This document shows positions 1 to 64,000 of a stretch of 64,000 nucleotides of DNA, in pieces. Position 1 is the first letter of the stretch. Every line of letters begins with the position of its first letter. The notes beneath the pieces were generated by a model, which saw nothing but the letters and a program-made list of their open reading frames with translations, was not told where the DNA came from and ran no database searches. The translations under genes and the position numbers were made by a program. The DNA is from a virus: the IMG/VR virus record IMGVR_UViG_3300046477_000491, positions 1 to 64,000 of that record. The stretch is one strand, 5' to 3'.

Positions 1-119
1 GTCTGCTGAAGGGCCAGCACCTCGTCCTGGAGGTTGTTGACGTGCGACGCGTCGATGTCCTCCACCAGGTTCTTGTGCACGGTGAAGGACTTGTACTGCT
101 TCGGGTAGACGGCGGCCAT
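1..119 (-). CDS. Partial tail or baseplate-associated protein (MAAVYPKQYKSFTVHKNLVEDIDASHVNNLQDEVLALQ...)
   Basis: ATG overlaps the baseplate J stop (TGATG). The frame is open to the window edge. The 'HVNNLQDEVLALQ' segment resembles tail-fibre N-termini. Confidence 0.65.
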   Translation of the reverse strand, partial: MAAVYPKQYKSFTVHKNLVEDIDASHVNNLQDEVLALQQ

Positions 120-1591
120 CAGCCGATCCCTCCGGTCATGGTGATGTTGGCGATGTTGCCGACCGTCGGGATTTCCCAGGCGCGCATGACGATGTCAGCG
201 GTTCCGGTCTGGGCCGCGTCGGCGCGGGCGATGAGGGGGATGCTGACGTAGCGGACGCCGTCCACGTCGAGGAGCGTCTTGTAGAAGTCGGAGAGGGTCA
301 TCCGCATGCCGAAGTCGACGTTCGCGAAGGAGAGCATCGTCTTCAGCGCCTGCTGCACGTCGTAGAGCACGGAGGCCCGGGAGTACCGGGGCCAGCACTC
401 GACGACGACCGGGTTCGAGGCGTTGCCGACGTTCACCTTGACCGTGGTCGGGCCGGACACGGTGACCGTGGTGCCTGCCAGGGCCTTGGACTGGAGGGTG
501 CTCTGAACGTTCTGGAGGGTGGCCGCGCTCGGGGTGCCTCCGTCGGAGCCGATGACGAACACCGAGATCGAGGTATAGGTCGAAGCGATGGAGTTGGCCC
601 GGACGATGCCGGGGGTGGTCAGCGCGAGGTCGGAGAAGTCCGCGAGGGTGACACAGCGGTCCTGGGTGCGGAAGATCCTGGGGGCGTTCGCGCGGATCTG
701 GTCGTTGGTCTCCGGGTCGGCCCCGCCGGTCATGGCGGAGGAGATCGCGTTGCCGCTGGCGTCCTGCGCGAAGGTGACGCCGGGCAGGGCGGAGTCCGCG
801 ATGGCGCTGACGACGCCCGCGTTCACGTTGCCGAGCGTTCCTCCGCCCACGCGGTAGGTGGCGTAGAGGGTCAGGTTCGTGGTCGGGATGGCGCCGTTGA
901 TGTTGTCGCCGAAGCGGACCCAGGTGGCGCCCGCGTCGTCCAGGTAGGTGCTGAAGACACGGTCGCTCGGATCGGCGTCCACGATGTAGTCGATGTACGT
1001 CCACTCGGTGAGGGTGGAGACGTCGTCCACGTACACGCGCACGGTGCCGCCGATGACGGGCACGTCGGGCAGCCGGAACTCCTGCACGGGCAGACCGTTG
1101 GAGGTGCCAATGTTGACCTGCGTGCGGGTGACTCCCTGGGTGACAGCGACAGTCGCGGTGCCACCGTTCTTGGGCACAGTCACGTCGATGTTGGTCTCGT
1201 ACGTGATCGGAGAGTCGATGGTGTCGACGTAGTCCGTGACGACCTGGGTGCCCGCTGGCACGGTGACGGCCGGGCCCGGGTTGGACGTCTGGAAGGTGAC
1301 GGTGCCGCTGGCCGGGACGCCATTGGAGGGCCGGTAGCCGAGCAGGTCGGAGATCTGGAGAAGGGACATCCGCTGCGTCGCGGTCGGCAGGAAGGACTCC
1401 TGCTGGAGCCGGTCGCCGTAGTAGGAGAGGTTGTCCCCGAGGTAGGAGAACAGCTCGACCATGAGCACGCCGAAGTCGCCCTCGGAGGAGGGCACCCACT
1501 GGGGGAACGCGCGGGAGGCAAAGTCCAGGAGGCTGGCCTTGAACCCCTCGTAGTCCCGGGAGGTGTAGTCGATCGCGGGAACGTCAGCCAC
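119..1591 (-). CDS. Baseplate wedge protein, J/gp47/gp6-like
   Basis: N-terminal IDYTSRDY, FGDNINGAIP, YRVGGG and GGADPET...RCVTLADF motifs; follows the gp25-like gene. Confidence 0.9.
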   Translation of the reverse strand: MADVPAIDYTSRDYEGFKASLLDFASRAFPQWVPSSEGDFGVLMVELFSYLGDNLSYYGDRLQQESFLPTATQRMSLLQISDLLGYRPSNGVPASGTVTFQTSNPGPAVTVPAGTQVVTDYVDTIDSPITYETNIDVTVPKNGGTATVAVTQGVTRTQVNIGTSNGLPVQEFRLPDVPVIGGTVRVYVDDVSTLTEWTYIDYIVDADPSDRVFSTYLDDAGATWVRFGDNINGAIPTTNLTLYATYRVGGGTLGNVNAGVVSAIADSALPGVTFAQDASGNAISSAMTGGADPETNDQIRANAPRIFRTQDRCVTLADFSDLALTTPGIVRANSIASTYTSISVFVIGSDGGTPSAATLQNVQSTLQSKALAGTTVTVSGPTTVKVNVGNASNPVVVECWPRYSRASVLYDVQQALKTMLSFANVDFGMRMTLSDFYKTLLDVDGVRYVSIPLIARADAAQTGTADIVMRAWEIPTVGNIANITMTGGIG

Positions 1592-2003
1592 TGATGACCT
1601 CGCTTACGGTGCCGCCGACCCGGACGACTGCTGTGTTGGACTGGAGAGCCAGGCTGGAGGGGGACGCCCCGTCCTCGCGGCGGATGTAGTCGACCTCGAT
1701 ACGGGCGAGGGACATCTGCGTGGAGTCCGGGATCGGGGTCGCCTTCTGGAGGACCACACCGGGCTCGTACGAATTGAATGCCGTGGTCACGGCACGACTG
1801 ATTTCCTGAGCGACAAAAGGCGCGTCAGGTTCGAAAAGCAGATCGGCCACGGGAACCCCGTAATCGGGGAGCATGACCCGCTCCCCCGGCTGCGTGCCGA
1901 TGAGCGCGTTCACATGCTGGGCGATCTGCCTGTCCGGGCTCGTCTCGACGGCTATGGTCCCGTCGGACGCAAGACGAAACGGAAATGCAATCTCGGTAGG
2001 CAT
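1584..2003 (-). CDS. Baseplate wedge protein, GPW/gp25 family
   Basis: IAFPFR and 'TQPGERVMLPDYG...LLFEP' motifs; position before J. Confidence 0.9.
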   Translation of the reverse strand: MPTEIAFPFRLASDGTIAVETSPDRQIAQHVNALIGTQPGERVMLPDYGVPVADLLFEPDAPFVAQEISRAVTTAFNSYEPGVVLQKATPIPDSTQMSLARIEVDYIRREDGASPSSLALQSNTAVVRVGGTVSEVISG

Positions 2004-2053
2004 GCTTGCATTCTCCCAGGAATGCCTACCGAGATTGCATTTACGGTTCTACG

Positions 2054-2356
2054 TCAGATACCGGGGAACGCGGACTGGGAATCCGCGAGGACCTGCTCGT
2101 TCTCCGCCGAGAGGTCGCTGTCGACCGCCTGCCTGGACGTGTTGTAGTCCTGCGCGGCCTGGTTGTATCGCGGGGCGGCGTTGTTCTGGTTCGCGGCCTG
2201 CTCCGTGCTCACCCAGGTGTCACGGATGTAGGTCTTTACCGCCAACTGCACGAGGTCCATGTCCGGAGTGTCCGCGTTGTTGGGGTAACAGGCGTGGAAC
2301 GAGGCAGCGACCCGGGGCCAGTACTCGTCGGGAACGGTGACGGTGACGTCAGCCAT
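2054..2356 (-). CDS. Small tail-associated hypothetical protein (possible fibre chaperone)
   Basis: 100 aa ORF with RBS directly after the spike/fibre gene. Confidence 0.6.
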   Translation of the reverse strand: MADVTVTVPDEYWPRVAASFHACYPNNADTPDMDLVQLAVKTYIRDTWVSTEQAANQNNAAPRYNQAAQDYNTSRQAVDSDLSAENEQVLADSQSAFPGI

Positions 2357-2366
2357 TAAGACTTCC

Positions 2367-5300
2367 TCACTTCGTGTAGGTCACTCTAAGTTGCGGAGGG
2401 TGGGAGTCGCCAACACCGTTGAAGATTCCGTAGTAGGTCTTGTCGGTGCTGGATCCCAGGTCTCCACCGAGCGTAATTCCACGATAGGGGGTGGACGCGT
2501 TCCAACTGGAATTCCAGGAGGACGGCAGGGTTACCCACTTACCGGCGCCTACCGGCCAGGAGGAAATGGTGTCGTTGACTCCACCCACGCCCGAGAATCC
2601 GGTTGGCTCGTTGGTTCCTGTGAACACGCCGATGTGCGCCGTACCTCCCCCGTTGTAGTACCAGTGGTTGGCGTACAGGTAGACCTCGACCTTTGAGACC
2701 TTCGCCGTGGAGCCCATGTCCGTGTATGGCTGCGTGCCGAAGTAGACCATCGACTTCTGCGTGCCCCAGGTGCTGGAGTAGTAGCCCTGGTACATCGAGC
2801 CATCGGTGTACCCGGCGCTGCCGAACCGGCGGGACCAGACCGCGTTGTACGTCTTGGTGTACGTCTGAGTGGCCGTGACAACCTGACCGCCCGTGTTGTA
2901 GACACCGCCTTCGTGGACCGCCGGGCCGACGTCCTCGACGTAGAAATCTGAGGACTGTCCCGGGCTGTAGTTGCGCATACCCCAGCCGGTAGCGGCGCCT
3001 GCGTGGATGCGCCCGACCCACAAGACCCGGTGAGTGCCCGGCGCGAGCGCCGTGGTGGCGCCGTACAGTCCGCCCGGGTCGGTGGAGCAGACGAGGATGG
3101 CTTCTACATCAACCGTGAAGTCGCTGCCGACGCCGTCGTAAGAGACCCCGAAGTTGCGGCCGAGCATCGTGTCGTTCACCGTCGGGCTGGCACCGTTCGG
3201 TGTGAGGATGGTGCAACCGTTCAGCGTCGTCGTCGTTCCGGACGCTTGGATAGCGTTCTCCAACTCGGACGGGGTGCCACCGCTACCTCCTCCCGTGAAG
3301 TCGAACTGCGAGCGGGCCCGGATGCGGTACATGCGCCCCTCGACTGCCGTGAAGGACAACTCGATCAGGCCGAAGGAGGCATCCGTGTTGCCGGTACCGC
3401 TCATGTAGTAGGTCGAGGAGGTCGGCTTCTGGGTCCAGCCGCGCTCGTAGGTGACCATGCCCCACGGCATGTTCCACAGCAGCGATCCCAGTTCCTGGCC
3501 CTGGTACCAGATCTGGCCGGTCGGGTCGTCGGAGGATGCCCCCGCCGGGCGCTGCGGGGTGAAGAGCGACTTGAAGGTGCCCACGCCGTTGGGGTCGATG
3601 CTTGCTGCTCCGCCCGCGAAGGTGGCGTAGGCGTTGGACGTGGTCAGTTCCGTGCCGAGTGTTCCGTCTGGCCCGAACAGCCGGATACCGGCGGCCGAGA
3701 TGTCCGTGGCGCCGTAGCCCTCGCGCATGACGAGGACGTCGTCCACGCAGATGTAGGAGAACGACGAGGTGGACAGCCCGTACGAGCCGGGGTTCAACTG
3801 CTGGAAGGTGACCCGGCCCCACAGTGCCCCGGTGGGCGCTGTCATCTCGAAGATGTCTTCGGTGTACGCCGCAGCGTTGTAGGTGACGTCGTTGACCCCA
3901 GCCATCTGGTCGGTCCAGGTGACCTTGTCCGTGCTGGTCTCGAAGGTGACGTGCAGGTGTCCGATGCCGTAGTACCAGTACCGGAACATGTACGTCTCCC
4001 CGGCGACGACTGGGAAGGGGTCGCTGGTCGCGGTTGCGGTGCCGGTGTTGTTGACCCCCAGGGTGGCCTTGCCCTGCCCGGAGCGAGCCGGGTACCCGCC
4101 TTGAGCGATCTCGATCTTGGAAACCGTTGTGGCCAGGGTGTTGTCGCTCTGGGTCAGGGTCCAGCCGACGCGGGAGGCGTCCTCGAAGCCCGGGTTGGTG
4201 ACCATGTTGCCGGTCACGGAGCCCAGGGAGAGGTGCGAGGCGTTGACGTTGCCGAGGTTGATGTTGGCGGAGTTGACCTGGCCGGTCTCGACGACCTCGA
4301 TGGTGAACATGTCCATCTCGGCCGCGCCGGATCCGCCGTTGTAGTTCAGGTACAGGCAGGGGCTGATGTACTTCACGTTCTGGTGCAGCGTGGCCGGGGC
4401 GGTCGGATTGTTGGCCGTGTTGCCGCCCGTGGGGGTGGCGGAGACGCCCTTGATGTAGCCCGTGTAGGTCACCCACGCGCCACCCGTGGTCAGGGGGACT
4501 CCCTTGGCCGCGACGTAGTGCTGGCTGGAGACGGCGTTGGAGCCGCTGGTGTTGACCAGGGTCACACCGTCGGACGCGATGCCGGTGACGCCCGCATAGA
4601 AGCCCTGGTTGACGCCTGGGGTGGAGTTGTCGGAGACCTGGCGGACCCGGCAGGTCACCCGGTAGGTGACGTTCGGGTCGAAGGGTATGAGCAGGTCCGG
4701 ACGGTAAGCGCCTTGGACGTACCCGGCGCAGCGCATGACGTAGCCGCCGGAGGCCGCGTCGGTCTTGGATACCGAAGTGAGGGTGCCACCTGCACCTGCG
4801 GCGTTCAGCCACTTGCTGGCGTTCTGGCCGAAGTCGTAGAACTTCTGGCCCACCAGTCCCTGAAGTCCGGCGGAGAACTTGTCGACGGTCATCGTTCCGG
4901 CCTTGATGCTGTTCGCGTCCAGGTTGGTGACGCTTACCAGGCTCGCGTCGATGGTGCCGGTCTTGATCGAGCCGCCGCTGATCGTGGTCGTGGTCGGGAT
5001 GGTGCCGTTGCTCAGTTGTCCGGCAGGGACGGAGACGCCTGCGCCTATGGAGCCGGTGACCGTGGTCGACGACGAGGCGCTGGTAGCGGACGTGGCGGTC
5101 GTTGCCGAGGTAGCGCTGGCCACCGTGCCGCTCACGTTGCCGCCGGTCACGACCAGGTTGGTCGCGTCGATCTGCGTGGCGGTGATCTTCCCGACGGTGA
5201 TCTTGGACGCGTCGATGCTGGCGATGACACCGCTCTGGGCCGTGATCGTTCCGGCCGCGATCTGGTTGGCCGTGATCGTGTTCGCCGCGATCTGGTTGGC

Positions 5301-6671
5301 GGTGATGGTGTTGGCCGCGAGCCTGTCGCCCGTGATCGAGCCCGCCAGGATCTGGGTAGCCGTCAGCGTCCCGGCGGTGATCTTCGAGGCGTCCAGCGAT
5401 CCGGTCGCGATGCGCGCGGCGTTGAGTGTGCCAACGTTGATCTTGCCCGCGTCGAGGTCGGAGATCTTGGCGTTGTTGATGGCCGCGTCGGCGATCTGCG
5501 CGTTGCCGATGGCGCCGTTGATGATCTTCGCCGAGCCGATCGTGGCGTCCGCGAGCTGGGTGCCGGTCACCGCGTTGTTGGCGATGTTCGTGGTGCCGAC
5601 GGCCAGGGCCGCCAGCTTGCCTGCCTCGACAGCCCCGTTGGCGATGTTCGCAGCCAGGACGGCGTTCGCCGCCAGCTTCGTGTTGTCGATGGCGCCGACC
5701 GCGATCTTCGCCGCCGACAGCGAGCCGTCGAGGATGTCCTGCGCGACGGCCTGCTTGGGGGTGTCCGAGTTCGAGCCGGACGGGGCCGATGCGATGCCGA
5801 CCTTGGAGTAGGCGACCAGCCGGTAGAAGTAGGCGCTGGCGTAGTTCTGGATGGAGTCGTACAGGAAGTCCGGGCCGGGCAGCGTGCCGATCACGACGGG
5901 GTTGGAGAATGCCGAGGTGGTGTCCCGCTGCACCTGCACGTGGGAGAAGATCGCAGGCATTGCCGTGCCGGTGTTGTCCTTGCCGTCCCATGTGACGCGC
6001 AGGCCGCCGAGCACGCCGAGGACCCCCGGCGCGGAGGGCACCGGAGGCGGGGTGGAAGCGGATGCCGTGGTGAGGTTGGCGCTCGCCCACAGGGAGGTGT
6101 TGTTGCTGGTGTCGAAGGCCGCGACCCTCACGTAGAGGGCCACGCCGGTATTAAGCCCGTCGAGGAGGACCAGGTCCTCCGTGGTGACGAAGCCGCCGCT
6201 CCAGTTGCTGTTGTCGTAGGAGGTCTGGAGCAGGTAGTGGGACAGGTCGGTGAGTGCAGTGCCGTCCTGGTTCTCGGTCGGCGGGGTCCAGCTCGCCGTC
6301 ACGCGGGCCCGGGTGGCGCCCTCGTTGGTGACGTACTGCACCGTGGTGAGGGTGAGCGCGGTCGGCTCCTTGGGCGGCAGGGCGTCGAGGGAGCCTCCGC
6401 CCCCGTCGCCGAGCTGGTCGACCTGGTCCTGGACGTCCTTGATCCCCAGCGGGGAGTAGACCGGCTTGGTGATGTCCCCGCCGGAGAACTGGACCCACAG
6501 CGTCTGGCCAACCGGCGGGATGGTGTTGGTCGGGGAAGAGGGGGCGGCCCAGGCGCTTTCGGCGTTTCCGAGTACCTGCGGAATGAGCAGCGTGACACGT
6601 GCTTCGTTCAGCGGGTCCTGGTTATTGGCAACGCTCGCCCGGTACATTCCCAGCACCGGATCAGCCGACAT
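2367..6671 (-). CDS. Baseplate spike (gp5/gpV OB-fold) fused to FN3 domains, 10-residue repeats and a tail-fibre/carbohydrate-binding C-terminus
   Basis: N-terminal 'GMYRASVANNQDP..RV.L.IP...WA.P...P.VG..LWVQF.GGD...PVY', FN3-like segments and ITANQIAANT-type repeats; 1434 aa. Confidence 0.85.
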   Translation of the reverse strand: MSADPVLGMYRASVANNQDPLNEARVTLLIPQVLGNAESAWAAPSSPTNTIPPVGQTLWVQFSGGDITKPVYSPLGIKDVQDQVDQLGDGGGGSLDALPPKEPTALTLTTVQYVTNEGATRARVTASWTPPTENQDGTALTDLSHYLLQTSYDNSNWSGGFVTTEDLVLLDGLNTGVALYVRVAAFDTSNNTSLWASANLTTASASTPPPVPSAPGVLGVLGGLRVTWDGKDNTGTAMPAIFSHVQVQRDTTSAFSNPVVIGTLPGPDFLYDSIQNYASAYFYRLVAYSKVGIASAPSGSNSDTPKQAVAQDILDGSLSAAKIAVGAIDNTKLAANAVLAANIANGAVEAGKLAALAVGTTNIANNAVTGTQLADATIGSAKIINGAIGNAQIADAAINNAKISDLDAGKINVGTLNAARIATGSLDASKITAGTLTATQILAGSITGDRLAANTITANQIAANTITANQIAAGTITAQSGVIASIDASKITVGKITATQIDATNLVVTGGNVSGTVASATSATTATSATSASSSTTVTGSIGAGVSVPAGQLSNGTIPTTTTISGGSIKTGTIDASLVSVTNLDANSIKAGTMTVDKFSAGLQGLVGQKFYDFGQNASKWLNAAGAGGTLTSVSKTDAASGGYVMRCAGYVQGAYRPDLLIPFDPNVTYRVTCRVRQVSDNSTPGVNQGFYAGVTGIASDGVTLVNTSGSNAVSSQHYVAAKGVPLTTGGAWVTYTGYIKGVSATPTGGNTANNPTAPATLHQNVKYISPCLYLNYNGGSGAAEMDMFTIEVVETGQVNSANINLGNVNASHLSLGSVTGNMVTNPGFEDASRVGWTLTQSDNTLATTVSKIEIAQGGYPARSGQGKATLGVNNTGTATATSDPFPVVAGETYMFRYWYYGIGHLHVTFETSTDKVTWTDQMAGVNDVTYNAAAYTEDIFEMTAPTGALWGRVTFQQLNPGSYGLSTSSFSYICVDDVLVMREGYGATDISAAGIRLFGPDGTLGTELTTSNAYATFAGGAASIDPNGVGTFKSLFTPQRPAGASSDDPTGQIWYQGQELGSLLWNMPWGMVTYERGWTQKPTSSTYYMSGTGNTDASFGLIELSFTAVEGRMYRIRARSQFDFTGGGSGGTPSELENAIQASGTTTTLNGCTILTPNGASPTVNDTMLGRNFGVSYDGVGSDFTVDVEAILVCSTDPGGLYGATTALAPGTHRVLWVGRIHAGAATGWGMRNYSPGQSSDFYVEDVGPAVHEGGVYNTGGQVVTATQTYTKTYNAVWSRRFGSAGYTDGSMYQGYYSSTWGTQKSMVYFGTQPYTDMGSTAKVSKVEVYLYANHWYYNGGGTAHIGVFTGTNEPTGFSGVGGVNDTISSWPVGAGKWVTLPSSWNSSWNASTPYRGITLGGDLGSSTDKTYYGIFNGVGDSHPPQLRVTYTK
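5240..5320. repeat. Imperfect 30-bp tandem repeats encoding ITANQIAA(N/G)T units
   Basis: CCGCGATCTGGTTGGC recurs at a 30-bp period within the fibre gene. Confidence 0.75.
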
Positions 6672-7812
6672 TGATGTCCTCCAGAAGACTCGATTCCCAG
6701 AACTGCTTGTTCCTCAGCACAGCCGGGACGGTGTCGAACTTGAAACGCTTGTTCGCATCGCTTCGGAATGTTACCGCGTAGGGCTGGTCCCTTTCCGCAT
6801 CCACGGTCGTGGTGAACATCAGGCCCGTGTTGCTCTTGTCGCGGTTGATGACGTGCTTGGTGCCCGTCACCATCCACCGGCCCTTGTTGTCCGACGAAAT
6901 GGAACTGCCGGAGATCCCGATGAGTGTTCCCGGGGCGACTTTCGCCGTGCCATATATCTCGGCCTGCATGGTGATCCAGCCACGGGAAGCGAGAGTGCGT
7001 GCTTCCATAAGCGCCTGCGCGTCGGCGTAGTTGTCGACGGCTCGGGCAGTGGATATGGAATTCAGGAACGTTCCGATTCCGGTGTCGGAAGCGGAGGACG
7101 CCTTGATGACCTTTCCGGTCTTCGCATCCAGGCCGGAAATCACCGAGGTGCTGGCCGCGCCATTGCTGCGCGGAATCATCGTTCCGGTGAGAATGGAAAG
7201 GCTCTGGAGGGTGTCGTAAAGTCCCGGCGTCTGGTTCTTGGAGAACACCGGGATGTCCTGGACCTTCTGCCCGAGCAGGAGAATGCGCGGGTCGAGGAAG
7301 TACAGGGTCGAGCCCTCCACCCAGAAGCGGTAGCCGGTCTCGGACGCGAGGTCGTTGACCAGCTTGAAGTCGCTCTCTCCGGTCTGGGCCCAGTAGGTCA
7401 GGCGCCGGGCGGACGGGGAGATGACGGTGCGCAGGCCGTTCTCCCGGCCCACCTTCCGCACGATCGCGGTCGGGGACACGTTCTTCCACGACCGGGTGCG
7501 CTGGGTGTTCATCGGCAGGGTGGTCCCGATGCAGATGTAGCGCATGGTGACGTTGCGACTGCCGGAGGAGGCCAGCGCGCTGGAGTGGTGCACGTAGCCG
7601 TACCAGCGCACGATGTCGTTCGGGGAGCGTCCGTAGTCGAGCACGACCGGTGTCAGTTCGCCGTACGGGCTCGCGGCGGTGGGCGGCGTGGTCACGTCGA
7701 TGATGGCCATCGAGTGCACGCCGTAGCCCTCGCGGATTTCCACCCGCGAGATGAGGCTGCTGACCTTGTCGGTGCCCATCGACAGACGGGTGACCGGTGC
7801 TTGTTCAGACAC
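6661..7812 (-). CDS. Baseplate hub protein (VgrG/gp27/GPD-like)
   Basis: 'QTGESDFKLVNDLASETGYRFWVEGSTLYF' late-control-D type motif; position before the spike. Confidence 0.85.
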   Translation of the reverse strand: MSEQAPVTRLSMGTDKVSSLISRVEIREGYGVHSMAIIDVTTPPTAASPYGELTPVVLDYGRSPNDIVRWYGYVHHSSALASSGSRNVTMRYICIGTTLPMNTQRTRSWKNVSPTAIVRKVGRENGLRTVISPSARRLTYWAQTGESDFKLVNDLASETGYRFWVEGSTLYFLDPRILLLGQKVQDIPVFSKNQTPGLYDTLQSLSILTGTMIPRSNGAASTSVISGLDAKTGKVIKASSASDTGIGTFLNSISTARAVDNYADAQALMEARTLASRGWITMQAEIYGTAKVAPGTLIGISGSSISSDNKGRWMVTGTKHVINRDKSNTGLMFTTTVDAERDQPYAVTFRSDANKRFKFDTVPAVLRNKQFWESSLLEDINVG

Positions 7813-8077
7813 TGGGGATCCTGATGATCTGGCCGGGCGTGAGTTCGTCCCACGTCATGACCTCGGGGTTGGCGTCGGCGATGTGCCACCACATCCGTGC
7901 GTCGCCGTAGTACTGGGTGGCGAGCAGGTCGACGCGGTCGGAGGAGGTCCACTGGTGGTAGGTGAACTGGAAGGACCATTCGCGCTGCTGGCCCGGTACG
8001 ACGGTGAGGTTGGTGCCACGTCCGGAGGAGACCAGCGCGAGGGTGGAGCCCGCGTAGCGGGAGTTCGAGGAGATCAC
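7805..8077 (-). CDS. LysM/tail-X-like baseplate protein
   Basis: GTG start overlaps the upstream stop (GTGA); 'DRVDLLATQYYGDARMWWHIADANP...PGQIIRIP' motif. Confidence 0.85.
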   Translation of the reverse strand: MISSNSRYAGSTLALVSSGRGTNLTVVPGQQREWSFQFTYHQWTSSDRVDLLATQYYGDARMWWHIADANPEVMTWDELTPGQIIRIPSV

Positions 8078-8856
8078 CGGCCTGCCTTTCCGCTGGAGCC
8101 CAACTGCTCCGACGCCGACAGCGGGTCGCCCCAGTTCGCCAGGCGCGGGCCGATGATCGGCGCGTACTTGTTGCCGCCCTGCGGGGAGGGCAGGAGCGTC
8201 ACGCCCACGACGACCACGCAGCGCTGGGGGATCATCTGCTGAGTCCAGTGGGTGTACCGGACCTCCAGCGACGAGATGGTCCCGTAGTAGGACAGCGTCG
8301 AGCCGATGACGACGAACACCGGGGTGTAGATCATCGGGCCGGACGGGCCGGTGGAGAACGAGCCCTTCTTGAAGTTGTCGATGGCGCCCTGGACGTCGGC
8401 CTTGTTGTCGCCGGTCGCGCTCATCGGGGAGGCGATGCCGGTCATCCGGTACAGGGACAGGACGTCGTAGGCGACACCGAACTCGGGCACCCACGTGAGG
8501 GCGTCCCCGTAGAGTTTCGAGGAGTCCCACAGTTCGTAGGTGCGGTCGAATTGCAGCGCGAAGGACAGCGTCTGCTGGAGGGGCAGGATGAACTGCCCCG
8601 CAGTGACGTCGTTCGGCAACTGTGAGTTCGGGTCGGCGAGGACCCCCGTGTCGATGCCGTGGTTGAGGTCGATCTCGCCCGGGTTGTACAGGAAGTTGCA
8701 GCGGTAGCGCACACCGTTGATCGGCTTCTCCATGATGATGAAGCCGCGCGTCAACTTCTTGTTGTTGTCGAAACTGTGCCCGTCGTTCTGGAGGAACGGA
8801 ATGGCAGAGATCCGAGGGTCGAAAGGACCGTTGTCCACGATCTTGCTGGCGGCCAT
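8074..8856 (-). CDS. Tail tube initiator / CIS-tube-like baseplate protein
   Basis: 'FLYNPGEI', 'LSFALQFDRT' and 'GTISSLEVRYTHW...PQRC.V.V' pattern; lies between tape measure and LysM genes. Confidence 0.7.
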   Translation of the reverse strand: MAASKIVDNGPFDPRISAIPFLQNDGHSFDNNKKLTRGFIIMEKPINGVRYRCNFLYNPGEIDLNHGIDTGVLADPNSQLPNDVTAGQFILPLQQTLSFALQFDRTYELWDSSKLYGDALTWVPEFGVAYDVLSLYRMTGIASPMSATGDNKADVQGAIDNFKKGSFSTGPSGPMIYTPVFVVIGSTLSYYGTISSLEVRYTHWTQQMIPQRCVVVVGVTLLPSPQGGNKYAPIIGPRLANWGDPLSASEQLGSSGKAGR

Positions 8857-8886
8857 TACACAGCCACCCAGGTATTAAGCCGCATG

Positions 8887-11800
8887 TCAGTTCCCTGCCG
8901 CGATGAGATTGATTCGGTTGTCCTCGGCGAGCGCCGTCATGAACTTGTTCGCTGCGTCCCGCGCCGAGGTCTGGTCCATGGCACCGGACACCTGCACCGT
9001 GATGGCGCCCGCGTGGAAGTTCAGGGTGGCCTTACCACCCGAGGTATTAAGTCCGCCGAGCCCGCCAGCCAGTGGGGTATTGCTCGACAGCGCCTTTCGG
9101 ATTGCGTCGGCCTGGTGAGCCGGGATAATCATTTCGCCCTTGTGGACGCGAGCCGTCTGGTCGACGTCGATATTCGCCGAGCCGACCGCGTATCCCTTGT
9201 AGGATCCACCGTTCGCCATCGACTTGATACCGGGAACATTCGCCAGGGATCCGTACCGGGAATCCGCGTAGCGGACGCCCGCGATGATGTTGTCGACCGG
9301 GTTCCAGATGTTCTTGTGACCGGCCAGCGAGTACGCCTTGAACGTCGAGTCGATGGTCTGCATGATGCCCTTGGACGGGTGGCCCGCCTTGGCGTTGGAG
9401 TCCCAGTTGTTCTGCGCGTGCGGATTACCGCCGGACTCGTGCATGGCCATCGTGTTGACGTACTTCTCGTTCGACGACGTGTCCTGGTGCAGGATCCCGA
9501 GCGCGGACTTGATCCACCCCTTGAGGTTGCCGGTCGGCATCGAGCCGGGCACGGACCCGTTGTCGGTGCTCTTGCTGCTGCTGCCGCCCTGCCCTGCGCC
9601 CACGCCCGAGCCGACGTTGGCCGCGCCAACCGAGGAGATACCGGCCGCGATGGCGTCGACCTCCTCGACCGAGCCGTACGAGCCGACGTCACCGCCGAAG
9701 CCCATGGAGGACAGGCGGTTGGAGTCAGACCCGGCGGTGTCGGTACCGTCGTCGGCGAGGTCGCCGAGGTTGCCGACCGCACCGAGGATGCGCACCGCGT
9801 TGGTGAACTCGCCGGACTGGTAGGCGCGGATACGAACCGAGGACCCGGTGTGCGGGGCCTCGATGATCTTCCCGTTGCCGATACACATCACGACGTGGTG
9901 CGCGGGGTTGCCGTTGAACAGCAGGTCGCCCGCCCGCTCCTGGCCGAGCTTGACCGACTTACCGGCCTTCTGCTGCTGCGCGGCCGTACGGGGCAGGGAG
10001 ACGCCGATCTGCTTGAACGAGAACTGGATCAGGCCCGAGCAGTCGAAGCCCTTCGGAGAGGCACCGCCCCAGACGTACTTCACGCCCAGGTACTTCATGG
10101 CGACCCTGATGACCGAAGCGGCCGTCTTGCCCGCACCGTTCGTGCCCGTGGCCACCGCGCCGCTCTTCCCCTTGCCGCCGGTCGCGGACGCCGCGCTGCT
10201 GCCGCTGCCCCCGTCACCACCCCAGAGGCTGGACACCAGACCGTAGCCACCACCGATGGCACCACCGATGACGGTTCCCTCGGGACCGAACAGCGTTCCG
10301 ATGGCAGCGCCATACGCTGCGTCGCCGAGCGTGGCCGACGCAACGTTGATGGCCTTCTTGCCCTTTTTGTTCTTGACGTGCTTGGCCGCGTAGTCACCTG
10401 CGGCGTGGATACCCCACCCGGCCAGACCGAGACCACCCGCCTTGGCCAGCGGGGAGCGCAGCAGGGCACCGGCACCGGCCATCATGCCGCCGTCGGCAGC
10501 GGCTGCACCGGCACCGCCCAGGAGGCTGCCTGCACCTTCGGTACCTCCGAGCATGCGTCCGGCCATACCGAGGCCGCGCATCATGCCGTAGTTGCCCATG
10601 GCGGAACCGACAGCGGATCCGACCATGGAACCCATGCCACCGGCATAACCGATCGCGCTGTCCAGATGGGTGTTCTTCAGGAAGTTCTGGATCGCGGTGC
10701 TGAACTCGTTCAGGTACTTCGTCGCGGTCTGGAGGCCGTCGGTGTAGGAGTCGTTGGTGTTGACGGTCTGGTTGCGCAGCGTCCCGGCCCGGTCGGATAG
10801 GGACTGCGCGTTCGTCTTGCCGATGCCCCACGAGTTCATCTTGGCGATGGCCGACTTGTCTCCGTTACCGACCTTGTTCATCGTGGACGCGTACGACTGC
10901 GCCGAGACGCCATGCATCTGCGCGGTGAGCAGTCCCAGCAGCGCGCTGCGGACCTGCTGGAGCGTGGAGGCGTCCATGGTCGCCGACAGCGACTGCATCA
11001 TGGCCGAACCCGGGCTCAGCGTCTCGTCGAGCTGCTCCTTGGTCTTGACGTTCTTCAGCGACGGCCAGCGCTGGAGCACCTGCTGGGCGATCTGCTGGGG
11101 CGTCTGCCGCTGCCCGCCCTTGATCGTCTGAATGCCGATGGCCTGGTTGGCGTAGTAGGACTTGGCCGTCCACGCGCTGGTCATGCCCTGGACGCGCTGC
11201 GCCTCGGAGACTCCGGGCTGGAGGTAGCCGGACGACTTGGCGTAGTTCCAGGCGGTGTTGTAGTTCGCACCGCCCGGGGAGCCCACGGAGGATCCCACGA
11301 GGCGCATCTGGGCCTGGGCGATGTCCTGGGTGCTCTGCGCGGTGAAGTTGTTCTTGTACGCCTGGTCGCGCAGGGTGTGCCAGTTGGAGCCCGACAGTTG
11401 GGCTGCCTGGTAGGAGGTGGTCTGCATGACGACCTGGTCGTCCATCTGCTTGGTCGACCAGGCGTAGAAGTCCTTGAGACCACCCTTGAACGTGTAAGGG
11501 CTCTTGCGCGCACCACTGCCGGAGCCGCTGCCCGAACCGCCGCTGCCGGAGCCACCCTGGCCGCCGTTGTTGGCCGCTCCGCCACCCTGTCCGGTCTGGC
11601 CGGAGAACGTGGCACCGCCACCGTTGGATGAGGTCGTCTGGCGCTGCTGCTGGCCGCCAGCTCGGGGAGCCGTGGAGGGGGCGCTGGCACCGCCGTTGGG
11701 TCGGCCGTGGCCGTAGTTACTGGTGTTGTTCCAGACGTCGTTGGCGAGCATGCCGAAGCCCCGGGCGCCTGATTGCGACCCGGAGCCACCGCTGTGCCAG

Positions 11801-11970
11801 CCCTGCCAGAGCCCCTGGGCTCCTCCGCCGACCGTCTTCATCTTGGCGGCGGCCGTCTCCAGCCCCTTGTTCAGGGCCTCGACGTTCTTCGCCAGTTTCG
11901 AGATCGCATCCTGGGCCTTGTTCCAGCCCAGGAGCGGTCCCTGTCCTGCCACCGTACCTTCGTCAGCCAT
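8887..11970 (-). CDS. Tape measure protein with C-terminal NlpC/P60 peptidase and SLT lytic transglycosylase domains
   Basis: Ala/Gly-rich helical body; 'YVWGGASPKGFDCSGL...HHV' (NlpC/P60); 'HESGGNPHAQNNWDSNA..GHPSKGIMQ' (SLT). Confidence 0.9.
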   Translation of the reverse strand: MADEGTVAGQGPLLGWNKAQDAISKLAKNVEALNKGLETAAAKMKTVGGGAQGLWQGWHSGGSGSQSGARGFGMLANDVWNNTSNYGHGRPNGGASAPSTAPRAGGQQQRQTTSSNGGGATFSGQTGQGGGAANNGGQGGSGSGGSGSGSGSGARKSPYTFKGGLKDFYAWSTKQMDDQVVMQTTSYQAAQLSGSNWHTLRDQAYKNNFTAQSTQDIAQAQMRLVGSSVGSPGGANYNTAWNYAKSSGYLQPGVSEAQRVQGMTSAWTAKSYYANQAIGIQTIKGGQRQTPQQIAQQVLQRWPSLKNVKTKEQLDETLSPGSAMMQSLSATMDASTLQQVRSALLGLLTAQMHGVSAQSYASTMNKVGNGDKSAIAKMNSWGIGKTNAQSLSDRAGTLRNQTVNTNDSYTDGLQTATKYLNEFSTAIQNFLKNTHLDSAIGYAGGMGSMVGSAVGSAMGNYGMMRGLGMAGRMLGGTEGAGSLLGGAGAAAADGGMMAGAGALLRSPLAKAGGLGLAGWGIHAAGDYAAKHVKNKKGKKAINVASATLGDAAYGAAIGTLFGPEGTVIGGAIGGGYGLVSSLWGGDGGSGSSAASATGGKGKSGAVATGTNGAGKTAASVIRVAMKYLGVKYVWGGASPKGFDCSGLIQFSFKQIGVSLPRTAAQQQKAGKSVKLGQERAGDLLFNGNPAHHVVMCIGNGKIIEAPHTGSSVRIRAYQSGEFTNAVRILGAVGNLGDLADDGTDTAGSDSNRLSSMGFGGDVGSYGSVEEVDAIAAGISSVGAANVGSGVGAGQGGSSSKSTDNGSVPGSMPTGNLKGWIKSALGILHQDTSSNEKYVNTMAMHESGGNPHAQNNWDSNAKAGHPSKGIMQTIDSTFKAYSLAGHKNIWNPVDNIIAGVRYADSRYGSLANVPGIKSMANGGSYKGYAVGSANIDVDQTARVHKGEMIIPAHQADAIRKALSSNTPLAGGLGGLNTSGGKATLNFHAGAITVQVSGAMDQTSARDAANKFMTALAEDNRINLIAAGN

Positions 11971-12140
11971 TGTCCGCCTCAGCCGTTCGCCTATTGCGCT
12001 GCGCCGTAAACCACTTCACCCAGTGCAGGCGCTCCCGCACGGTCAACCGGCGAATTTCGCTGAGGCTCCAAGCCGGGGATAGCTCGACTAGTTGCTCGTA
12101 TTCGAAGTACGTGTCGAAGTAGTTACAGGCCCTGAAACAG
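11963..12140 (-). CDS. Start-less second tail-chaperone frame (…NYFDTYFEYEQLVELSPAWSLSEIRRLTVRERLHWVKWF…), probably reached by frameshift
   Basis: Open +1 frame overlapping the end of the chaperone gene, with no start codon after its last in-frame stop. The W..SEI..L...ER..W pattern resembles gpGT/gpE'-type extensions. Confidence 0.7.
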
Positions 12141-12989
12141 ATCCCCCGCCGAGATGAAGAGGGGGACCTCCTTTCCGCACGAATCGTGCAGGAACTTCAC
12201 ACCATTGTATTGCGGGCCGGGCTGCTTCTTTTCAATCGTGTCGAGGATCGTCTGGCGGTCCGCGATGCCGAGAGACCGGGCGAACTCCGGATTACCAGAA
12301 ACAGCGTTCTCAGTACCGTCCGCCTCGACCACGGAAATGAGAACCCGGGAGAGCAGGAGGGTGTTCTGCTCGGAGTCGCTGAGGCGGTCCGCGACGGCCA
12401 GGAGGGCTTCCTGGTCACTGCCGACAGGCAGCCGGACGAACGCCTTGCGGTTCTTGCGCAGGGCCACCTCGAAGATGCGGGCGGCAGGGTCCTCCAGGCG
12501 CCGGATGGGGATCTCGTCGAGGGTCACGGACAGGCGGAACTCCTCGCCGCAGAACGGGCAGGAGTAGCGGTCCCAGACGATCTCGTCGCCGTACGTGGCA
12601 CGGCGGATCTCCAGCAGGAGCATGTCGCGGTCGCCGAGCAGGAGGTTGGACAGCAGGGTGGTGCTGGCCTGCTCGCCGCCCACGGAGACGGTGCCCGCCG
12701 AGAGCAGGGTGGCGATGTACTTGCCGAGGCCGCCGGAGCGCGCCTTGGTCATGGCTTCCTCATCGGCGCCGGTCAGTTCGCGGACGTCGGCGTCGTAGCG
12801 GACGGATGCGTAGTCGCCGCCCAGAACATAGCCTCCCGGCAGGCTGAAATTACCGCCTGCCGGGAGGGTGATCTCGGGCTTGGCGACCTGTCCCCCGTTG
12901 TCATTCAGAATCGCCGCGATGGCGGCATTCGATGCGCTCGGGTTGGCGAGGGGGTTGGTGTACCCCTCGGTATTAAGGTCGGTAGCCAC
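12123..12989 (-). CDS. Tail assembly chaperone / T4 gp26-like protein
   Basis: Between tube and tape measure; 'VRELTGADEE', 'LLLGDRDMLLLEIRRATYG', CPFC and a terminal 'CG' metal-site pattern. Confidence 0.75.
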   Translation of the reverse strand: MATDLNTEGYTNPLANPSASNAAIAAILNDNGGQVAKPEITLPAGGNFSLPGGYVLGGDYASVRYDADVRELTGADEEAMTKARSGGLGKYIATLLSAGTVSVGGEQASTTLLSNLLLGDRDMLLLEIRRATYGDEIVWDRYSCPFCGEEFRLSVTLDEIPIRRLEDPAARIFEVALRKNRKAFVRLPVGSDQEALLAVADRLSDSEQNTLLLSRVLISVVEADGTENAVSGNPEFARSLGIADRQTILDTIEKKQPGPQYNGVKFLHDSCGKEVPLFISAGDLFQGL

Positions 12990-13025
12990 TGGTGTTGCTC
13001 CTAGTCGAGTCTCGGGAATCCGCTA

Positions 13026-13577
13026 TTAGAAACTAACGGAAGACGAGCCCGTGCTGTTAGCCAACTTGAACTCGAAGCCCTCGTGGGCGAGGGTCATCTG
13101 CTGGACGACGATCGCATTGGCTCCGGCGTCGAGGTCGGAGAAGGCAACCGCCGTCGGCCACGCGTTGTAGACGCGGAATGCGGCCTTGGCGGGAGTGTTG
13201 CCGGAAGTCACCGGGTGGTCGAGCACCTTGATGTCGACCATGTGCCGGAATTCCTGTCCGGCCTTTCCGTTGCCGGTGCCCTGGATGACGGTGAACAACT
13301 GGCGCATCCAGTCCATCATCTGGCTGTCGCCGACCGCGAGGCCCTTGGACAGCGTGATCGGGGCAAAGTCGGACTGACCGGGCATCTTCTGAGTTGTCGT
13401 GTTCATTCCACCCTCACGGTATGGAATGACCTCAGTCGTGACGTTCAAGCCCGAAAGGGACATGAAGCCCATGCGGGCGAAGCCCTTGATGCCCGGGTGC
13501 TGGATCTGGACCTGGAACTTGAAGTTGCGCAACGGGTCCGTTGCGATGTGCCCCACGGTCGAAGTGGTCGTAGCCAT
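13026..13577 (-). CDS. Tail tube protein (T4 gp19-like)
   Basis: 'DPLRNFKF', 'YREGG...KMPGQSDFAPITLSKG', 'YNAWP...SDLDAG...L.HEG'. Confidence 0.93.
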   Translation of the reverse strand: MATTTSTVGHIATDPLRNFKFQVQIQHPGIKGFARMGFMSLSGLNVTTEVIPYREGGMNTTTQKMPGQSDFAPITLSKGLAVGDSQMMDWMRQLFTVIQGTGNGKAGQEFRHMVDIKVLDHPVTSGNTPAKAAFRVYNAWPTAVAFSDLDAGANAIVVQQMTLAHEGFEFKLANSTGSSSVSF

Positions 13578-13591
13578 CAGTCAGTTACCTC

Positions 13592-15136
13592 TCAGGAAGT
13601 GGCCGTCGAGTCGGTCGCGGAGGACCCACCCGAGTACTGGCCGATTTCGATGACGATGAATTCGGCCGGTGTCTGGACCGCCACACCGACGGAGATGTTC
13701 ACGACACCGTTGGCCACGGAGGCGGCGGTGTTGTTCGAGGAGTCGCAGGTGACGAAGTACGCCTGCTCCGGCGTGGTACCGGCCAGCACACCCGTCTGCA
13801 TCAGGGTGAGCAGGTACTGCGTGATGACCGCGTTGATCTGGTCCCACAGGATCGAGTCGTTGGGCTCGAAGACGGCGAAGCGGGTCGCGTCGAGGATGCC
13901 CTTCTTGATCAGCATCAGCGACCGGCGGATGGAGACGTACCGGTCCGGCATGCCCGTCGACAGCGTCCGGGCGCCGTAGATGACAAAGCCCGTGCCCGGC
14001 AGCGACTTGATCACGTTGACGCCCGCGACGTTCAGAGCGTCCTGGTCGTCGTTGGAGAACCGGAACTCCGTGTCCAGCACGCCCTTGAGGACGGTGTCGA
14101 TACCGGCCGGAGGCTTCTGCACACCGCGCGAGGCGTCGGTACGCGCGTACTGGCCCAGCACCGCGCCGCCAGGCGGCAGCAGACGGGCCGAACCGGACGC
14201 GGCGGTCGCCGGGTCGTTGACGATCAGCCACGGCCCGTAGACGGCCGCGTACGAGGACGCGCTCAGCGCCGAGCCACCCGTGGACATGTTCTGGAGCGAG
14301 AGCGCGTAGGAGTGAGCGTTGTCGGCCGAGGTCGACTTCACGCCGTCCACGACGACGAACACGCTGCCCTGGTCCTCGGCCCACGCAATGACCGGGTTCA
14401 GGACGGTCGCGTCGGTGACGCCCGGCAGGTTGAGGACGAGGTTCGCATCGACGACCTCCAGCCGCTGCGCAGCGGACGCCAGGTCCACCGCAGCGACACC
14501 GTCCGAACCGCCGGTCAGGGCGACACCGGACTGTATGGCCGGGGCGTGGGTCGGCACCCACGCGGTATTAAGCAGGCTCTGGACCTGGACGAAGGACGAG
14601 CCGGTGACCGGGGAGTTGATCAGCGCCTGGGCGTTGCGGGAGTCGGCCGGGTCCAGGGAGACATCGGTGAACCGCTCCTTGAGGAAGGCCGACGTCTCAC
14701 CGCCCACGTACACGAACAGGTCGAAGCGGCCACCGCCGGACGAGGCCGCCGTGACGTCCACGTACACCTGGTTGCCCCAGGAGCCCGGAGAGATCGCGGT
14801 GATCTTCAGGGTCGGCTCGGGAGTCACCTCAGTGTCGTCGAGGGAGACATGGGCTGCGACCGCGTCGGAGGCAGCAGCGCGCACGACGTAGGCCGCGTTG
14901 CCGCCGTTGTTGAAGTACTGGTAGACGCTGAACGGCAGGTACTCGCTCGTGTCGCCGAACCCGCCGAAGGTGGCCACATACTGCGACCAGGACGACACCA
15001 GCGTGGGGGCCAGCGGGCCGCCCTGCTTGTTCGTGCCGACGAAGGCCGCGACGGACTCGCCCGGCGTGTTTACGGTCTGGCTGAGCGGGGTCAACGTCTC
15101 CGAAATGTAGACGCCAGGCCGCTTGTAGACAGTCAT
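13592..15136 (-). CDS. Contractile tail sheath protein
   Basis: 'YKRPGVYISE', 'AAVYGPW', 'RTDASRGVQKPPAG', 'YGARTL...YVSIRR', 'FEPND..LW', 'PAEFIVI'. Confidence 0.95.
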   Translation of the reverse strand: MTVYKRPGVYISETLTPLSQTVNTPGESVAAFVGTNKQGGPLAPTLVSSWSQYVATFGGFGDTSEYLPFSVYQYFNNGGNAAYVVRAAASDAVAAHVSLDDTEVTPEPTLKITAISPGSWGNQVYVDVTAASSGGGRFDLFVYVGGETSAFLKERFTDVSLDPADSRNAQALINSPVTGSSFVQVQSLLNTAWVPTHAPAIQSGVALTGGSDGVAAVDLASAAQRLEVVDANLVLNLPGVTDATVLNPVIAWAEDQGSVFVVVDGVKSTSADNAHSYALSLQNMSTGGSALSASSYAAVYGPWLIVNDPATAASGSARLLPPGGAVLGQYARTDASRGVQKPPAGIDTVLKGVLDTEFRFSNDDQDALNVAGVNVIKSLPGTGFVIYGARTLSTGMPDRYVSIRRSLMLIKKGILDATRFAVFEPNDSILWDQINAVITQYLLTLMQTGVLAGTTPEQAYFVTCDSSNNTAASVANGVVNISVGVAVQTPAEFIVIEIGQYSGGSSATDSTATS

Positions 15137-15189
15137 CTGTTTCTCCTGGGTAAAGGGGAATTCCTGGGGTTACGAATCCTGGGTCCGGA

Positions 15190-15825
15190 TCATGTGCGGA
15201 TTGCGTGGTCCGTGGAGTACTCGAAGTCCAGCGCCACACTGGTCGCCTTGATGTATGCGTCGGCGACGGACGGAAGCATTTCGCTGGAGACAGAGATGAG
15301 GTATTCGCGACGGAACAGACGCTTACCGTTCTCGTCACGGGTGTCGGCCAGCTCAGGGCCGCCGAGAAGATCCAGGCGCCGTACCGTTCCGTCCTCCGGA
15401 ATTTCCAGGAACCCGAAACGCGCCGGGAGCCGGTCGCGCTGCATCATCGAAGACGCCAGCGCGATGTCGTGCTCCGCGAGACGGGTGAAGACCATGACGC
15501 GGTACCGCAGGTCGAACGGGATCGGGAACTCGACGAGGTACGGGGACTTCGTGACGTCGTAGGAGGTGTCTCCCTCCGCCCACCAGCCGGTCGTCCCCTC
15601 GGGGGCGTAGGGCAGGTAGACGGGGCCACGGTGCTCCCGCTCTTCGGCCTTCTCGATACCCGCGTGCTCGATGACCACCAGGGGGAAGGTCTGCTTGGCC
15701 AGCTCCGTCTCGGGAATTCGGTAACGCACCGGAACGGGTCGGCCGTCCGGTGCATTCGCGTCAGTGACAGAGAGACCCTGGAGTTTCGCCTTAACGGCGC
15801 GGTCCTCGTTGATGAGCCATGGCAA
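15190..15825 (-). CDS. Putative tail terminator / tail completion protein
   Basis: TTG start with GTGAGG RBS; directly upstream of the sheath gene. Confidence 0.6.
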   Translation of the reverse strand: MPWLINEDRAVKAKLQGLSVTDANAPDGRPVPVRYRIPETELAKQTFPLVVIEHAGIEKAEEREHRGPVYLPYAPEGTTGWWAEGDTSYDVTKSPYLVEFPIPFDLRYRVMVFTRLAEHDIALASSMMQRDRLPARFGFLEIPEDGTVRRLDLLGGPELADTRDENGKRLFRREYLISVSSEMLPSVADAYIKATSVALDFEYSTDHAIRT

Positions 15826-15900
15826 AGCGGGCCTCACGGGTCTCGAATAGCAGAAGTCTTCCGCCATTCAGGATCCCAAGAAAGCCGGGAAAGTTTATAG

Positions 15901-16419
15901 TCAGACGGCCTGGGACCAGTGCGCGAACTGCACATCGTTGACCAGCTCGTCCGGCTTCATCTGCACGCACTCGATACTGACGATGACGTCCCGGTTCTGA
16001 ATCTGCCCCAGAACAGCAATCGACGTGACCCGGAAAACCGAGGAGTCGTAGACGAGACGGTCCACCAGGTATTTGCCGTGGTCGATGTCCTGGTCGGTGA
16101 ACCCCATCTTCCGCAGGCTGTCGAACGAACAGGTGAGGGAGATGTTGTCGACCGTGTACAGACCCTGCGGGGTGTCCTGCGCCGCGCCCTGGCTGTGGAT
16201 GACGTGCAGCGCCGGGATCCGGTACGGGCCGATGAACGTCTTGCCCTGCCCCGTCGCCTCGTCGTACAGGTCCTCCCCGGCCGGATCCGTGTGGGAGTAC
16301 CGGTAGTACTGGACCATCTCGCCGGTCTCGTGCTGGCGCCCCCGCAGCGACGCCATCATCTCGGTGGTCTCGTAGTTGGCGTTGAACCGCCCCGACCGCT
16401 TCCAGTCCAGGCGGCCCAT
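15901..16419 (-). CDS. Putative head closure / neck protein
   Basis: TGATG-coupled to the adaptor gene; position between head and tail modules. Confidence 0.55.
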   Translation of the reverse strand: MGRLDWKRSGRFNANYETTEMMASLRGRQHETGEMVQYYRYSHTDPAGEDLYDEATGQGKTFIGPYRIPALHVIHSQGAAQDTPQGLYTVDNISLTCSFDSLRKMGFTDQDIDHGKYLVDRLVYDSSVFRVTSIAVLGQIQNRDVIVSIECVQMKPDELVNDVQFAHWSQAV

Positions 16420-17228
16420 CAGAAGTACCCGCCCCACGTCTGCGAGGGGATCCCGGAGTCGTCGTCGTTCTGGTGGCCCGGCCCGATCGGCGGGAGGATC
16501 CGCGTGGGCAGGGAGTAGTCGTCGTACTCGCGCTCACGGAAGATCGGCACGAGACGGTTGGTCGTACGGGAGACGCGGCGCAGGTTGGTGACCTCGATCG
16601 CGTACAGGCCCACGCCCATCTTCTCGCACAGCATCTTGTACCGGTCGGTGAGCATTTCGATCTGCTTCTGGATCTGCGCGAAACGCTGGCCCCGGTCGAC
16701 CGAAGTACCGTCGGCGGTCTGGACGTTGATGTCCGTTGCCGCGTCGGTGGCCAGCGCCCACATCGCCTCGGTGCATGCCAGCATGACGATCATGACGTCC
16801 TCCTCCGGCGGGAGGTTCGCGAAGTCGACGGGCTCCTCGGCGTAGCGGATGAAGCCGTTGTCGTCGCGGTACCGGGCGGAGATCGTCCGGCCCCGGTTGT
16901 GCTGGGCGAACGCGTCGTTCAGGTAGACGTCCAGCTCGTCGTCGGCGAACAGGCTGTAGGACTGCCCGGAGGCGAGCAGCAGCGCGTCCAGCGGGAGCGG
17001 GGCGTTCAGGGTGAGGATGCCGTTCAGTGCGTCCAGGACGTAGTCGCTGCTCGTCAGGACGGTCTGTGTGGTGCCGACGACCTGGACGGCCTCCAGGCCC
17101 GTGACGTTGTTCGCGCTCAGTTCGTACTCGGCGACGTCCCCGGTGCCCCGGATGGTGTCGCGGAACGGCGTGAGCCGGTCGCCCAGCTCGCTCCTCACCC
17201 GCGACCGCAGGTCTTCAAGCGTGGCCAT
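16419..17228 (-). CDS. Putative head-tail adaptor protein
   Basis: 'LEDLRSRVRSELGD' N-terminus and 'FADDELDVYL' pattern; position after the capsid genes. Confidence 0.6.
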   Translation of the reverse strand: MATLEDLRSRVRSELGDRLTPFRDTIRGTGDVAEYELSANNVTGLEAVQVVGTTQTVLTSSDYVLDALNGILTLNAPLPLDALLLASGQSYSLFADDELDVYLNDAFAQHNRGRTISARYRDDNGFIRYAEEPVDFANLPPEEDVMIVMLACTEAMWALATDAATDINVQTADGTSVDRGQRFAQIQKQIEMLTDRYKMLCEKMGVGLYAIEVTNLRRVSRTTNRLVPIFREREYDDYSLPTRILPPIGPGHQNDDDSGIPSQTWGGYF

Positions 17229-17241
17229 TCCGCGACTCCGA

Positions 17242-17661
17242 TCAGGTATTAAGGGTCAGCGCGCCAGCGGCGATCTGAAGGGACTCGTTCGTCGCCGCCT
17301 GGAGCGGGCTGTCGATCGGCCACGCGTAGATGACGGTGCCGGTCGTGCCGGACGCAGAGGTGACCAGCGCCGCGAAGGAGGCAGCGTCGGTCATGTCGGC
17401 GGTGAACGGGCCGTAGAACAGCAGCGCGTTGTTGGCCGTGGTCATCGGTGCGCCGGACGGCGCGGTCCAGACGACCTGCTGACGGGCGTAGCCGGGCGTG
17501 GAGACCTCCGGCAGCGCGGTCATGCTGTAGGTGCCGTCCTCCTGCGTCGGGTCGTCGATCAGCAGGGCCAGGTAGGTCGTACGCGGCGCGGCCAGAGCGA
17601 TGGCCCGGCCGGTGAGCATGTCCAGGGCGTTACCGGCCCAGACGGGATTGGTACCGGGCAT
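17242..17661 (-). CDS. Virion structural protein (tail-fibre-like beta domain)
   Basis: 'YLALL..DP', 'EVSTPGYARQQV.W', '.IAAGAL.L' pattern common in small virion proteins. Confidence 0.65.
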   Translation of the reverse strand: MPGTNPVWAGNALDMLTGRAIALAAPRTTYLALLIDDPTQEDGTYSMTALPEVSTPGYARQQVVWTAPSGAPMTTANNALLFYGPFTADMTDAASFAALVTSASGTTGTVIYAWPIDSPLQAATNESLQIAAGALTLNT

Positions 17662-17957
17662 CAGGCATCCGCCTTCTTGAACAGCCGCACGAAGTCGGAC
17701 AGGTGGATGGAGAAGTGCCGGACCGCCTTGCCGGGCGCGTGGCCGCCGTCGTCGGTGATGACGTGGGTGTCGTAGTCGTGCGCGAGCAGGACCGAGTCCT
17801 CGCCAGCGTGGCCGACACCAGCGGTGCCAGCCGGGTGCACGTCGACCACCACGACCTCGGAGCCGGTGGGAAGGTGTCCCAGCCCGGCTCCGTGGCCTTC
17901 GGCGTTCTCCAGCACGTACGCCTCACCCGGGGCCGGGGAGGGAGTGGGAGTAGTCAT
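17661..17957 (-). CDS. Hypothetical protein (head region)
   Basis: 98 aa, RBS, coupled to the next gene. Confidence 0.6.
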   Translation of the reverse strand: MTTPTPSPAPGEAYVLENAEGHGAGLGHLPTGSEVVVVDVHPAGTAGVGHAGEDSVLLAHDYDTHVITDDGGHAPGKAVRHFSIHLSDFVRLFKKADA

Positions 17958-17979
17958 GTGAGGGGGTCTCCTTGGACCG

Positions 17980-18354
17980 TCAGTGCCAGACGTAGCCGAG
18001 GCCGTCGAGGTGGTCGTACAGATCCTTCGGCGCCTTGTAGCGCTGGCCCTCGACGAAGTCGTAGTGCTGGCCGTGGCCGTAGGTCATGTTCTCGATGGAT
18101 GTGTTCACCCGGAACTCGCGGTGCGGGATCTCCACCTGGACGGCCTCGGCGACCTCGATGACGGTCTCGACGACCGGCTCCGGGGTCTTCGGCTTGGCCT
18201 CGACGACGGTGTCCGACTTCTCGGCAGCCGCCGCCTCGTTGATGAGCGAGATCTCCCGCTCGCGGGCCGCCAGTTCGTCGGCGTGCTCCTTGGTGAGGGC
18301 GGCCTTGTTACGGCCGGTCAGGTCACCGGGACGGGCAACATTACGTGCAGGCAT
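17980..18354 (-). CDS. Hypothetical protein downstream of the major capsid gene
   Basis: 124 aa with GGAG RBS and typical codon usage. Confidence 0.65.
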   Translation of the reverse strand: MPARNVARPGDLTGRNKAALTKEHADELAAREREISLINEAAAAEKSDTVVEAKPKTPEPVVETVIEVAEAVQVEIPHREFRVNTSIENMTYGHGQHYDFVEGQRYKAPKDLYDHLDGLGYVWH

Positions 18355-18410
18355 TTGTTTCTCCGGGTTCGGGACTCAGGTGTGTGAGGCGGTACTACTT
18401 TAACGAGGAA

Positions 18411-18447
18411 GGGGAGCGGTCCTGGTAATCCCAGAATCCGCTCCCCT
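18411..18447 (-). terminator. Intrinsic terminator after the major capsid gene
   Basis: GGGGAGCGG...CCGCTCCCC stem followed by pyrimidines on the minus strand. Confidence 0.65.
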
Positions 18448-18504
18448 AACCATCAGGATCGCGTGGCCGCGAATACCAACTAAGCCATCAGACAGGCTGA
18501 GAAA

Positions 18505-19491
18505 TTAGTTGGTTTCCGCGACGAGAACGGCCTGGTCCGTGATCAAGCCGAGGCCCCAGATGGCGTACCAGGCGAGCGCGTGCTCTCGTCCGAAGTCGAG
18601 GATGCCGCCGTCGCGCAATTCGACCGGGAGGGAGATCGCGTGGCCGAACGCATTGTCGCCCAGGAAGATGGACTGGTAGACCGTCTTCCCACTCGCATTC
18701 GTGATCTGCTTGACCTGCGTGGTCTCGATGAACACGGTGTCTGCGATGCGGCCGATCTCACCCAGGAGGAAATTCCCCGGGGCGGCGTACTTGGTGACCT
18801 CGATGAATTCGGGATCATCGCGCAACTTACGCGACTGGTGCGGGTGGATGAAGCACACGTAGGTCTCGCCGAGACGCGGGACATTCTTCGTGGCCAACGT
18901 CTCGACGGCGTCCTTGACGAGCGCCGTGGTGAAGTCGAAGGTGCCGTCGAGGCCGTCCGTGGAAGTCGCGGCGGTGCCGTGGGTGTACACGCCGAGATTC
19001 GTCATCGGAGTGGTCGCGGCGTACTTGTTGTAACCCCAGATCTTCGAGGTCGCCTGAAGCAGGGTGTCCCTCGCGGACTGGTCGAGGTAGAGAGCCATGT
19101 TGCGTCCGAGCAGGCGCGATGCACTCGCCATGACGTCGTCGAACGAGGCGTTCAACAGCAACTCGGAAACCGCGACGGCGTAGCCGTGCTCAGCCACGGT
19201 AATGCTGAACTGAGAGGCCGAGAGGGCGTTGGTCTGCATGCGCACACCTTCGACCAACTGCGATGCAGCGCCGAGGTTGTTGTAACGCATGAAGTTGATC
19301 GTCAGACCGGGCTGAACGCCGAGTTCGGTCTTCTTGACGGCGAACTGCTCGAAACGCAGAATCGGCATGGACTGGAACAAGATTTCCTTGCTCCAGATGG
19401 TCTGGATGGCCGCACCGAGAGTGCTGTTGGCGCCCGAGTAGTTCGTCGGCGAACCCGACAGATTCGGGGTACCAGTGATCGCGCTAGGCAT
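18505..19491 (-). CDS. Major capsid protein (N4-gp56-like family)
   Basis: 'G.TINFMRYNNL...L.EGV', 'EHGYAV.VS', 'YVCFIHPHQ..LRDDPEF...Y...GEIG'; follows the scaffold gene. Confidence 0.9.
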   Translation of the reverse strand: MPSAITGTPNLSGSPTNYSGANSTLGAAIQTIWSKEILFQSMPILRFEQFAVKKTELGVQPGLTINFMRYNNLGAASQLVEGVRMQTNALSASQFSITVAEHGYAVAVSELLLNASFDDVMASASRLLGRNMALYLDQSARDTLLQATSKIWGYNKYAATTPMTNLGVYTHGTAATSTDGLDGTFDFTTALVKDAVETLATKNVPRLGETYVCFIHPHQSRKLRDDPEFIEVTKYAAPGNFLLGEIGRIADTVFIETTQVKQITNASGKTVYQSIFLGDNAFGHAISLPVELRDGGILDFGREHALAWYAIWGLGLITDQAVLVAETN

Positions 19492-19526
19492 ACTTGGATT
19501 TCCTTAGTTACGGGTACTCGACCGAA

Positions 19527-20387
19527 TTACGAGTACAGTCCACGCTGGTTCTGGGCTGCCTGTCCGACGCCCAACTGGCCCCGAATCTTGGCGTACTCCG
19601 ACATCGGCATGTCACGGAGGTCAGAAAGGGAGTACGACTTAGTGCCCGGATCGGTGTCCATCGGTCCCGTGGTGGAATAGCCCGTGGGGCTCACACCACG
19701 CATGGAAGCACGCTGCTGAATTGCTGCCTGCTGAACCGATTCCAGAATAGCCTGGGTCTTCGCCTTGACTGTAGCGATGGAAGCCTCGACCTCTTCCGGC
19801 GAATTACCGCCGACGAAGTCGAGAAGTTCGGGAGCGATCTCGTTGGTCTCTTCACCGACGCGACGCTGAATGTAGGTCTGGAGGTTGTTGAACTCCTGCT
19901 CCTTGGCGAACAGGGTGCGCTCCTGCTCACGCTCGCGCTCGATCTGCTCGAAGCGGGTGTTCCACTCCTGCTCCTTGACCGACAGGAGGTCCTTGACGGA
20001 CAGTTCCTCCTCCGCCTGGCGCTTCGCCTGGGCCTGAGCCTCCTGGCGCTTGCGCTCCTCCTCGGCCTGGGCCTCCTCGCGCGCCTTGCGCTGGGACTCG
20101 ATCTCGTCCAGGAACTTCTTGTTCTGCTCCTCGACGGTCTGAAGGCGCTTGTACAACTTGTCCTTCTCCTCAGACCGCGCCCGCTGGATGTCCTCGGCGG
20201 TGAACCGCGCCTCGGCCGGAGGGGTGGCAGGGGTCTCGACGACAGCGGCCGGGACGACGACAACGGGGTCGCCACCCTCGCCGGGCTGCGGAGCGCCACC
20301 TGCGATGGCGTGGATCGGACGGCCGTCCTTGCGGTACCCGAGAATCACGTCGGCGGGCACCGAGATGCCCGAGGTATTAAGCGTCAT
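19527..20387 (-). CDS. Capsid scaffolding protein
   Basis: Coiled-coil E/Q/K-rich protein between portal and capsid genes; 'FTAEDIQRARSEEKDKLY'. Confidence 0.8.
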   Translation of the reverse strand: MTLNTSGISVPADVILGYRKDGRPIHAIAGGAPQPGEGGDPVVVVPAAVVETPATPPAEARFTAEDIQRARSEEKDKLYKRLQTVEEQNKKFLDEIESQRKAREEAQAEEERKRQEAQAQAKRQAEEELSVKDLLSVKEQEWNTRFEQIEREREQERTLFAKEQEFNNLQTYIQRRVGEETNEIAPELLDFVGGNSPEEVEASIATVKAKTQAILESVQQAAIQQRASMRGVSPTGYSTTGPMDTDPGTKSYSLSDLRDMPMSEYAKIRGQLGVGQAAQNQRGLYS

Positions 20388-20399
20388 GGGGACGAACTC

Positions 20400-22121
20400 C
20401 TAGTCGGTACTTTTGTCCGGGTCGCGGCGAAGCCCAGCACGCGGGCCGTACGCCTGTGTCACGATTTCGTTAGTCATCTTCTGAATCTCAGGCGCAGTGA
20501 TGTTGCCGAGTTCGACACCACCGGGAAGCGTCACCGGATTCGGACCACCAGGCTGCGGGCCGACGGGGTTTCCATCTGCATCAGTCTGGGGTGCAGGCGC
20601 CTCCGCCCCTTCAGGCGGCATTCCCGTCAACTGGAGAATACTCGAATCGATCTGCGCCTTTAGCATTCGCAGAGCGCCCTGCTGCTTGGCGTCCTCGATC
20701 TGCTCCTCGAATATCTCGCGGACCTTCTCGTCCGGGAACTCCTCGCCCAAATCGTGGAGGGCTCCGCGCATGGACTCAAGGCCCATCGACATCTTCGCCT
20801 GGATCTCGTTCAACTTGATGAGGGTGTCGACCGGGAGAGGGGCAGGCCATTCACACTCGGTGAAGTAGGCCATCGGGTCGAGAACATCCACCATCGGCGG
20901 CTGATCGTCCTTCATGATTCCCTCGGTGGAGGGGTCGTACAGCCGGGATTCCGGCTCGAAGGTGAACAGCGTCTTGAGGATGAGTTCGTTGACCTTCTGG
21001 AGGCCGACGGAGTACTGCATCTTCTTCTGGTCGTAGCGGGACATCATCGGCCGGTACATGATCGCGAGGGCGACACCGGACGTATTCGACGCGGGCTGCA
21101 TTTGACCGAGCGCCGTTTCCGGAACGCCCGTGATCTCATGCATGGAACGCTTGATCATCTCAAGGTACTGAAGCGGCCCGGCGAGATCCACGCCATTCTC
21201 CAGGTTATACACTTGGGCTTCCTTGGGAAGTCCGCCCCACACCTTGCGTGGGCCCTTCTCAAGGTTGCTCGCTTTCGCGCCGCTGATGATCGTTACGGGG
21301 GCTGCGTGGTAATTGATGATGTCGCTGATATCCGTCGCCTTCTCGTTGTACTCACGGTTCAGCGAGATGATGTCGGCGATGTCCGACAGACCCCACGGAG
21401 AACCAGAGACCTGAGCATTGGCGATGTGCACGACCGGAATGGTCCCGAGAGGGTTCGGCCGGGAGTCGATCAACTCGTCATTCAGGTACTCCTCGATCGA
21501 GTCGTCCGTCAGGACCTCGACATAGGTGTACACCGAACGCGTCCCGTCTTCACCCGTCGCCCAGAAGCGGTACTTCAGTTTGAATCGGATCAGACGGTCC
21601 CGGTCGTGGGGGTGCCACTCCGGGAAGCAGAAGGAAGCGTTCAGGGGAAGGATGCGTACGCGGCCTGGGTGTAGTTGTCCCGTGCTGTCTTCGAATGCAG
21701 GCTCATACGCGACCTTGACGAAGGAGTCCCCGGAGATGCCGCCCTGCTGGCCCATCTCCCACAGCAACTGCTCCTTGCGGTTGTCGACCTCCCAGGCCCT
21801 CTTCAAAAGGCCCGGGATGATGTGCTCGTACTGCTTGACGCTCTTGAAGTGAACGCCCCTGCCGAATGTGAAATTGTTAATGTAGTCGGCGAACGCCTTC
21901 ACGTAGTTGAACGTGATCTGAGCCTCGCCCGCTTCTCTCCGGTAACCCCAGTGATGACCCAGGTAGTATGCAAAGTTCTGGCTATACCGGTTCAAGCGAG
22001 GCCCGTGCACCTCAAACTCCTCATCGGCCAGTTCGACAAGGCCGAGAGGAGAGATCGACACCGTAAGGTCCGACCCCGAAGCCCGCATGCTGGGGCTCGC
22101 GAATGAGATTGCACCGCTCAT
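20400..22121 (-). CDS. Portal protein (SPP1 gp6-like)
   Basis: 573 aa; 'NPLGTIPVVHIAN...WGLSDI', 'SNTSGVAL'; upstream of scaffold and capsid. Confidence 0.88.
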   Translation of the reverse strand: MSGAISFASPSMRASGSDLTVSISPLGLVELADEEFEVHGPRLNRYSQNFAYYLGHHWGYRREAGEAQITFNYVKAFADYINNFTFGRGVHFKSVKQYEHIIPGLLKRAWEVDNRKEQLLWEMGQQGGISGDSFVKVAYEPAFEDSTGQLHPGRVRILPLNASFCFPEWHPHDRDRLIRFKLKYRFWATGEDGTRSVYTYVEVLTDDSIEEYLNDELIDSRPNPLGTIPVVHIANAQVSGSPWGLSDIADIISLNREYNEKATDISDIINYHAAPVTIISGAKASNLEKGPRKVWGGLPKEAQVYNLENGVDLAGPLQYLEMIKRSMHEITGVPETALGQMQPASNTSGVALAIMYRPMMSRYDQKKMQYSVGLQKVNELILKTLFTFEPESRLYDPSTEGIMKDDQPPMVDVLDPMAYFTECEWPAPLPVDTLIKLNEIQAKMSMGLESMRGALHDLGEEFPDEKVREIFEEQIEDAKQQGALRMLKAQIDSSILQLTGMPPEGAEAPAPQTDADGNPVGPQPGGPNPVTLPGGVELGNITAPEIQKMTNEIVTQAYGPRAGLRRDPDKSTD

Positions 22122-22139
22122 GGGTAAACGACTCCGACT

Positions 22140-22433
22140 TTAGATCTCGACGACGCGCGTGGGCGCGAGGGAACGTGCAGACTTCTTCGCTGCACGGCGG
22201 CTCTCGAAAGGCTCCTCACCGCGCTGCACGACATTGCCGTTCGGCAGAACCTCGTGCAGGAAGTACTGGCGGCTCTTGGAGCCGTCCTCGGTCTCTACGG
22301 GAATGCCCCGCACCAGATAGCGTTCGTCGATCAGGTGCTTCCCAACCGTGTCCCCCTTTGACAGGGGCAGCTTGGGAAGCACCTCATCGACGGACGCCTT
22401 CGGTGCCCTGCGGCGGTCATGGAACGCAACCAT
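22140..22433 (-). CDS. Hypothetical protein
   Basis: 97 aa ORF in the operon before the portal gene. Confidence 0.6.
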   Translation of the reverse strand: MVAFHDRRRAPKASVDEVLPKLPLSKGDTVGKHLIDERYLVRGIPVETEDGSKSRQYFLHEVLPNGNVVQRGEEPFESRRAAKKSARSLAPTRVVEI

Positions 22434-22436
22434 GGA

Positions 22437-22838
22437 TCAGTCGTCCACTACCGCCGGGGAAAGCCGCTCGTAGCGGCTGCCGTTACGCACGACCTCCTCG
22501 TAGGAGACGGCCGCGTAGTCGGAGAACGAACCGTGCGAGAACTCCCCGAGATACGTCGGGGCCTCGACCCACGCGGCAGAGCCGACGTGAACCCGCTCCG
22601 CCATGGTCTCCTCGGGGAACTTCTCGTAGACGTTCGCGTTGTGATTCGGCCGACCAGGCGCCGTGAGGTAGCCCTGCATGACGCCCTTGGTGAATTCATT
22701 CGGGACGTCCGTGTCAGTGGCCACGCCCTCCTCAAATCGAAGAGGACCGCGCCGGGCGCCGTTGTTGGCGACCTTGCGCTCGTAGACCGTGCCGACGCGC
22801 TCCTGGAACTGCGGGTCGGGTGCGAGATTTCCTGCCAT
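22437..22838 (-). CDS. Hypothetical protein, first gene of the head operon
   Basis: 133 aa with GAGGA RBS. Confidence 0.65.
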   Translation of the reverse strand: MAGNLAPDPQFQERVGTVYERKVANNGARRGPLRFEEGVATDTDVPNEFTKGVMQGYLTAPGRPNHNANVYEKFPEETMAERVHVGSAAWVEAPTYLGEFSHGSFSDYAAVSYEEVVRNGSRYERLSPAVVDD

Positions 22839-22910
22839 TCCGTAATCCTCTTCCGATAGCGAAGGAACGCTTCAAGCGTAGGAGGATTACGGACGGCATT
22901 GTTAATACCG

Positions 22911-24290
22911 CTAAGAGAGACCGGCCCAGACAGTTCCGTTCGCCACGTTGGTAATGCTGCCCAGTGTGACCGCCCCGGGAAGTGAGGAAAGGCTGGAGCC
23001 GTAAGCGCCGAATCGGTAGGCGGAAGCCGTCAGGTTCACGTTGGCCATACCGAGAATCGCGTTGGTTCCTCGGGCCACCGTCGGCATGGTCGTCCCGGCC
23101 GACACCAGGAAGGCCACCCAGTACCAGCCTGGGGCTAGGGAATGGGAGATCCCCATCGCGGCCGACTTCACGCCGGTCGACGTCATCGCCGTGGACTGGT
23201 CCGGGCTCTGGTCGATGAGCACGCCGGAGGAGTTGTACAGGCCCACGTAGGTGCCGGACAGTCCTGCACCGACGTTGGTGACCGCGTACCAGAAGGTGCT
23301 GACCGACTTCGTGGTGCGGATGAACACCTTGGACAGCGCGAGGGCGCCAGAGGACAGGGCCACGCCGGACGGGTTGGCCGTGGCCGGGTCGTGCGTCCAG
23401 GTGACGAGGCCGTGGTCGGCGGGCACCGCGAAGTTGGCGTTGGTGAGGTCGAGCGCGGAGACATCGGCAGCGTTCAGCGTGATGCTCGTGCCGCTCTTGC
23501 CGTTGACCGTGGTCGGCGTTCCCTGCGCACCGGTATCTCCCTTGGGCCCTTGAGGGCCGGGCACGGTGGAGTCAGCACCGGCCGGACCGGTGGCGCCCTG
23601 CGGCCCCTGTGGACCCGCGCCGCCCTGCACACCCTGGGGGCCGGTGGCACCTGTGTCGCCCTTCGGGCCCTGCGGACCGGCCGGGCCGGGCACGGTGGAG
23701 TCGGCGCCAGCAGGACCAGCGGGACCAGGCACGGTGGAGTCAGCACCGGCAGGACCCTGTGGACCAGCAGGACCAGCAGGACCAGCAGGACCGGGGTCAC
23801 CCTGGTCGCCCTTGGGGCCTGCTGCGGCCTGGGGGATGTTGATGGTGCCCATGGATGAGGGCACCTCGACGAGGGCGGCCAGGGACACCGAAGGCACGGC
23901 GTACGGCAGCGCGACGCTGTAGGGCCGCACGGTCTGCCCGGCCACGACACCAGAGACCTTGTAGGTGAAGTTCTTCGGGGACAGCGCCGCGTTGTCGGTG
24001 GCAATCAGAGGCACGGAGACCTGGCCGTTGACCAACTCGAACGTCTGGCGGCGCAGCCGGATCGTCGTACCCGAGACGGGGTCGACGAGGCTGTCTATGG
24101 AGGGGTCGAAGATGAACCGGCCCGTGGCGGGCTTACCTCGGTCGTCAAGGAAGGTTCCGGTGACGGTGACCGTCAGGACGGAGGACGGAAGCGTGGGCAC
24201 AGACGGGTCCGTGCTGCTGGTCACGGTGGAGGGCTGCTGGGATGTCCAGCCCGGGGAATTCCACTCGTCGCCGTAGTAATCGTCGGCCAT
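22911..24290 (-). CDS. Collagen-like (Gly-X-Y) fibre protein
   Basis: About 100-residue GPA/GPQ repeat block between an N-terminal anchor domain and a C-terminal beta domain; AGGA RBS at the ATG (24290). Confidence 0.85.
23550..23800. repeat. Internal repeats of the collagen gene (GGCACGGTGGAGTC(A/G)GC three times; GGACCAGCA tandem)
   Basis: Visible direct repeats encoding GADSTVPGP and GPA. Confidence 0.8.
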
Positions 24291-24298
24291 GCTATTCC

Positions 24299-25876
24299 TT
24301 AGCGCTGGAAGGGAGAATTGGAAACTTCGACCTCGGGCATCGTGTAGTCCTTGGTGAGGACACAAGCGAGTGCCAGGGAGTCCGCGTAGTCGTCGTGTGC
24401 GTCAGCCGCGCGCGGGGCTTCTGCCAGGACGTACGGGCCTTCGAATTTCTTCTCCAAGTCTTCCATCTGCTGACGGAAACGCTTGTAACTCTTGAGGCGC
24501 CGGGTGTAAGCGTGAGCGGGCCAGGAGATGTGTCCCCGGTCCATCAGTTCCATGAGGTGCTTCCAGCGCTTGGACTGCTCGGGGCGCTGGGAATTCAAGG
24601 GGACGATGTCGATGTGTGGCAGGAGGACCTTGAGCCGGGATATGACGACGTCACCGACTCCGCCCTCGTCGACCCCGATCGCCATCACGTTGTAGTTCGA
24701 GACGAATTCCACGATCCGGTAGTACTGGGCCTCCCAGTCCATGCCTGCGAGGTCGAGCCAGTTCAGGATCCGGTGCTCGAAGTAGCCGTACTCGTCGGGC
24801 TGCTCCCAGCGGACCCAGACGGCCGTGACGATCGTGCTGTCCTGCTTGCGGGCTGGGTCGATGCCGATGACGATCGGGCTGGCATGGTAGGCCGGGACGA
24901 TCTGCATGGAGGTGTCGCCGAGGTCGTCCAGCCGCTCGGAGGTCGTGAACATGCCCTTGTCGAGCAGCCAGATGAGGCGGTAGGACAACTTGAATTCGTC
25001 GGAGTCCTCACCGATGCGCAGGAGTTCCTTCTTGACGAATTTCCGGTAGTAGTCGGACCACTTCGAGACCTCTTTCCAGTCGGCGTCGAAATGGTTCTGC
25101 CGGGCTCCCCTGCGAGTGGCGGTCCTCCGGTTGATCTGAATCTGGTTGTAAAACACCCCCTTCTCATAGGTGGGTGTGCCGGTGAATACCATCGTGGCAT
25201 TCGTCGAGGCGCCCATCGGGCCGATCGACTTGTTGACCATCTTGGCGTCGGCGCCCTGGCACTCGTCGATAAGGATCAGGTGGTAGGTGCGGCCTTCGAT
25301 GGTGGCGCGGGGGTGACAGGTCTGCTTTCGCACGAGACTGCCGGAGCGCTTGAGGGTAATGGAGCGGCCCTTGCCCTGCACGGTCTCGTCGATTTCCGGG
25401 TCCGCCATGATTTCCAGGGCATGTTCACTGGTGAGGCGGGCCACGATACGGCCGTACAAGTTATCCGCCTGCTCTTCGACAGGCGCAAAAGCGCCGACCC
25501 AGAGCCCTTCCTTGAACTTGCCCAGGAGGTCGGGGAAGATCTTCGCCAGCCGGGGCAGCATGATCATGCAGGCGGCGACGCAGTTGGCCACGGTCTCGCT
25601 CTTGCCGGACTGGCGGGAGAACAGCGCGGTGATGGTGGCGCCGTCGTCGATGATCAGCGACTCGATCAGACGGGCCGCGAAGGGGCGCTGGTAGGGGCGC
25701 AGCGGGTGGCCGGAGACCTCATCGACGATGACGAGGAGTTTGGCGACCAGTTCGTCCACGAACTGCTGGCTGGTCTGGTCGAGGACCACCTCGGTGTCGA
25801 GCCGGGCCTGGTGTTCCGCCTCGGTCTCGTCACTGATCGCGTCCTCGGACTCGATTTCCTCCGTAACAGCAGACAC
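24299..25876 (-). CDS. Terminase large subunit
   Basis: Walker A SRQSGKSE, Walker B LILIDE, coupling motif TGTP, RNase H-type nuclease 'IGIDPA...DST' and '[11 protein letters not shown]'. Confidence 0.93.
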
Positions 25877-25959
25877 GCCTAACCCCAATCCGTTTACATT
25901 ACGGATTCGAGATTAGGCGTTTCTGTCTACGGCTTTGTAATTATGGCTTGACAAGAGGT

Positions 25960-26223
25960 TCAGGGGTTCTTGCGGATGTCCCGCTTGCTCACGATCTGCT
26001 GGGCCCGCTGCCGGGTGAACCCGAACATCTCGCCGAGGCGGTCGAAGGTGTAGCGGCCCTTGTAGTAGACGGCCTCGACGAGGGCGTCACGCCCCTCCGT
26101 GGACACCGCCGGGTAGTCGTTGTAGCAGCGCTCGTCGCAGTACACCGCCGCATCCTTCTTGCCGACGCCGACCGTCCTGCGGCAGCCCCGGCAGCGGATC
26201 GCGACCAGTTCGGGATCAGTCAT
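25960..26223 (-). CDS. Zn-finger plus HTH DNA-binding protein (sigma region 4-like)
   Basis: CRGC...YCDERC followed by 'TFDRLGEMFGFTRQRAQQIV'. Confidence 0.75.
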   Translation of the reverse strand: MTDPELVAIRCRGCRRTVGVGKKDAAVYCDERCYNDYPAVSTEGRDALVEAVYYKGRYTFDRLGEMFGFTRQRAQQIVSKRDIRKNP

Positions 26224-26500
26224 CGTCGCCACCCTCCGCCCGCTCGAACTCCATCGACTGGTCCTGGTCGAGTCCCGGCTCGTAGCCGAGGTCCTGATAG
26301 GCGTCGTCCAGGCCCGCCATGATCTCGGGGAAGTGCTCCTGGGGGAAGGTCACACCACGGCCGTACGCGTCGAGGGAGGGGATGAACTCGCGGACGTCCA
26401 CAAACGTGCCGTCCCCCGGGGTGTCCACGGTGGAGACGTGCAACTCCTTGTCGAACACAAGCGGCACACGCTTGAACACCTTCCGGGCTTCGTCAGCCAT
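26216..26500 (-). CDS. PC4/YdbC-like ssDNA-binding protein
   Basis: 'LHVS.......FVDVREF......GRGVTF' pattern with acidic tail. Confidence 0.6.
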   Translation of the reverse strand: MADEARKVFKRVPLVFDKELHVSTVDTPGDGTFVDVREFIPSLDAYGRGVTFPQEHFPEIMAGLDDAYQDLGYEPGLDQDQSMEFERAEGGDDD

Positions 26501-26617
26501 GACCGCACTCCTGTCGATAGTCCATCCTGACCTTCGAGGCTACACCTCTGCAAGCAGTCTCGACAAGTCGCTTGACGAGCGAGTAGAGTGAAGACCCACG
26601 ACAGTAGGAGACACACC

Positions 26618-26836
26618 ATGGGCATGTACCCGATGCGCGACCCGGAGAAGTGCCCGAAGTGCGGCCGGAACCTTAAAGAGGACCCCAAGCCCGTACGCCC
26701 CTCTGTGCCCGGATTTCCGGACGATGTAGCGTTCGGCGAAGATCCGGCCTGTGGGGGGCGCTGGCACGTGTGGGACAGGACCTCTCCGCTGCGGAGCCAA
26801 GCACAACCGTATGTGGATGGAGCGACCCATGTCTGA
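26618..26836 (+). CDS. Small Zn-ribbon hypothetical protein
   Basis: AGGAG RBS, CPKC motif. Confidence 0.6.
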   Translation: MGMYPMRDPEKCPKCGRNLKEDPKPVRPSVPGFPDDVAFGEDPACGGRWHVWDRTSPLRSQAQPYVDGATHV

Positions 26837-27110
26837 TGAGCAATTCCGCTACAACAGCATCAACCACCAGGTCGGCAACGCCCTCAACCCGAACCCGCCC
26901 GAGGGCTACGACCCGACGATGGACGCCATGCAGCACCAGTTGATGCGTGAGCAGCACGACTTCTACATGCAGCAGCAGCAGTACGCGAACCACCAGCCCC
27001 AGGGAGACAGCCAGCCTGACTTCCTCGACCGGATATTCGGTCTCTGCATGCTGATCTTCGTCCTCGGGTTCGTCGTCTACGCAGCGGTCGGCGCCGCTTT
27101 CGGCAACTAA
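26829..27110 (+). CDS. Small membrane protein
   Basis: GGAG RBS, C-terminal hydrophobic helix. Confidence 0.6.
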   Translation: MSDEQFRYNSINHQVGNALNPNPPEGYDPTMDAMQHQLMREQHDFYMQQQQYANHQPQGDSQPDFLDRIFGLCMLIFVLGFVVYAAVGAAFGN

Positions 27111-27130
27111 CCTGCGAGACTCCGCACAGA

Positions 27131-27169
27131 GAAGCCCCCGACTGATTTTGGGGATCAGTCGGGGGCTTC
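27131..27169. terminator. Bidirectional terminator hairpin
   Basis: GAAGCCCCCGACTGAT...ATCAGTCGGGGGCTTC between convergent genes. Confidence 0.8.
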
Positions 27170-27175
27170 GTCGTA

Positions 27176-28249
27176 TCACCGTGCCTGGCGCAGCGGCACG
27201 ACGTTGTGCTGGGAGACCATCGAGGTCAGGAACGGCTGGCCCTTCATCGTCTCGTCCCGACGCCTGCGCTCCGAGGACAGGCCCAGGTACCGCTCCGTGG
27301 TCGCCATGGACGAGTGATGCAGCAGCGCCGAGACCGTACGGAGCGCGGCGTCGTAGCCGGACTCCTCCGACAGCTTGTCGAAGTACGCACGCGCCACGGC
27401 CCGGCGCACCGTGTGCGTCCCCTCATAGCGGGTCGGCAGGCCCAGCTTCTCCAAGGCCCCCTTCACGATCTTCTCCGTCCGCTCGACCGGCCGGTCCGGG
27501 TGCCACACGTACGGGGTCCGCTCGTACACCCGCCGCCCCAGGTCCTCGTCGAAGTAGTGCGTCTTGATCTGGTTGCCCGACCGCGAGGGGAAGAGGTAGT
27601 CGTCCGGCCGCAGCGGACGCCCGAGCAGTGCCGCGTACTCCTCGAACCAGATGCGCAGCTCCCGCTCCAGGTCGGCGGTCAGCGGCATCTCGTCCTCCTC
27701 CTTCGTCTTGATCACGGTCACGAAGACCTCACTCTGCGCGAAGTCGACGTCCCCGACCTTCAGGGCTTGCAGCTCGCTCGCGCGGCACGCGGTGTTCACG
27801 GCCGCCGCCAGGTACGCCCGGTGCATCGCGCACTCGGCCTGGTCCAGGAGCTGGAGGAGGATCCCCGGGGCGGGCTGCATCCGCTTGCGCAGCGGCTCGG
27901 GCAGCGGCTCGACCAGGGAGAGGTAGTTGTCCAGCGGGGCGTGTCCGTTGGCGCGGGCGTAGGCGAAGAACACCTTCAGGCGCTTGCGGTAGTGGTTGTG
28001 TGTCGTCGGTCCGACGGCCGCGCGCAGGGCCTGGCCCTTGATGCGGGTGACGTGGATGTCCATGAGCCCGCCGTCGCCGTAGAAGAAGTCCCGGACGAGC
28101 TGCGGGGTGAGGTCGTCGAAGCTGGGGTTGCCGAGGTGGTCGGCGAAACGGGGCAGCAGGCTCTCGTCCGTACGCATGGTGTTGTCGGCCTTGGCCACGC
28201 GCCGGTTGTCCAGGTACTCGTCGATCGCGCTGCGCAGTGCGGTGGTCAC
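27176..28249 (-). CDS. Tyrosine recombinase / integrase
   Basis: Catalytic R (TACRASEL), K (IKTK), HxxR (HTVRR), H (LLHH) and Y (TERYL). Confidence 0.92.
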   Translation of the reverse strand: MTTALRSAIDEYLDNRRVAKADNTMRTDESLLPRFADHLGNPSFDDLTPQLVRDFFYGDGGLMDIHVTRIKGQALRAAVGPTTHNHYRKRLKVFFAYARANGHAPLDNYLSLVEPLPEPLRKRMQPAPGILLQLLDQAECAMHRAYLAAAVNTACRASELQALKVGDVDFAQSEVFVTVIKTKEEDEMPLTADLERELRIWFEEYAALLGRPLRPDDYLFPSRSGNQIKTHYFDEDLGRRVYERTPYVWHPDRPVERTEKIVKGALEKLGLPTRYEGTHTVRRAVARAYFDKLSEESGYDAALRTVSALLHHSSMATTERYLGLSSERRRRDETMKGQPFLTSMVSQHNVVPLRQAR

Positions 28250-28371
28250 GCTGCCTCCTGTTGCGGGGTGTCGCTGCGGACCTCAGCGTATCGACGTCAA
28301 GCGACCTTGGCAATCCCCTTCACAAGGTTCGAAGGTAGACGTAATCCGGAAGCCGTAGTAGCGTTCCTGGC

Positions 28372-28524
28372 ATGACGAACCTGACAACGCTTAATACCTC
28401 GGGCTCCAACGAGCCCCAGGTCACCGTGACCCTCACCAACAACCGGATGGAAGACAGCCGCTGGAACCGGCTCCTCACCATCCTCTTCACCCCGCAGGAC
28501 GAAGACGCGCCCGCAGCGAGCTAG
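28372..28524 (+). CDS. 50-aa protein upstream of the serine recombinase (MTNLTTLNTSGSNEPQ...), possibly leaderless
   Basis: Open frame not in the ORF track; TAGACG-17-TAGCGT promoter ends 7 nt before the ATG. Confidence 0.6.
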   Translation: MTNLTTLNTSGSNEPQVTVTLTNNRMEDSRWNRLLTILFTPQDEDAPAAS

Positions 28525-28647
28525 CACAACTCCCCCACACAAACGGGCCGTTCCCCATATACTGCGCTGATCAACAAGACGGGCCTGCCCACCGCGAGTC
28601 TAGGCGCGGGGACAGGCCCTTGATCAGTCTGTAAAGGAGACTGAGCC

Positions 28648-30744
28648 ATGGCCAGCATAGCGGCTGAACGCGCCCGCGCACGGGCTGACAAGGTCAACAG
28701 CGCCCGCCCCGGAACCCCCAACAGCTTCAAGTCCGCCACCGCGCTCGCACGCATCGTCAAGCGAGTCGGCGCCTACCTCCGGGTGTCCACCAAGGACCAG
28801 GTCATCGGCTACGGCCTCGACGTCCAGCTCAAGGGCATCCAGGACCACGTCGATGGCAAGAACGCCATCGAGCAGCGCAACGGCACCAACATCGTCTGGG
28901 AACTCGCCGAGATCTACGAGGACGCAGGCGAGTCCGGCGCCAAGCAGGACCGCCCCCAGATGATGCGCCTGGAGCGCGACGTCCGCGACAAGAAGATCGA
29001 CGTCGTCGCCGTCCACAAGTTCGACCGCATCGGCCGCACCGGCCGCGCCTTCTGGCACTGGGTCTGGGCCCTCGAAGACGCCGGAACCTCGATCATCTCC
29101 ACCACCCAGGAGATCGACACCACCACCACCCACGGCGTCACCGCCCTCCAGCAGCTCGCCTCCTTCTCCGAGATGGAATGGCGCACCATCCTGGAGCGCA
29201 CCCAGAACGGCCTCAACATGAAGGCCGCAGCCGGAGGCTGGACCGGAGGCCCCCCGCCGTACGGCTACCGCATCGAGAACCAGGGCAAGCGCGACTCCAA
29301 GCTGGCCCTGGACCCCCAGGAGAGCCGCACCCTCGAACTCGCCGCCCAGCTCATCGTCGAAGGCGGCTACACCGTCGACCGTGCCGCCCACATGCTCAAC
29401 CTCATCGGCCGCCTCACCCGCAAGGGCGTGGCATGGACCGGCTCCAACCTGCGGCACAAATTCCGTAACACCGCCCTGGACGGATTCGTCGTCTACCGCA
29501 ACACCGACGAGGTCGTCAACAAGCGCCGCAAGCGCGCCACCAAGATGAACCCCGACGGCTCCCCCAAGCACGGACCGATGATGATCATCGACACCCCGAT
29601 GGTCTTCGACATCGACCGGCTCATGTCCATCCGTCACGCGCTCCGGCGAAACGGCGGCTGGACCCACTCCGGCAACTACAAGTACCACCCGCTCAGCACC
29701 CGCGTTATCGGCGAATGCGGCGCCCACTACACCGGGGTCCACGTAAAGATCGAGGACCGCCGCACCTACCGCTGCTCCGGCAAGAAGTGCGGCGACTCCG
29801 TTATCGACGCCGTCGCGCTGGAAGAGATCGTCTGGGACAGCCTGAAGAAGTTCCTCGGCGACAAGTCCAAGCTGCGGGAGATCGCCAAGGACTGGGTCAC
29901 CACCGCGCCCGATCACCGGGAGATGTATGTCGCCCGTATCGACGAACTCGAAAAGGAGGTCGCGGGCCTTCTCGAACTCACCACGACGACGCTGGTGAAT
30001 CTCGCAACGGCAGGAGTCGACGCGCGGGCGATCAATTCAGCCGTCGCGAAGATCAACCAGGACATCAGCCTCAAGCAGACGATGCTCGATGACGCCCGGG
30101 ACATGCTGTCGAAGTCCGAGGAGGCTGCACAGCGCGCGGAGGATTTCCAGCGGCTGGTCGAGATCGCCAGCTTCAACCTGGAGAACATCAACGACCGGCA
30201 GAAGTCCGAGATCATGGACCTGCTGGAGATCCAGGTGACGCTTATAGGGCCGGTTCCGCTGGAGCGTCGCTTTGGGCCGGGGTCAGAAATCGAAGCGTGG
30301 CACGTCGAGCGTGGGCGTATGCCGAAGGAACTCACGGACGAGCTGTGGGAGCAGATCAAGCCCAACATCCCGTTCCGGGTCACCAAGCGGAGCCTGGACC
30401 TTCGACTGCTCGTGGAGGGGCTGATCCACAAGGCGCGTACGGGCTGCCCCTGGGATGAGATGCCTGAGCGGTTCCCCGACAAGAACGCTCTGCGCTCCCG
30501 CTGGAGGGCCTGGAGGGGCGGGACGTGGGAGAGCTTCATGGAGCCGCTTCTGGAGGCCGTACCGGTCCGTCCACTGCGTCAGGCGCCGCTTCCGCCCATG
30601 CGGGTGACGGGGAACATCGACCCCCGTCTGGTCGAGTTCACGAACGGCAAGCTGACGAGCCAGGTTCCTCACTCTGGCGCACCGACATCCAGGGGATCGT
30701 TCACGTACATCATCAACGTGGCTGATCTGCGATTGGCCGTCTGA
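28648..30744 (+). CDS. Large serine recombinase with an extra C-terminal IS5-transposase-like (DUF4096-like) HTH domain
   Basis: YLRVS catalytic motif, DRIGR, GGPPPYGY, Zn-ribbon (CG...YRC...C) and coiled coil, then 'LTDELWEQIKP...RTGCPWDEMPERF...RW.AW..GTW'. Confidence 0.9.
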   Translation: MASIAAERARARADKVNSARPGTPNSFKSATALARIVKRVGAYLRVSTKDQVIGYGLDVQLKGIQDHVDGKNAIEQRNGTNIVWELAEIYEDAGESGAKQDRPQMMRLERDVRDKKIDVVAVHKFDRIGRTGRAFWHWVWALEDAGTSIISTTQEIDTTTTHGVTALQQLASFSEMEWRTILERTQNGLNMKAAAGGWTGGPPPYGYRIENQGKRDSKLALDPQESRTLELAAQLIVEGGYTVDRAAHMLNLIGRLTRKGVAWTGSNLRHKFRNTALDGFVVYRNTDEVVNKRRKRATKMNPDGSPKHGPMMIIDTPMVFDIDRLMSIRHALRRNGGWTHSGNYKYHPLSTRVIGECGAHYTGVHVKIEDRRTYRCSGKKCGDSVIDAVALEEIVWDSLKKFLGDKSKLREIAKDWVTTAPDHREMYVARIDELEKEVAGLLELTTTTLVNLATAGVDARAINSAVAKINQDISLKQTMLDDARDMLSKSEEAAQRAEDFQRLVEIASFNLENINDRQKSEIMDLLEIQVTLIGPVPLERRFGPGSEIEAWHVERGRMPKELTDELWEQIKPNIPFRVTKRSLDLRLLVEGLIHKARTGCPWDEMPERFPDKNALRSRWRAWRGGTWESFMEPLLEAVPVRPLRQAPLPPMRVTGNIDPRLVEFTNGKLTSQVPHSGAPTSRGSFTYIINVADLRLAV

Positions 30745-30758
30745 CCTGCGGAAACGCT

Positions 30759-30792
30759 GAAGGCCCCTACCCGATCAGGGTGGGGGCCTTCT
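30759..30792. terminator. Bidirectional terminator
   Basis: GAAGGCCCCTACCC...GGGTGGGGGCCTTC between convergent genes. Confidence 0.75.
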
Positions 30793-31065
30793 TCATGCCT
30801 CCCGACGGGAGAGGACATCCAGCACGCCGAGCAGACTCTGGGCCCCTCGGCGGGCCTCCAGCAGACTCTCCGGCGTGGACTGCTTGCGGTAGTCGTCGAG
30901 CGCCTTCGCCAGGCCCGAGCCGACGCTGTCTGCCCAGTCCAGCACGTCGCCCGTGGGGAGCCGGTCCAGACGCTTGGCGACCTTCCCCCGGACCGGGTCG
31001 ACCATCTCCTCCGAGGCGCCGTCAGCGCCCTGCCACAGTCCCTTCAGAACAGCCCAAGCGCGCAC
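30793..31065 (-). CDS. Hypothetical protein
   Basis: Helical 70-90 aa ORF; start uncertain. Confidence 0.5.
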   Translation of the reverse strand: MRAWAVLKGLWQGADGASEEMVDPVRGKVAKRLDRLPTGDVLDWADSVGSGLAKALDDYRKQSTPESLLEARRGAQSLLGVLDVLSRREA

Positions 31066-31163
31066 AGTGCCTCATACTCCTCGTCGGTGTCGTCCGTCTT
31101 CTGGGCCACGACCCTGCGGGCCGCCGCCTTCTCTTCCTCGGTGTTCTCAGGTGAGGAGGGCAT
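31044..31163 (-). CDS. 39-aa hypothetical protein (MPSSPENTEEEKAAARRVVAQKTDDTDEEYEALCALGLF)
   Basis: GGAGG RBS; fills the gap between neighbouring genes. Confidence 0.5.
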   Translation of the reverse strand: MPSSPENTEEEKAAARRVVAQKTDDTDEEYEALCALGLF

Positions 31164-31452
31164 CGTCGACCTCCGCGTCGAATCTGTGGGCGTGGTCGCG
31201 GATGTCGTCGGTCGACAGTGCGTTTCCGTATCCCTGGAGAGCGGTATAGAGAGCGTCGCTTTCCGAGCGCCAGGTGTGGCGCCAGCGGCCGAGGACGATT
31301 CCCTTGCCCGGCCATATCTTCAGGATCACGGAATTGGAGCGCCGATAGGGCGGCTCTATCTCGTCCGTGGGAGCGCGGTGGATAAGTGGCGTATGGGGGC
31401 GCAGGTTCACCGCGTGAACGAAGAAGGGCCCCACCCCATGTGTATTCGGCAT
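31147..31452 (-). CDS. Hypothetical protein
   Basis: 101 aa ORF in a minus-strand run. Confidence 0.55.
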   Translation of the reverse strand: MPNTHGVGPFFVHAVNLRPHTPLIHRAPTDEIEPPYRRSNSVILKIWPGKGIVLGRWRHTWRSESDALYTALQGYGNALSTDDIRDHAHRFDAEVDDALLT

Positions 31453-31491
31453 GGGAAGGAGCCTATTCTCCGGGCCGCCGGAAATGGTAAA

Positions 31492-31935
31492 TCAGTGATC
31501 GCCAGTGGGTTCGTCGAGATCGTGTTCCGGTGCGTAGGCGAAGTTGTTCAGCGTCCGGTTGATTGCGCGGCCGGGGCTCTTTACGCGCTTGAAGTTCCGC
31601 CAGACATTTGGCGGGACGTTGTAGTAGCCGTAGACCTGGCCATTCCTGAACCGTACCCGTAGCGTCTGAGAATCCTTGTCGTATCCAGCGGCAAGAGTTC
31701 TCGGGCGCGGCGGATTGATCGAGGGGGTCGGCTGGTATGGGAGGAGGTCCCCGTCGTCGCCGTCTTTCGCCAGTTGGATTGCGTCGGCGAGTTCCTGCGA
31801 CATTATCCGGCGGGATCCCGGAGGGGCGCTGGGGGTTGTTCGGGGCGGTTCTGGGGTGGTCGGCATGGAGAACAGGCTGAGCTGTTCGAAGTCGCTGCCG
31901 CGCTTGTTCGGGCCGCGCGGTCCTCTGCGTGCCAC
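31492..31935 (-). CDS. KTSC domain protein
   Basis: 'AGYD.....LRVRFRNGQVYGYYNVP...W......SPGR.IN'. Confidence 0.85.
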   Translation of the reverse strand: MARRGPRGPNKRGSDFEQLSLFSMPTTPEPPRTTPSAPPGSRRIMSQELADAIQLAKDGDDGDLLPYQPTPSINPPRPRTLAAGYDKDSQTLRVRFRNGQVYGYYNVPPNVWRNFKRVKSPGRAINRTLNNFAYAPEHDLDEPTGDH

Positions 31936-32003
31936 TGTGTCTCCTTAAACGCAGCCGCCCCTGCCCCGGTGAAGGGAAGCAGGGGCGTGTGAGGCTGCTT
32001 GGG

Positions 32004-32414
32004 TCAGGCCGGGACGTTGTCGACCGTGGAGGCCACCGCTGGGGCGTTCTCGGCACCGGGAGCGGTCGCGGTGCCCGCGTTGCGGGTGCCCTCGTAGACA
32101 CCGGTACCGGCGAGGCGGTCGTCGCCCTCCGGGCCACCCGGGTGCTTCGCAGCCTCCTCCGGGCTCAGCACGACGAGACCGGCGTTGTGAGTGGCCGGGT
32201 CGACGCCGATGGCGCGCTGGGCGGCCGGGTCGGGCAACTGGGCCGGGACGAAGACCTGGCCGGGGATGGCGTCCACGTTCTCGTACTTGGTGCCGTGCTG
32301 AACGGTCCAGCCGAGGTTGGGGTGGTCCCAGTCCGAGGAGCGGCCGGGGACGACCGCCGGGATCGCGGCCGGGGTCTCGCCGACGGGGGCCTCGGTGTTC
32401 TTTGGAGAAGGCAC
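32004..32414 (-). CDS. Hypothetical protein
   Basis: GAGG RBS, strong codon bias, terminator hairpin downstream. Confidence 0.65.
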   Translation of the reverse strand: MPSPKNTEAPVGETPAAIPAVVPGRSSDWDHPNLGWTVQHGTKYENVDAIPGQVFVPAQLPDPAAQRAIGVDPATHNAGLVVLSPEEAAKHPGGPEGDDRLAGTGVYEGTRNAGTATAPGAENAPAVASTVDNVPA

Positions 32415-32575
32415 TGTTTTCCTCTTTCGCAGGTTTACCGGTTCTGCTGGACGGTCCAGCCCGGTTCCTGCACCGGACCCTCTTCGTCCTCTTCAAGATT
32501 ATGAGGGCAGTCAGTCCCTGAATAGACATGCTGGCCGTCTACGAATACGCAGCGGGATGTGTACATGTGGGTCTC

Positions 32576-32764
32576 CTACAGGGAACTGCCTGCCTCGGTA
32601 TTTGAGCCTAGCGGCATTCCGGCCGGAGTTTCCCATGGCTGCATTCCGGCGAACTGGTCGGCGGAGAGTAGGGACTGCCGGAGGGGGCTGCCGCCCACGG
32701 TGAAGGCGTAGCCGCCTGCATAGGCATCACCGGTGGCGGGGATGGGTTCAGGCGCCTTGCGCAT
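32576..32764 (-). CDS. Small hypothetical protein
   Basis: GGAGGAG RBS. Confidence 0.45.
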   Translation of the reverse strand: MRKAPEPIPATGDAYAGGYAFTVGGSPLRQSLLSADQFAGMQPWETPAGMPLGSNTEAGSSL

Positions 32765-32951
32765 GGTTCTCCTCCCGGGCCTGGGCGAAGCCGGTGCGCA
32801 GCCGTACGAGGCGCACCCTGGTGGTGCGCAGTCGGCTCATGTGCTCAGGGGTCGAGCCGACGACCTTGACCACTTCGTCTATGCAGCGGTCTACGAGGTC
32901 TTCGAGGTCGGCGATGTCATCGCGTCTCGTCTGGGGCAGCAGGGGCATCAC
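32748..32951 (-). CDS. Small hypothetical protein coupled to the holin-like gene
   Basis: GGAGG RBS, GTGA overlap. Confidence 0.5.
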   Translation of the reverse strand: MMPLLPQTRRDDIADLEDLVDRCIDEVVKVVGSTPEHMSRLRTTRVRLVRLRTGFAQAREENHAQGA

Positions 32952-33289
32952 GGCCTCCTCCGGCGGGGCCGGGGGCCTCCGTCGCTCTGAAACAGGTCCA
33001 GTACGTCTTCCAGGACGTCGGTGACGGTGGCCTGGGTGGCTACGCTGTCCCGGGTGGCCTGGACGAGGTCCTTGGCTGCGGAGACCATCTGCTCGGCGAG
33101 GGGCACGACCTTCTCGGTGAGGGCGCGGAGTCGCTTGTTCTCTTCGACTTCACGTCGGTATGCCTTGCCGGAGACGACGACTTCGGTGACGAACACGGCG
33201 AATATGAAGGCCGCGATCGGGCCGAGGACCAAGGGGTTGTCGACGGACAGTCCGCCCCCTCCTGGTCCCGAAGCGAGCAAAAGAAACAT
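32948..33289 (-). CDS. Holin-like membrane protein
   Basis: One N-terminal transmembrane helix, then 'VVSGKAYRRE' and a coiled coil, as in actinophage holin-like proteins. Confidence 0.55.
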   Translation of the reverse strand: MFLLLASGPGGGGLSVDNPLVLGPIAAFIFAVFVTEVVVSGKAYRREVEENKRLRALTEKVVPLAEQMVSAAKDLVQATRDSVATQATVTDVLEDVLDLFQSDGGPRPRRRRP

Positions 33290-33361
33290 CCCGGGTACCG
33301 TCCGTCGCTATTGGGGCTTGCGACTTTAATGGTACCCGGGATGATTCTTGGCGTATTAGGG

Positions 33362-33649
33362 CTAGAGATTAAGTCCCTTCTTCTGGAGTCGGTTCTTCAG
33401 CTTCACGAAAGCCACGCTGACCGGGGTAAGGCCGCAGATCTCGGGAATCTGCTTCTCTCGGTCTTCATCCGTCCAGTCCTTCCGTGGCTTGTCGAGGGGC
33501 GGTGGGGTCCACTTGAGGTGGTTGCCTCCGGTGACTTCGATCGTCCAGCCCTGCTTCCGGGCCGTCTTGGCCAGGGCCTCGGTCTCCTTGTTCGTGCCGA
33601 GCTTTCCACGTCCGCCGCTTCCAGCAACTGCCTTGCCCTTGGGGGGCAT
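33362..33649 (-). CDS. HicA-like protein
   Basis: 'L...ARKQGWTIEVTGGNHLKW.PP...TP......L.K.GL' HicA-type pattern. Confidence 0.6.
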   Translation of the reverse strand: MPPKGKAVAGSGGRGKLGTNKETEALAKTARKQGWTIEVTGGNHLKWTPPPLDKPRKDWTDEDREKQIPEICGLTPVSVAFVKLKNRLQKKGLNL

Positions 33650-33895
33650 TGGGACCTCCTAGGTCGAGTAGTACTTGGTGACGTAGTAACTGTATGGGTG
33701 ACCAATACGGCTTCGCAAGCAACTTCACGAAACCGGTTGACGTGACCTAGGCCACAAACCGACAAGTAAGTATTGACGATCGGCACATGTAAGGTCCACC
33801 TAACTACCGATCGTTCGGGTACAGAGAGTGAAGAGTCCCAGGACAGCACAAAACCCCGCCTGCCAGTGTGGCAAACGGGGCTGAGTGCGGCCAGG

Positions 33896-35041
33896 TTAAC
33901 GGCCGATCGTGTTGCGGCGCCGCAGCGGGTCTCCTCGCTGGGCATCCACGGGAACGATCTGCGTGGGTGGATCCACGTCCTCGGGAAGGTCCTCCAGCTT
34001 GGTCCAGTAGGGCTCGATCCACTTGGTGTCGGACTGGGTGCGCTCCCCGGCCTTACCGGGACCGAACCAGACCGTCTTGAAATGCCCGGCCCGGTGCTGG
34101 GGCCCGTACTCGATGCCAGAAGGGATGGAGATGTCGGAGCGAGGGGCGTGGTTGGCGCGCTTGCGGGCGTCGTGCAGCTTGGGACCGATGTACCAGCCGA
34201 CGCGGACCCAGAACGGCTCACGCTCCTTGCGCTGGCGGCCCTTTCCGGTCTTCCGCTTCCGCTGAGCCGTCAGCCACTCCGGGGGCTCCTCGACGTCCCG
34301 GTTGTCACAGCACAGGTAGGTGATCACCGAGAAGGTCTTTTCGAGCAGCGGCCGGAAGGACTTCATCGCCCGGCGCAGCTCCGCGTCGTCGACCACGGCG
34401 CCCTGCCACTGCTCCACGTGCTTGATCGCGTCCTGGGCCGAGAACTTCTCCATGCTGGTGGGCAGCGGCATGAAGTCCCGTGCTCCGCCAGCGATGATCT
34501 CGCCAGTGTCCTCGTCGACCACGTCGTAGAGGTACAGGACGCCAAGGCCCTCGCGCTGCGGGTCGTTGGTGTTGCACAGGGCCCGCCCCACCCATCCGAA
34601 GATCATGAAGGCGCGGACCCAGCCGCCTTCCTTGGTGCCCCGGCCCGGTCCGGCTGGCCAGGGGTCCGGCAGGACCACCATCGGGTTGATGTGCGGGAGC
34701 TGGTCGAAGATGCGACCGGGAACCGTGCCCATCCGGGAGCGGGCCAGCGCGTCGGACAGCTCTTCGTGGAGGTCGTAGACGACGCGGCCGTTGCGCTTCC
34801 ACAGCTCGCACACGCCGATCTCACCCATGAGGTCGCCGACCTGCTCCAGTGTCTGCTTGCTGAACTGGGTCTGGTCGTGAATGTCCCAGTGGAGGGGGAT
34901 TCCCCGGATCAGCCCGTCCAGCCGCCTGGCGATCTTGGGTTCGGCCCGCAGCTCCGTGCTGGCCTCCGTGAGCATGGCGATGTGCTTCATCGCGCGCTCG
35001 TGCGCCTCGCTACCCCTGCGGGTCCTGTCCTGGTGTGCCAT
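33896..35041 (-). CDS. AcrVA2/FinQ-like phage protein
   Basis: 'W....VY.L..EL..AL.......P...F.QLP', 'YLCC', 'VGW.IG..L' and 'PQHRAGHF..VW.GP...WI.P.W' motifs, recalled from the family. Confidence 0.5.
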   Translation of the reverse strand: MAHQDRTRRGSEAHERAMKHIAMLTEASTELRAEPKIARRLDGLIRGIPLHWDIHDQTQFSKQTLEQVGDLMGEIGVCELWKRNGRVVYDLHEELSDALARSRMGTVPGRIFDQLPHINPMVVLPDPWPAGPGRGTKEGGWVRAFMIFGWVGRALCNTNDPQREGLGVLYLYDVVDEDTGEIIAGGARDFMPLPTSMEKFSAQDAIKHVEQWQGAVVDDAELRRAMKSFRPLLEKTFSVITYLCCDNRDVEEPPEWLTAQRKRKTGKGRQRKEREPFWVRVGWYIGPKLHDARKRANHAPRSDISIPSGIEYGPQHRAGHFKTVWFGPGKAGERTQSDTKWIEPYWTKLEDLPEDVDPPTQIVPVDAQRGDPLRRRNTIGR

Positions 35042-35076
35042 CGGTCCCTCCCTGACGTGCAAATTCTACGGGCAGG

Positions 35077-35105
35077 AACTTACTCCGGACGTTACGTGTT
35101 GTCAA
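35077..35105 (-). promoter_or_regulatory. sigma70/HrdB-type promoter
   Basis: TTGACA-17-TAAGTT upstream of 33896-35041. Confidence 0.75.
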
Positions 35106-35240
35106 GCAGTCTTTTTAATTAACTTGACGCCATCGGGCAATACGAAGCCCCGGCCACTGCCTCGGGGGAGGAGCAGTGAGCCGGGGCTTCCATCCGACCG
35201 CCGAGGGGATGATCCACAGCGGCCGGGGGGACCTGCCCTG

Positions 35241-35501
35241 TCAGGGGACCGACAGGGCAGGGGCTTCAGGCGGGCCGTCGTCGTGCCGCACGACTCGGTG
35301 GTAGTTCGTCGTGGTCTGCCGGTAGCCGAAGTGCGCGGTGCGGCCCGCGTGCTTGAGCGCCCACTCCTGGCACTGCTCGTACGGCAGGCACCCGGAGGTC
35401 TCATCGCAGGAGGTGCACGCCATCTCCTCCATGTCCTTCTCGGCGGCGGGCTCCGGGCCGATGGAGTGGTTCACGAAGCGGTACAGGGACTTCGTCGTCA
35501 C
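35241..35501 (-). CDS. Small Zn-binding protein of the XRE/DUF397 cassette
   Basis: CTSC...WALKH...H motif. Confidence 0.65.
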   Translation of the reverse strand: MTTKSLYRFVNHSIGPEPAAEKDMEEMACTSCDETSGCLPYEQCQEWALKHAGRTAHFGYRQTTTNYHRVVRHDDGPPEAPALSVP

Positions 35502-35725
35502 AACTCCCCCCGGCTGCGGGCGTTGGCCAGCGCGACCCCGGCACTCAGCAGCTCGGACGCGGTGGGCTGGCGCAGGTCGGCCTTCGACGTCCACCACTCC
35601 GTCCCGCCGGTCCGCTTACGCATGGCGCACCGCTCGGGGCCGACCTCCATGACCTCGGCCACCAGGTTCTTGGTTGCGTCGTAGGCCAGGGAGTGCGGTT
35701 CGGGCTCGTACCACTGCTCAGGCAT
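35498..35725 (-). CDS. Small protein of the XRE/DUF397 cassette
   Basis: 'EVM......MR...GG.EW......LR' pattern typical of these Streptomyces loci. Confidence 0.6.
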   Translation of the reverse strand: MPEQWYEPEPHSLAYDATKNLVAEVMEVGPERCAMRKRTGGTEWWTSKADLRQPTASELLSAGVALANARSRGEL

Positions 35726-35993
35726 GGCTGCTTGCCTCCTCGGTTGCCGCGACCTTCTCCCGCAGCTCGACCAGCTCGACGAGGAGGGCCGCCAGGTCCT
35801 GGGCGACGTCGGGGCGGCACCGGCCGAGTTCGACGAGCGGGCTGGACATCGCGCTGTACTCCCGGTCGAGGGAGGGGAACGTGACACCCACCGCCGCCAG
35901 CGCGGCCTTGAGGGACTGGACCGCGTCGGTCGTCTCCTTGGTGGACCACGTGGTGGGGGGTTGCCCCTGCCTCTTCGCTCTCGTCCCCGCCAT
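35718..35993 (-). CDS. Small protein divergent from the XRE regulator
   Basis: 'L.AAL..VGVTFPSL.......LVELGRC..DVA..LA' pattern. Confidence 0.65.
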   Translation of the reverse strand: MAGTRAKRQGQPPTTWSTKETTDAVQSLKAALAAVGVTFPSLDREYSAMSSPLVELGRCRPDVAQDLAALLVELVELREKVAATEEASSHA

Positions 35994-36204
35994 CTGCGTC
36001 TCCTTCGCCGAGCCCAACGAACGTGCATCGAACAGCAGTTGGAAGAGTGAGTGACGACGCCACCACCCTCCGCGAGTAGCATCCTCCCCATCCGTCTGTC
36101 ATGCAAGTGCATGAGCTGAGCAAGTGCACGTAAGGATGAAGGCTGTTCCGTGCTAAGAGGGGGTGGCAGACTGTGAGGCAGTACCCGCAACCAGGGAGGT
36201 CCCG

Positions 36205-37071
36205 TTGGCAGCCAATCCGACCGTGCTGAAGCGACGGCTCGGTAGAGAGCTGCGCAACTTGCGCCAGACCAAGAACCTGACGGCCGCGCAGGTCGCCAAG
36301 TCGCTCAACTGGTCCGAGTCCAAGGTCAGCAGGATCGAGGGCGGTAAGTCGCCGCTCTCAGACAAGGATGCCAGAGCGCTACTGGGCCTGTACGGAGTTG
36401 ATAAGTCTGAGGAGATCCAGCAGTTCGTCGGACTCGTCCGCCGAAGCCGCCAGGAGGGGTGGTGGCACAGCTACGGCGACGCGCTCCCGGACTGGTTCAA
36501 GGCGTTCGTGGGCTTCGAGGCCGATGCGTCCGAGATCCGGATCTACCAGAACGAGCTGATCCCGGGACTTCTCCAGACCAAGGCGTACGCCTTCGAGGTC
36601 ATCCGCGCGATGAACCCGGAGGAGACGACCGAGCAGGTGGAGAACCGGGCGTCTCTCCGCTTCGAGCGGCAGGAGATCCTGGGCCGCAAGGAGCCTGCCC
36701 CGCCGAGGATTTGGACGATCCTCAACGAATCAGCCCTGCGTCGTTCCGTCGGGTCTGGAATGGTGATGGCCGAACAGCTCAATCACGTGGCCAACCTGGT
36801 CGACGAGCACCCGGGTGTCACTGTTCAGATTCTCCCGTTCGACGCCGGGGCCCACGCAAGCATGGGGTACAACTTTTCGATCTTGTCGTTCAGCGACGTT
36901 CCAGGCAGCATCGCCTACACCGAGGCGCTGACGTCCGCGACGTACATCGACAAGGAGTTGGACCTCGGCCGCCATGACCAGATCTTCCAGCGGCTCATGG
37001 CGGCATCCGTAAGGCCAGAGAAATCCGTTTCCTGGCTCAGAGAAACAGCAAGGGACTACGACCGTGCATAA
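36205..37071 (+). CDS. XRE-family HTH regulator (DUF5753 / Scr1-like)
   Basis: 'RRLGRELRNLR...SESKVSRIEGG', 'GWW', 'IPGLLQT.AYA', 'R..RQ.IL', 'VQILPF'. Confidence 0.92.
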   Translation: MAANPTVLKRRLGRELRNLRQTKNLTAAQVAKSLNWSESKVSRIEGGKSPLSDKDARALLGLYGVDKSEEIQQFVGLVRRSRQEGWWHSYGDALPDWFKAFVGFEADASEIRIYQNELIPGLLQTKAYAFEVIRAMNPEETTEQVENRASLRFERQEILGRKEPAPPRIWTILNESALRRSVGSGMVMAEQLNHVANLVDEHPGVTVQILPFDAGAHASMGYNFSILSFSDVPGSIAYTEALTSATYIDKELDLGRHDQIFQRLMAASVRPEKSVSWLRETARDYDRA

Positions 37072-37264
37072 CGACCAGCCGCTGATCTTCGTCAAGAGCA
37101 GCTACAGCAACGGACAGGGCGACTGCGTCGAGGTCGCCAAGACGGCCGACGGCGGCCGTGCCGTCCGCGACTCCAAGAACCCCATGGGCGGTACCCACTT
37201 CCACACACCGGCCGGGTGGGCCGCGTTCCTCGACGGCGTGAAGGCCGGGGACTTCGACGCCTGA
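37064..37264 (+). CDS. DUF397 protein
   Basis: 'KSSYS....DCVEVA.......VRDSK.P.......W.AF'. Confidence 0.93.
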   Translation: MHNDQPLIFVKSSYSNGQGDCVEVAKTADGGRAVRDSKNPMGGTHFHTPAGWAAFLDGVKAGDFDA

Positions 37265-37271
37265 TACGACA

Positions 37272-37312
37272 GAAGCCCCCGTCTCCCACCGGAATGGGTA
37301 GACGGGGGCTTC
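37272..37312. terminator. Bidirectional terminator
   Basis: GAAGCCCCCGTCT...AGACGGGGGCTTC between convergent genes. Confidence 0.75.
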
Positions 37313-37320
37313 CGCATGTC

Positions 37321-37824
37321 CTACACCCACTCTCCAGTGAGTGCACCGTGGACGTCGGCCTCGCGGTAGGTGTCGGGCTTGAGGATCTTGCCGTCCTCGC
37401 GGCGGATCACCTGGCCGTTGGGGCCGACCTTGCTCATGTTCGAGCGGTGGACCTCGGCGAAGATCGCTTCGAGCGGGATCTCCAGGAGGTCGGCAGTGCC
37501 GTAGACGACGTACAGGACGTCGGCCAACTCCTTGGCCAGGGCCTCGTACCAGTGCGGGGCCTCGACGACGTGCTTCCGGCTGAGGAGCATGTCCTGGTTG
37601 GCCTCGAAGTGGTCGTCCATGATCTGGGCCTTGCGGTAGTTCAGAAGGGCCTCCAGGGCCTCCTGGACCTCCTCGGCGATGAGGGTGGACCGCAGGGCGA
37701 TCAGGTCGTCCCGTCCGGCGTCCTCGCGCTCGATGAACCGCTTCTCCCCCACTGCCTGGTGCCACTGTCTCAACGACGCCATCGGCCGGTGGGGGCGGGT
37801 ATTAAGCCAGGTCTTCGCTGTCAC
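37321..37824 (-). CDS. MazG-like / PRA-PH nucleotide pyrophosphohydrolase
   Basis: 'LIAEEVQE', 'KELADVLYVVYG', 'EVHRSNMSK', 'REDGKILKP'. Confidence 0.88.
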   Translation of the reverse strand: MTAKTWLNTRPHRPMASLRQWHQAVGEKRFIEREDAGRDDLIALRSTLIAEEVQEALEALLNYRKAQIMDDHFEANQDMLLSRKHVVEAPHWYEALAKELADVLYVVYGTADLLEIPLEAIFAEVHRSNMSKVGPNGQVIRREDGKILKPDTYREADVHGALTGEWV

Positions 37825-37857
37825 TGTCTGGTGCTCCTCGCGTATGGGGTGGGGTGG

Positions 37858-38352
37858 TCAGAGAACGTCGGCGATGTCGCCCGGGTCGACCGCCAGCGGG
37901 AGGCGGCCGTCGTCGAAGAGATGGATGCCGTTGCGGCTGTAGGCGAGGTCGCACAACTGGGCGCACTGGAGCCGGTCCTGGCGTGCGATGCGCTGCGCGA
38001 TCCGGTCCGACCAGAAGCCGAAGAACCGGAGCCCGAGCGCGAGGTCGTCGAGCCAGCCGTAGCCGATGCCCTTGCCGCCGTTGGCCTGGGCGAAGCCGAG
38101 GGCGGTCTCCCAGATCTTCTCCCGGGTCTCGTCTGGGATGACGGTGTGGGTGTTGTACTTCGCCTTCGGGTACATCGAGATGTGGCCGATGCGGGCGCCG
38201 CCGGGCTGGGCCTCGACGAGGAGTCCGGCCGGGCCGACGATGAAGGCGTGGTTGTAGCGGGAGAACGTCAGCAGCCGGATGCCCCAGCCGATGATCCCTC
38301 CGGTCGCGGTGACGCCGATCGAGCCGACCGGGGGCGGGGTGCCGTCAGCCAC
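37858..38352 (-). CDS. Permuted papain-like (YiiX/YebB-type NlpC/P60) cysteine hydrolase
   Basis: 'SRYNHAFI' His motif precedes the 'LQCAQLCD.AY...GI.LF' Cys motif. Confidence 0.7.
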   Translation of the reverse strand: MADGTPPPVGSIGVTATGGIIGWGIRLLTFSRYNHAFIVGPAGLLVEAQPGGARIGHISMYPKAKYNTHTVIPDETREKIWETALGFAQANGGKGIGYGWLDDLALGLRFFGFWSDRIAQRIARQDRLQCAQLCDLAYSRNGIHLFDDGRLPLAVDPGDIADVL

Positions 38353-38539
38353 TGTCTTCCTCCAGGGTGTACTTGCCGATGAAGTCGATCTGGAACAGGT
38401 GCGGTGCCCGCTCGGCCTTCTCCCGCCAGTCCGTGACGTGGAACTGGCGGGAGTAGAAGAACGTCTTGGGCTTCCAGCCCGATGGGACCTTCAGCAGGAC
38501 CCGCACCTTCCAGACCGCGTTGTCGCGGGCTGTCTTCAC
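38345..38539 (-). CDS. Small hypothetical protein
   Basis: Overlaps both neighbours in the operon. Confidence 0.5.
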   Translation of the reverse strand: MKTARDNAVWKVRVLLKVPSGWKPKTFFYSRQFHVTDWREKAERAPHLFQIDFIGKYTLEEDSG

Positions 38540-38862
38540 TCAGCGCCCCCGGAGGGGGAGGTATTAAGCAGGCTGAGGATGGTCGCGGTCTCGGTGGGGA
38601 CCTGCATGAACGGTTCGGCCAACTGCACGGCGACCTGGGTGAAGGCGTCGCCGATCTGCTCGTAGATGCCGCCCATGCCCTCCAACTTCTCGGAGAACTC
38701 CAGCAGGGAGCCGACGACGTCCTTGATGGACACGTACGTCTCGCCGTCGTCCTCGCCGACGATGTAGTGGTAGGCGGCCTCGTGGTCGGAGGCGATCTCG
38801 GTGACGATGCTCAACGGGTTCTCCAGGGTCGTGGTGGCGGTCTCAGAGCCAGATGCGGTGTT
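38536..38862 (-). CDS. Acidic hypothetical protein
   Basis: Open frame in the operon; start approximate. Confidence 0.55.
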   Translation of the reverse strand, partial: NTASGSETATTTLENPLSIVTEIASDHEAAYHYIVGEDDGETYVSIKDVVGSLLEFSEKLEGMGGIYEQIGDAFTQVAVQLAEPFMQVPTETATILSLLNTSPSGGAE

Positions 38863-40084
38863 CACTGGTGACGCGTCCCTTCTCGGGGTGGACGAAATGG
38901 AGTCGCTGGGAGGGGTCTCCCGTGGCCGCGACGAACTCGTGGGCGTACACATTGTCCGATTCGGGGCTTCCGGTCATGTAGACGGAGCCGCCGTTGGCCA
39001 ACTGCAACTGCATCGACTGGTGGTAGTGGCCGATGTACAGGTCCCGGAACGTCGGGAGGACGCCGGAGGCCCACTGGTTGGCCTTGCGCAGGATGCCGTA
39101 GGCGGGGATGTTGCCGCCGAAGGACTTGATCTCGTCGCCGTGGATGGCCATCGCCTTGTAGTTGCCGATGGAGAAGTTCTGGTACCAGTCCCCGGAGGTC
39201 TGGAACTTCGTCAGCCGTCCCTCGTGGGCCAGGCGCTCGCGGACGATGTTGTAGACCATGCGGTCGACGTTGTCGGACGCCTTGATGCCGTCGGACTTCT
39301 TGCCCAGGCGGCCGTGGTTGCCGTACTCGGCGACGACCTCGACCTCGTCGTAGACCTGGAGGGCCTTCTTGATCGTCCACATCATCAGGTCGGAGACGTC
39401 GAACATCTGCTCGTAGAGCGTGCCGTCCAACTCCCAGACCTGGCCGGGGAAGATCGAGACGCCTTCGACCATGTCCCCGGTGAAGAGGAGGACAGCCTTG
39501 CGCACGGGGTGGTCGGCGCGCTGGATCTCGGTGATCTCGGTGGCCTTCTCGACGTAGCGCATCACCCGGGTCCGCATGATGGTGCGGTCGTAGGTGATCG
39601 TCTTCTTGCCGCCCTGCCAGTCGGTGAGGTGCCACAGGGCGACCTCGGCGGCCTTGGTGCGCTTGTCGGCCTTCGGCGGGGTGACCGGGGTCGCTCCGAC
39701 GAACTGGGCGGCGTCCCGGGCGGCCTTGTAGACGGCCTCGATGTACTCGTCGCCGCGCGTCTTGGCCTTGGTGAACTGCTGGAACAGGCGGCGGTTGTCG
39801 GAGGTCAGGGACTCGATGCGCTCCCTCAGCACCTCCTCGTTCTCGGCCACTGCCTCGGCCGTGCCCTCCTCGGGCAGGGTATTAAGACGCTTCGGTTCCT
39901 TGCCCGGCTCGACGAGGATGGCGCGCTTGTAGCCGTTGGCCTTGCGCCAGCGCCGGACGGCCGTCTCAGACGTCTCGATGCCGTTGAAGACGAGGTCCGC
40001 AGCGGCGGCCTCGTGTCCGACGGTGGGGTCCATCAGGATCTCGCGGACCCACTCGACGTCAGTGGAATCGGTAAGGGCGCTCAA
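38843..40084 (-). CDS. Calcineurin-like metallophosphoesterase with N-terminal HTH-like and coiled-coil region
   Basis: DxQ, GDMVEG, GNHG, HGD and GHYH motifs. Confidence 0.85.
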   Translation of the reverse strand: MSALTDSTDVEWVREILMDPTVGHEAAAADLVFNGIETSETAVRRWRKANGYKRAILVEPGKEPKRLNTLPEEGTAEAVAENEEVLRERIESLTSDNRRLFQQFTKAKTRGDEYIEAVYKAARDAAQFVGATPVTPPKADKRTKAAEVALWHLTDWQGGKKTITYDRTIMRTRVMRYVEKATEITEIQRADHPVRKAVLLFTGDMVEGVSIFPGQVWELDGTLYEQMFDVSDLMMWTIKKALQVYDEVEVVAEYGNHGRLGKKSDGIKASDNVDRMVYNIVRERLAHEGRLTKFQTSGDWYQNFSIGNYKAMAIHGDEIKSFGGNIPAYGILRKANQWASGVLPTFRDLYIGHYHQSMQLQLANGGSVYMTGSPESDNVYAHEFVAATGDPSQRLHFVHPEKGRVTSEHRIWL

Positions 40085-40287
40085 GGTGGTTCCTCTCGCA
40101 GAGGGTTGGTGGTGCCGGACCTCCCGGCCCGACAGGGATTACGTTATAGCGATTACGGCTTCCATGTCAACACTCACTCCTGGAGTGAACCGTCCTCACT
40201 CTGGGGTCAACCGGCCCACTCGGACCTGTGACCTGCGCAGACTATCCTGATAACTGGTTCAGAACCAGTAATGAGGAGACCTCTTTA

Positions 40288-40713
40288 ATGAGCGGTATCG
40301 GTGGCAGCACCTTCATCCTGACCAACAACGACCTGTCCGTGGCCCAGCCGGTCCCGTTCGGCGCCGAACTGGTCGCTATCTACGCGAACCTGGGCACGCT
40401 GGGCTCGACGCAGTCCACGTTCCAGGTCAACAAGAACGGCTCCGCCGTATCCGGGGCGGTCGCCGCCGTCGCGGCCAGCGCGACCAAGGGCAACAAGGTC
40501 ATCAGCAACCCGTACATCGGCGTGAACGCGGGCAACCAGGCGGGCTGGACCGACCAGCAGGCCGCGACCGTCCCGTTCACCGCGAGCCAGGGTGGCGTGA
40601 ACAACGTCTCCGCGCTGGCGACCTTCGCGGCCGGTGACACGGTCTCGCTGACCAACACCCTCGGCACCTCGGCTGCCAACCCGGGCGTGGTGCTGGTCTT
40701 CAAGACCCTGTAA
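40288..40713 (+). CDS. Probable virion structural / decoration protein
   Basis: Ala/Gly/Thr/Asn-rich beta protein, strong RBS and codon bias, own terminator (40725-40768). Confidence 0.55.
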   Translation: MSGIGGSTFILTNNDLSVAQPVPFGAELVAIYANLGTLGSTQSTFQVNKNGSAVSGAVAAVAASATKGNKVISNPYIGVNAGNQAGWTDQQAATVPFTASQGGVNNVSALATFAAGDTVSLTNTLGTSAANPGVVLVFKTL

Positions 40714-40789
40714 GACCCCCAACCACGAACCCCCGGGCCACTGTTCAGACGGAGGTCCGGGGGTTCGTTGTATCCAAGGAAGGAAGCCC

Positions 40790-41068
40790 ATGTTCTGGTA
40801 CTGCGATGACTGCAACGGCTGGGGCGTGTCCGGGACGGAGGTCGACATGGCGGTCGACAAGCAGCGGCACCTGGACGCCCACCAGGCCCCCGACACTCCC
40901 CCACCGTCCGAGGAAGAGCCGGATGAGGTCACTGTCTGGACTCTGAAGAACGCGGCGTGGGGTATAACGGCCGTCCTCGGGCTACTGTCCGCCCACTACA
41001 CGTCCCTGTTGGGGGTATCTGCGGTTGCGGCCCTGCTCACGTTCGTGGTGACCGGCATCGGAGAATGA
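40790..41068 (+). CDS. Small Zn-finger membrane protein
   Basis: CDDC...H...H followed by two hydrophobic segments. Confidence 0.55.
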   Translation: MFWYCDDCNGWGVSGTEVDMAVDKQRHLDAHQAPDTPPPSEEEPDEVTVWTLKNAAWGITAVLGLLSAHYTSLLGVSAVAALLTFVVTGIGE

Positions 41069-41070
41069 CC

Positions 41071-41103
41071 GAGCCCCGGCAACCTGATGGGTTACCGGGG
41101 CTT
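41071..41103. terminator. Terminator closing the tRNA operon
   Basis: GAGCCCCGG.AACC...GGTT.CCGGGGCTT. Confidence 0.7.
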
Positions 41104-41110
41104 ACGGGGG

Positions 41111-41183
41111 CTCCCCCACCTGGACTCGAACCAGGAACCCTGCGATTAACAGTCGCATGCTCTGCCAATTGAGCTATGGAGGA
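41111..41183 (-). tRNA. tRNA-Asn(GTT)
   Basis: Cloverleaf; GCGAC-T-GTT-AA-TCGC anticodon arm, GGTTCGAGTCC T-arm; no encoded CCA. Confidence 0.93.
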
Positions 41184-41188
41184 TTGCG

Positions 41189-41269
41189 TACCCAAGGTGG
41201 GACTTGAACCCACACGCCTTTCGGCGCCGCTTTTGAGGCGGCTGACTGTGCCAATTCGTCTACTCGGGC
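41189..41269 (-). tRNA. tRNA-Leu(CAA)
   Basis: GCCGC-CT-CAA-AA-GCGGC anticodon arm, variable arm GCCGAAAGGC, GGTTCAAGTCC. Confidence 0.88.
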
Positions 41270-41357
41270 GAGCGTGCTCCGCACTGTTGTATCCGGTTTA
41301 GCACGGGCACTCCAGTCCAGGTGTCTTACCGGTCCCGGACTTTCTTACAGGTGAATC

Positions 41358-41987
41358 CTACTTCACCGTGTAGCGCCCGTAGTAAACGGACTTCGACCAC
41401 GGCGAGTAGTAGTTCACGCCCTTACCGGGGCGCTCCGCTTCCAGCCACTTCGTCGAGGAGACGTAGATCGCCACGTGGTAGACGTGGCCGCTGGAGTCGT
41501 GAACGAAGACCAGGTCGCCCTTCTGGGGCTTCGAGACCTTCGCGCTGGCGTGGTACTGGTCGCTCGCGACGCGGGGAATCGACTTCCCCAGCTTCTGGAA
41601 CGAGTAGTGGGTCAGGCCGGAGCAGTCGAAGCCCGCCGACGGCGAGGATCCGCCCCAGACGTACCGCGTGCCGATGTACTTGGCGGCCTGGTTGACGATC
41701 TTCGTGCCCGACGAGGTCGAGCTGGTCGTCGAAGCGGGCTTGGCAGGTGCCGGGGTGGCCGATGCGGCCAGGAGGATCCGCTCTCCCGGGTAGATCCGGT
41801 TGGGGTTGGATATGTGGTTGATGGACGCGAGGTGCTGATACGTCGTCTTGTGGGATTTCGCAATCCCGCTCAGTGTGTCTCCGCTTTTCACGGTCACGTA
41901 ACTGGCGGCTGCTTCGGCGACCGAAGTCGCTATCGGCGATACGGCCAGTGCTCCCGCGAGAGCGATTCCAGCGATCCTCTTATTCAT
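41358..41987 (-). CDS. Secreted LysM plus NlpC/P60 peptidoglycan endopeptidase
   Basis: Signal peptide (..AEA), '[14 protein letters not shown]...NPNRIYPGE' LysM and 'YVWGG...FDCSGL...YHVAIY'. Confidence 0.93.
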
Positions 41988-41999
41988 GATGCACTCCGC

Positions 42000-42145
42000 A
42001 CGCCTGCGAAATTAGGTGACGGGCTCGGGTAAGTGCTGTTCCCTACCACAAATGTTTCTGCGGATTCGCCCCAGTACTGCGTTTCGGTCTCCCGCCCCTG
42101 TTCAGGGTTGATTGCAGTTTTTGTCCAGGAACAGGGCTCGGCGTC
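42000..42145 (-). ncRNA. c-di-AMP (ydaO/yuaA-class) riboswitch, possibly a variant
   Basis: Minus strand reads CGCCGAG-CCCTG...CAGGG-GCGGGAGACC...TGGGGCGAATC...GTAGGG...CCCGAG-CCCGTCACCTAATTTCGCAGGCG directly before the RBS of a cell-wall hydrolase. Confidence 0.82.
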
Positions 42146-42154
42146 TGGACAAAG

Positions 42155-42227
42155 TGGCCCCCCTTGGAATCGCACCAAGATCTCCCGCTTTTCAGGCGGG
42201 CGCATTAACTGTCTCTGCCAAAGGGCC
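42155..42227 (-). tRNA. tRNA-Phe(GAA), atypical
   Basis: CCCGC-CT-GAA-AA-GCGGG anticodon arm and intact stems, but the T-loop is TGCGATT and the D-loop lacks GG. Confidence 0.7.
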
Positions 42228-42233
42228 GTGAAG

Positions 42234-42307
42234 TCTGGACGGCAGGATTCGAACCTGCGACCCCCTGCATCCAAAGCAGGCGCGCTACCGGGCTGCGCTA
42301 CGTCCAG
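42234..42307 (-). tRNA. tRNA-Pro(TGG)
   Basis: C1-G72/A73, CCTGC-TT-TGG-AT-GCAGG, GGTTCGAATCC. Confidence 0.92.
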
Positions 42308-42384
42308 AAGTTGATGGCTACACATTACGGTATCAAGATTGGTCCTTGTCAACCCCATTGAGCAACTAGCTTGCCATGGAGAGA

Positions 42385-42556
42385 CAGTTCCCCGCCGGGT
42401 CTTACGCCTCGCTTGGGGTAGCGAGCCGAGGAGGCTGCCCTAGCGGGCGGGGAACGGGAAGCGGCCGAGGCAGAACGCCGTCAAGGCCGGGATGAGCGCG
42501 GGCATGCTGGCGGAGGGGAGGTTGCTCCCCTGGCCCGGCCGTCGCTCGCTCATCGT
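42385..42556 (+). ncRNA. Candidate structured non-coding RNA of unknown class
   Basis: Three consecutive stem domains with G-U pairs that favour the plus strand; no credible ORF. Confidence 0.45.
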
Positions 42557-42717
42557 GTTCATGCATCCTTTTTACAGGATCACGGTTACGGGTTTGTAAT
42601 CAGGCCACTGCCCCGTTTCCCTCGCGCGAGGCGGGGGGTAGGGCACTGTCCAGAGCAGCAAAAAGGGCCGGGGGGACGCCGTTGTCCCTCCGACCCTTGC
42701 CAGGGCGTATGTCAGCT

Positions 42718-43092
42718 CTACTTGTGCGCGGCCTCGAACTCGCGGATGAGGTCCGTGGGGATCCGGCCGGTGTGGGCGATCTCCCGGCCCTGCTCCTTCA
42801 GCCACTGGCGCACGTCCGCAGCCGTGAAGGTCTGGCCGCCCCGACCCTTGATGGCCTTCAGCACCTGCGTGCCGACGCGCTTCTCGGTGTTGTGGGCGAT
42901 GGAGGTGAAGGGCTCCAGGGCACCGACCATGAGCTGCTGATGGTCCCGGCATAGATCCATGAAGTATCTCGTCGTCCCGACCGTGATGGCCGTGGCCTCG
43001 TTACCGGGGACGTCCTGGCCGCAGGTTTCGGTCTTGCGGCCGTGCTTCACCTTGAAATCGCAGAACTTGTCAACACTGACGCGCTCACCCAT
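42718..43092 (-). CDS. lsr2: Lsr2-like nucleoid-associated protein
   Basis: 'Y.MDL...H' dimerisation region and 'VRQWLKEQG..IAHTGRIP..L...FEAA' DNA-binding domain. Confidence 0.8.
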   Translation of the reverse strand: MGERVSVDKFCDFKVKHGRKTETCGQDVPGNEATAITVGTTRYFMDLCRDHQQLMVGALEPFTSIAHNTEKRVGTQVLKAIKGRGGQTFTAADVRQWLKEQGREIAHTGRIPTDLIREFEAAHK

Positions 43093-43147
43093 GAATGATC
43101 ACTCCTTAACGGCCCCCGCTGCTGGTCGAACGTCGGGCACGTTGGCA

Positions 43148-43176
43148 ATATTGCCTCTCAGGCAGGGCCTTGTCAA
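43148..43176 (-). promoter_or_regulatory. sigma70-type promoter for lsr2
   Basis: TTGACA-17-CAATAT. Confidence 0.6.
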
Positions 43177-43218
43177 GCGTCTTGCGTCACACGCTCGACA
43201 AGGCCGTATCAATAAGAC

Positions 43219-44073
43219 CTATTTGAGCAGCGACTCCGCCTGCCCCAGGATACTCGTCACTACGGTCTCGACCGGGGTGTCGATCCTCGGCCTGGACGGC
43301 GGGGACAGGGCGGGAAGGTGCTTCAGGGGCGTCTGGTCGGCCCGATTGGGGGTCTTCGATTCCGTCTTCCCGGAAGTCTTCACGCGCGCCCCGTCGCGGT
43401 GCTTCGTGGGAACCCTCCGGTGCTTTCCGGCGGGCGCTTTGGGCTTGTCGGCCGTCGTGGTGGCGGTCTTCTCGGGGGACTGGGCGGCCATCTGGTAGCT
43501 GGAGCCGGTGGGCCGGTAGGTGTTGACCACAGCGGTGCGGGCACTCGTGGCGACGGCCGTCTTGGAGGGCTCAGGGACGGGCACGTCGTTGCCTGCCATG
43601 TCGGGGCGGTCCATGGGGTGTGTTCCCTGGGCGTGAAGGTCCATGGCGGCCTCGGCGGTCATGCCGATGAAGAACGGGGCGATGGTGGCGGCCACGGTGA
43701 GCATGATCCGGCGCTGCCAGGAGGAGCGGGCTACCGGCTTCTTGGCCCGGTGGGAGCGCAGCTTCGGAGCAGGTTCAGGCTGCTCCGCCAGTTTGGGCTC
43801 CTCGGGCAGCCAGTAGATGATCTCCTGAGTGTCGCTGTCCCAGCCCATGCACAGCTCTCCAGCATCCACCAGGGCGGAGAGTTCTTCGTCGACCTCGTCC
43901 TCGTAGCTGAGCCCGTAAAAGTCCGGGATCGAGCCCTCGTGCGGCACGTCTTCCTTGTCGCGCAGGTGCGGCTCGTTCAGGGGCATGGGCGCAGTTTCTG
44001 CGTGTTGTTGGCGCAGCTCGCGGACGTCCTGTTCCCCCGTGTCGTTCGCATCGTCACGCCAGATCATGTTCAT
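43219..44073 (-). CDS. Single-pass membrane protein with low-complexity C-terminus
   Basis: GGAGG RBS, acidic N-terminus, one transmembrane helix, T/P/K-rich tail. Confidence 0.6.
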   Translation of the reverse strand: MNMIWRDDANDTGEQDVRELRQQHAETAPMPLNEPHLRDKEDVPHEGSIPDFYGLSYEDEVDEELSALVDAGELCMGWDSDTQEIIYWLPEEPKLAEQPEPAPKLRSHRAKKPVARSSWQRRIMLTVAATIAPFFIGMTAEAAMDLHAQGTHPMDRPDMAGNDVPVPEPSKTAVATSARTAVVNTYRPTGSSYQMAAQSPEKTATTTADKPKAPAGKHRRVPTKHRDGARVKTSGKTESKTPNRADQTPLKHLPALSPPSRPRIDTPVETVVTSILGQAESLLK

Positions 44074-44500
44074 GAGCGGGATGTACCCCTCCTACCAGAC
44101 GCACGCGGGATCTGACGGTTTCGTGTGCGTAATCAGCTCGTGGACCTGGAGAGACCCTGGATCATGGGGAGGCGGGCGGCTGCTGCACGGCACACCGCGT
44201 GGGGATGATCTTTGCCCTTGCGATCACTGGCTTACCAGGGAGCAAACCGTAGCACCGGGAGGTCAACCGGAACAGGCGGCTCCGTGACTTGCGCAACCTT
44301 GTTGCTTTACTTTTCAAGCGGGTTGCTTGACCAGCTCTTTACTAAATATGCTACAACCCGTGCAGTTACCCCGGGTTACATGTACCTGGAACCTACGGTT
44401 GCGTAGCTGTGGAGGTTCTGTATGGTGACCCAGCTCACATTGGTAAATTCGATCAGCCGACAGATATGCGTCGACAATTTGTCAAGCTACCACGAGATAT

Positions 44501-44542
44501 GACTTGACCCCGCTACGGGATGCCGTAACGGGGTCAGGAGTC
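44501..44542 (-). terminator. Terminator after the PNK gene
   Basis: TGACCCCG.TACGG-GATG-CCGTA.CGGGGTCA. Confidence 0.65.
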
Positions 44543-44574
44543 AATCGGTGTTATTTCAGATAGTGAAACCTCAT

Positions 44575-45444
44575 CTAGAAGGCCCCGGGGGCCACTTGGA
44601 GGGTCCGCAGGCCGAGAAGGCGCCACATCTCGACCACCTGGTCACGGTCGTCGAGGACCATCCACACGTTGTAGCGGCCCAGGATCTCCTGCCGGTAGAT
44701 CTCCTCCTTCACGATCGAGTCCTTGCGCATGTCGTACTCGGCGCGCATCAGCAGCGGCGACAGCGAGGTCCACTCCCCCACGTGCTGCACCAGCCAGGCC
44801 CGGGTCCGCTTGTAGGCCCGAGCGTCGCGGCCGGACACGAAGATGATCTCGGCGCCCGCGTCCCGCAGCGTGTTCACGAGGTCGATGACGTCCTGGTGCG
44901 CCGTGTCCTCGTCCACCCGGTCCCAGTCGAAGGGACTGCGGTCGGCCATCTTGGCCAGCGTGCCGTCCAGGTCCACCAGCACGGCGTGCGGGCGGTCAGG
45001 GAGCAACGCAGGGGGGTCGGCAGGCTTGGGGGCCAGGTACTTCTCGTACATGTCCTTGATGACCTTCTCGCCGACGCTCTTCTCCCGCTTCAGGTCGCGG
45101 CGGACGCAGGTATTAAGTGCCACGTCGGTGAAGTCCTTGACGAAGAACCGGGCTCCCCGGCTTTCCGCCAGCCGCTCCAGGCGCTCCTCGTGGTACGGGT
45201 TGAGGTTGGTGTCGGCGACGATCACGCTGACGCCCTGGAGCAGGAACATCTCCACGAGCGCGTCGCGGGCCTTGACGACCTGCCGCTCGTTCTTGCCGTG
45301 CCAGCGGTCGGCGTGCAGCATCGCCCGCAGGTCGTCCTTGCACACGATCACGACGGAGCCGGGGATGGCCTTGAGGACCTGCTCGCGGGCCCACGTCGTC
45401 TTGCCGGAGCCCGGCAGGCCCTTGGTCATGGTCAGCGTCGTCAC
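44575..45444 (-). CDS. Polynucleotide 5'-kinase / 3'-phosphatase (T4 PseT-like)
   Basis: GLPGSGKTT P-loop, DTNL, HAD motifs DLDGTLA, SGR and DDRDQVV. Confidence 0.93.
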   Translation of the reverse strand: MTTLTMTKGLPGSGKTTWAREQVLKAIPGSVVIVCKDDLRAMLHADRWHGKNERQVVKARDALVEMFLLQGVSVIVADTNLNPYHEERLERLAESRGARFFVKDFTDVALNTCVRRDLKREKSVGEKVIKDMYEKYLAPKPADPPALLPDRPHAVLVDLDGTLAKMADRSPFDWDRVDEDTAHQDVIDLVNTLRDAGAEIIFVSGRDARAYKRTRAWLVQHVGEWTSLSPLLMRAEYDMRKDSIVKEEIYRQEILGRYNVWMVLDDRDQVVEMWRLLGLRTLQVAPGAF

Positions 45445-45485
45445 GGGCTTCTCCTTCGTCTTCTTCGGTCCGCAGCACAGGCATT

Positions 45486-45791
45486 TCACGGGCATCGGCA
45501 GCACCCGTCGCAGCCGTGCAGGCCCTCGTAGGGGTTGTAGTCCTCGCCCTGCATCATTCGCTTGTAGGCGAGGTCGTCCGGGTCGGGGTGTCCGACGCCG
45601 TGGGAGCACATCCGCTCCATCAGGGCGCGGTCCATGCGGAAGTGCTGGGGCCAGTCGGCCATGTGGTGGTCGGAGGGGTTGTGTACGCAGCAGTGGCGGC
45701 CGATGCAGTCCTTGCGGGGGTGGGCGAGGAGTCGTTCCCCGCCCACCAGTTCCGCCGCCTCGAACCAGCCGCCGAGGTCGTCGGGCTCCAT
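45486..45791 (-). CDS. Cys/His-rich metal-binding protein
   Basis: 'C...HCCVHNPSDHHM...ER.C.HG.GHPDPD...HGCDGCC', between the ligase and PNK genes. Confidence 0.7.
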   Translation of the reverse strand: MEPDDLGGWFEAAELVGGERLLAHPRKDCIGRHCCVHNPSDHHMADWPQHFRMDRALMERMCSHGVGHPDPDDLAYKRMMQGEDYNPYEGLHGCDGCCRCP

Positions 45792-46897
45792 CAGGCCGCG
45801 TCCTCCGAGAGCGTCTGGAACGGCTTCTCGTACGTCGGCCGGACCCGCTTCCAGACGTCGGCCGTGATGTCCTTGCCGCCGTAGATACGGAACAGCAGAC
45901 CCGGGTACGGCGTCTCCTGGGCGAGCAGCGCGAACTCCTTGCGGCGCTTCTGTGCGTCCGTCTCCGGCCGCCGCAGGCGCTTGATGATCCAGGCGTAGTC
46001 GTCCATGATCTGGGCCTTCTCGCGGGCGAAGTCGCCCTCCAGGCGGTACACCTGCTGGTGGACCCAGGTGTAGAACTCGTCCGGGACGCGGTCGATCCAG
46101 GAGTCGATGCCCTGCCCGTTGGCCAGCGCGTCCCACACGGAGAGGGTGGAGACGTTCGTCAGGATGCGGTGCAGGCGGACGTACTCGTCGTACTTGAACT
46201 TCACCCGGGTGTCGCTCCAGGGGAAGCGGACGACGAAGCCCTCCAGGTTGGACTCCTGCACGTTGCGCATGTAGTCCAGGACGTCGGGCATCGTCTTGAA
46301 GCCGACCGGCTCGTTGACCGGGCCCGGCCAGTCGTAGGTGCCGAAGGGGAGCGTCTTGCCGGTCGCGGTGTCGATGACGGCGAGGAGGACCAGTTCGTCC
46401 AGGCCCTGGTAGTCCACCACGATGCGGTTGGCCGCGTAGACGATCTCGAAGAGATACGTCAGGCCGAGGATGGGCTCGAACTTCGGGTACCGGCTCTGAA
46501 CGGCTTCCGTGGCGTGCAGCGCCTGGGGGCTGGTGAAGGAGCCCCGCGTGGCGATGCGGAACTCCCCGGTATTAAGCGTGTAGCCGACGCCCAGAGAGCC
46601 GTCCCACTTCACGTACCCCTCGACCGGCTGCGTCAGGAGCGTGGAGTGCAGTTCGGGGACCTGGTCCCAGTTGAAGAACTTCTCGAACGGGCGGGAGACG
46701 ACCTCGTTGGTGACACTGTCGACGATCAGGCCGCGCGTCTTCTTCGTGACGTCGTTCCACATGCCCTCGTACTGGGCCTTGTTCGTGTAGTTGAGGATGG
46801 CCAGCGGAGCGTCGGGGTGGTTCTGCCTGCGGACGTAGCCCTTTTCGAGCATGTCCTTGAGCAGGCTCTGGGACATGATGCTCATGAGGTTGGTCAT
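45791..46897 (-). CDS. RNA ligase (T4 Rnl1-like)
   Basis: 'RGLI...RPFEKFFN', motif I KWDGSL, 'TRGSF', 'FEI', 'EGFVV', 'K.KY.EY'. Confidence 0.9.
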   Translation of the reverse strand: MTNLMSIMSQSLLKDMLEKGYVRRQNHPDAPLAILNYTNKAQYEGMWNDVTKKTRGLIVDSVTNEVVSRPFEKFFNWDQVPELHSTLLTQPVEGYVKWDGSLGVGYTLNTGEFRIATRGSFTSPQALHATEAVQSRYPKFEPILGLTYLFEIVYAANRIVVDYQGLDELVLLAVIDTATGKTLPFGTYDWPGPVNEPVGFKTMPDVLDYMRNVQESNLEGFVVRFPWSDTRVKFKYDEYVRLHRILTNVSTLSVWDALANGQGIDSWIDRVPDEFYTWVHQQVYRLEGDFAREKAQIMDDYAWIIKRLRRPETDAQKRRKEFALLAQETPYPGLLFRIYGGKDITADVWKRVRPTYEKPFQTLSEDAA

Positions 46898-46919
46898 GGA
46901 TCCTCCGAGGTGTGGTGGG

Positions 46920-47147
46920 TCAGAGACGCTGGTCGAGTGCCGTGACCACGCGCTTGGCGAAGGTCTCGTAGAACTCGTCGGGGAGGTGGTCGATGGCGAA
47001 CCACTTCCGGGCCTCAAGGGCGACGATCTCTACGGCCTCGGCGCGCTTCTTGCCCTGCCGCTCCAGCCAGTCCCTCGCGGCGCTGACGTTGGGGATGGCC
47101 AGGTGTCCGAGGTTCAGGGTGGGGCGGTCGTCCTTCGTGGCGGTCAT
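46920..47147 (-). CDS. Hypothetical protein
   Basis: 75 aa ORF in the operon. Confidence 0.55.
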   Translation of the reverse strand: MTATKDDRPTLNLGHLAIPNVSAARDWLERQGKKRAEAVEIVALEARKWFAIDHLPDEFYETFAKRVVTALDQRL

Positions 47148-47149
47148 GT

Positions 47150-47563
47150 TCAGCCCTTCTTCGCGGCCTTCTTGTTCTTGCGCTTGTTCTTGGTCTTCTT
47201 CGCGGCCCGGCGGTCACGCTTGTCGAGGTCGGTCTCGACGTCGCTCAGGGCCTCGTCCAGCTTTTCGATGAAGAGGTAGATGGCGCCCTTGAGGCGGTCG
47301 GCCTTCGCGCGGGCGTTCTCCAGGTCCTTGCGGAGCTGGGCGCGGTCTTCCTCGGTGCCGGTCTGGCCGTAGACGCCGAAGTCGAGGGTCACGCTGCGGG
47401 AGCAGTCCTGGATCTGGAGGGTGGCGCCGAAGTCGAGGTAGTCGTCGCTGCTGTCACCGTCGTTGATCTCCGCGAGCACCGCACCGAGGCCATGGTGTCC
47501 CTGGTTGTTCAGGAACTCGCGGATGTAGAGGCGGCGCTGCTCGTCGGTGGCGGTGGTGCTCAT
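47150..47563 (-). CDS. Hypothetical protein with basic tail
   Basis: GAGGAG RBS; TTGAGA-17-TAGGTT promoter upstream. Confidence 0.65.
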   Translation of the reverse strand: MSTTATDEQRRLYIREFLNNQGHHGLGAVLAEINDGDSSDDYLDFGATLQIQDCSRSVTLDFGVYGQTGTEEDRAQLRKDLENARAKADRLKGAIYLFIEKLDEALSDVETDLDKRDRRAAKKTKNKRKNKKAAKKG

Positions 47564-47765
47564 GCGGTGCTCCTCGGTTCTGCGGTTCTGTGGTGCCGGG
47601 GTGACCCCGACATCGAGAAACCTATAACGAAGAAGACGTAATCTCAAGCCCGTAATCGTGAATCTGTTCAACGTAACCCGTATGACGTGGGTCACACCTC
47701 AAGGGGGTTGCGCACACGTGCAAAAGACCCCCGCCGTAGCAGGGGTCTTCGCAGGTCAGGACAGG

Positions 47766-47876
47766 TCAGTTACCGGACGCCACCAGCAGCGCGTGCCCGA
47801 CGTAGACGGCCGCAGCCGCGTCCAGCAGGAGCGCCACGATCCACACGGCCTCCGGAACATCACGGAACCACTTCAT
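47766..47876 (-). CDS. 36-aa single-TM protein (MKWFRDVPEAVWIVALLLDAAAAVYVGHALLVASGN)
   Basis: Abuts the upstream stop, has an RBS and is followed by a terminator hairpin. Confidence 0.5.
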   Translation of the reverse strand: MKWFRDVPEAVWIVALLLDAAAAVYVGHALLVASGN

Positions 47877-48527
47877 TCAGATCTTCCTCACGTAGTTGAT
47901 GAAGTCCTGGAGCCGGTCCGTACGCGGCTGCGCCGGAAGGATGCCGACCCGGTCGTTGAAGACGTCGAACGCCTTCCAGAACTCGGCCTCGATCTGCTCG
48001 CCCGACATCTCGTCGAACGCCCAGTAGAAGTCCGGGTCCGGCACACGGACGGTCAGCGTCCCGAACTCCAGCAGTTGCTGGCCCTGCCGCAGCAGCCGGA
48101 AGCAGTGCCGGGCGTGCTTGGCCACACGCTTCTGCCTGGCCTCGTTGGCCAGCTCCTGCTTGATCCGCTTGATCTGCCCCATGGCGTACCCGCCGTACGC
48201 GGAGCGCACGTAGCCCTCGGACAGGAAGTCCTCGCGGATGTCGACCAGCCACTCCCCCTCCCAGGACTGCTCCTCGTACTCCTCCAGGTACATCAGGTCC
48301 ATGATCGTCGGGTTGCACTTCAGCGCGAGGTTCACGTACTTGCCGACCTCGTGCAGGGTGACGTCCGGAGCCGTGGTCACCAGCGAGTCCTGATGCTGGG
48401 AACCGATACGGAAGAACTCCGGAGTGGGACGGATGAAGATGCCGAGCCGGTCGGTGTCCGAGCCGGGCCGGGCGAGGCCGAAGGCAGTGCTGCCCACGAC
48501 CCCGCTCAGCAGGATGTTGGTCCCCAT
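47877..48527 (-). CDS. Pol-beta superfamily nucleotidyltransferase (YcgL-like)
   Basis: 'GSTAFGLA.PGSDTD..G' GS-DxD motif, 'NPT', 'KHARH..RLL'. Confidence 0.85.
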   Translation of the reverse strand: MGTNILLSGVVGSTAFGLARPGSDTDRLGIFIRPTPEFFRIGSQHQDSLVTTAPDVTLHEVGKYVNLALKCNPTIMDLMYLEEYEEQSWEGEWLVDIREDFLSEGYVRSAYGGYAMGQIKRIKQELANEARQKRVAKHARHCFRLLRQGQQLLEFGTLTVRVPDPDFYWAFDEMSGEQIEAEFWKAFDVFNDRVGILPAQPRTDRLQDFINYVRKI

Positions 48528-48982
48528 CAGAACCAGTAGTCCTCGGACGGGTCGTTGTCGCGGCCGTCCTCCTCGTAGCGCTCGGCCGCCTCCTCGTACG
48601 TCGCCAGGGCCTCCTCGACAGACCGGCCCCACGTCATACCGGCGTCCTGCTCGGACTGCACGATCTCCAGCAGCGCCCGCGTCTCGTTGTCGGCCTTGAC
48701 GAACTCCGTGTCGATCAGCGTCCCCGCCGAGGCGTACACGTTCTTGTCCTGGGCGAACATGTCGTCGTACGTGACGCCCTTATAGGCCAGCACCTGGCCG
48801 ACGATGCACGACGGCGCCTTCGTGGCCGGGTCGAAGTACGCACACAGCGCTGCATCGTCGATGGTGAGCATCCTGTACACGTGGTCGGCGCCCCGCTCCT
48901 CGACCGCGCGGGCCAGCAGCGTCTTCGCCTCGTCCAAGGTGATCTCGACGGCCTCGTGGGAGGCCGGGGTATTAAGCGTCAT
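48527..48982 (-). CDS. Hypothetical protein
   Basis: 'CAY......PSCIVG..L', 'Q..QD.G.TWG' actinophage-type pattern. Confidence 0.7.
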   Translation of the reverse strand: MTLNTPASHEAVEITLDEAKTLLARAVEERGADHVYRMLTIDDAALCAYFDPATKAPSCIVGQVLAYKGVTYDDMFAQDKNVYASAGTLIDTEFVKADNETRALLEIVQSEQDAGMTWGRSVEEALATYEEAAERYEEDGRDNDPSEDYWF

Positions 48983-48994
48983 GGTGGTGCCCTT

Positions 48995-49123
48995 TCAGGA
49001 GCAGTCGAACTCGAAGCCCTCGTCGGGCTCGGTGGTGATGGTCTCGTCCAGCAGGACGCCGTTGACGAAGATGACGTCCCCGACGTCGATACCGACGTGT
49101 TCCAGGAGGGAGCGGATGCTCAC
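48995..49123 (-). CDS. Small acidic protein
   Basis: GGAGG RBS, GTGA overlap. Confidence 0.45.
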   Translation of the reverse strand: MSIRSLLEHVGIDVGDVIFVNGVLLDETITTEPDEGFEFDCS

Positions 49124-49356
49124 AGTCCCAGTACCTCCTTCAGGCGCGTTGCGAACTCGTTGACGGTCTCCTCGCGGAGCCGGTCCTCGTGCATGCGGTA
49201 GTCGCTCTCGTCGTCGCCCTTGCGCTCCAGGAGCACGACGTCGCCGATCGAGATGGTGCAGGTGAACTCGCGGTAGCCGGTCCATCCGGCGCTCTTCCAG
49301 GTCTCCGTGGTGACGACCTGTATCAGCGGAATCGGTATCTCGATGGAGTCGGACAC
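49120..49356 (-). CDS. Hypothetical protein
   Basis: GGAGG RBS. Confidence 0.55.
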   Translation of the reverse strand: MSDSIEIPIPLIQVVTTETWKSAGWTGYREFTCTISIGDVVLLERKGDDESDYRMHEDRLREETVNEFATRLKEVLGL

Positions 49357-49405
49357 AGGTCCTCCAGGGTGAGGCGGGGCCCGGCGGACCAGGCCCCGCG
49401 AGCGG

Positions 49406-50092
49406 TCACACAGAAGCGGGGTCGAACAGGTTGCGTCCCTCGCCGTCCTTCGAGACAGGGGTGAGCTTGCCCCGGTCGACCCACGTGCTGATCGTGCTGG
49501 GCTTCACCTCCAGCAGCTCGGCCAACTGCCTGGCCGTGACCAGGGTGACCTCACTGCTGTCTCGCCGCTGTCTCAGCACCCCGGCCAGCCGGTGGAACGT
49601 CAGCGCGGCCAGGTGCGTACCCAGCGCGATGCAGATCGTCGGAGCGGCCGAGGCCAGGATCACGTGCCCCCACGTCGTCTTCGCGGACTGCCCGGTGACG
49701 TGCGCGTACGCAGAGCCGTGGGCGACGTTGAGAACGAGTGAGACAGCGGTGAGACCGACCACCGTGCCGATCGCCCACCGGTATCCCGGGGAGCCGACCA
49801 GCGCCAGCGAGGCGACCACACCCAGACCGTCCAGCCCGTCGATGACCAGGGGGTAGTACTCCCTGACCTCGTGCAGGCCGATGCCGTCTGCGGTGTCTCG
49901 AAGGGGAACCCAGCTCACCCGCATACCGACCAGCGCCACGAACGCCAGCGCCACCAGGATCAGAGTGAACCCGATGACCAGACCGGTCGCATGCAGGCCG
50001 TTGAACGGCTGAGACGGGGGCGAGACAGGGTCTGTCTCAGTCTTGCTCGCGCGACTCTCGCGCCAGCTCTGGATAGGCTTGGTCAGTCCCAT
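49406..50092 (-). CDS. DUF2637/SpdA-like membrane protein with C-terminal MerR-type HTH
   Basis: Four hydrophobic helices with 'SW..LRD.A...YPLVIDG', then 'TARQLAELLEVKPSTISTWV.RGKL'. Confidence 0.7.
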   Translation of the reverse strand: MGLTKPIQSWRESRASKTETDPVSPPSQPFNGLHATGLVIGFTLILVALAFVALVGMRVSWVPLRDTADGIGLHEVREYYPLVIDGLDGLGVVASLALVGSPGYRWAIGTVVGLTAVSLVLNVAHGSAYAHVTGQSAKTTWGHVILASAAPTICIALGTHLAALTFHRLAGVLRQRRDSSEVTLVTARQLAELLEVKPSTISTWVDRGKLTPVSKDGEGRNLFDPASV

Positions 50093-50263
50093 GGAGAGTG
50101 CACACCTCTCGTTGGTGGGACAGGCGTCCGGTGGACTCATCCTCCGCCGGGCGCCCGAATACCCATCTAGGTATTAAGCCGGACCACCGTCTTCTCCTCC
50201 CTGTCTCAGGCCGGGACAGCTCCCGGTAGCGGTTGAGTATGCGTCGCTCGAAGTCGTTCAGGC

Positions 50264-50626
50264 TCAGCGGCCGACGACCTCCGCCCGTATCGCGTTGCCG
50301 GACGACGGGTGGATCGCGACGCTGCTGCTGGCGTGGACCTCCAGGCGCCGGTCCTCCTCCAGGCGCACCAGGAAGTAGGACCAGAACTTCTCGCCCGGCG
50401 CCTTCCAGCGGAACTCGACGGTCGGGTTGCCGTGCAGGTGCCGACGGTTCGCGCTGTAGGGGTCGATGCGGACCGTGGCGTCCTCGGGCCCCTCGTTCAG
50501 CAGCTCGCGGGCCGTAGCCAGCTCCTGCTCCAGGCGCGCAATCTTCTCGTCCTTCGCGCGGACGCGGTCCTTGACCCACTTCGGCAGGCGCTCGAACCTC
50601 GGGTCCTCCGTCATCGGTGTGTTCAC
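50264..50626 (-). CDS. Hypothetical protein
   Basis: 'RLPKWV...I..LE' start; coupled to the upstream gene. Confidence 0.6.
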   Translation of the reverse strand: MNTPMTEDPRFERLPKWVKDRVRAKDEKIARLEQELATARELLNEGPEDATVRIDPYSANRRHLHGNPTVEFRWKAPGEKFWSYFLVRLEEDRRLEVHASSSVAIHPSSGNAIRAEVVGR

Positions 50627-50952
50627 CAGGTACCACCCTTCTTGGCCTTCTCCCAGGCCGACTTGGACACGCACACGTGCCCGGTCTTCTTGCCGTCGCG
50701 GAGGTCGAGGCGCCAGCACTCCGGGTCCGTCTGCGAGATGGGGATGTACATCGAGATCGTCGAGTAGCAGACCCTCGACGAGCCGGATCCCGAGCACTGC
50801 GTCGTGTAGATCGGCTGCATGTACGTGTAGGTGTCTTCCGGTACGTACCGCTTGCCGGTGATCGTGCCGTGGTCGAGATCCGACCCACAGCCGGTGAGGA
50901 CGAGCGCCCCCACGAGCGCGGCCGAAGCCGCGTAGGTATTAAGCCGCTTCAC
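50623..50952 (-). CDS. Putative lipoprotein
   Basis: Signal peptide with LTGC lipobox. Confidence 0.7.
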   Translation of the reverse strand: MKRLNTYAASAALVGALVLTGCGSDLDHGTITGKRYVPEDTYTYMQPIYTTQCSGSGSSRVCYSTISMYIPISQTDPECWRLDLRDGKKTGHVCVSKSAWEKAKKGGTW

Positions 50953-51051
50953 GAGTTCCCCTTCTTCATTACGGCTTTGGAAGCCGTAATCTACCGGATC
51001 CGGCCCGGCCCGTCGACCCCTATCAGCCGACGGACCGGACCGAAGATGCAG

Positions 51052-51579
51052 CTAGCTCCGCGCGGGCCAGCGGTAGGCCGACAGGAGGTTGTCGGAGCCG
51101 ACGCTCCAGTGCTCGTCCTCGTCGTAGCCGGGCAGCTTGCTGATCGCCCTCCGGCGCAGCGCGTCCACGAAGTTGAACGCCTCGGACTGCTCCCACTCGG
51201 GGTGCTCGCACGCCTGGTAGGTGAAGCCGTCGAGAGCCTTGAGCACCGACACCGGGTTCGGGACGCCGGGCAGGACCTTGAAGAGGTAGGGCTGCTCCCA
51301 CTCCTCCTCGGCGTACCGGTGGTCGACCGACCGGCGGTTCTCCGCGAGGAGCATGGCCCCCACGTAGCCCGCGTTCTCCCGGGTCAGGTGTCGCACGATC
51401 TTGCCGTACATCTCGTGCGCCTCCGGCCCCCAGGGCTGGCCCGCCGAGTACACCCGGCCCTTCTCCTCGGCCGTCAACTCACGCACCTGCCAGCGCAGCT
51501 TGCTGCCGAACGACACGTAGGACAGGCCCGCGTTGACCAGAAGGTGGATGTGCTCGTCGTCGACCATGTTCGCGCTCAC
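51052..51579 (-). CDS. Hypothetical protein
   Basis: 'EN.RSV..RY', 'YQACEHPEW..SEA' pattern; TTGACG-17-TAGATT promoter upstream. Confidence 0.7.
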   Translation of the reverse strand: MSANMVDDEHIHLLVNAGLSYVSFGSKLRWQVRELTAEEKGRVYSAGQPWGPEAHEMYGKIVRHLTRENAGYVGAMLLAENRRSVDHRYAEEEWEQPYLFKVLPGVPNPVSVLKALDGFTYQACEHPEWEQSEAFNFVDALRRRAISKLPGYDEDEHWSVGSDNLLSAYRWPARS

Positions 51580-51746
51580 ATGACCCCTCACGCTTTCTTT
51601 ACGGCTTCGTACTTACGGCTTCCGAAGCAGTAATGAGAATCTATCGGAGCTACTACGCCTCGTCAACCCGTTTAGCCAAACAGCTTTCCAAGCATGAAGA
51701 AGGCCCCCACCCGGTCACCCAGGCAGGGGCCTACAACAGCCGTACG

Positions 51747-52253
51747 TCAGGAATCGAGGTCGTGCGCCCGTTCCTGCTTGAGGCCCGCCACGGTCTCCTC
51801 GTAGTGGAACACCGCGACCGTCTCGAAGCAGCCCGTCCACAGCGCCAGCATGGTCTCGGGAAGGTGCGGGCCCTCCCCCTTGGAAGCCCACACAGCCCAC
51901 CGCTTGGTAGGTGCGTTGAAGTCGCCGTCCAGGGAGTTCCACTCGATCTCGTGCTCGGCCAGCGCGGCCGTGAACACCCCGACGTTCTTCGCCAGCAACC
52001 GGGCCAGCAGCTCGGAGTCGTTCTGCGGTCCCGGGAAACCGGCCCACATGCCCGTCAGCGTCTGGATGTCGAAGACCAGGTCACAGGGCTTCGGGCTGAA
52101 CGTCACCGTCTTGTACGTGGCGAAGTGCTCGTCGACACCGTGGTCGAGCGGCGACCCGCCCCCGTAGTCGAAGATGTACCGCTTGAAGATGTCCCGCACC
52201 AGGAACGGGTCGCTCGGGACGTCCCCATCGTAGTAGCTGGGCCCCTCACCCAT
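51747..52253 (-). CDS. Hypothetical protein
   Basis: Good codon bias; terminator downstream. Confidence 0.6.
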   Translation of the reverse strand: MGEGPSYYDGDVPSDPFLVRDIFKRYIFDYGGGSPLDHGVDEHFATYKTVTFSPKPCDLVFDIQTLTGMWAGFPGPQNDSELLARLLAKNVGVFTAALAEHEIEWNSLDGDFNAPTKRWAVWASKGEGPHLPETMLALWTGCFETVAVFHYEETVAGLKQERAHDLDS

Positions 52254-52623
52254 ACGCCTGCACACACTCCAGTTTGATCGACGGGGCGTACGCGGCCACC
52301 GCGTCAGTCCCCGTGTCGTACGCACCCTTCGCCAGGTCCGTAACCCCCATGTCCGAGTACGTCTTGTAGATGTCCCACATCGGCGTGCCCTGGGCCTTGA
52401 CGCCGAACTCGGCGAACTGCGACTCGTTCTCCGACCCGGACGGCTCCCCCTGTGCCACCCTCAGCGTCAGGTCCACCGCCTTGATCACCTCGACGAAGCA
52501 GGTCTTCGACTCCTCGCTGTCCCCCTGCTTGGACGCGCTCGGCTTCGCAGACCCCTCCGAGCCCCCACCGCACCCGGCGACCGCGAACAGCACAACCACA
52601 GCCGCCAGGACTCTCTTGCTCAT
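52246..52623 (-). CDS. Putative lipoprotein
   Basis: 'MSKRVLAAVVVLFAVAGC' lipobox. Confidence 0.7.
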   Translation of the reverse strand: MSKRVLAAVVVLFAVAGCGGGSEGSAKPSASKQGDSEESKTCFVEVIKAVDLTLRVAQGEPSGSENESQFAEFGVKAQGTPMWDIYKTYSDMGVTDLAKGAYDTGTDAVAAYAPSIKLECVQAYG

Positions 52624-52699
52624 AACGCCCCCCATGTCTGTTAACCCCATCCCACTAGTGCCTGCACCGCCTTGTTCAGCGCTCTCTACGCGTACGACG

Positions 52700-53035
52700 T
52701 CAGGCAGGGATGCGCGTGATCATGATCTGCGGAGTGTCGTTGAGGCCGACCTCCAGCTCCGCCGTGTACCCCATGCTGAGCAGCACCTCGTGGATCGCGG
52801 TCATGTTCGCGATGCGCATCGCGGCGTCGTCGAGGGGCCTGGACCCCGCCTCCCCGGCGTTCTCACCGTCGTCCGGCTCCGACCACAACACGCCCGCGTA
52901 GCCCAGGCCGTTATAGAGGAAGACCTTCCAGCCGGGCGCGGCAGGTTTGTCCTCGTTCGTATGGGGCGCCCGCGCCCAGCCGTGCGGCGCCAGATCGAGC
53001 GCGAGCCGCTCCTCTAGGTCCTTCTGCTCTATCAC
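52700..53035 (-). CDS. Hypothetical protein
   Basis: GGGGAG RBS, in operon. Confidence 0.55.
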   Translation of the reverse strand: MIEQKDLEERLALDLAPHGWARAPHTNEDKPAAPGWKVFLYNGLGYAGVLWSEPDDGENAGEAGSRPLDDAAMRIANMTAIHEVLLSMGYTAELEVGLNDTPQIMITRIPA

Positions 53036-53036
53036 G

Positions 53037-53474
53037 TCAGTTCTCCCCCACCAGCTTCTGCACAGCCTTGTCCAGCGCCCGCTGCGCCGCACGCTTACCG
53101 CCCTCGACGTTCGCGACGTCCACGTCCGTCTTGCCGAACGGACCGAGGTGCACGGAGTAGTGGCAACGCCCCCCGTGCTCGGCGCTGTGGTGCACTACGG
53201 AGGCCGCCAGCTCGCCGCCGACCGTACCCTCCCAGCGCTCACCCCTCGCGTACGAGCGGTCCTGCCACCACTCCAGGCGCTGCGCCTTGACCGGCGGGGT
53301 GGGGTCCGGCTCGTAGTCCTCCGAGGTGATGTCCACGCGCACCACCCCGACGCGGCTGGACATCAGGTTGCGGACGGCCTGCGCCCCCTCCTCCGGGCTG
53401 TGCGCGTCGGTGTCGTACCAGGGCAGCTTCCGCTGGCCCGGCTTCTTGGGCTCGTAGACCCGCAAATTCCACAC
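53037..53474 (-). CDS. Hypothetical protein
   Basis: AAGGAG RBS, in operon. Confidence 0.6.
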   Translation of the reverse strand: MWNLRVYEPKKPGQRKLPWYDTDAHSPEEGAQAVRNLMSSRVGVVRVDITSEDYEPDPTPPVKAQRLEWWQDRSYARGERWEGTVGGELAASVVHHSAEHGGRCHYSVHLGPFGKTDVDVANVEGGKRAAQRALDKAVQKLVGEN

Positions 53475-53475
53475 G

Positions 53476-54111
53476 TCAGTGCTCCTTCGTCGCCAGCTCG
53501 GCCGCGCGCTTGTCGAGCTGCTTCTCCAACTCGTCAGCGGCCACCCCCAGCGTCATCCACATCAGGTCCTTGTCGAGGCGCAACTCGGTGGTCTCTTCCG
53601 CCACCCTGCGCGCCGCATCGGATCCCGCCCGCAACTGCCGGATCGCCCACTCCGTGCCGTCCAGGTTCTCCCGCATCAGAAGCACACGGAGCGCGGAGTC
53701 GAACTGCGACCGCTGCACACTGACCTCCTTGACCGGCGCGGCCGGGGCCGGTGGAGCCTGCACAGCCTCGGCCGCCTGCGTACGGCCGCTCAGGCGCCGG
53801 GGGATCTCCTTCTCCAGAAGGGCTACCACCCAGCCGGGCCCCTCGAAGTCCTTGTCCAGCGGGCCCGAGTACATACGCTCGGCCCAGCGCCCGCCGACCG
53901 CGTTGTCCTTCCGGTACAGACGCCCCTTCACAACGACCGTGCCGACCTCCCACTGTCCGTCCTCCGGGAGGACACTGACCCACACTTGGAGGGGGTTAAT
54001 CGTCTGTGAGGAATTGACCTCCAGGCGCTCGCCCTCCTCCGGCTCCAGGGGCAACCACATGGTGATCGTGCCCTCGACCGTGAACTCGCCGTCTTCCTTC
54101 AGCTTGGCCAT
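53476..54111 (-). CDS. Hypothetical protein
   Basis: GGAGG RBS. Confidence 0.6.
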   Translation of the reverse strand: MAKLKEDGEFTVEGTITMWLPLEPEEGERLEVNSSQTINPLQVWVSVLPEDGQWEVGTVVVKGRLYRKDNAVGGRWAERMYSGPLDKDFEGPGWVVALLEKEIPRRLSGRTQAAEAVQAPPAPAAPVKEVSVQRSQFDSALRVLLMRENLDGTEWAIRQLRAGSDAARRVAEETTELRLDKDLMWMTLGVAADELEKQLDKRAAELATKEH

Positions 54112-54162
54112 GTTCCAAACCCTCCCCGCGCTTTTTAAATGATCGAAATTGGGCCGGTAAGC

Positions 54163-54450
54163 CTACTCGGCGCTCTGCGCCTGCCCGGCATTTTCCAGCA
54201 CCTTCACCTTGTCGATGTAGTGCCCGCTCTTGTTCCAGCGGCCGGTGCTCTTGGACACGTAGTGGAGTTGCAGGCGCTCGGTCCAGCCGATGTACTCGTC
54301 GCGCCGCCAGTCGAACTCCGAGGCCGCCCACTCCTCCTTCTTCTCTGCCGTCCGCTTGAGCAGTTCCAGGTCCGTGCTCACGGCCTCCGGCCCCACGCTC
54401 ATGGCCAGGACGTACACCTCGGCGCTCCGCGCCTCCGCCGAACTGCTCAT
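54163..54450 (-). CDS. Hypothetical protein
   Basis: GGGAG RBS; promoter at 54488-54516. Confidence 0.6.
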   Translation of the reverse strand: MSSSAEARSAEVYVLAMSVGPEAVSTDLELLKRTAEKKEEWAASEFDWRRDEYIGWTERLQLHYVSKSTGRWNKSGHYIDKVKVLENAGQAQSAE

Positions 54451-54487
54451 CGTCAACTCCCTCTCCGCCGTTCTCAATTACGGGTTA

Positions 54488-54516
54488 ACTCTATGGGCCA
54501 CACTCCGCCCTGTCAA
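54488..54516 (-). promoter_or_regulatory. sigma70/HrdB-type promoter
   Basis: TTGACA-17-TAGAGT. Confidence 0.75.
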
Positions 54517-54574
54517 GCTGTTTCGTCAACCCAGTTGCGTTGCCGGAATCTCTAAGTCCGTTTAGCTTGAATAC

Positions 54575-54763
54575 ATGCGAAACCTGCGTGATGCACTCAT
54601 GTGGCGCGGTACCCGAGCCGCTGCACTCGACGAGGCCAAGAAGCTGACGATCACCGCCCGCCGCATGGGCTACGACGCCGTGGTGCACGGCACCCTCCGC
54701 AGGTACGGCAACGCTACCTACGAGGAGCGTCCTTACGGCGTCTTCCTCGAACCCCGCCCATAA
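54575..54763 (+). CDS. Small hypothetical protein, possibly leaderless
   Basis: TAGCTT -10 element 6 nt before the ATG; long terminator hairpin at 54766-54825. Confidence 0.55.
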   Translation: MRNLRDALMWRGTRAAALDEAKKLTITARRMGYDAVVHGTLRRYGNATYEERPYGVFLEPRP

Positions 54764-55834
54764 CGACAACAAGCCCCGCAGTCATCCGGCGGGCTGGCCG
54801 GACTGCATGACTGTGGGGCTTGTTGCTTTCCGCGCGCTCGTTCCCTAACCAAGGACGAACACAGCGGAGTAACCGTAGCGCCCCGGTTGCCGCTGCCGCA
54901 AATCCCCCCATCCCCCCAATTCCCCGAATCCCCCTGGCACTGTGACACTGTTCGCGACCCGCAATCGTTGCGCTACGCGGCTGTCTAGGCCCTTTGCTTC
55001 TGCGAATTTGCATTTAAGGGTAGGGGGGTCGAATATTTATTCATTGACATACACACTTGACAGCCGCTTGTCAACCCCTGGAGCCGGGCAATATCAAGCC
55101 TCGCGCTTCCTTCCAGTATCTGCACCCTTGCTTTTGGTGTGACCTACGCCACGCGCTGCGCCCATACACAGCCCCTGGGCCCTGTCAACCCCTGGGAGCG
55201 ACGCATATTATGCATGGCAATTCACCGATATTCACGAGGCCACTACCCCAAAACGCTGATTTGCGTTGCTGCAAATATGCCCCGAGATATGGTGGGGTGG
55301 CGTTCGCTGTAGCAACTCAGCAACCAGGGAGCCAGGGAGTTACGGCGTATTGGCTGTGAGCCTGGCGACCGCGTGGCCGTGCATGCCGTGGTGCTGTGTC
55401 TCTCTGTGGTGTGAGCAGTGGGGAGCCTTCCCCTGGCCCGCGATTTGGCGACCCCTTGACCCGCAGCGATGCCAGGCAGGCGCACCCTTGACGTATGAGA
55501 GTCGGTATGCAATGGGGTGCGCTGGGGCATGGCCAGGCATGGGGAGAGTTCGACAGCGTGAGCGCTGCGGCCTCGGCTCTGTGGCGCTCCGTGGTGGCTA
55601 CATGCCGTCGTGCGGGCTCGTCGTCCACCTGCGCAGCACTCCGGCATGCCGGGACCGTCCTAGGCGCGGAAATGGCCACTCAGGGCCGTGCAGCGTTGGC
55701 CCGTGGCCGGACGTGGCATGCGCGCTATGGGACTGCCTGGGTGGCGCTGTATCCCCGTGGGAGGGCCAAACACGAGAAAGCCCCCCACCGGCCCGAGTAA
55801 GGGCGGTGAGGGGCGTACGTAGGGCCGTGGCGGG

Positions 55835-56176
55835 CTAGTCGCGGGCGGCGGTGCCGTCCTCGCGACCCTTGGCCAGGGAGTCGGCCAGTTCGGGGCGCCA
55901 TGCCAGGACGCGGCGCAGGTCGGCCAGGAACGGCGTACGGTCGAAGGCTTCCCCGTCGGTGTAGGCGTCCACGGCGCCGAGCATGTACGCGACGGCCTGG
56001 CGTCCTTCGTTGCGCGCGGAATCCCACGTGAGCTGTCGCGCCAGCGGGGAGGCGGAGACGGTGACGCGGTACCCGTGACCGTCGCGGCCGGTGCCGACCT
56101 GGACGGACACGCGCTCATGGGTGAGGGCGCCGAGGTGGGCGGCGACCATGGCGGCGGTGGTGTGCGTGATGCGCAT
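55835..56176 (-). CDS. Hypothetical early protein
   Basis: AGGAGG RBS; terminator downstream. Confidence 0.65.
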   Translation of the reverse strand: MRITHTTAAMVAAHLGALTHERVSVQVGTGRDGHGYRVTVSASPLARQLTWDSARNEGRQAVAYMLGAVDAYTDGEAFDRTPFLADLRRVLAWRPELADSLAKGREDGTAARD

Positions 56177-56212
56177 GGGGGTTGTCCTCCTGATGTGGGG
56201 CGGGTTGGTTGG

Positions 56213-56644
56213 TCAGTGCTGGGGGCGGCGGATCATGGTTTCCTGCGTGCCGTAGTCGCGGGCGCGTCCCTTGTTGGGCGCGAACCCAAACCGGCGGTAA
56301 AAGGCGGTGAGGCGCCGGACGCTCCCGCCAAAGTCGGGGCTAGGGGTGGTGGCCAGGGGCAGGCCGTGCGCGTCGGCGTAGGCGGTCAGTTCGCCCATGA
56401 CGGCCGAGCCGGAGCCGTTGTTGCGCTCCCCCTTGGGGACGATCAGAACGGACAGGATCACGAACCCTGCACCGTTCGTTTCCAGGGAGACGCGGACGCC
56501 GGGGAACCGGGCGGTCAGGTCCTGCGCGAGGGTGGCGGGGACGGGCTCCAGACCGTCACAGGAGACGCGGCCGAAGCGGGCGGCCGTCCAGTCGTGGGCG
56601 GGGTGGGGCGTGGTGGTCGGGCAGCCGTAGACGGTGCGGAGCAT
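56213..56644 (-). CDS. GNAT-family acetyltransferase
   Basis: 'VPKGERNNGSGSAVM..L..YAD' motif A and 'RL..FYRRFGF'. Confidence 0.8.
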   Translation of the reverse strand: MLRTVYGCPTTTPHPAHDWTAARFGRVSCDGLEPVPATLAQDLTARFPGVRVSLETNGAGFVILSVLIVPKGERNNGSGSAVMGELTAYADAHGLPLATTPSPDFGGSVRRLTAFYRRFGFAPNKGRARDYGTQETMIRRPQH

Positions 56645-56715
56645 GGGGGGGCCTCCCTGGGGTGAGTGGGAGGGGGCCGGAGCGTTTCCCCGGCCCCCGT
56701 GGTGTGGGGCGGGTG

Positions 56716-57459
56716 CTACTCGGCGAGGCCCTGCGCGGCGTGCATCTTCTGCGCCTGCTTGAACGTGGCGCGGTACTCCGCGAGCGAGGCCGGGCGGACC
56801 GCCTCGAACTGGCGGGCCCAGTGCGGCATTACGGCGACCTTCTGCGTCTGGAAGACGCCCCCGGCGGCGATCATCGCGTGATTCTGCGCGCGGGTCTCCG
56901 TGGCCAGCGCCTTGCGGGCGAGGGGGGAGAACATCAGGGAGTGCTTACGGAACGCGGCCTCCTCGCCGTGGCGGTCGACGCCGCGCCCGGTGCCGCAGTG
57001 GCCGAACACGTCGTGCACAGCGCGGAACATGTCGTTCGTGTCGTTGTCGAAGAAGAAGTGCCCGCCCGTGGCCTCCGTCGACAGGATGCGCATGCGGCCA
57101 GCCTTGACGTCCTCGAAGAACGCGCGGGTGCCCTTGTTGGTCACGTCGTACGGGTCGGCGTCCTCGACGCTCACGGCGATGCCCAGGCCGCCGCGCGACG
57201 GGGCGGCCGTCATGAACTCAAACTGCCGCTTGACCCCCTCGGCCATGGCGCGCCAGGCGGCCGGGGCGGCGTTGTCGATGAACGGGAGTTCGGCGTACGC
57301 GGCGGCGATCTTCTCGACGGCCGAGGGGGCGACGATCACGCGGGAGTAGTCCCAGTGGTCGCGGGTGGACAGTCCGGCCTTGGCGCAGAAGGTGCGCGAG
57401 CCCTCGACGATGGCGCGGATCGGCGAGACGGACAGGGCGGGGATGTTGGCGGTACGCAT
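56716..57459 (-). CDS. Conserved phage protein with FRAVHDxxGH putative metal-binding motif
   Basis: 'NDMFRAVHDVFGH....F/V...GEEAAF..H..MFS..A..A..TETR.QN'. Confidence 0.7.
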   Translation of the reverse strand: MRTANIPALSVSPIRAIVEGSRTFCAKAGLSTRDHWDYSRVIVAPSAVEKIAAAYAELPFIDNAAPAAWRAMAEGVKRQFEFMTAAPSRGGLGIAVSVEDADPYDVTNKGTRAFFEDVKAGRMRILSTEATGGHFFFDNDTNDMFRAVHDVFGHCGTGRGVDRHGEEAAFRKHSLMFSPLARKALATETRAQNHAMIAAGGVFQTQKVAVMPHWARQFEAVRPASLAEYRATFKQAQKMHAAQGLAE

Positions 57460-57583
57460 TGCGGGGGCCTCCTGTTGCGGGGCGGTTGGTGTGTGGTTGG
57501 TGGTGCGTTGCCAACCTAGCCCCGATTACGGCTTGTAAAGCCAGTTTCGGGGATTGGTGGACAAGTCTTTATAGAGCTGTGAC

Positions 57584-58693
57584 CTAGGCGGTGGGGCCGT
57601 CCAGTTCGGCCAGGTCCAGGGCCAGCCGCTCCGCGTCCGTGAGCGGGCCCAGCAGGGACAGCAGCTCACCAGTGGTCACGATGGGCAGGGGAAGGCCGGA
57701 GACGGGCGCGGGGGTGGCTTCCTGGGGCGCTTCCTGGCGCGCGTCCCGCATGGCGGCCTCAACGACGGCCAGGTCCTCCGCCTCTTCGCGCCGCTCCTGC
57801 TCGCGGCGGCTCAGCTCCTCCGCGCGGGCGAGCGCTTCCGGGCCGTCCATGCGAATGGTCGTCCACGTGATCGACTCGCGGTCGAAGATGCCCCAGTCGT
57901 CCGCCTGGCGGCCGGGCAGCACGCGGGCGACGTAGCGGCCGGTGTAGGCGTGGGCGCAGAAGCCGCAGAGGTACGCGCCGAACGGCGAGAACCGGGCGGG
58001 GTACTCCGGGTCGTCGTCCGCGTCGCCGACGGTGTCGCACATGGCGCACAGGCGGGCCAGGTTCTCGGACGCCGCCAGGATCAACCAGTCGTCACCGTCG
58101 CGCCGGTCGGGGCTGTAGCCGATCACGTACGTGCCATCGGCCCAGATGTTGCGGCTGGTCACCGTGCCGTGGCCCATGGGGACGCCGATGCGGGCGCCCA
58201 CCTGGGCCCACTTCGCGGGGTCGGCCAGCGCGGTACGGGCGGCCCACGGGTTCACGTCGGCGCGGGTCTTGATCTCCTCCGGGATCGGGCCGCTGTACAG
58301 CCACGTCCCACCGACGTACAGGTAAAGGGTGTCGCCCTCGATGGACACCGTCACGCGCTTGCCCTCGATGTACAGCGGGCGAGCGTCGCGCAGGGTGCGG
58401 GCGCCGGGCTCGTTGGGCTCGTAGTGGCCGGTCAGGTCGACCGCCTCCGGGCGCGGGTTCGTGATGGACAGGAAGCGGGCGCTGTTCTCCGCGTCGTAAC
58501 CCTGGTAGTCGCCGTGCGTGTCGACGTAGCGGGAGCAGCGGGAGCAGAAGCCGCCCGGCATGTTGGCCGCGTCGCCGAAGCTGACGTAGGTGGTGACCGG
58601 GCGCCCGCAGACGGTTTCGTCGTTGCCGGTGCTGTAGTGCGCGGTCTTGCCCTTGCCGACCTGCGCCAGCTTGTAACCGGAGATCGTGTCCAT
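57584..58693 (-). CDS. Hypothetical early protein with two Cys/His clusters
   Basis: AAGGAG RBS; TTGACA-17-AAAAGT promoter at 58731-58759. Confidence 0.65.
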   Translation of the reverse strand: MDTISGYKLAQVGKGKTAHYSTGNDETVCGRPVTTYVSFGDAANMPGGFCSRCSRYVDTHGDYQGYDAENSARFLSITNPRPEAVDLTGHYEPNEPGARTLRDARPLYIEGKRVTVSIEGDTLYLYVGGTWLYSGPIPEEIKTRADVNPWAARTALADPAKWAQVGARIGVPMGHGTVTSRNIWADGTYVIGYSPDRRDGDDWLILAASENLARLCAMCDTVGDADDDPEYPARFSPFGAYLCGFCAHAYTGRYVARVLPGRQADDWGIFDRESITWTTIRMDGPEALARAEELSRREQERREEAEDLAVVEAAMRDARQEAPQEATPAPVSGLPLPIVTTGELLSLLGPLTDAERLALDLAELDGPTA

Positions 58694-58900
58694 GGTGTCG
58701 CTCCTTCGTACGTGTGTGGTGGGAGCGCTGACTTTTCCGTAGGGGGAACCCCTTGTCAAGCCCTTTGAGCACATGGATTTACAAGACGTTATGAAGCTGT
58801 GACCAGCGCCCCCGGCGCGGGTGTGTTCTCCTGGGGGCCGGACACAACAGGGCCCCCACCGGCCAGCGGGACGCGGTGGGGGCCTTTTGCATGCCCGGGG

Positions 58901-60568
58901 TCAGACGGTGGGGGCCTCGGCGTAGCCACCGACGGCCACCAGCAGGCCGTCCCAGTTGGCGGCGTCGATACCGACCCCGTCGACCCACTCGGCACCAGCG
59001 GAGTACGCCTGGCCCATCAGGTCGAGAGCATCCGCCATGGACATCAGCTCGACGTCCTCACCGAGCCGGACCCACATGTGCCGGGAATCCAGCCGGGCCC
59101 GGAACTTGGATTCCTCCTCGGCGTTCTCGGCGATCGAGCGGGCGAATCCGTCCGCGCCGCCCTCGTAGTACGCCAGGCGATTCTGGTCCTGCTCCGGGGC
59201 GGTGTCCGCGACAGAATCCGACTGGGAAACCGGCGCGGTCTCCTCGGCGATTTCCGGCGCGATCTCCTCGACGACGGGCGCGGGGGCCGGGGTCTCCTCG
59301 ACGGGAGCCGCAGCGGCCTTCTTGCGCGGGGTGCGGGCCTTCTTGACCGCGTCGATCTCGTACGGCTTCGGCTCGGTGACGTTGTCCTCGACGAGAGTGC
59401 AGCGGGTGAGGACGGTGGCCTTGTTGCCCTTGTACTCGTCGTGCTCCTTGACGGTGCCCCGGAGGGTGACGCGGACGCCCGTGTCCTCGCCCAGCGCGTT
59501 GTTGGAGGCGAACCACTTCACGACGACGCCGGAGTCCTCGGCGCGCACCTGGTAGAGGGTGGTCGAGCCGTACAGGCCGTCGATGTAGCGGATGGCTTCC
59601 ACGATGCCGGTGAAGGTGATACGCGAGCCCTTGACCCCGGCGGCCTTGTCGGGCGCGGTGCCGATCCACTCGGACGGCTTGCCCTCGCGCTGCTTGCGGA
59701 TGAGGGTCTGCTCGTTGAAGCGGGCCCACGCCTGCGGGGCGGAGACGAGGATGCCGAAGTTGCGCGAGGAGACCATCTTGGCGCCCGCGATGGCCTTCAG
59801 GTTGGTCACGTACTCCGAGGTGCCGGAGAAGTCGTCGGAGAGGATGAACGCGCGGATCTCGGCGGCCTTGCCCTTGGCCTCACCGGCCAGCGGCGCCATC
59901 TTCTCGGCGAACTCCTTGTCACGGCGGGCGCGGGAGGGGCTGATGGCGTTGCGCACGAGCTGCACGGTGGGGGTGGCGTGGTAGTCCTGGCTGCGGACGA
60001 AGCCGAACGCCTTGACGCAGGCCCAGGCGTAGGCGAGGACGGTCTCGGTGGACACGTCGCGGTCCCCGCCGCCCATGCCGTAGAACTCCTTCTCCTCGTC
60101 GTCGTCGGCGGGGGTGGTGGGCCAGGCGACGGTGGTTTCCCAGCCGAGGAAGTCCTTGATGCAGGAGCGGCCGATCTGCTTCTCCTCGCCGGTCTCCTCG
60201 TTCTTGACGAGGAAGGTCTCGCGGCGGGTGCGGATCTTCTTGCAGTGGTCGCAGACGCCCTCGCGGACGGCCTCGCGGTCGACGGAGTGGACGCCGGGCG
60301 CGGTGCGCACGATGAGACCGGCGTTCTCGTCCCAGTCCAGGGTGGCGAGGAAGGTCCAGCCGTTGTGCTTGGGCGCCTCGCCCGTGAAGAAGACGTCGTA
60401 CAGGATCTCGACGACCTCGAAGCCCAGGTCATCCTTGGTCTTCACCTCGACCTCGGTGACGTCCAGCTCCAGGCGGCCGGACAGGCCCCGCTTGGCCGCG
60501 CGCTCGTTGATCTTCTCGATCTTCGCGAGGGTGGTGGCGAGCTGGTAGCTGTCGATTCGCGCGGACAT
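58901..60568 (-). CDS. Conserved phage protein with Zn site and OB-fold-like domain
   Basis: 'CDHC...R.R..TF.V......QIGRSC..DFLG' and 'GTVKEH.EY.G.K.TVLTRC'; TAGACA-17-TAATGT promoter. Confidence 0.7.
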   Translation of the reverse strand: MSARIDSYQLATTLAKIEKINERAAKRGLSGRLELDVTEVEVKTKDDLGFEVVEILYDVFFTGEAPKHNGWTFLATLDWDENAGLIVRTAPGVHSVDREAVREGVCDHCKKIRTRRETFLVKNEETGEEKQIGRSCIKDFLGWETTVAWPTTPADDDEEKEFYGMGGGDRDVSTETVLAYAWACVKAFGFVRSQDYHATPTVQLVRNAISPSRARRDKEFAEKMAPLAGEAKGKAAEIRAFILSDDFSGTSEYVTNLKAIAGAKMVSSRNFGILVSAPQAWARFNEQTLIRKQREGKPSEWIGTAPDKAAGVKGSRITFTGIVEAIRYIDGLYGSTTLYQVRAEDSGVVVKWFASNNALGEDTGVRVTLRGTVKEHDEYKGNKATVLTRCTLVEDNVTEPKPYEIDAVKKARTPRKKAAAAPVEETPAPAPVVEEIAPEIAEETAPVSQSDSVADTAPEQDQNRLAYYEGGADGFARSIAENAEEESKFRARLDSRHMWVRLGEDVELMSMADALDLMGQAYSAGAEWVDGVGIDAANWDGLLVAVGGYAEAPTV

Positions 60569-60731
60569 GCGGGCCTCCTGATGCGGGGCGGGTTGTTGAC
60601 GTGCACGACATTACGGCTTCTGGAAGCTGTTGTCTACCCGTTTGCCTCAGCGGCTTGCGCGTGTTCTCATGGACGCCGAAGGCCCCCACCGGCCAGCTCG
60701 ATTCGGTGGGGGCCTTCGTCATGTCCCGGGC

Positions 60732-61193
60732 CTACTCGGCCGGGCGGAGCGCTCCGGTGATGTTGCGCCGCAGCAGCCGGTACAGGTGGGCCCAGCCGGT
60801 CTTCTTGTCCTGCGGGGCGGCCATCCCGTGGTCCTTCTCCCAGGAGTGCTGGACCCTGCGCAGCAGCGCCGACCACTGGTTGGTGTCGATCAGTGAGGCG
60901 CAGATACCGCAGGCCATCCAGTCGCCCTCGTAGCCCTGCATCTTGCCGCTGACCGGGTGCCGTCCTGCCACGAAATCCGCCACCGGCAGGAGGAACTTTT
61001 CCGCTCCCAGATCCTGGTTGCAGAAGTCGCAGCGGCCGTGGACTTTTCCGTCCTCGGGTGCCATGGGAATTGGCTTGTGCCCGGAGAGGGAATCCTGCTC
61101 GTGGTGCTGCCAGGATTCCTCCCCCGTCCCCTTCTCGATGTGGCGCTCCAGGGGGCGCCTACAGGTCTTGCAGACCATGGGGGGTGTACTCAC
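60732..61193 (-). CDS. Zn-finger hypothetical protein
   Basis: CKTC, CDFC and WMACGIC motifs. Confidence 0.65.
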   Translation of the reverse strand: MSTPPMVCKTCRRPLERHIEKGTGEESWQHHEQDSLSGHKPIPMAPEDGKVHGRCDFCNQDLGAEKFLLPVADFVAGRHPVSGKMQGYEGDWMACGICASLIDTNQWSALLRRVQHSWEKDHGMAAPQDKKTGWAHLYRLLRRNITGALRPAE

Positions 61194-61612
61194 TGGGTGA
61201 TCTCCTGGCCGGGCTTGAGGATGCGGAACATTGTGCCGTCCTCGGCGCCCAGCTCGTGACCGTTCTCCATGTCGGCGATGTGCGCGGCCAGCTCGCCGTA
61301 GCGCAGGCCCCGGCGCTGCATCTCGTTGGTCAGTTCGCCCCAGGCGGCGTCGTGGCCGTCCTTCTCGGAGGATCCGACCGTGTACCACCCGGCGCCCTCG
61401 TGGCGGCCCTTGACCTGCGCCCAGTACGCGGGGGCCGTGTCGGTCTTGTTCTCCAGGTACCAGTCCTTCAGCTCGGCGAAGAACTTGACCGTGGAGTCCG
61501 AGCTGTCCAGGCCGGGGAAGTGGACGGCGTTGCCGTCGATGAGGAGGGCGGTGACCTGTGCGCGGGTGAGCTGGGCGGTGAACGTCGGCTCGGGGGTGGT
61601 GGCCTCGACCAT
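61190..61612 (-). CDS. Hypothetical protein
   Basis: AAGGAG RBS; TTGACA-18-TAGCTT promoter at 61654-61683. Confidence 0.65.
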   Translation of the reverse strand: MVEATTPEPTFTAQLTRAQVTALLIDGNAVHFPGLDSSDSTVKFFAELKDWYLENKTDTAPAYWAQVKGRHEGAGWYTVGSSEKDGHDAAWGELTNEMQRRGLRYGELAAHIADMENGHELGAEDGTMFRILKPGQEITQ

Positions 61613-61697
61613 GGTTCGCTCCTTGTTCGGGCGGGGTGGTTGGTGACAGGACGAAGCTAGTCGTCGTCATTATGTCTTGTCAAGTAGTCTCAGGAAT

Positions 61698-61916
61698 TTA
61701 CTTGACTGCGGTGTGCCTGCGCTGGACGATGCGCCCCTTGGGTCGCTCCTCGCCCTCGAACGTCCAGTTGGGCGGGAAGACAGGGACGACCGAGACGTTG
61801 GTCATGGTCCCCCGCAACTCCCCGGCCCGGCGGTCGGCGCTGGTCTTGTCGTAGCTCACGACGGACACATGCGCGTGGCCATTCGAGTCGGTCCACAGGA
61901 CCTTGAAGTTCTCCAC
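61698..61916 (-). CDS. Hypothetical protein
   Basis: AGGAG RBS before a GTG. Confidence 0.55.
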   Translation of the reverse strand: MENFKVLWTDSNGHAHVSVVSYDKTSADRRAGELRGTMTNVSVVPVFPPNWTFEGEERPKGRIVQRRHTAVK

Positions 61917-61930
61917 GATGCTGCTCCTGC

Positions 61931-62173
61931 TCAGGCTCGGGTGGTGGCGTTGTCGACGCGGGGGCATCCCTGGGCAATGTAGTCCTGCCAACTGACAAGG
62001 CTGTTGCGCGTGGCCTGGATGCGGGTCAGTAGGATGCGCTGACGGGCCGCCCGGGACTCCTTGCGCCAGCGGCTCTCCAGGACTTTCAGCGATTTCTCGC
62101 GCTGCCTGATCAGCTCGTCGGCGGCCTCCTGGCGCTCGGCCAGCAGGACCGATCGGAACGGGCTGCCTGCCAT
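61931..62173 (-). CDS. Hypothetical protein
   Basis: AGGAGG RBS; TTGACA upstream at 62233-62238. Confidence 0.55.
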   Translation of the reverse strand: MAGSPFRSVLLAERQEAADELIRQREKSLKVLESRWRKESRAARQRILLTRIQATRNSLVSWQDYIAQGCPRVDNATTRA

Positions 62174-62262
62174 CTGCTCCTCCTGGTGTGGGGTGCGTTG
62201 TCAGACAACAGTTAAGGGGACCGCTCGACAGTTGTCAAGCGATCCCCTCAACCTGCTTGCGA

Positions 62263-62505
62263 TCAGTAATCCTCGTCCCAGCGCTCGCCCGCGTACGTCG
62301 GGTCGAAGCCGGTCGGCGGGACGTCGGAGAACGGCGCGTACTTGCGGACGATCTCCTCCTGCTTCTCCAGCCGTGCCGACCAGTGGACGGCGCAGCGCGG
62401 GAAGGACTTGCCCGTGCCAGACAGCGGGTCACGGAACTCCACGGGACCGCTGCACGCGCCCGTGTGGTCCTCCAGGCACTTCAGCTCTTCGTGCTGCTCG
62501 GTCAT
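62263..62505 (-). CDS. Small Cys/His actinophage-type protein
   Basis: 'CL......CSGPVE.R..LSGTG..FPRC..H...FDP.YAGERWD'. Confidence 0.7.
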   Translation of the reverse strand: MTEQHEELKCLEDHTGACSGPVEFRDPLSGTGKSFPRCAVHWSARLEKQEEIVRKYAPFSDVPPTGFDPTYAGERWDEDY

Positions 62506-62522
62506 GACGTGCTCCTCGTGGG

Positions 62523-62873
62523 TCAGGCGCTGATTTCCAGGGAGGCGGGCGAGGTGGGCGCGGGCTCCTTCGGGCGGAAGTGCTCGACGACGTCCCTCGC
62601 CCACTGCGGGATGTCGTCGTTCTCCAGGCTGTAGGAGGTCAGGTGCTCGACCTGTCCGGGGGTGCCGTCCTGCTTCAGCAGGACCCCGATGACCGGCAGG
62701 GACGCGGCCGTCCACTCGCCGTTGCTCGGCCAGTAGGTGAGGTGGAACCGGATGACCTTCATCTCCTTGTCCTTGGCCCGGCCCGAGTAGGCTCCGGTGG
62801 GGATGACCGGGCCGTCCTCGACGGGGACGAAGACCTCGCGGCGGGTGCTCCAGTTGGTGGGGATGATCTTCAT
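62523..62873 (-). CDS. Hypothetical protein
   Basis: AGGAGG RBS. Confidence 0.65.
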   Translation of the reverse strand: MKIIPTNWSTRREVFVPVEDGPVIPTGAYSGRAKDKEMKVIRFHLTYWPSNGEWTAASLPVIGVLLKQDGTPGQVEHLTSYSLENDDIPQWARDVVEHFRPKEPAPTSPASLEISA

Positions 62874-62903
62874 GGTGGTGTCCTCCTGTTGCGGGGTGGT
62901 TGT

Positions 62904-63065
62904 TCAGCGGGTCATGCTGCGGACGTACTCCTCGTGGCCGCCGTCAGGCTCCGTCGAGTCGTCCTTGGGGGCCCAGTAGTGGCCGGTGTAGACGTGCGCC
63001 GGGTAACCGTCCTGCTGGACCTTCTTGAGGTGCCCCTGGTAGGTGGTGGCACGGCACTTGCACAC
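62904..63065 (-). CDS. 53-aa hypothetical protein
   Basis: GAGGAGG RBS; fills the intergenic gap. Confidence 0.5.
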   Translation of the reverse strand: MCKCRATTYQGHLKKVQQDGYPAHVYTGHYWAPKDDSTEPDGGHEEYVRSMTR

Positions 63066-63067
63066 GG

Positions 63068-63457
63068 TCAGTCCTCCTCGATGTGGTCGACGAAGTAGGT
63101 GTCGGACAGGATGCGCTTGTCGGCCTCGCGCACGTGGTGCTGGTGGACGGCGTACAGGCCGCTCTGCTGGGTCGTGGCCTGGAGCAGCAGACGCATGAGG
63201 CTCTGACGCTCGTCCTGCATGCGGTCCAGGACCTTGTCGTCGTCGAAGGGGCTGTTGCCCTCGGCGTCCAGGCTCAGGGTCTCCTGGTAGAAGGCCGACT
63301 TCGCGCGCAGCTCCATGAACTTCTCGAAGTCCTGGACGGCGTCCACCGTGTTCGGGTTGTCCAGCTTGGCCTTCAGCGTCTTGGCGAAGCCGACGTAGGC
63401 GGTGTAGGCGGTCTTGGCGTAGGTGCGGACGCCCTGGGATGCGGTGGCCTTGTCCAT
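63068..63457 (-). CDS. Hypothetical protein
   Basis: AGGAG RBS. Confidence 0.6.
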   Translation of the reverse strand: MDKATASQGVRTYAKTAYTAYVGFAKTLKAKLDNPNTVDAVQDFEKFMELRAKSAFYQETLSLDAEGNSPFDDDKVLDRMQDERQSLMRLLLQATTQQSGLYAVHQHHVREADKRILSDTYFVDHIEED

Positions 63458-63462
63458 GCTGG

Positions 63463-63609
63463 CTACTCCTGGTCTCGTATCGCTGCGTGCTTGGCAGTCT
63501 TGCGGGTTCGCTGCTTGCGGGGGCGGGAATCGTGCCCTCCGGCCGCTCCGCTGCGCCGACGCTCCTGGACGGCGCGGACGTGCTCGGGGGTCTGCTGCTG
63601 GTCGTTCAC
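63463..63609 (-). CDS. 48-aa basic protein (…ERRRSGAAGGHDSRPRKQRTRK…)
   Basis: GGAGG RBS; 'RRS.AA..H..R' basic pattern. Confidence 0.55.
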   Translation of the reverse strand: MNDQQQTPEHVRAVQERRRSGAAGGHDSRPRKQRTRKTAKHAAIRDQE

Positions 63610-63678
63610 GGGTGCCTCCGGGGCCGTAGGGAAGATTCCAGGTTATGGGTTCTCCCCTACGGCTTCCGAGTTACGGCT

Positions 63679-64000
63679 TCACTTGACGCGGTTCGGGTTG
63701 CGCGTGTCCTTCGCCCACTCGCGCTCGATCTTGCGCTGCTTCGCCTGGGCCTTCTTCTCGTGGGTCTCGAAGACCTCCTGGAAGGTCAGGCCCTTCTTGT
63801 TGGCGATGGCCCGGAGCAGGTACCAGGCGTGGCGGGTGTTCTCCATCTGCCGCTGGGCGTAGGACCTGTGCTCGAAGTAGTGGGCCCACTCCGGGTCGTT
63901 CTCGCGCGCCTGGTCCAGCAGGACCTCCAGCAGGGCGTCGGTCGCGGCGACCTCGGCGGTACGAAGGGTCTTGCAGACGTCCCAGGAGTCGTGGTCCTTG
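63679..64000 (-). CDS. Partial hypothetical protein (3' end)
   Basis: Open frame from the window edge to the TGA at 63679. Confidence 0.55.
   Translation of the reverse strand, partial: KDHDSWDVCKTLRTAEVAATDALLEVLLDQARENDPEWAHYFEHRSYAQRQMENTRHAWYLLRAIANKKGLTFQEVFETHEKKAQAKQRKIEREWAKDTRNPNRVK

Follow-up and report, generated by a model that had tools for sequence, protein, structure and literature searches.

Recurrent in-frame nine-nucleotide sites with an adjoining hairpin point to an undescribed control signal in a temperate phage lineage

The genome of the temperate Streptomyces phage analyzed here carries many copies of a single nine-nucleotide word, CTTAATACC, and these sites point to a control signal that has so far gone undescribed. 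The word is followed by a short hairpin, is oriented with transcription, and is replaced throughout a sister lineage by a version differing in one central base. Selection acts on its nucleotides, is tied to the direction of transcription, and is apparently also tied to the reading frame. Our best explanation, held tentatively and at somewhat less than even odds, is a cis-signal on translated mRNA that is discriminated by a switchable phage factor.

Occurrence of the word and the hairpin beside it

The window, that is, the whole 64,000-nucleotide stretch of DNA that was analyzed, contains 16 exact copies of CTTAATACC, 15 on the minus strand and one on the plus strand (at 28390), at the same coordinates as those listed in an earlier note made from the sequence alone; dinucleotide shuffles gave a mean of 0.06 copies and a maximum of 1. 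The full 76,753-bp record holds 21 copies (20 minus, 1 plus), with the five beyond the window at 67947, 69988, 73007, 73606, and 74677, and only four one-mismatch variants. Under a third-order Markov model, CTTAATACC is the top-enriched sense-strand 9-mer (20 versus 0.16 expected). The GC content is 65.4%, which replaces the earlier by-eye figure of about 68%. The absence of copies from the early-type region at 51–64 kb was borne out by a scan of the record, which found none between 50943 and 67947; site-free stretches reach 16–18 kb. In the lysogen, the chromosome of the host contains only about 24 copies across 10.6 Mb. The sites in the window, together with one early gene considered below, are as follows.

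6117–6155, minus: motif (6147–6155) at codon 173 of a tail protein gene (1434 aa); downstream hairpin 6117–6146, MFE -21.9
8848–8885, minus: mini-ORF ATG-CGG-CTT-AAT-ACC-TGG-GTG-GCT-GTG-TAA (8856–8885), its stop overlapping the ATG of gene 8074–8856; motif 8871–8879, hairpin 8848–8868
9024–9051, minus: motif (9043–9051) at codon 974 of a tape-measure-like gene (1027 aa); hairpin 9024–9040
12948–12977, minus: motif (12969–12977) at codon 5 of gene 12123–12989; hairpin 12948–12968
14544–14572, minus: motif (14564–14572) at codon 189 of gene 13592–15136; hairpin 14544–14563, MFE -20.9
17245–17253, minus: motif as the final three codons of gene 17242–17661, then TGA; no tight hairpin
20354–20381, minus: motif (20373–20381) at codon 3 of gene 19527–20387; hairpin 20354–20371
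28390–28416, plus: motif (28390–28398) at codon 7 of a 50-codon ORF (28372–28524) upstream of the serine recombinase gene, the sole plus-strand copy; hairpin 28401–28416
37798–37806, minus: motif at codon 7 of the MazG-like gene 37321–37824; weak downstream structure
38546–38568, minus: motif (38560–38568) 7 codons from the stop of gene 38536–38865; hairpin 38546–38558
39862–39886, minus: motif (39878–39886) at codon 67 of the exonuclease-like gene 38843–40084; hairpin 39862–39876
45109–45117, minus: motif at codon 165 of the polynucleotide kinase-phosphatase gene 44575–45609; hairpin weak and offset
46537–46576, minus: motif (46568–46576) within the RNA ligase gene 45791–47017; hairpin 46537–46566, MFE -19.7
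48949–48976, minus: motif (48968–48976) at codon 3 of gene 48527–48982; hairpin 48949–48966
50167–50187, minus: mini-ORF GTG-GTC-CGG-CTT-AAT-ACC-TAG after the Shine-Dalgarno sequence GGGAGGAG, upstream of the MerR-like gene 49406–50140; motif 50170–50178
50917–50943, minus: motif (50935–50943) at codon 4 of gene 50623–50952; hairpin 50917–50932, MFE -20.9
63679–64000, minus: 3' part of early gene 63679–64641 (protein P0001), which extends past the window end

Six of these copies lie at codons 3–7 and another six at internal positions; two belong to mini-ORFs, and two stand no more than 7 codons from a stop. The preference for gene ends claimed earlier is genuine but only partial.

A simple hairpin follows the word in 89 of 111 copies (about 80%) versus 41% of controls, beginning 0–2 nt away in 68 of the 89, and its most frequent loop is 4 nt. 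The 26 nt immediately 3' of the word have an MFE of about -9 versus about -4.9 in controls (p = 4e-7 in G000, 2.5e-8 in G001, 1e-6 in G002, and 7e-12 in G003), and the same four-genome comparison revealed no folding signal upstream. The hairpins are GC-rich, while their sequences and loops vary between sites. This hairpin is a feature that the earlier note overlooked. Substitution at third codon positions drops from 0.26–0.34 in the flanks to 0.22 within the 3' arm and to 0.14–0.15 within the 5' arm and the spacer. Given that both strands fold equally well (-9.6 versus -9.5 kcal/mol) and that compensatory pair changes show no excess (9 double, 36 single-kept, 129 broken), structure at the RNA level is not proven.

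Orientation, lineage switch, and reading frame

Within called genes of this genome, all copies match their gene in strand and are read in frame 0. The same holds in all genomes compared, apart from one G011 copy that is out of frame with a crude, doubtful gene call. Two non-orthologous plus-strand copies (the 28390 type and G002:101832) lie in plus-strand genes, each with its own lineage's base, and no minus-strand copy was found inside a plus-strand gene. The earlier proposal that orientation follows transcription is thus upheld, and the antisense reading GGT-ATT-AAG, previously described as absent, was never seen within sense-strand genes. A Chi- or KOPS-like word was rejected because orientation tracks individual genes. 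More broadly, it is highly improbable that the element is a signal by which the DNA is replicated, recombined, or packaged, whether as a start for primase or an ssi site on the template of the lagging strand, as the place of a site-specific nick, or as an oriented Chi-/KOPS-like word. Almost all copies occupy one strand, the hairpin beside the word resembles single-strand initiation sites, and the phage encodes a DnaG-type primase and a DnaB-like helicase; nevertheless, such a signal is hard to reconcile with two independent copies that flipped along with plus-strand genes while keeping the lineage base, or with the long site-free stretches, and it explains neither the frame locking nor the mini-ORFs.

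The related genomes fall into an A type (G000, G001, and G012), with 21–27 copies of CTTAATACC each, and a B type (G002, G003, and the G011 prophage), with 29–36 copies of CTTCATACC in its place; the sister phages with CTTCATACC, at 28–36 copies each, include a prophage in Streptomyces sp. NPDC002088. Sites are largely co-located in both lineages, more than 25 orthologous positions bear the lineage's own base, and within any one genome the central base is nearly uniform. The invariant core is the heptamer CUU-MAU-A, with positions 8 and 9 accepting C/T. Codon spelling is reciprocal. Among A genomes, 60 of 64 Leu-Asn-Thr cases take the rare spelling CTTAATACC, whereas 11 of 13 among B genomes use preferred codons. 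Of the Leu-His-Thr cases, 89 of 96 among B genomes are spelled CTTCATAC(C/T/G), whereas 7 of 8 among A genomes have preferred codons. In this genome, no other spelling of Leu(CTN)-Asn-Thr(ACN) turned up, in agreement with the earlier observation that the word is always read CTT-AAT-ACC within genes and that every Leu-Asn-Thr found in a real protein is so spelled. Owing to this reciprocal spelling in two lineages, the one-base switch, and the independent flipped copies, selection can be placed on nucleotides and not on protein, as the earlier note had proposed; the tests it named as potentially refuting (enrichment, orientation, and spelling in relatives) all came out in favor of a nucleotide-level site.

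The constant frame had been regarded as mere tolerance, a view against which the B word speaks: codon usage predicts 20–30% frame 0 for CTTCATACC and makes the antisense Gly-Met-Lys about 30 times likelier, whereas the in-ORF copies are frame 0. For the A-type word, other frames would read TAA or TTA. Frame 0 could have come down to most B-type sites from a forerunner of the A type, and three genomes together offer few synonymous pre-sites in the other frames (2 in frame 1 and 9 in frame 2); the frame argument consequently depends mostly on some ten gains specific to the B type and on the mini-ORFs. Where copies fall outside long genes, they lie inside mini-ORFs of 6–26 codons with a start codon, at least three independent ones having an AGGAG or GGAGG Shine-Dalgarno sequence versus 2.5% of random non-genic positions. 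The peptides of those led by a Shine-Dalgarno sequence, at 3–5 loci only, are MVRLNT, MRLNTWVAV, MTRLNTCPRQGDHR, MRLHTYGGPC, and MNNRLHTSAEAANASA, each ending at a stop codon. The sites avoid non-coding DNA, and their placement in ORFs costs amino-acid changes. Because frame 0 exceeds the 20–30% prediction and non-gene copies come with a Shine-Dalgarno sequence and start codon, weight among the options listed earlier shifts toward a translated-mRNA signal and away from a double-stranded DNA roadblock or a translocase site.

A ribosome-independent RNA element, in which a phage protein with sequence specificity binds or cleaves the single-stranded 9-mer and adjoining hairpin, is unlikely, though the likeliest of the alternatives. 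It could act in mRNA processing or stability, as a site of translational repression like those of T4 RegA or the MS2 coat protein, or in nut-like antitermination. Such an element would account for the linear word with its hairpin, the sense-strand orientation, the one-base difference between lineages, and the location of about one third of independent sites within 10 codons of a start codon. However, it leaves the exclusive frame 0 and the Shine-Dalgarno-led mini-ORFs without a reason, the loops vary, unlike those of boxB or the MS2 operator, and cleavage at codons 3–7 would strip the gene concerned of its start codon.

Proposed reading on translated mRNA and candidate readers

In the translated-mRNA explanation, the composite sense-strand signal would consist of an in-frame CUU-AAU-AYY (CUU-CAU-AYY in the sister lineage), a spacer of 0–2 nt, and a GC-rich hairpin of arbitrary sequence (5–8 bp, loop 3–5 nt), and it would be read on mRNA during its translation. 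If CUU occupied the P site and the rare NAU codon the A site, the base of the hairpin would lie 10–12 nt from the first P-site base and thereby at the ribosome's mRNA entry, for which reason the element appears to be built like a pause or checkpoint cassette. Given the near-purity for one central base, the ribosome alone cannot be the reader, and a phage-encoded factor with switchable specificity would have to discriminate base 4. The likely effect would be coordinated control of non-early genes (structural, replication, nucleotide, and RNA-repair), either as lytic timing or as silencing or immunity in the lysogen.

Programmed frameshifting uses comparable parts: CUU as the shifty codon of the P site, known from prfB (CUU-UGA-C) and Ty1 (CUU-AGG-C), then a hungry codon in the A site and a hairpin on the 3' side. 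The sites here resemble frameshift and pause cassettes in being in frame, with CUU first, a rare codon next, and a stem-loop near the ribosome entry; the heptamer CUU-MAU-A and the hairpin are present, the spacer is shorter (2–4 nt past the heptamer), and +1 re-pairing is only partly plausible. A +1 frameshift cassette is nonetheless very doubtful: 20–45 sites per genome are spread across essential genes, some abut stop codons, the +1 codon would be AUA, which is very rare, and the +1 run after sites has a median of 43–51 codons versus 33 at random positions, no longer than random. Neither +1 nor -1 run lengths after sites differed from those at random positions, so no alternative-frame product is evident, and a lineage-wide one-base switch is likewise foreign to such cassettes. 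Leader-peptide attenuators (hisL, trpL, and erm leaders) share Shine-Dalgarno-led short ORFs with special codons beside RNA structure, and bldA/TTA control in Streptomyces likewise employs rare codons as a regulatory device. Unlike in these systems, most copies here lie inside long genes, the entire 9-mer rather than one codon is fixed, and no terminator/antiterminator pair is in evidence; the leader-peptide arrangement, in which a short ORF behind a Shine-Dalgarno sequence carries regulatory codons and is coupled to the downstream gene, holds at 3–5 loci only.

Lambda nut (boxA and boxB) and ops/RfaH sites lie in untranslated leaders, one or two per genome; boxB has a conserved hairpin loop, and ops is read by a NusG paralog, RfaH. 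They share with the present sites a short conserved linear word, a small hairpin, and transcriptional orientation, whereas the present sites are translated and numerous, have variable loops, and come without a NusG match. A lambda-type nut site was rejected because neither the sequence nor the loop of the hairpin is constant and because the sites are part of translated sequence. It is improbable that the word is a non-template DNA strand element read in the transcription bubble in the ops/RfaH manner, repeatedly loading a phage elongation or antitermination factor along long operons. Strict co-orientation with transcription and a short word beside a small hairpin that could form just as well in DNA would suit this role; however, the sites lie in ORFs and not in leaders, the frame lock is unexplained, and a search of five phage records matched no NusG-like domain (PF02357), although the host or an unrelated protein family may still supply a reader. 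RelE/ParE, Gp49, and sigma-70 region 2 families likewise had no matches in these five records.

The closest known logic is that of the stoperators of Cluster A mycobacteriophages such as L5 and Bxb1, which are duplex sites of 13 bp to which the immunity repressor binds, mostly without promoter association, and present in tens of asymmetric, transcription-oriented copies whose word varies among related lineages (PMC6550527). A stoperator-like role here, with an immunity repressor blocking elongating RNA polymerase in one direction at an asymmetric duplex site and so silencing the prophage, is rather unlikely; the A and C types would then be heteroimmune specificities. In its favor, the phage is temperate (a tyrosine integrase, a serine recombinase, and a prophage in a Streptomyces isolate), and each genome carries 21–36 sites of one asymmetric, lineage-specific word in one orientation relative to transcription. 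Nevertheless, the logic breaks down over reading frame, hairpin, and covariation with the candidate repressors. The conserved word has 9 bp where a stoperator has 13, the sites shun non-coding DNA and are pushed into ORFs and mini-ORFs despite amino-acid changes, and the frame lock, hairpin, and mini-ORFs are nothing that a duplex binder needs. Covariation of the word with a repressor was absent for both candidates, the XRE-type/DUF5753 repressor-like protein (36205–37071), with 0 of 280 positions fixed between A and B types, and the Zn-HTH protein (25960–26223), with 0 of 80. The Zn-HTH protein had been among the binders suggested earlier. The HTH region is nearly identical in A-type G012 and B-type G011. 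Lsr2 was identified by Pfam.

P0001, a coiled-coil/zinc-module protein, has 64 of 219 aligned positions fixed between types, with the next families at 28% (over 50 positions) and 15%. From these alignments, it is a weak candidate for the factor distinguishing the two motif types. A post-transcriptional counterpart of stoperators, in which an early protein (candidate 63679–64641) acts on ribosomes held at CUU-NAU-AYY plus hairpin and gates 20–45 non-early genes, is a speculative possibility on the unlikely side. If so, the A and C words would mark heteroimmune or differently timed types, constituting an immunity or timing code at the translation level inscribed in coding sequence.

Implications

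The existence of a cultured lysogen, Streptomyces sp. NPDC002088, makes these proposals directly testable, and the element could also be developed into a compact and orthogonal switch of gene expression, programmable by sequence, for use in engineering Streptomyces. The lineage switch has come at a cost to the phage's own proteins, Asn being replaced by His at more than 25 positions. If the signal is read during translation, it would constitute a genome-wide regulatory code within coding sequence, unlike any known phage control system, made of three fixed codons and a hairpin, through which dozens of genes would be coordinated without promoters or operators and whole lineages would switch code specificity by one base.

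A sense-strand word and the hairpin that follows it

The earlier note had counted 16 exact copies of CTTAATACC (CTT-AAT-ACC, Leu-Asn-Thr) in the window, all on the minus strand but for one plus-strand copy at 28390, and had taken this to be far above chance. Both statements were confirmed, as dinucleotide shuffles of the window give 0.06 copies. The window covers the first 64 kb of a record of 76,753 bp, which was measured at 65.4% GC rather than the approximately 68% previously estimated, and nearly all genes lie on the minus strand. Over the full record the count rises to 21 (20 minus, 1 plus), with just four one-mismatch variants, and the word tops the enrichment of sense-strand 9-mers, with 20 copies against 0.16 expected under a third-order Markov model. 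The flanking-base bias is mild, with G preferred before the word and T or G after it. C and T are tolerated at positions 8 and 9; CTTMATATC together with CTTCATACT accounts for 6, 15 and 12 copies, which are confined to the sense strand and likewise carry hairpins. Given this variability, the invariant core is CTT-MAT-A. The early-type region proved free of the word, as had been noticed, with no copy across the 17 kb from 50943 to 67947, and a second site-free stretch of about 16 kb was seen in complete relatives. A full-text literature search found no relevant paper on the word, and the abstract of the genome announcement of the Streptomyces phage BRock mentions no motif of this kind. Other sense-strand words are enriched across the window, namely (G)AAGCCGTAA(T) with 7–11 copies and GCTTGACAA with 7 copies (e.g., 28350-28372 and 50960-50975), and are probably promoter parts.

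The earlier note missed a hairpin directly 3' of the word. The 26 nt downstream fold with a mean of -9.2 kcal/mol vs -4.9 at random sense-strand positions (p = 4e-7), whereas the 26 nt upstream match the background; the downstream signal was repeated in three related genomes (p = 2.5e-8, 1e-6 and 7e-12). A simple stem-loop was found at 89 of 111 copies, compared with 41% of controls, and in 68 of these 89 it begins 0–2 nt downstream of the word. Stems measure 5–8 bp and the loop is most often 4 nt; hairpins at different sites are unrelated in sequence. At orthologous sites, third-codon-position substitution amounts to 0.26–0.34 in the flanks but to 0.15 in the spacer and 0.14 in the 5' arm, with 0.25 for the loop and 0.22 for the 3' arm, and this pattern indicates that the hairpin is under purifying selection. 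Among changed pairs (9 double, 36 single-kept, 129 broken), pairing was retained no more often than expected by chance from single substitutions. The stems are equally stable when folded from either strand, and these data do not separate selection on RNA from selection on single-stranded DNA. We consider an element acting in the non-template strand very unlikely.

The phage resembles BRock and its relatives (capsid 73%, terminase 65% identical), and its DNA originates from rhizosphere metagenomes. Among the window's products are a tyrosine integrase, a serine recombinase, an XRE-type repressor-like protein and MazG, and Streptomyces sp. NPDC002088 carries a close relative as a prophage. Complete relatives also encode PolA, a DnaG-type primase, a DnaB-like helicase, RNR, RecA and ThyX; no phage RNA polymerase was found in these or in the window. 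Three further features of the window are as follows.

44575-48632, minus: RNA repair module (polynucleotide kinase-phosphatase, Rnl1-like RNA ligase, RlaP-like nucleotidyltransferase)
42718-43092, minus: protein with an Lsr2 DNA-binding domain
41109-42307, minus: four-tRNA cluster, Asn(GTT), Leu(CAA), Phe(GAA) and Pro(TGG)

The kinase-phosphatase and ligase genes of the repair module carry one copy of the word each, and the phage-supplied tRNA Asn(GTT) decodes AAT, the central codon of its own word. In a 90-95% relative, RNA-library contigs span the sites at 12969, 17245 and 20373 and offer nothing firm on cleavage or expression.

Two lineages that differ by one base

Related genomes fall into two types. 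The A-type IMG/VR records contain 21 (this phage), 27 (G001), 8 (G005), 26 (G012) and 16 (G013) copies of CTTAATACC, and the B-type records instead contain CTTCATACC (Leu-His-Thr), with 29 (G002), 35 (G003), 10 (G004) and 36 copies (G011, the NPDC002088 prophage). Only about 24 copies occur in the remaining 10.6 Mb of that lysogen. Exactly one copy per complete genome lies on the opposite strand. Across six genomes, 57 orthologous site groups were recognized, more than 25 of them common to both types; all of these common groups carry the base of their own lineage, so that the proteins change from Asn to His. Lost sites are still visible as one-mismatch relics. Type-specific sites coincide with a native Leu-Asn-Thr or Leu-His-Thr of the protein, and the spelling of these tripeptides is reciprocal.

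Spelling of the two tripeptides in A-type and B-type genomes
Leu-Asn-Thr, A genomes: CTTAATACC in 60/64
Leu-Asn-Thr, B genomes: preferred codons in 11/13
Leu-His-Thr, A genomes: preferred codons in 7/8
Leu-His-Thr, B genomes: CTTCATAC(C/T/G) in 89/96

The proposal of selection at the nucleotide level is borne out by this reciprocal use of rare spellings. Taken together, the sequence comparisons point unambiguously to nucleotide-level selection in a young clade, with a putative reader, a trans-factor telling the A word from the B word, whose specificity would have changed.

One opposite-type relic was found in G001 and one in G011. Tandem copies 21 nt apart occur at G001:73973-74002 and G011 C18:136147-136176; both are CTTAATACC in the A-type genome, whereas in the B-type prophage the first is CTTAATACC and the second CTTCATACC, the former being a relic of the switch between types. 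The word also lies at codon 3 of a recA-like gene in A-type G001 (83139), and in B-type G002 and G003 (54273 and 40209, respectively) it lies upstream, in an ORF of 10 codons with a stop that overlaps a TTG start of that gene.

The word is absent from BRock (0 copies) and from the proviruses G006 (Terracoccus) and G007. At the orthologous places these outgroups have unrelated codons in gap-free alignments, which indicates that the elements arose in place and rules out mobile insertion. De novo scans for a word plus hairpin in about 90 more distant capsid-centred loci found no analogous element, only collagen-repeat words. The Terracoccus provirus does carry six early promoters, TTGACA-N17-TCTGCGCATAAT, on a single strand at 69351-76798 (L102).

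Candidates for the reader

Between the A and B types, no position is fixed in the XRE-type repressor-like protein (36205-37071) or the Zn-HTH protein (25960-26223), and the HTH region is nearly identical in A-type G012 and B-type G011. Only one gene splits deeply by motif type.

63679-64641 of the record (window part 63679-64000; L148:3679-4641), minus: early gene encoding P0001, 320 aa

P0001 sequences of one type are about 72% identical and those of different types about 30%, with 64 of 219 aligned positions fixed. Its confident model (pLDDT 89) shows a long helical hairpin with a CxxC...CxxC module; no Pfam family was assigned, and the fold matches only generic coiled coils. The family is common in Streptomyces phages and prophages, where it is often mislabelled cytochrome c. 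However, homologues occur in two 156-160-kb phages (G015 and G016) that lack the word-plus-hairpin element, and deep mosaic splits along other partitions also occur in several further genes. For these reasons, P0001 as the protein that may distinguish the two words is a lead rather than a finding. Two further candidates are weaker: a 52-aa protein with 28% of its positions fixed and the gene at 33362-33649 with 15%. Treating G012 and G011 as a natural swap did not narrow the candidates, as their early regions are only 72-88% identical.

RNA candidates were also considered. An odd 86-nt tRNA(GUG) of class II shape (long variable arm), with C as its discriminator, is present in B-type G003 (101737-101822, minus; L087), G002 (9573-9658) and the G011 prophage, and absent from the A-type records and from the tRNA cluster of B-type G004, a 43% fragment. 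As a reader of the word in B types, whose central codon is CAT, it is suggestive at most. Pairing with 16S rRNA was rejected, since the lysogen 16S has no complement to either word (best 7/9 Watson-Crick pairs, scattered), as was a trans-acting complementary RNA, since the phage has no reverse-complement copy besides the flipped site. An 8/9 match to the complement, GGTATTAAC, lies at 22901 directly after the portal stop codon (minus) and is not conserved in B genomes; it is followed (window 22840-22910) by a hairpin, CCGTAATCCTC...GAGGATTACGG, pairing the ribosome-binding site of the next gene. The NusG, sigma-70 region 2, ParE/RelE and Gp49 families had no match in five phage records.

Reading frame, mini-ORFs and the proposed checkpoint

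The orientation of the word had been said to track transcription, and all copies within called genes indeed share the gene strand. The plus-strand copies are of two types, 28390 (G000, this phage, with G001 and G003) and G002:101832 (also G011), and lie in different small plus-strand ORFs, each with the base of its own lineage. Orientation is therefore set by genes and not by replication; packaging, Chi-like and replication readings are excluded by it, barring a coincidence of two independent flips, and a role at the level of replication is scarcely credible.

Gene calls were crude and GC3-based, and against them all copies within called ORFs are in frame 0 except one in G011, which has an in-frame GTG two codons before it. 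Frame 0 could be mere tolerance for the A word, because shifting its frame brings in TAA or TTA. Codon usage would place only 20-30% of B-word copies in frame 0, and by chance the antisense reading of that word, Gly-Met-Lys, should be about 30 times likelier. Copies outside long genes lie in mini-ORFs of 6–26 codons, with a start codon 2–6 codons upstream and a stop that overlaps or abuts the next start. Their peptides include MVRLNT*, MRLNTWVAV*, MTRLNTCPRQGDHR*, MRLHTYGGPC* and MNNRLHTSAEAANASA*, and an AGGAG or GGAGG Shine-Dalgarno sequence precedes at least three independent mini-ORFs, compared with 2.5% of random non-genic positions. Window 50140-50190 (minus), with tandem mini-ORFs MVRLNT* and then MGIRAPGGG* before the MerR/HTH_17-DUF2637 gene (49406-50140), looks like a translated leader region.

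Cluster A stoperators are likewise present in many copies, asymmetric, oriented and lineage-specific (PMC6550527). The element shares these four traits with them but differs in its frame locking, hairpin, coding location and lack of covariation with the two repressor candidates compared. Neither frame locking nor mini-ORFs nor the shunning of untranslated DNA would be expected of a protein that binds duplex DNA, and a stoperator-like DNA site is accordingly judged improbable. The same three features would be unexpected of a free RNA-binding protein, and we regard an RNA site that acts independently of the ribosome as rather unlikely, if less so than the DNA site. One or two features of the element recur in each of four further systems (frameshift cassettes, nut sites, ops sites and leader-peptide attenuators), which differ from it in other respects; a frameshift product is unlikely, and we give a frameshift reading very little weight.

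Frame locking, mini-ORFs and the shunning of untranslated DNA would all follow if the ribosome has to decode the word as three codons. CUU and NAU codons are both decoded via G:U wobble. When CUU occupies the P site and the rare NAU codon the A site, the base of the hairpin would be 10–12 nt away from the first P-site base, at the point where unwinding by the ribosome has to start, and the element could thereby form a pause cassette. Since each genome is pure for one base, a specific trans-factor is needed and would take part in the reading. The interpretation we favour, albeit tentatively, is that these phages may possess a translation-coupled checkpoint that is read with a switchable phage factor.

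Follow-up and report, generated by a model that had tools for sequence, protein, structure and literature searches.

Two described riboswitches come closest in layout to the locus reported here. An actinobacterial ydaO-class aptamer lies directly 5' of the NlpC/P60 peptidase gene nlpC (cg2402) of C. glutamicum, where it acts at the level of translation as an OFF switch, without a canonical terminator and with a suggested anti-Shine-Dalgarno role for GGAG (PMC9960051). In the riboCdA riboswitch of T. pseudethanolicus (4QLM), a 6-bp pseudoknot between L7 and the 3' tail sequesters the Shine-Dalgarno (SD) sequence and c-di-AMP represses translation ~6-fold (PMC11963983); a matching loop/tail pairing is found in the printed sequence of the crystal construct (PMC5393176). 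S. coelicolor has seven ydaO-like leaders, and the Streptomyces regulon of this class (rpfA, swl) has secreted muralytic targets (PMC10117811). For rpfA, control at the transcript level has been reported, c-di-AMP causing premature termination and less transcript although the leader lacks a canonical terminator (PMC10117811, PMC9960051). In phages, riboswitches are rarely found. The precedents are the c-di-GMP-I class in Clostridioides difficile prophages and the glutamine class in cyanophages, and a 2017 survey of phage riboswitches held these two classes only and no c-di-AMP riboswitch (PMC5473149). We found no report of a c-di-AMP riboswitch on a phage in the literature searched.

Here, we analyze such an element in a window of 64,000 nucleotides (positions 1 to 64,000 of IMG/VR virus record IMGVR_UViG_3300046477_000491). 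The phage locus has the aptamer-gene arrangement of C. glutamicum nlpC, but nlpC is chromosomal, has its own promoter and a multi-gene operon behind it, and lacks flanking tRNAs (PMC9960051), whereas the phage leader has an added 5' hairpin and carries C at a linker position kept as G in all Streptomycetaceae chromosomal copies examined. With riboCdA it shares the fold, a near-identical 3' core (CCCGAGCCCGUCA.CUAA...CGCA.GCG) (PMC11963983, PMC5393176) and the SD-holding pseudoknot; riboCdA, however, is a Firmicute chromosomal switch with linker G, a 4-bp P1 and demonstrated translational repression (PMC11963983), while the phage element has linker C, a weaker P1, a short P3 and an apparently tRNA-derived 5' end. 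Host genus, ligand class and secreted muralytic targets are common to the phage switch and the Streptomyces regulon (PMC10117811), but the Streptomyces host copies differ from it in their long P3 insertions, linker G and CUCC/GGAG-type pseudoknots. Like the c-di-GMP-I and glutamine switches, it would be a phage RNA reading a host nucleotide messenger or metabolite; those belong to other classes, hosts and target genes (PMC5473149). We favor, with reasonable confidence, the reading that the locus is a self-contained, tRNA-flanked unit, actinobacterial in origin, in which a c-di-AMP translational OFF switch acts on an accessory hydrolase. The phage probably ties this enzyme to a host second messenger.

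A c-di-AMP-class aptamer carried by a temperate phage

The source record is a contig of 76.7 kb that derives from rhizosphere metagenomes and represents a temperate myovirus. It encodes a tail sheath, portal, major head protein and tape-measure/tail lysin, together with a large terminase, baseplate proteins and both tyrosine and serine integrases, and the genes flanking the module (exonuclease, Lsr2-like, Pnkp and RNA ligase) are phage genes as well. The element is thus phage-borne, as originally predicted, and the carrier of the module is a temperate Streptomyces phage of the myovirus type.

A ydaO-like element had been predicted at 42000-42145. The Rfam covariance model RF00379 (ydaO-yuaA) places a full-length c-di-AMP riboswitch aptamer close to this position, at 41987..42126 on the minus strand. 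The match scores 54.8 bits where the gathering cut-off is 38, with E 6e-10 over the full window, and aligns to all 134 model positions (1-134). By this match, the element is a genuine c-di-AMP-class aptamer. It adjoins the AUG of a LysM-NlpC/P60 gene on the same strand and so stands in the leader of a wall-hydrolase gene, a usual kind of target for this class along with K+ and osmolyte transporters. The junction letters given in upper case in the Rfam consensus are all kept except one, where CAGCUAA has C for G, and 22 of the 26 nested pairs form in the window's copy. Across 13 leader variants, 91.7% of pair cells form, compared with 35-51% when slid. P1 is weak: three of its four pairs form in the window, and 65% of its cells pair in the variants. 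The pseudoknot between GCACUU in the last hairpin loop (L7; 42031..42036, minus strand) and GAGUGC (41996-41991) forms with six of six pairs and is invariant in 13/13 variants. Within the family, no pair has changed on both sides, the sequences being too alike to show covariation; structural support therefore comes from the Rfam model and from comparison with host copies. Single-sequence MFE folding of the leader was uninformative (z -0.36).

The switch and its gene lie inside a tRNA unit

The minus strand holds, in order, a promoter-like site, tRNA-Pro, tRNA-Phe, a 9-bp hairpin, the aptamer, the LysM-NlpC/P60 gene, tRNA-Leu, tRNA-Asn and a further hairpin, so the proposal of a riboswitch and hydrolase embedded in a tRNA operon held up, with every element at or near its expected place. 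The 5' boundary is marked by an intrinsic-terminator-like hairpin with one stem mismatch followed by UUUUU (42660..42697, minus strand; read from sequence and fold), 3' of the upstream Lsr2-like gene. The promoter candidate anticipated at about 42350 reads TTGACA (42352-42347), a 19-nt spacer and TAATGT (42327-42322), spanning 42322..42352 on the minus strand and ending ~15 nt ahead of tRNA-Pro. Both hexamers are invariant or nearly so in seven related phages, and the spacer between them varies. At the other end, the terminator expected after tRNA-Asn corresponds to a GC-rich 13-bp hairpin, terminator-like and lacking a U tract (41072..41102, minus strand; dG -32.3 kcal/mol, z -5.19, with 0 of 200 shuffles equally stable). 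A strict promoter and terminator scan of 40900-42800, allowing spacers of 16-18 nt, called neither, and the promoter and both terminator hairpins are consensus-like readings rather than scan calls. On these readings the unit is a candidate phage moron, an autonomous element inside a prophage.

ARAGORN and the Rfam tRNA model identify four tRNAs, all on the minus strand: tRNA-Pro (anticodon UGG; 42233..42307; 68.4 bits), tRNA-Phe (GAA; 42154..42227; 56.4 bits), tRNA-Leu (CAA; 41188..41269) and tRNA-Asn (GUU; 41109..41183). Since tRNA-Phe lacks a fully encoded CCA, maturation of its 3' end must involve both cleavage and extension. The gap between tRNA-Phe and the aptamer is only 27 nt and is occupied by the conserved 9-bp hairpin (UUUGUCCAG/CUGGACAAA around a 16-nt loop; 42120..42153, minus strand), which begins 1 nt past the tRNA-Phe discriminator base. 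All nine of its pairs form in 13/13 leader variants, and a tRNA stands directly 5' of it in every relative. This short, hairpin-filled gap is read most simply as a sign that tRNA and leader are transcribed together and that tRNA processing makes the 5' end, in line with the suggestion that tRNA-Phe 3' processing creates the 5' end of the riboswitch; we propose that the hairpin shields the 5' end of the mRNA after processing. A riboswitch-led protein gene within a tRNA operon is an unusual layout, in which excision of a tRNA should make the 5' end of an mRNA.

RNA-library contigs span the junctions from tRNA-Phe into the aptamer (42056-42211, two differences) and from the aptamer into the coding sequence (41869-42129); these contigs, drawn from RNA runs X21-X24, may reflect DNA carry-over and are weak evidence, by which transcription, strand and ends are not proven. 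By complementarity, the loop of the 9-bp hairpin could also pair with the aptamer's P2 loop in an 8-bp loop-loop helix with one compensatory change; 62 of 500 shuffles match this helix, and the single compensatory change makes it a lead only.

Control is likeliest at the level of translation

The last base of the aptamer (41987) is the A of the AUG. The SD sequence GGAG (41997-41994) overlaps the 3' strand of the pseudoknot, GAGUGC (41996-41991), as judged from sequence and pairing (41991..41997, minus strand), and a strict scan found no terminator between aptamer and start codon. This terminator-free overlap of SD and pseudoknot fits the translational type of c-di-AMP riboswitch. With the aptamer ending at the AUG and the pseudoknot strand overlapping the SD, a translational OFF switch appears to be the likeliest mechanism.

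The main alternative is control exerted chiefly on transcription or on transcript levels, as for rpfA, with gating of the downstream tRNA-Leu and tRNA-Asn too. We consider this unlikely, although it keeps some weight. Judging by rpfA, where c-di-AMP lowers transcript by termination although a canonical terminator is lacking (PMC10117811, PMC9960051), control of transcription may contribute in the phage switch. The 630-nt C-rich coding sequence, if untranslated, could expose Rho sites and spread the block to the tRNAs, and the spacer between the coding sequence and tRNA-Leu has no strong insulating structure (z -0.81). However, a terminator would not fit where the aptamer abuts the AUG, the SD lies partly within the pseudoknot strand, and the two closest studied examples of the same layout are translational (PMC9960051, PMC11963983). 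The conditional idea that a terminating switch would gate the two tRNAs thus becomes less likely.

Under translational control, the unit would work as follows. One RNA would be transcribed from the whole unit, from the promoter-like site through the terminator hairpin. Excision of tRNA-Phe would then leave an mRNA with the 9-bp hairpin at its 5' end and the aptamer directly after it. Bound c-di-AMP would stabilize the aptamer fold, including the L7/3'-tail pseudoknot, in which the GAGUGC strand would mask three bases of the 4-base SD, 6 nt ahead of the AUG, so that ribosome binding would be blocked. Anatomy and precedent suggest that the enzyme would be made when host c-di-AMP is low. The original prediction went further and had the hydrolase timed by osmotic state or germination, which is a conjecture. 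Any effect on the downstream tRNAs would be indirect, for instance through Rho action on mRNA left untranslated.

A lineage-specific base change at ligand site 1

The 3' core of the aptamer reads CACCUAAUUUCG. The original prediction considered this core unusual: the sequence is as it had been given and its G-to-C change is real, but UUU in place of CCU lies in a helix whose 5' strand has changed to match (GCGGGA/UUUCGC), so that all six pairs still form. The substitution falls in the CAGCUAA linker joining P3 to P5, at ligand site 1, where C replaces the conserved G (position 42016, minus strand; model alignment). All 21 phage copies, and all 13 phage leader variants, carry C, while 8/8 chromosomal copies of the lysogen Streptomyces sp. 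NPDC002088 carry G. A search of Streptomycetaceae genomes found G-type 3' cores in 81/81, with >300 matches, and a C-type core once, in the prophage. In IMG/VR, the same kind of pattern search returned 21 C-type matches, comprising 20 module copies and one chance match (L150), and two G-type matches. One of the latter (L147) has no RF00379 match; the other (L148) was rejected as a phage copy, since it belongs to a host LysM-M23 gene in the flank, at the margin of a called provirus. Across these copies, the G-to-C linker change is specific to the phage lineage. A lineage-wide C at an otherwise invariant G amounts to a natural mutant for site 1 of a two-ligand aptamer.

With a C for the conserved G and a weak P1, affinity, cooperativity or even ligand could differ from those of other members of the class. 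Single-base changes switch the ligand of GEMM-I/cGAMP riboswitch variants, a precedent from other cyclic-dinucleotide riboswitches for the reading that linker C and the weak P1 at site 2 re-tune the c-di-AMP range or the (cyclic) dinucleotide recognized. It is supported by the distribution of the base itself, fixed as C in 21 phage copies and as G in >300 Streptomycetaceae chromosomal matches, with the ratio reversed in IMG/VR. The P3-P5 linker is moreover part of the dominant site 1, and cutting P1 from 4 to 2 bp made the response ~50-fold broader (PMC11963983). The remaining conserved junction letters and helices are nonetheless kept, the covariance-model score is well over the cut-off and the gene context is the classic one for c-di-AMP, so we hold a specificity or affinity variant to be improbable. 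Slightly lower still do we place the chance that the aptamer responds to a different dinucleotide, such as the degradation product pApA or a host-defense cyclic dinucleotide, in which case the phage would sense a signal other than the housekeeping c-di-AMP pool of its host.

The gene behind the aptamer encodes a probable accessory wall hydrolase

The gene behind the aptamer (41358..41987, minus strand) encodes a 209-aa LysM-NlpC/P60 (C40) D,L-endopeptidase, predicted to be secreted. Both domains exceed their Pfam cut-offs (LysM, PF01476, 5.5e-15, 55.5 bits against 20.9; NlpC/P60, PF00877, 1.9e-23, 82.9 bits against 23), and the N-terminus, read from the alignment, combines K/R with a hydrophobic stretch and AEA-A, a candidate Sec-type signal, in keeping with the secreted LysM-NlpC/P60 protein foreseen from the sequence. 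The catalytic triad C122 (DCSG)/H171/E183 is invariant across 21 homologues. The nearest solved relative is LytE (8i2e, E 5e-23), with E183 aligned to LytE's third His.

An endolysin candidate (phrog_291, 7e-36) is encoded separately at positions 74275-75378 of the record, and a tail protein (8887-11970) carries NlpC/P60 and SLT domains, as a tail lysin. With these two encoded elsewhere on the record, gene content indicates that the LysM-NlpC/P60 protein is an accessory wall hydrolase, neither endolysin nor tail lysin. That the switch instead times lysis, its enzyme being the phage lysis enzyme, is very unlikely: the phage does encode a peptidoglycan hydrolase here and the LysM part has weak matches to PHROGs endolysin families, but against this stand the other endolysin candidate, the Sec-type signal read in the N-terminus, the position of the gene among tRNAs and early-type genes distant from the structural block, and the several relatives that keep the switch though they have lost the LysM domain.

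The module is widespread in a phage group and constrained

The whole module is present in 20 other IMG/VR contigs, with RF00379 scores of 49-72 bits; four of the contigs, 98-107 kb in length, are essentially complete genomes (99-100%). It is also found in a ~100-kb prophage of Streptomyces sp. NPDC002088 (contig C18), whose major head protein is 94% identical to that of the window. This strain is culturable and appears to carry a related prophage, which makes the ideas presented here testable. Among 50,697 cultured-phage records, megablast with the 2-kb region returned tRNA similarities only, and blastn with the aptamer three chance-level 22-nt matches (E 6). RF00379 gave no match in BRock, Quantum, pSt2308, Wakanda and Coruscant, five cultured Streptomyces phages that carry NlpC/P60 genes, so the switch is not general to such phage genes. 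A loose aptamer pattern fitted 47 searchable viral records, of which 35 lacked an RF00379 match.

The leader is 81-99% identical between copies and the coding sequence 66-90%, with the leader ahead in every comparison. That the leader is a functionless passenger, captured along with a hydrolase gene of a kind that has the same leader class in hosts, is barely credible given this conservation above the coding sequence, the invariant pseudoknot and SD, and retention of the module by phages that range from 75 to 107 kb and share just 65-91% protein identity. The whole phage group thus retains a c-di-AMP-class switch under stronger constraint than its gene, which argues that phages can plug into host second-messenger control of wall remodeling.

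The module resembles host ydaO-controlled hydrolase genes and was probably acquired long ago from an actinobacterial host; since then, it would have been under strong purifying selection in the phage group. The notion that actinobacterial ydaO switches control wall hydrolases agrees with the chromosome of the lysogen NPDC002088, where the eight RF00379 copies mostly precede wall-hydrolase genes (LytM/M23, NlpC/P60 and transglycosylase-like, judged from translations). Chromosomal homologues in Kitasatospora and Streptacidiphilus also carry the riboswitch leader, and those found by genome scan in Kitasatospora, Streptacidiphilus and Streptomyces are 30-47% identical to the phage protein.

A c-di-AMP riboswitch-type aptamer in a phage tRNA unit

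We read the minus strand directly from 42700 to 40700 and ran ARAGORN and Rfam on it. From 5′ to 3′ on this strand, tRNA-Pro(UGG) (42307-42233) and tRNA-Phe(GAA) (42227-42154) are followed by a c-di-AMP riboswitch aptamer (RF00379, 42126-41987), an ORF of 209 aa in which a domain search placed LysM and NlpC/P60 domains (41987-41358), tRNA-Leu(CAA) (41269-41188), tRNA-Asn(GUU) (41183-41109) and a 13-bp hairpin (41102-41072; fold −32.3 kcal/mol, z −5.19), each tRNA being called by both programs. About 15 nt 5′ of tRNA-Pro lies a promoter-like TTGACA (42352-42347), spaced by 19 nt from TAATGT (42327-42322); both hexamers are conserved in seven relatives, with a variable spacer. A terminator-like hairpin with U5 (42697-42660, minus strand, by reading and fold) stands 3′ of an Lsr2-like gene. 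A strict consensus scan called no promoter and no terminator at the unit, and these sites are readings. A promoter-like site of its own and flanking hairpins give the unit the apparent layout of a moron. Every element listed in the original prediction was borne out, and the Rfam ydaO-yuaA model, the check it had named, gave a significant full-length match (model positions 1-134 of 134) at 54.8 bits, where the gathering score is 38, with an E-value of 6e-10 over the window.

A 2017 survey found only c-di-GMP-I and glutamine aptamers among phage riboswitches (PMC5473149), and our full-text literature search returned no c-di-AMP riboswitch reported on a phage. RF00379 was absent from five cultured Streptomyces phages with NlpC/P60 genes, and neither megablast of the region nor blastn of the aptamer found a record resembling the module among 50,697 cultured-phage records. 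New here is an RF00379-type aptamer set in a phage tRNA operon, with a lineage-specific ligand-site change; our follow-up contributes the pseudoknot-SD argument, counts of G against C at the deviating letter, the hairpin at the 5′ end, an endolysin candidate distinct from this enzyme and the RNA-library contigs.

A translational OFF switch is favored

The last base of the aptamer match is the A of the AUG, leaving no room for a terminator between the two, and a scan found none there. The last hairpin loop, GCACUU (42036-42031), can form six pairs with the tail GAGUGC (41996-41991), which overlaps the SD GGAG (41997-41994); all 13 distinct leader variants have these pairs unchanged. The predicted pairing is the known pseudoknot of this riboswitch family; in the crystal construct sequence, the L7 loop pairs with the 3′ tail likewise (PMC5393176). 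In the T. pseudethanolicus riboswitch, a 6-bp pseudoknot stabilized by c-di-AMP holds the SD, and translation falls about 6-fold (PMC11963983); the phage leader is predicted to share a 6-bp loop-tail pseudoknot at the SD. The C. glutamicum nlpC riboswitch, which acts on translation (PMC9960051), likewise lies 5′ of an NlpC/P60 gene and has no terminator. By eye, analogous complementarity between CUCC-type loops and GGAG-type tails is found in several host chromosomal copies of the lysogen Streptomyces sp. NPDC002088 (e.g., L132 and L138). The abutting AUG, the lack of a terminator, the pseudoknot over the SD and the two bacterial precedents lead us to favor a putative translational OFF switch.

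The original prediction had raised a switch that terminates transcription and would also gate tRNA-Leu and tRNA-Asn. We do not favor this reading, against which the same anatomy speaks, although in S. coelicolor the rpfA leader has no canonical terminator and still lowers transcript levels (PMC10117811), and Rho might act on the CDS when it is not translated.

The stretch between tRNA-Phe and the aptamer is only 27 nt long. One base past the tRNA-Phe discriminator begins a 9-bp hairpin (42153-42120, minus strand), with all nine pairs kept in 13/13 leader variants; in two contigs that lack tRNA-Phe, the same hairpin directly follows tRNA-Pro. Since a full CCA is not encoded for tRNA-Phe, its 3′ end must be cut. 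In the simplest model, there is a single transcript, and once the tRNA is excised the hairpin would shield the 5′ end of the remaining mRNA. Two studies have RNA libraries with contigs that run from tRNA-Phe into the aptamer (42056-42211, two differences) and from the aptamer into the CDS (41869-42129); DNA carry-over is possible, and these bridging contigs point weakly to one transcript. A single contig of depth 3.9, from RNA-library run X22, joins 41988 to 42056 and omits 67 nt of the aptamer, which may reflect a divergent relative or an assembly artefact.

The 5′ hairpin (42120-42153) has a loop, CCCUGUUC, that can pair with GAACAGGG (42096-42103) in the loop and 3′ arm of P2, both on the minus strand. 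Eight pairs are found in 13/13 variants, including one compensatory change from U-A to C-G (related phage locus L129) and one wobble. The pairing could represent either a kissing contact or a different fold, but 62 of 500 shuffles did equally well, weak statistics that make it a lead only.

A lineage-specific letter at the ligand site

The 3′ core CACCUAAUUUCG had been noted as deviating from the family. One part of this deviation dissolved: UUU replaces CCU within a helix whose 5′ strand carries the matching changes (GCGGGA/UUUCGC, 6/6 pairs). The other is real: a C replaces the G of CAGCUAA in the P3-P5 linker, which is part of ligand site 1, the dominant site (PMC11963983). Every phage copy carries the C, whereas the G is found in 8/8 chromosomal RF00379 copies of the lysogen and in Kitasatospora, Streptacidiphilus and Streptomyces homologues. 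Across Streptomycetaceae genomes, the G-type 3′-core pattern occurs in 81/81 (>300 matches) and the C-type once, in the prophage. IMG/VR shows the opposite ratio, with 21 C-type matches (20 the module, one chance) and two G-type matches, of which one is a host LysM-M23 gene on the border of a provirus call and one has no RF00379 match. Judged by sequence, the phage aptamer is a genuine RF00379-type aptamer in which one position of a ligand site has changed in this lineage.

Helix P1, part of site 2, is weak, with three of four pairs in the window and two in one subgroup. In the T. pseudethanolicus study, an engineered 2-bp P1 made the response about 50-fold broader (PMC11963983). In the phage, the linker C and the weak P1 may alter affinity, cooperativity or ligand.

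Spread, host and conservation of the module

The order tRNA-Pro, tRNA-Phe, RF00379, CDS, tRNA-Leu, tRNA-Asn is identical in seven IMG/VR contigs, with proteins 81-89% identical. IMG/VR pattern scans, then an RF00379 search of whole records, gave 13 further module contigs. In each, a tRNA comes first, then the same hairpin, the aptamer and a gene for a secreted NlpC/P60 protein, which in several lacks LysM. Four of the 13 are essentially full genomes (99-100% complete, 98-107 kb), of which three carry terminal repeats. The module is also present on contig C18 of the lysogen, together with a serine recombinase and, 84 kb away, a major head protein 94% identical to that of the window. This combination on a Streptomyces contig indicates that the host genus is Streptomyces and that the phage group is temperate. 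DNA of the phage was found in many rhizosphere metagenomes.

Between the window and eight relatives, the leader (hairpin and aptamer) is 81-99% identical, whereas the CDS behind it reaches only 66-90% nucleotide and 65-91% protein identity. The leader is about as constrained as the adjoining tRNA-Phe, which argues against a functionless passenger.

An accessory cell-wall hydrolase

The enzyme is predicted to comprise a Sec-signal-like N-terminus, one LysM and an NlpC/P60 domain, with a Pro/Ser/Thr linker between the two domains. Homologues all keep C122, H171 and E183, and among proteins of solved structure B. subtilis LytE and other D,L-endopeptidases are the nearest. LysM has been lost in about half of the related phages (loci L120-L128 and L131), which encode 160-165 aa from an MNK start after the SD and keep the signal peptide, NlpC/P60 domain and leader. 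A canonical endolysin candidate lies outside the window (record 74275-75378, minus strand, or 10275-11378 of L146, the stretch beyond it; phrog_291, 7e-36). A tail or tape-measure-like protein of 1027 aa (8887-11970, minus strand) carries NlpC/P60 and SLT transglycosylase domains by domain search, so the phage has a virion lysin whose fold matches that of the enzyme behind the riboswitch. With both of these separate, the enzyme is a third, accessory hydrolase.

Among cellular proteins, those of Streptomyces are closest to the enzyme, but the chromosomal ones examined are only 30-47% identical, and their leaders belong to another subtype, with a long P3 and the linker G; the capture is therefore old or from an unsampled source. 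The enzyme could be made in the lysogen at low c-di-AMP, for example at germination, as has been proposed for rpfA (PMC10117811); expression during infection is equally conceivable.

Phage identity and neighboring genes

The window makes up the first 64 kb of an IMG/VR virus record of 76,753 bp, which encodes tail sheath, portal, major head protein, large terminase and baseplate proteins, as well as a tyrosine integrase (27176-28249, minus strand) back to back with a large serine recombinase (28648-30744, plus strand). The serine recombinase of the NPDC002088 prophage is only 33% identical to its counterpart in this region (27176-30744).

Same-strand phage genes flank the unit: an exonuclease, the Lsr2-like nucleoid-associated protein gene directly upstream (42718-43092), followed by the hairpin with U5, and, further upstream, a polynucleotide kinase-phosphatase (44575-45609), a T4 Rnl1-like RNA ligase (45791-47017) and an RlaP-type nucleotidyltransferase (47877-48632), all on the minus strand. 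The last three form a tRNA-repair set (44575-48632) close upstream of the tRNA unit, which in combination with the tRNAs of the phage would seem to counter host anticodon nucleases. An HTH_31 and DUF5753 regulator (36163-37071), a rare plus-strand gene amid minus-strand genes, is a candidate phage repressor. Outside the window, a queuine tRNA-ribosyltransferase-like protein (record 68216-69754, L146 4216-5754, minus strand; phrog_887, 1.7e-78) may have a role in 7-deazaguanine DNA or tRNA modification.
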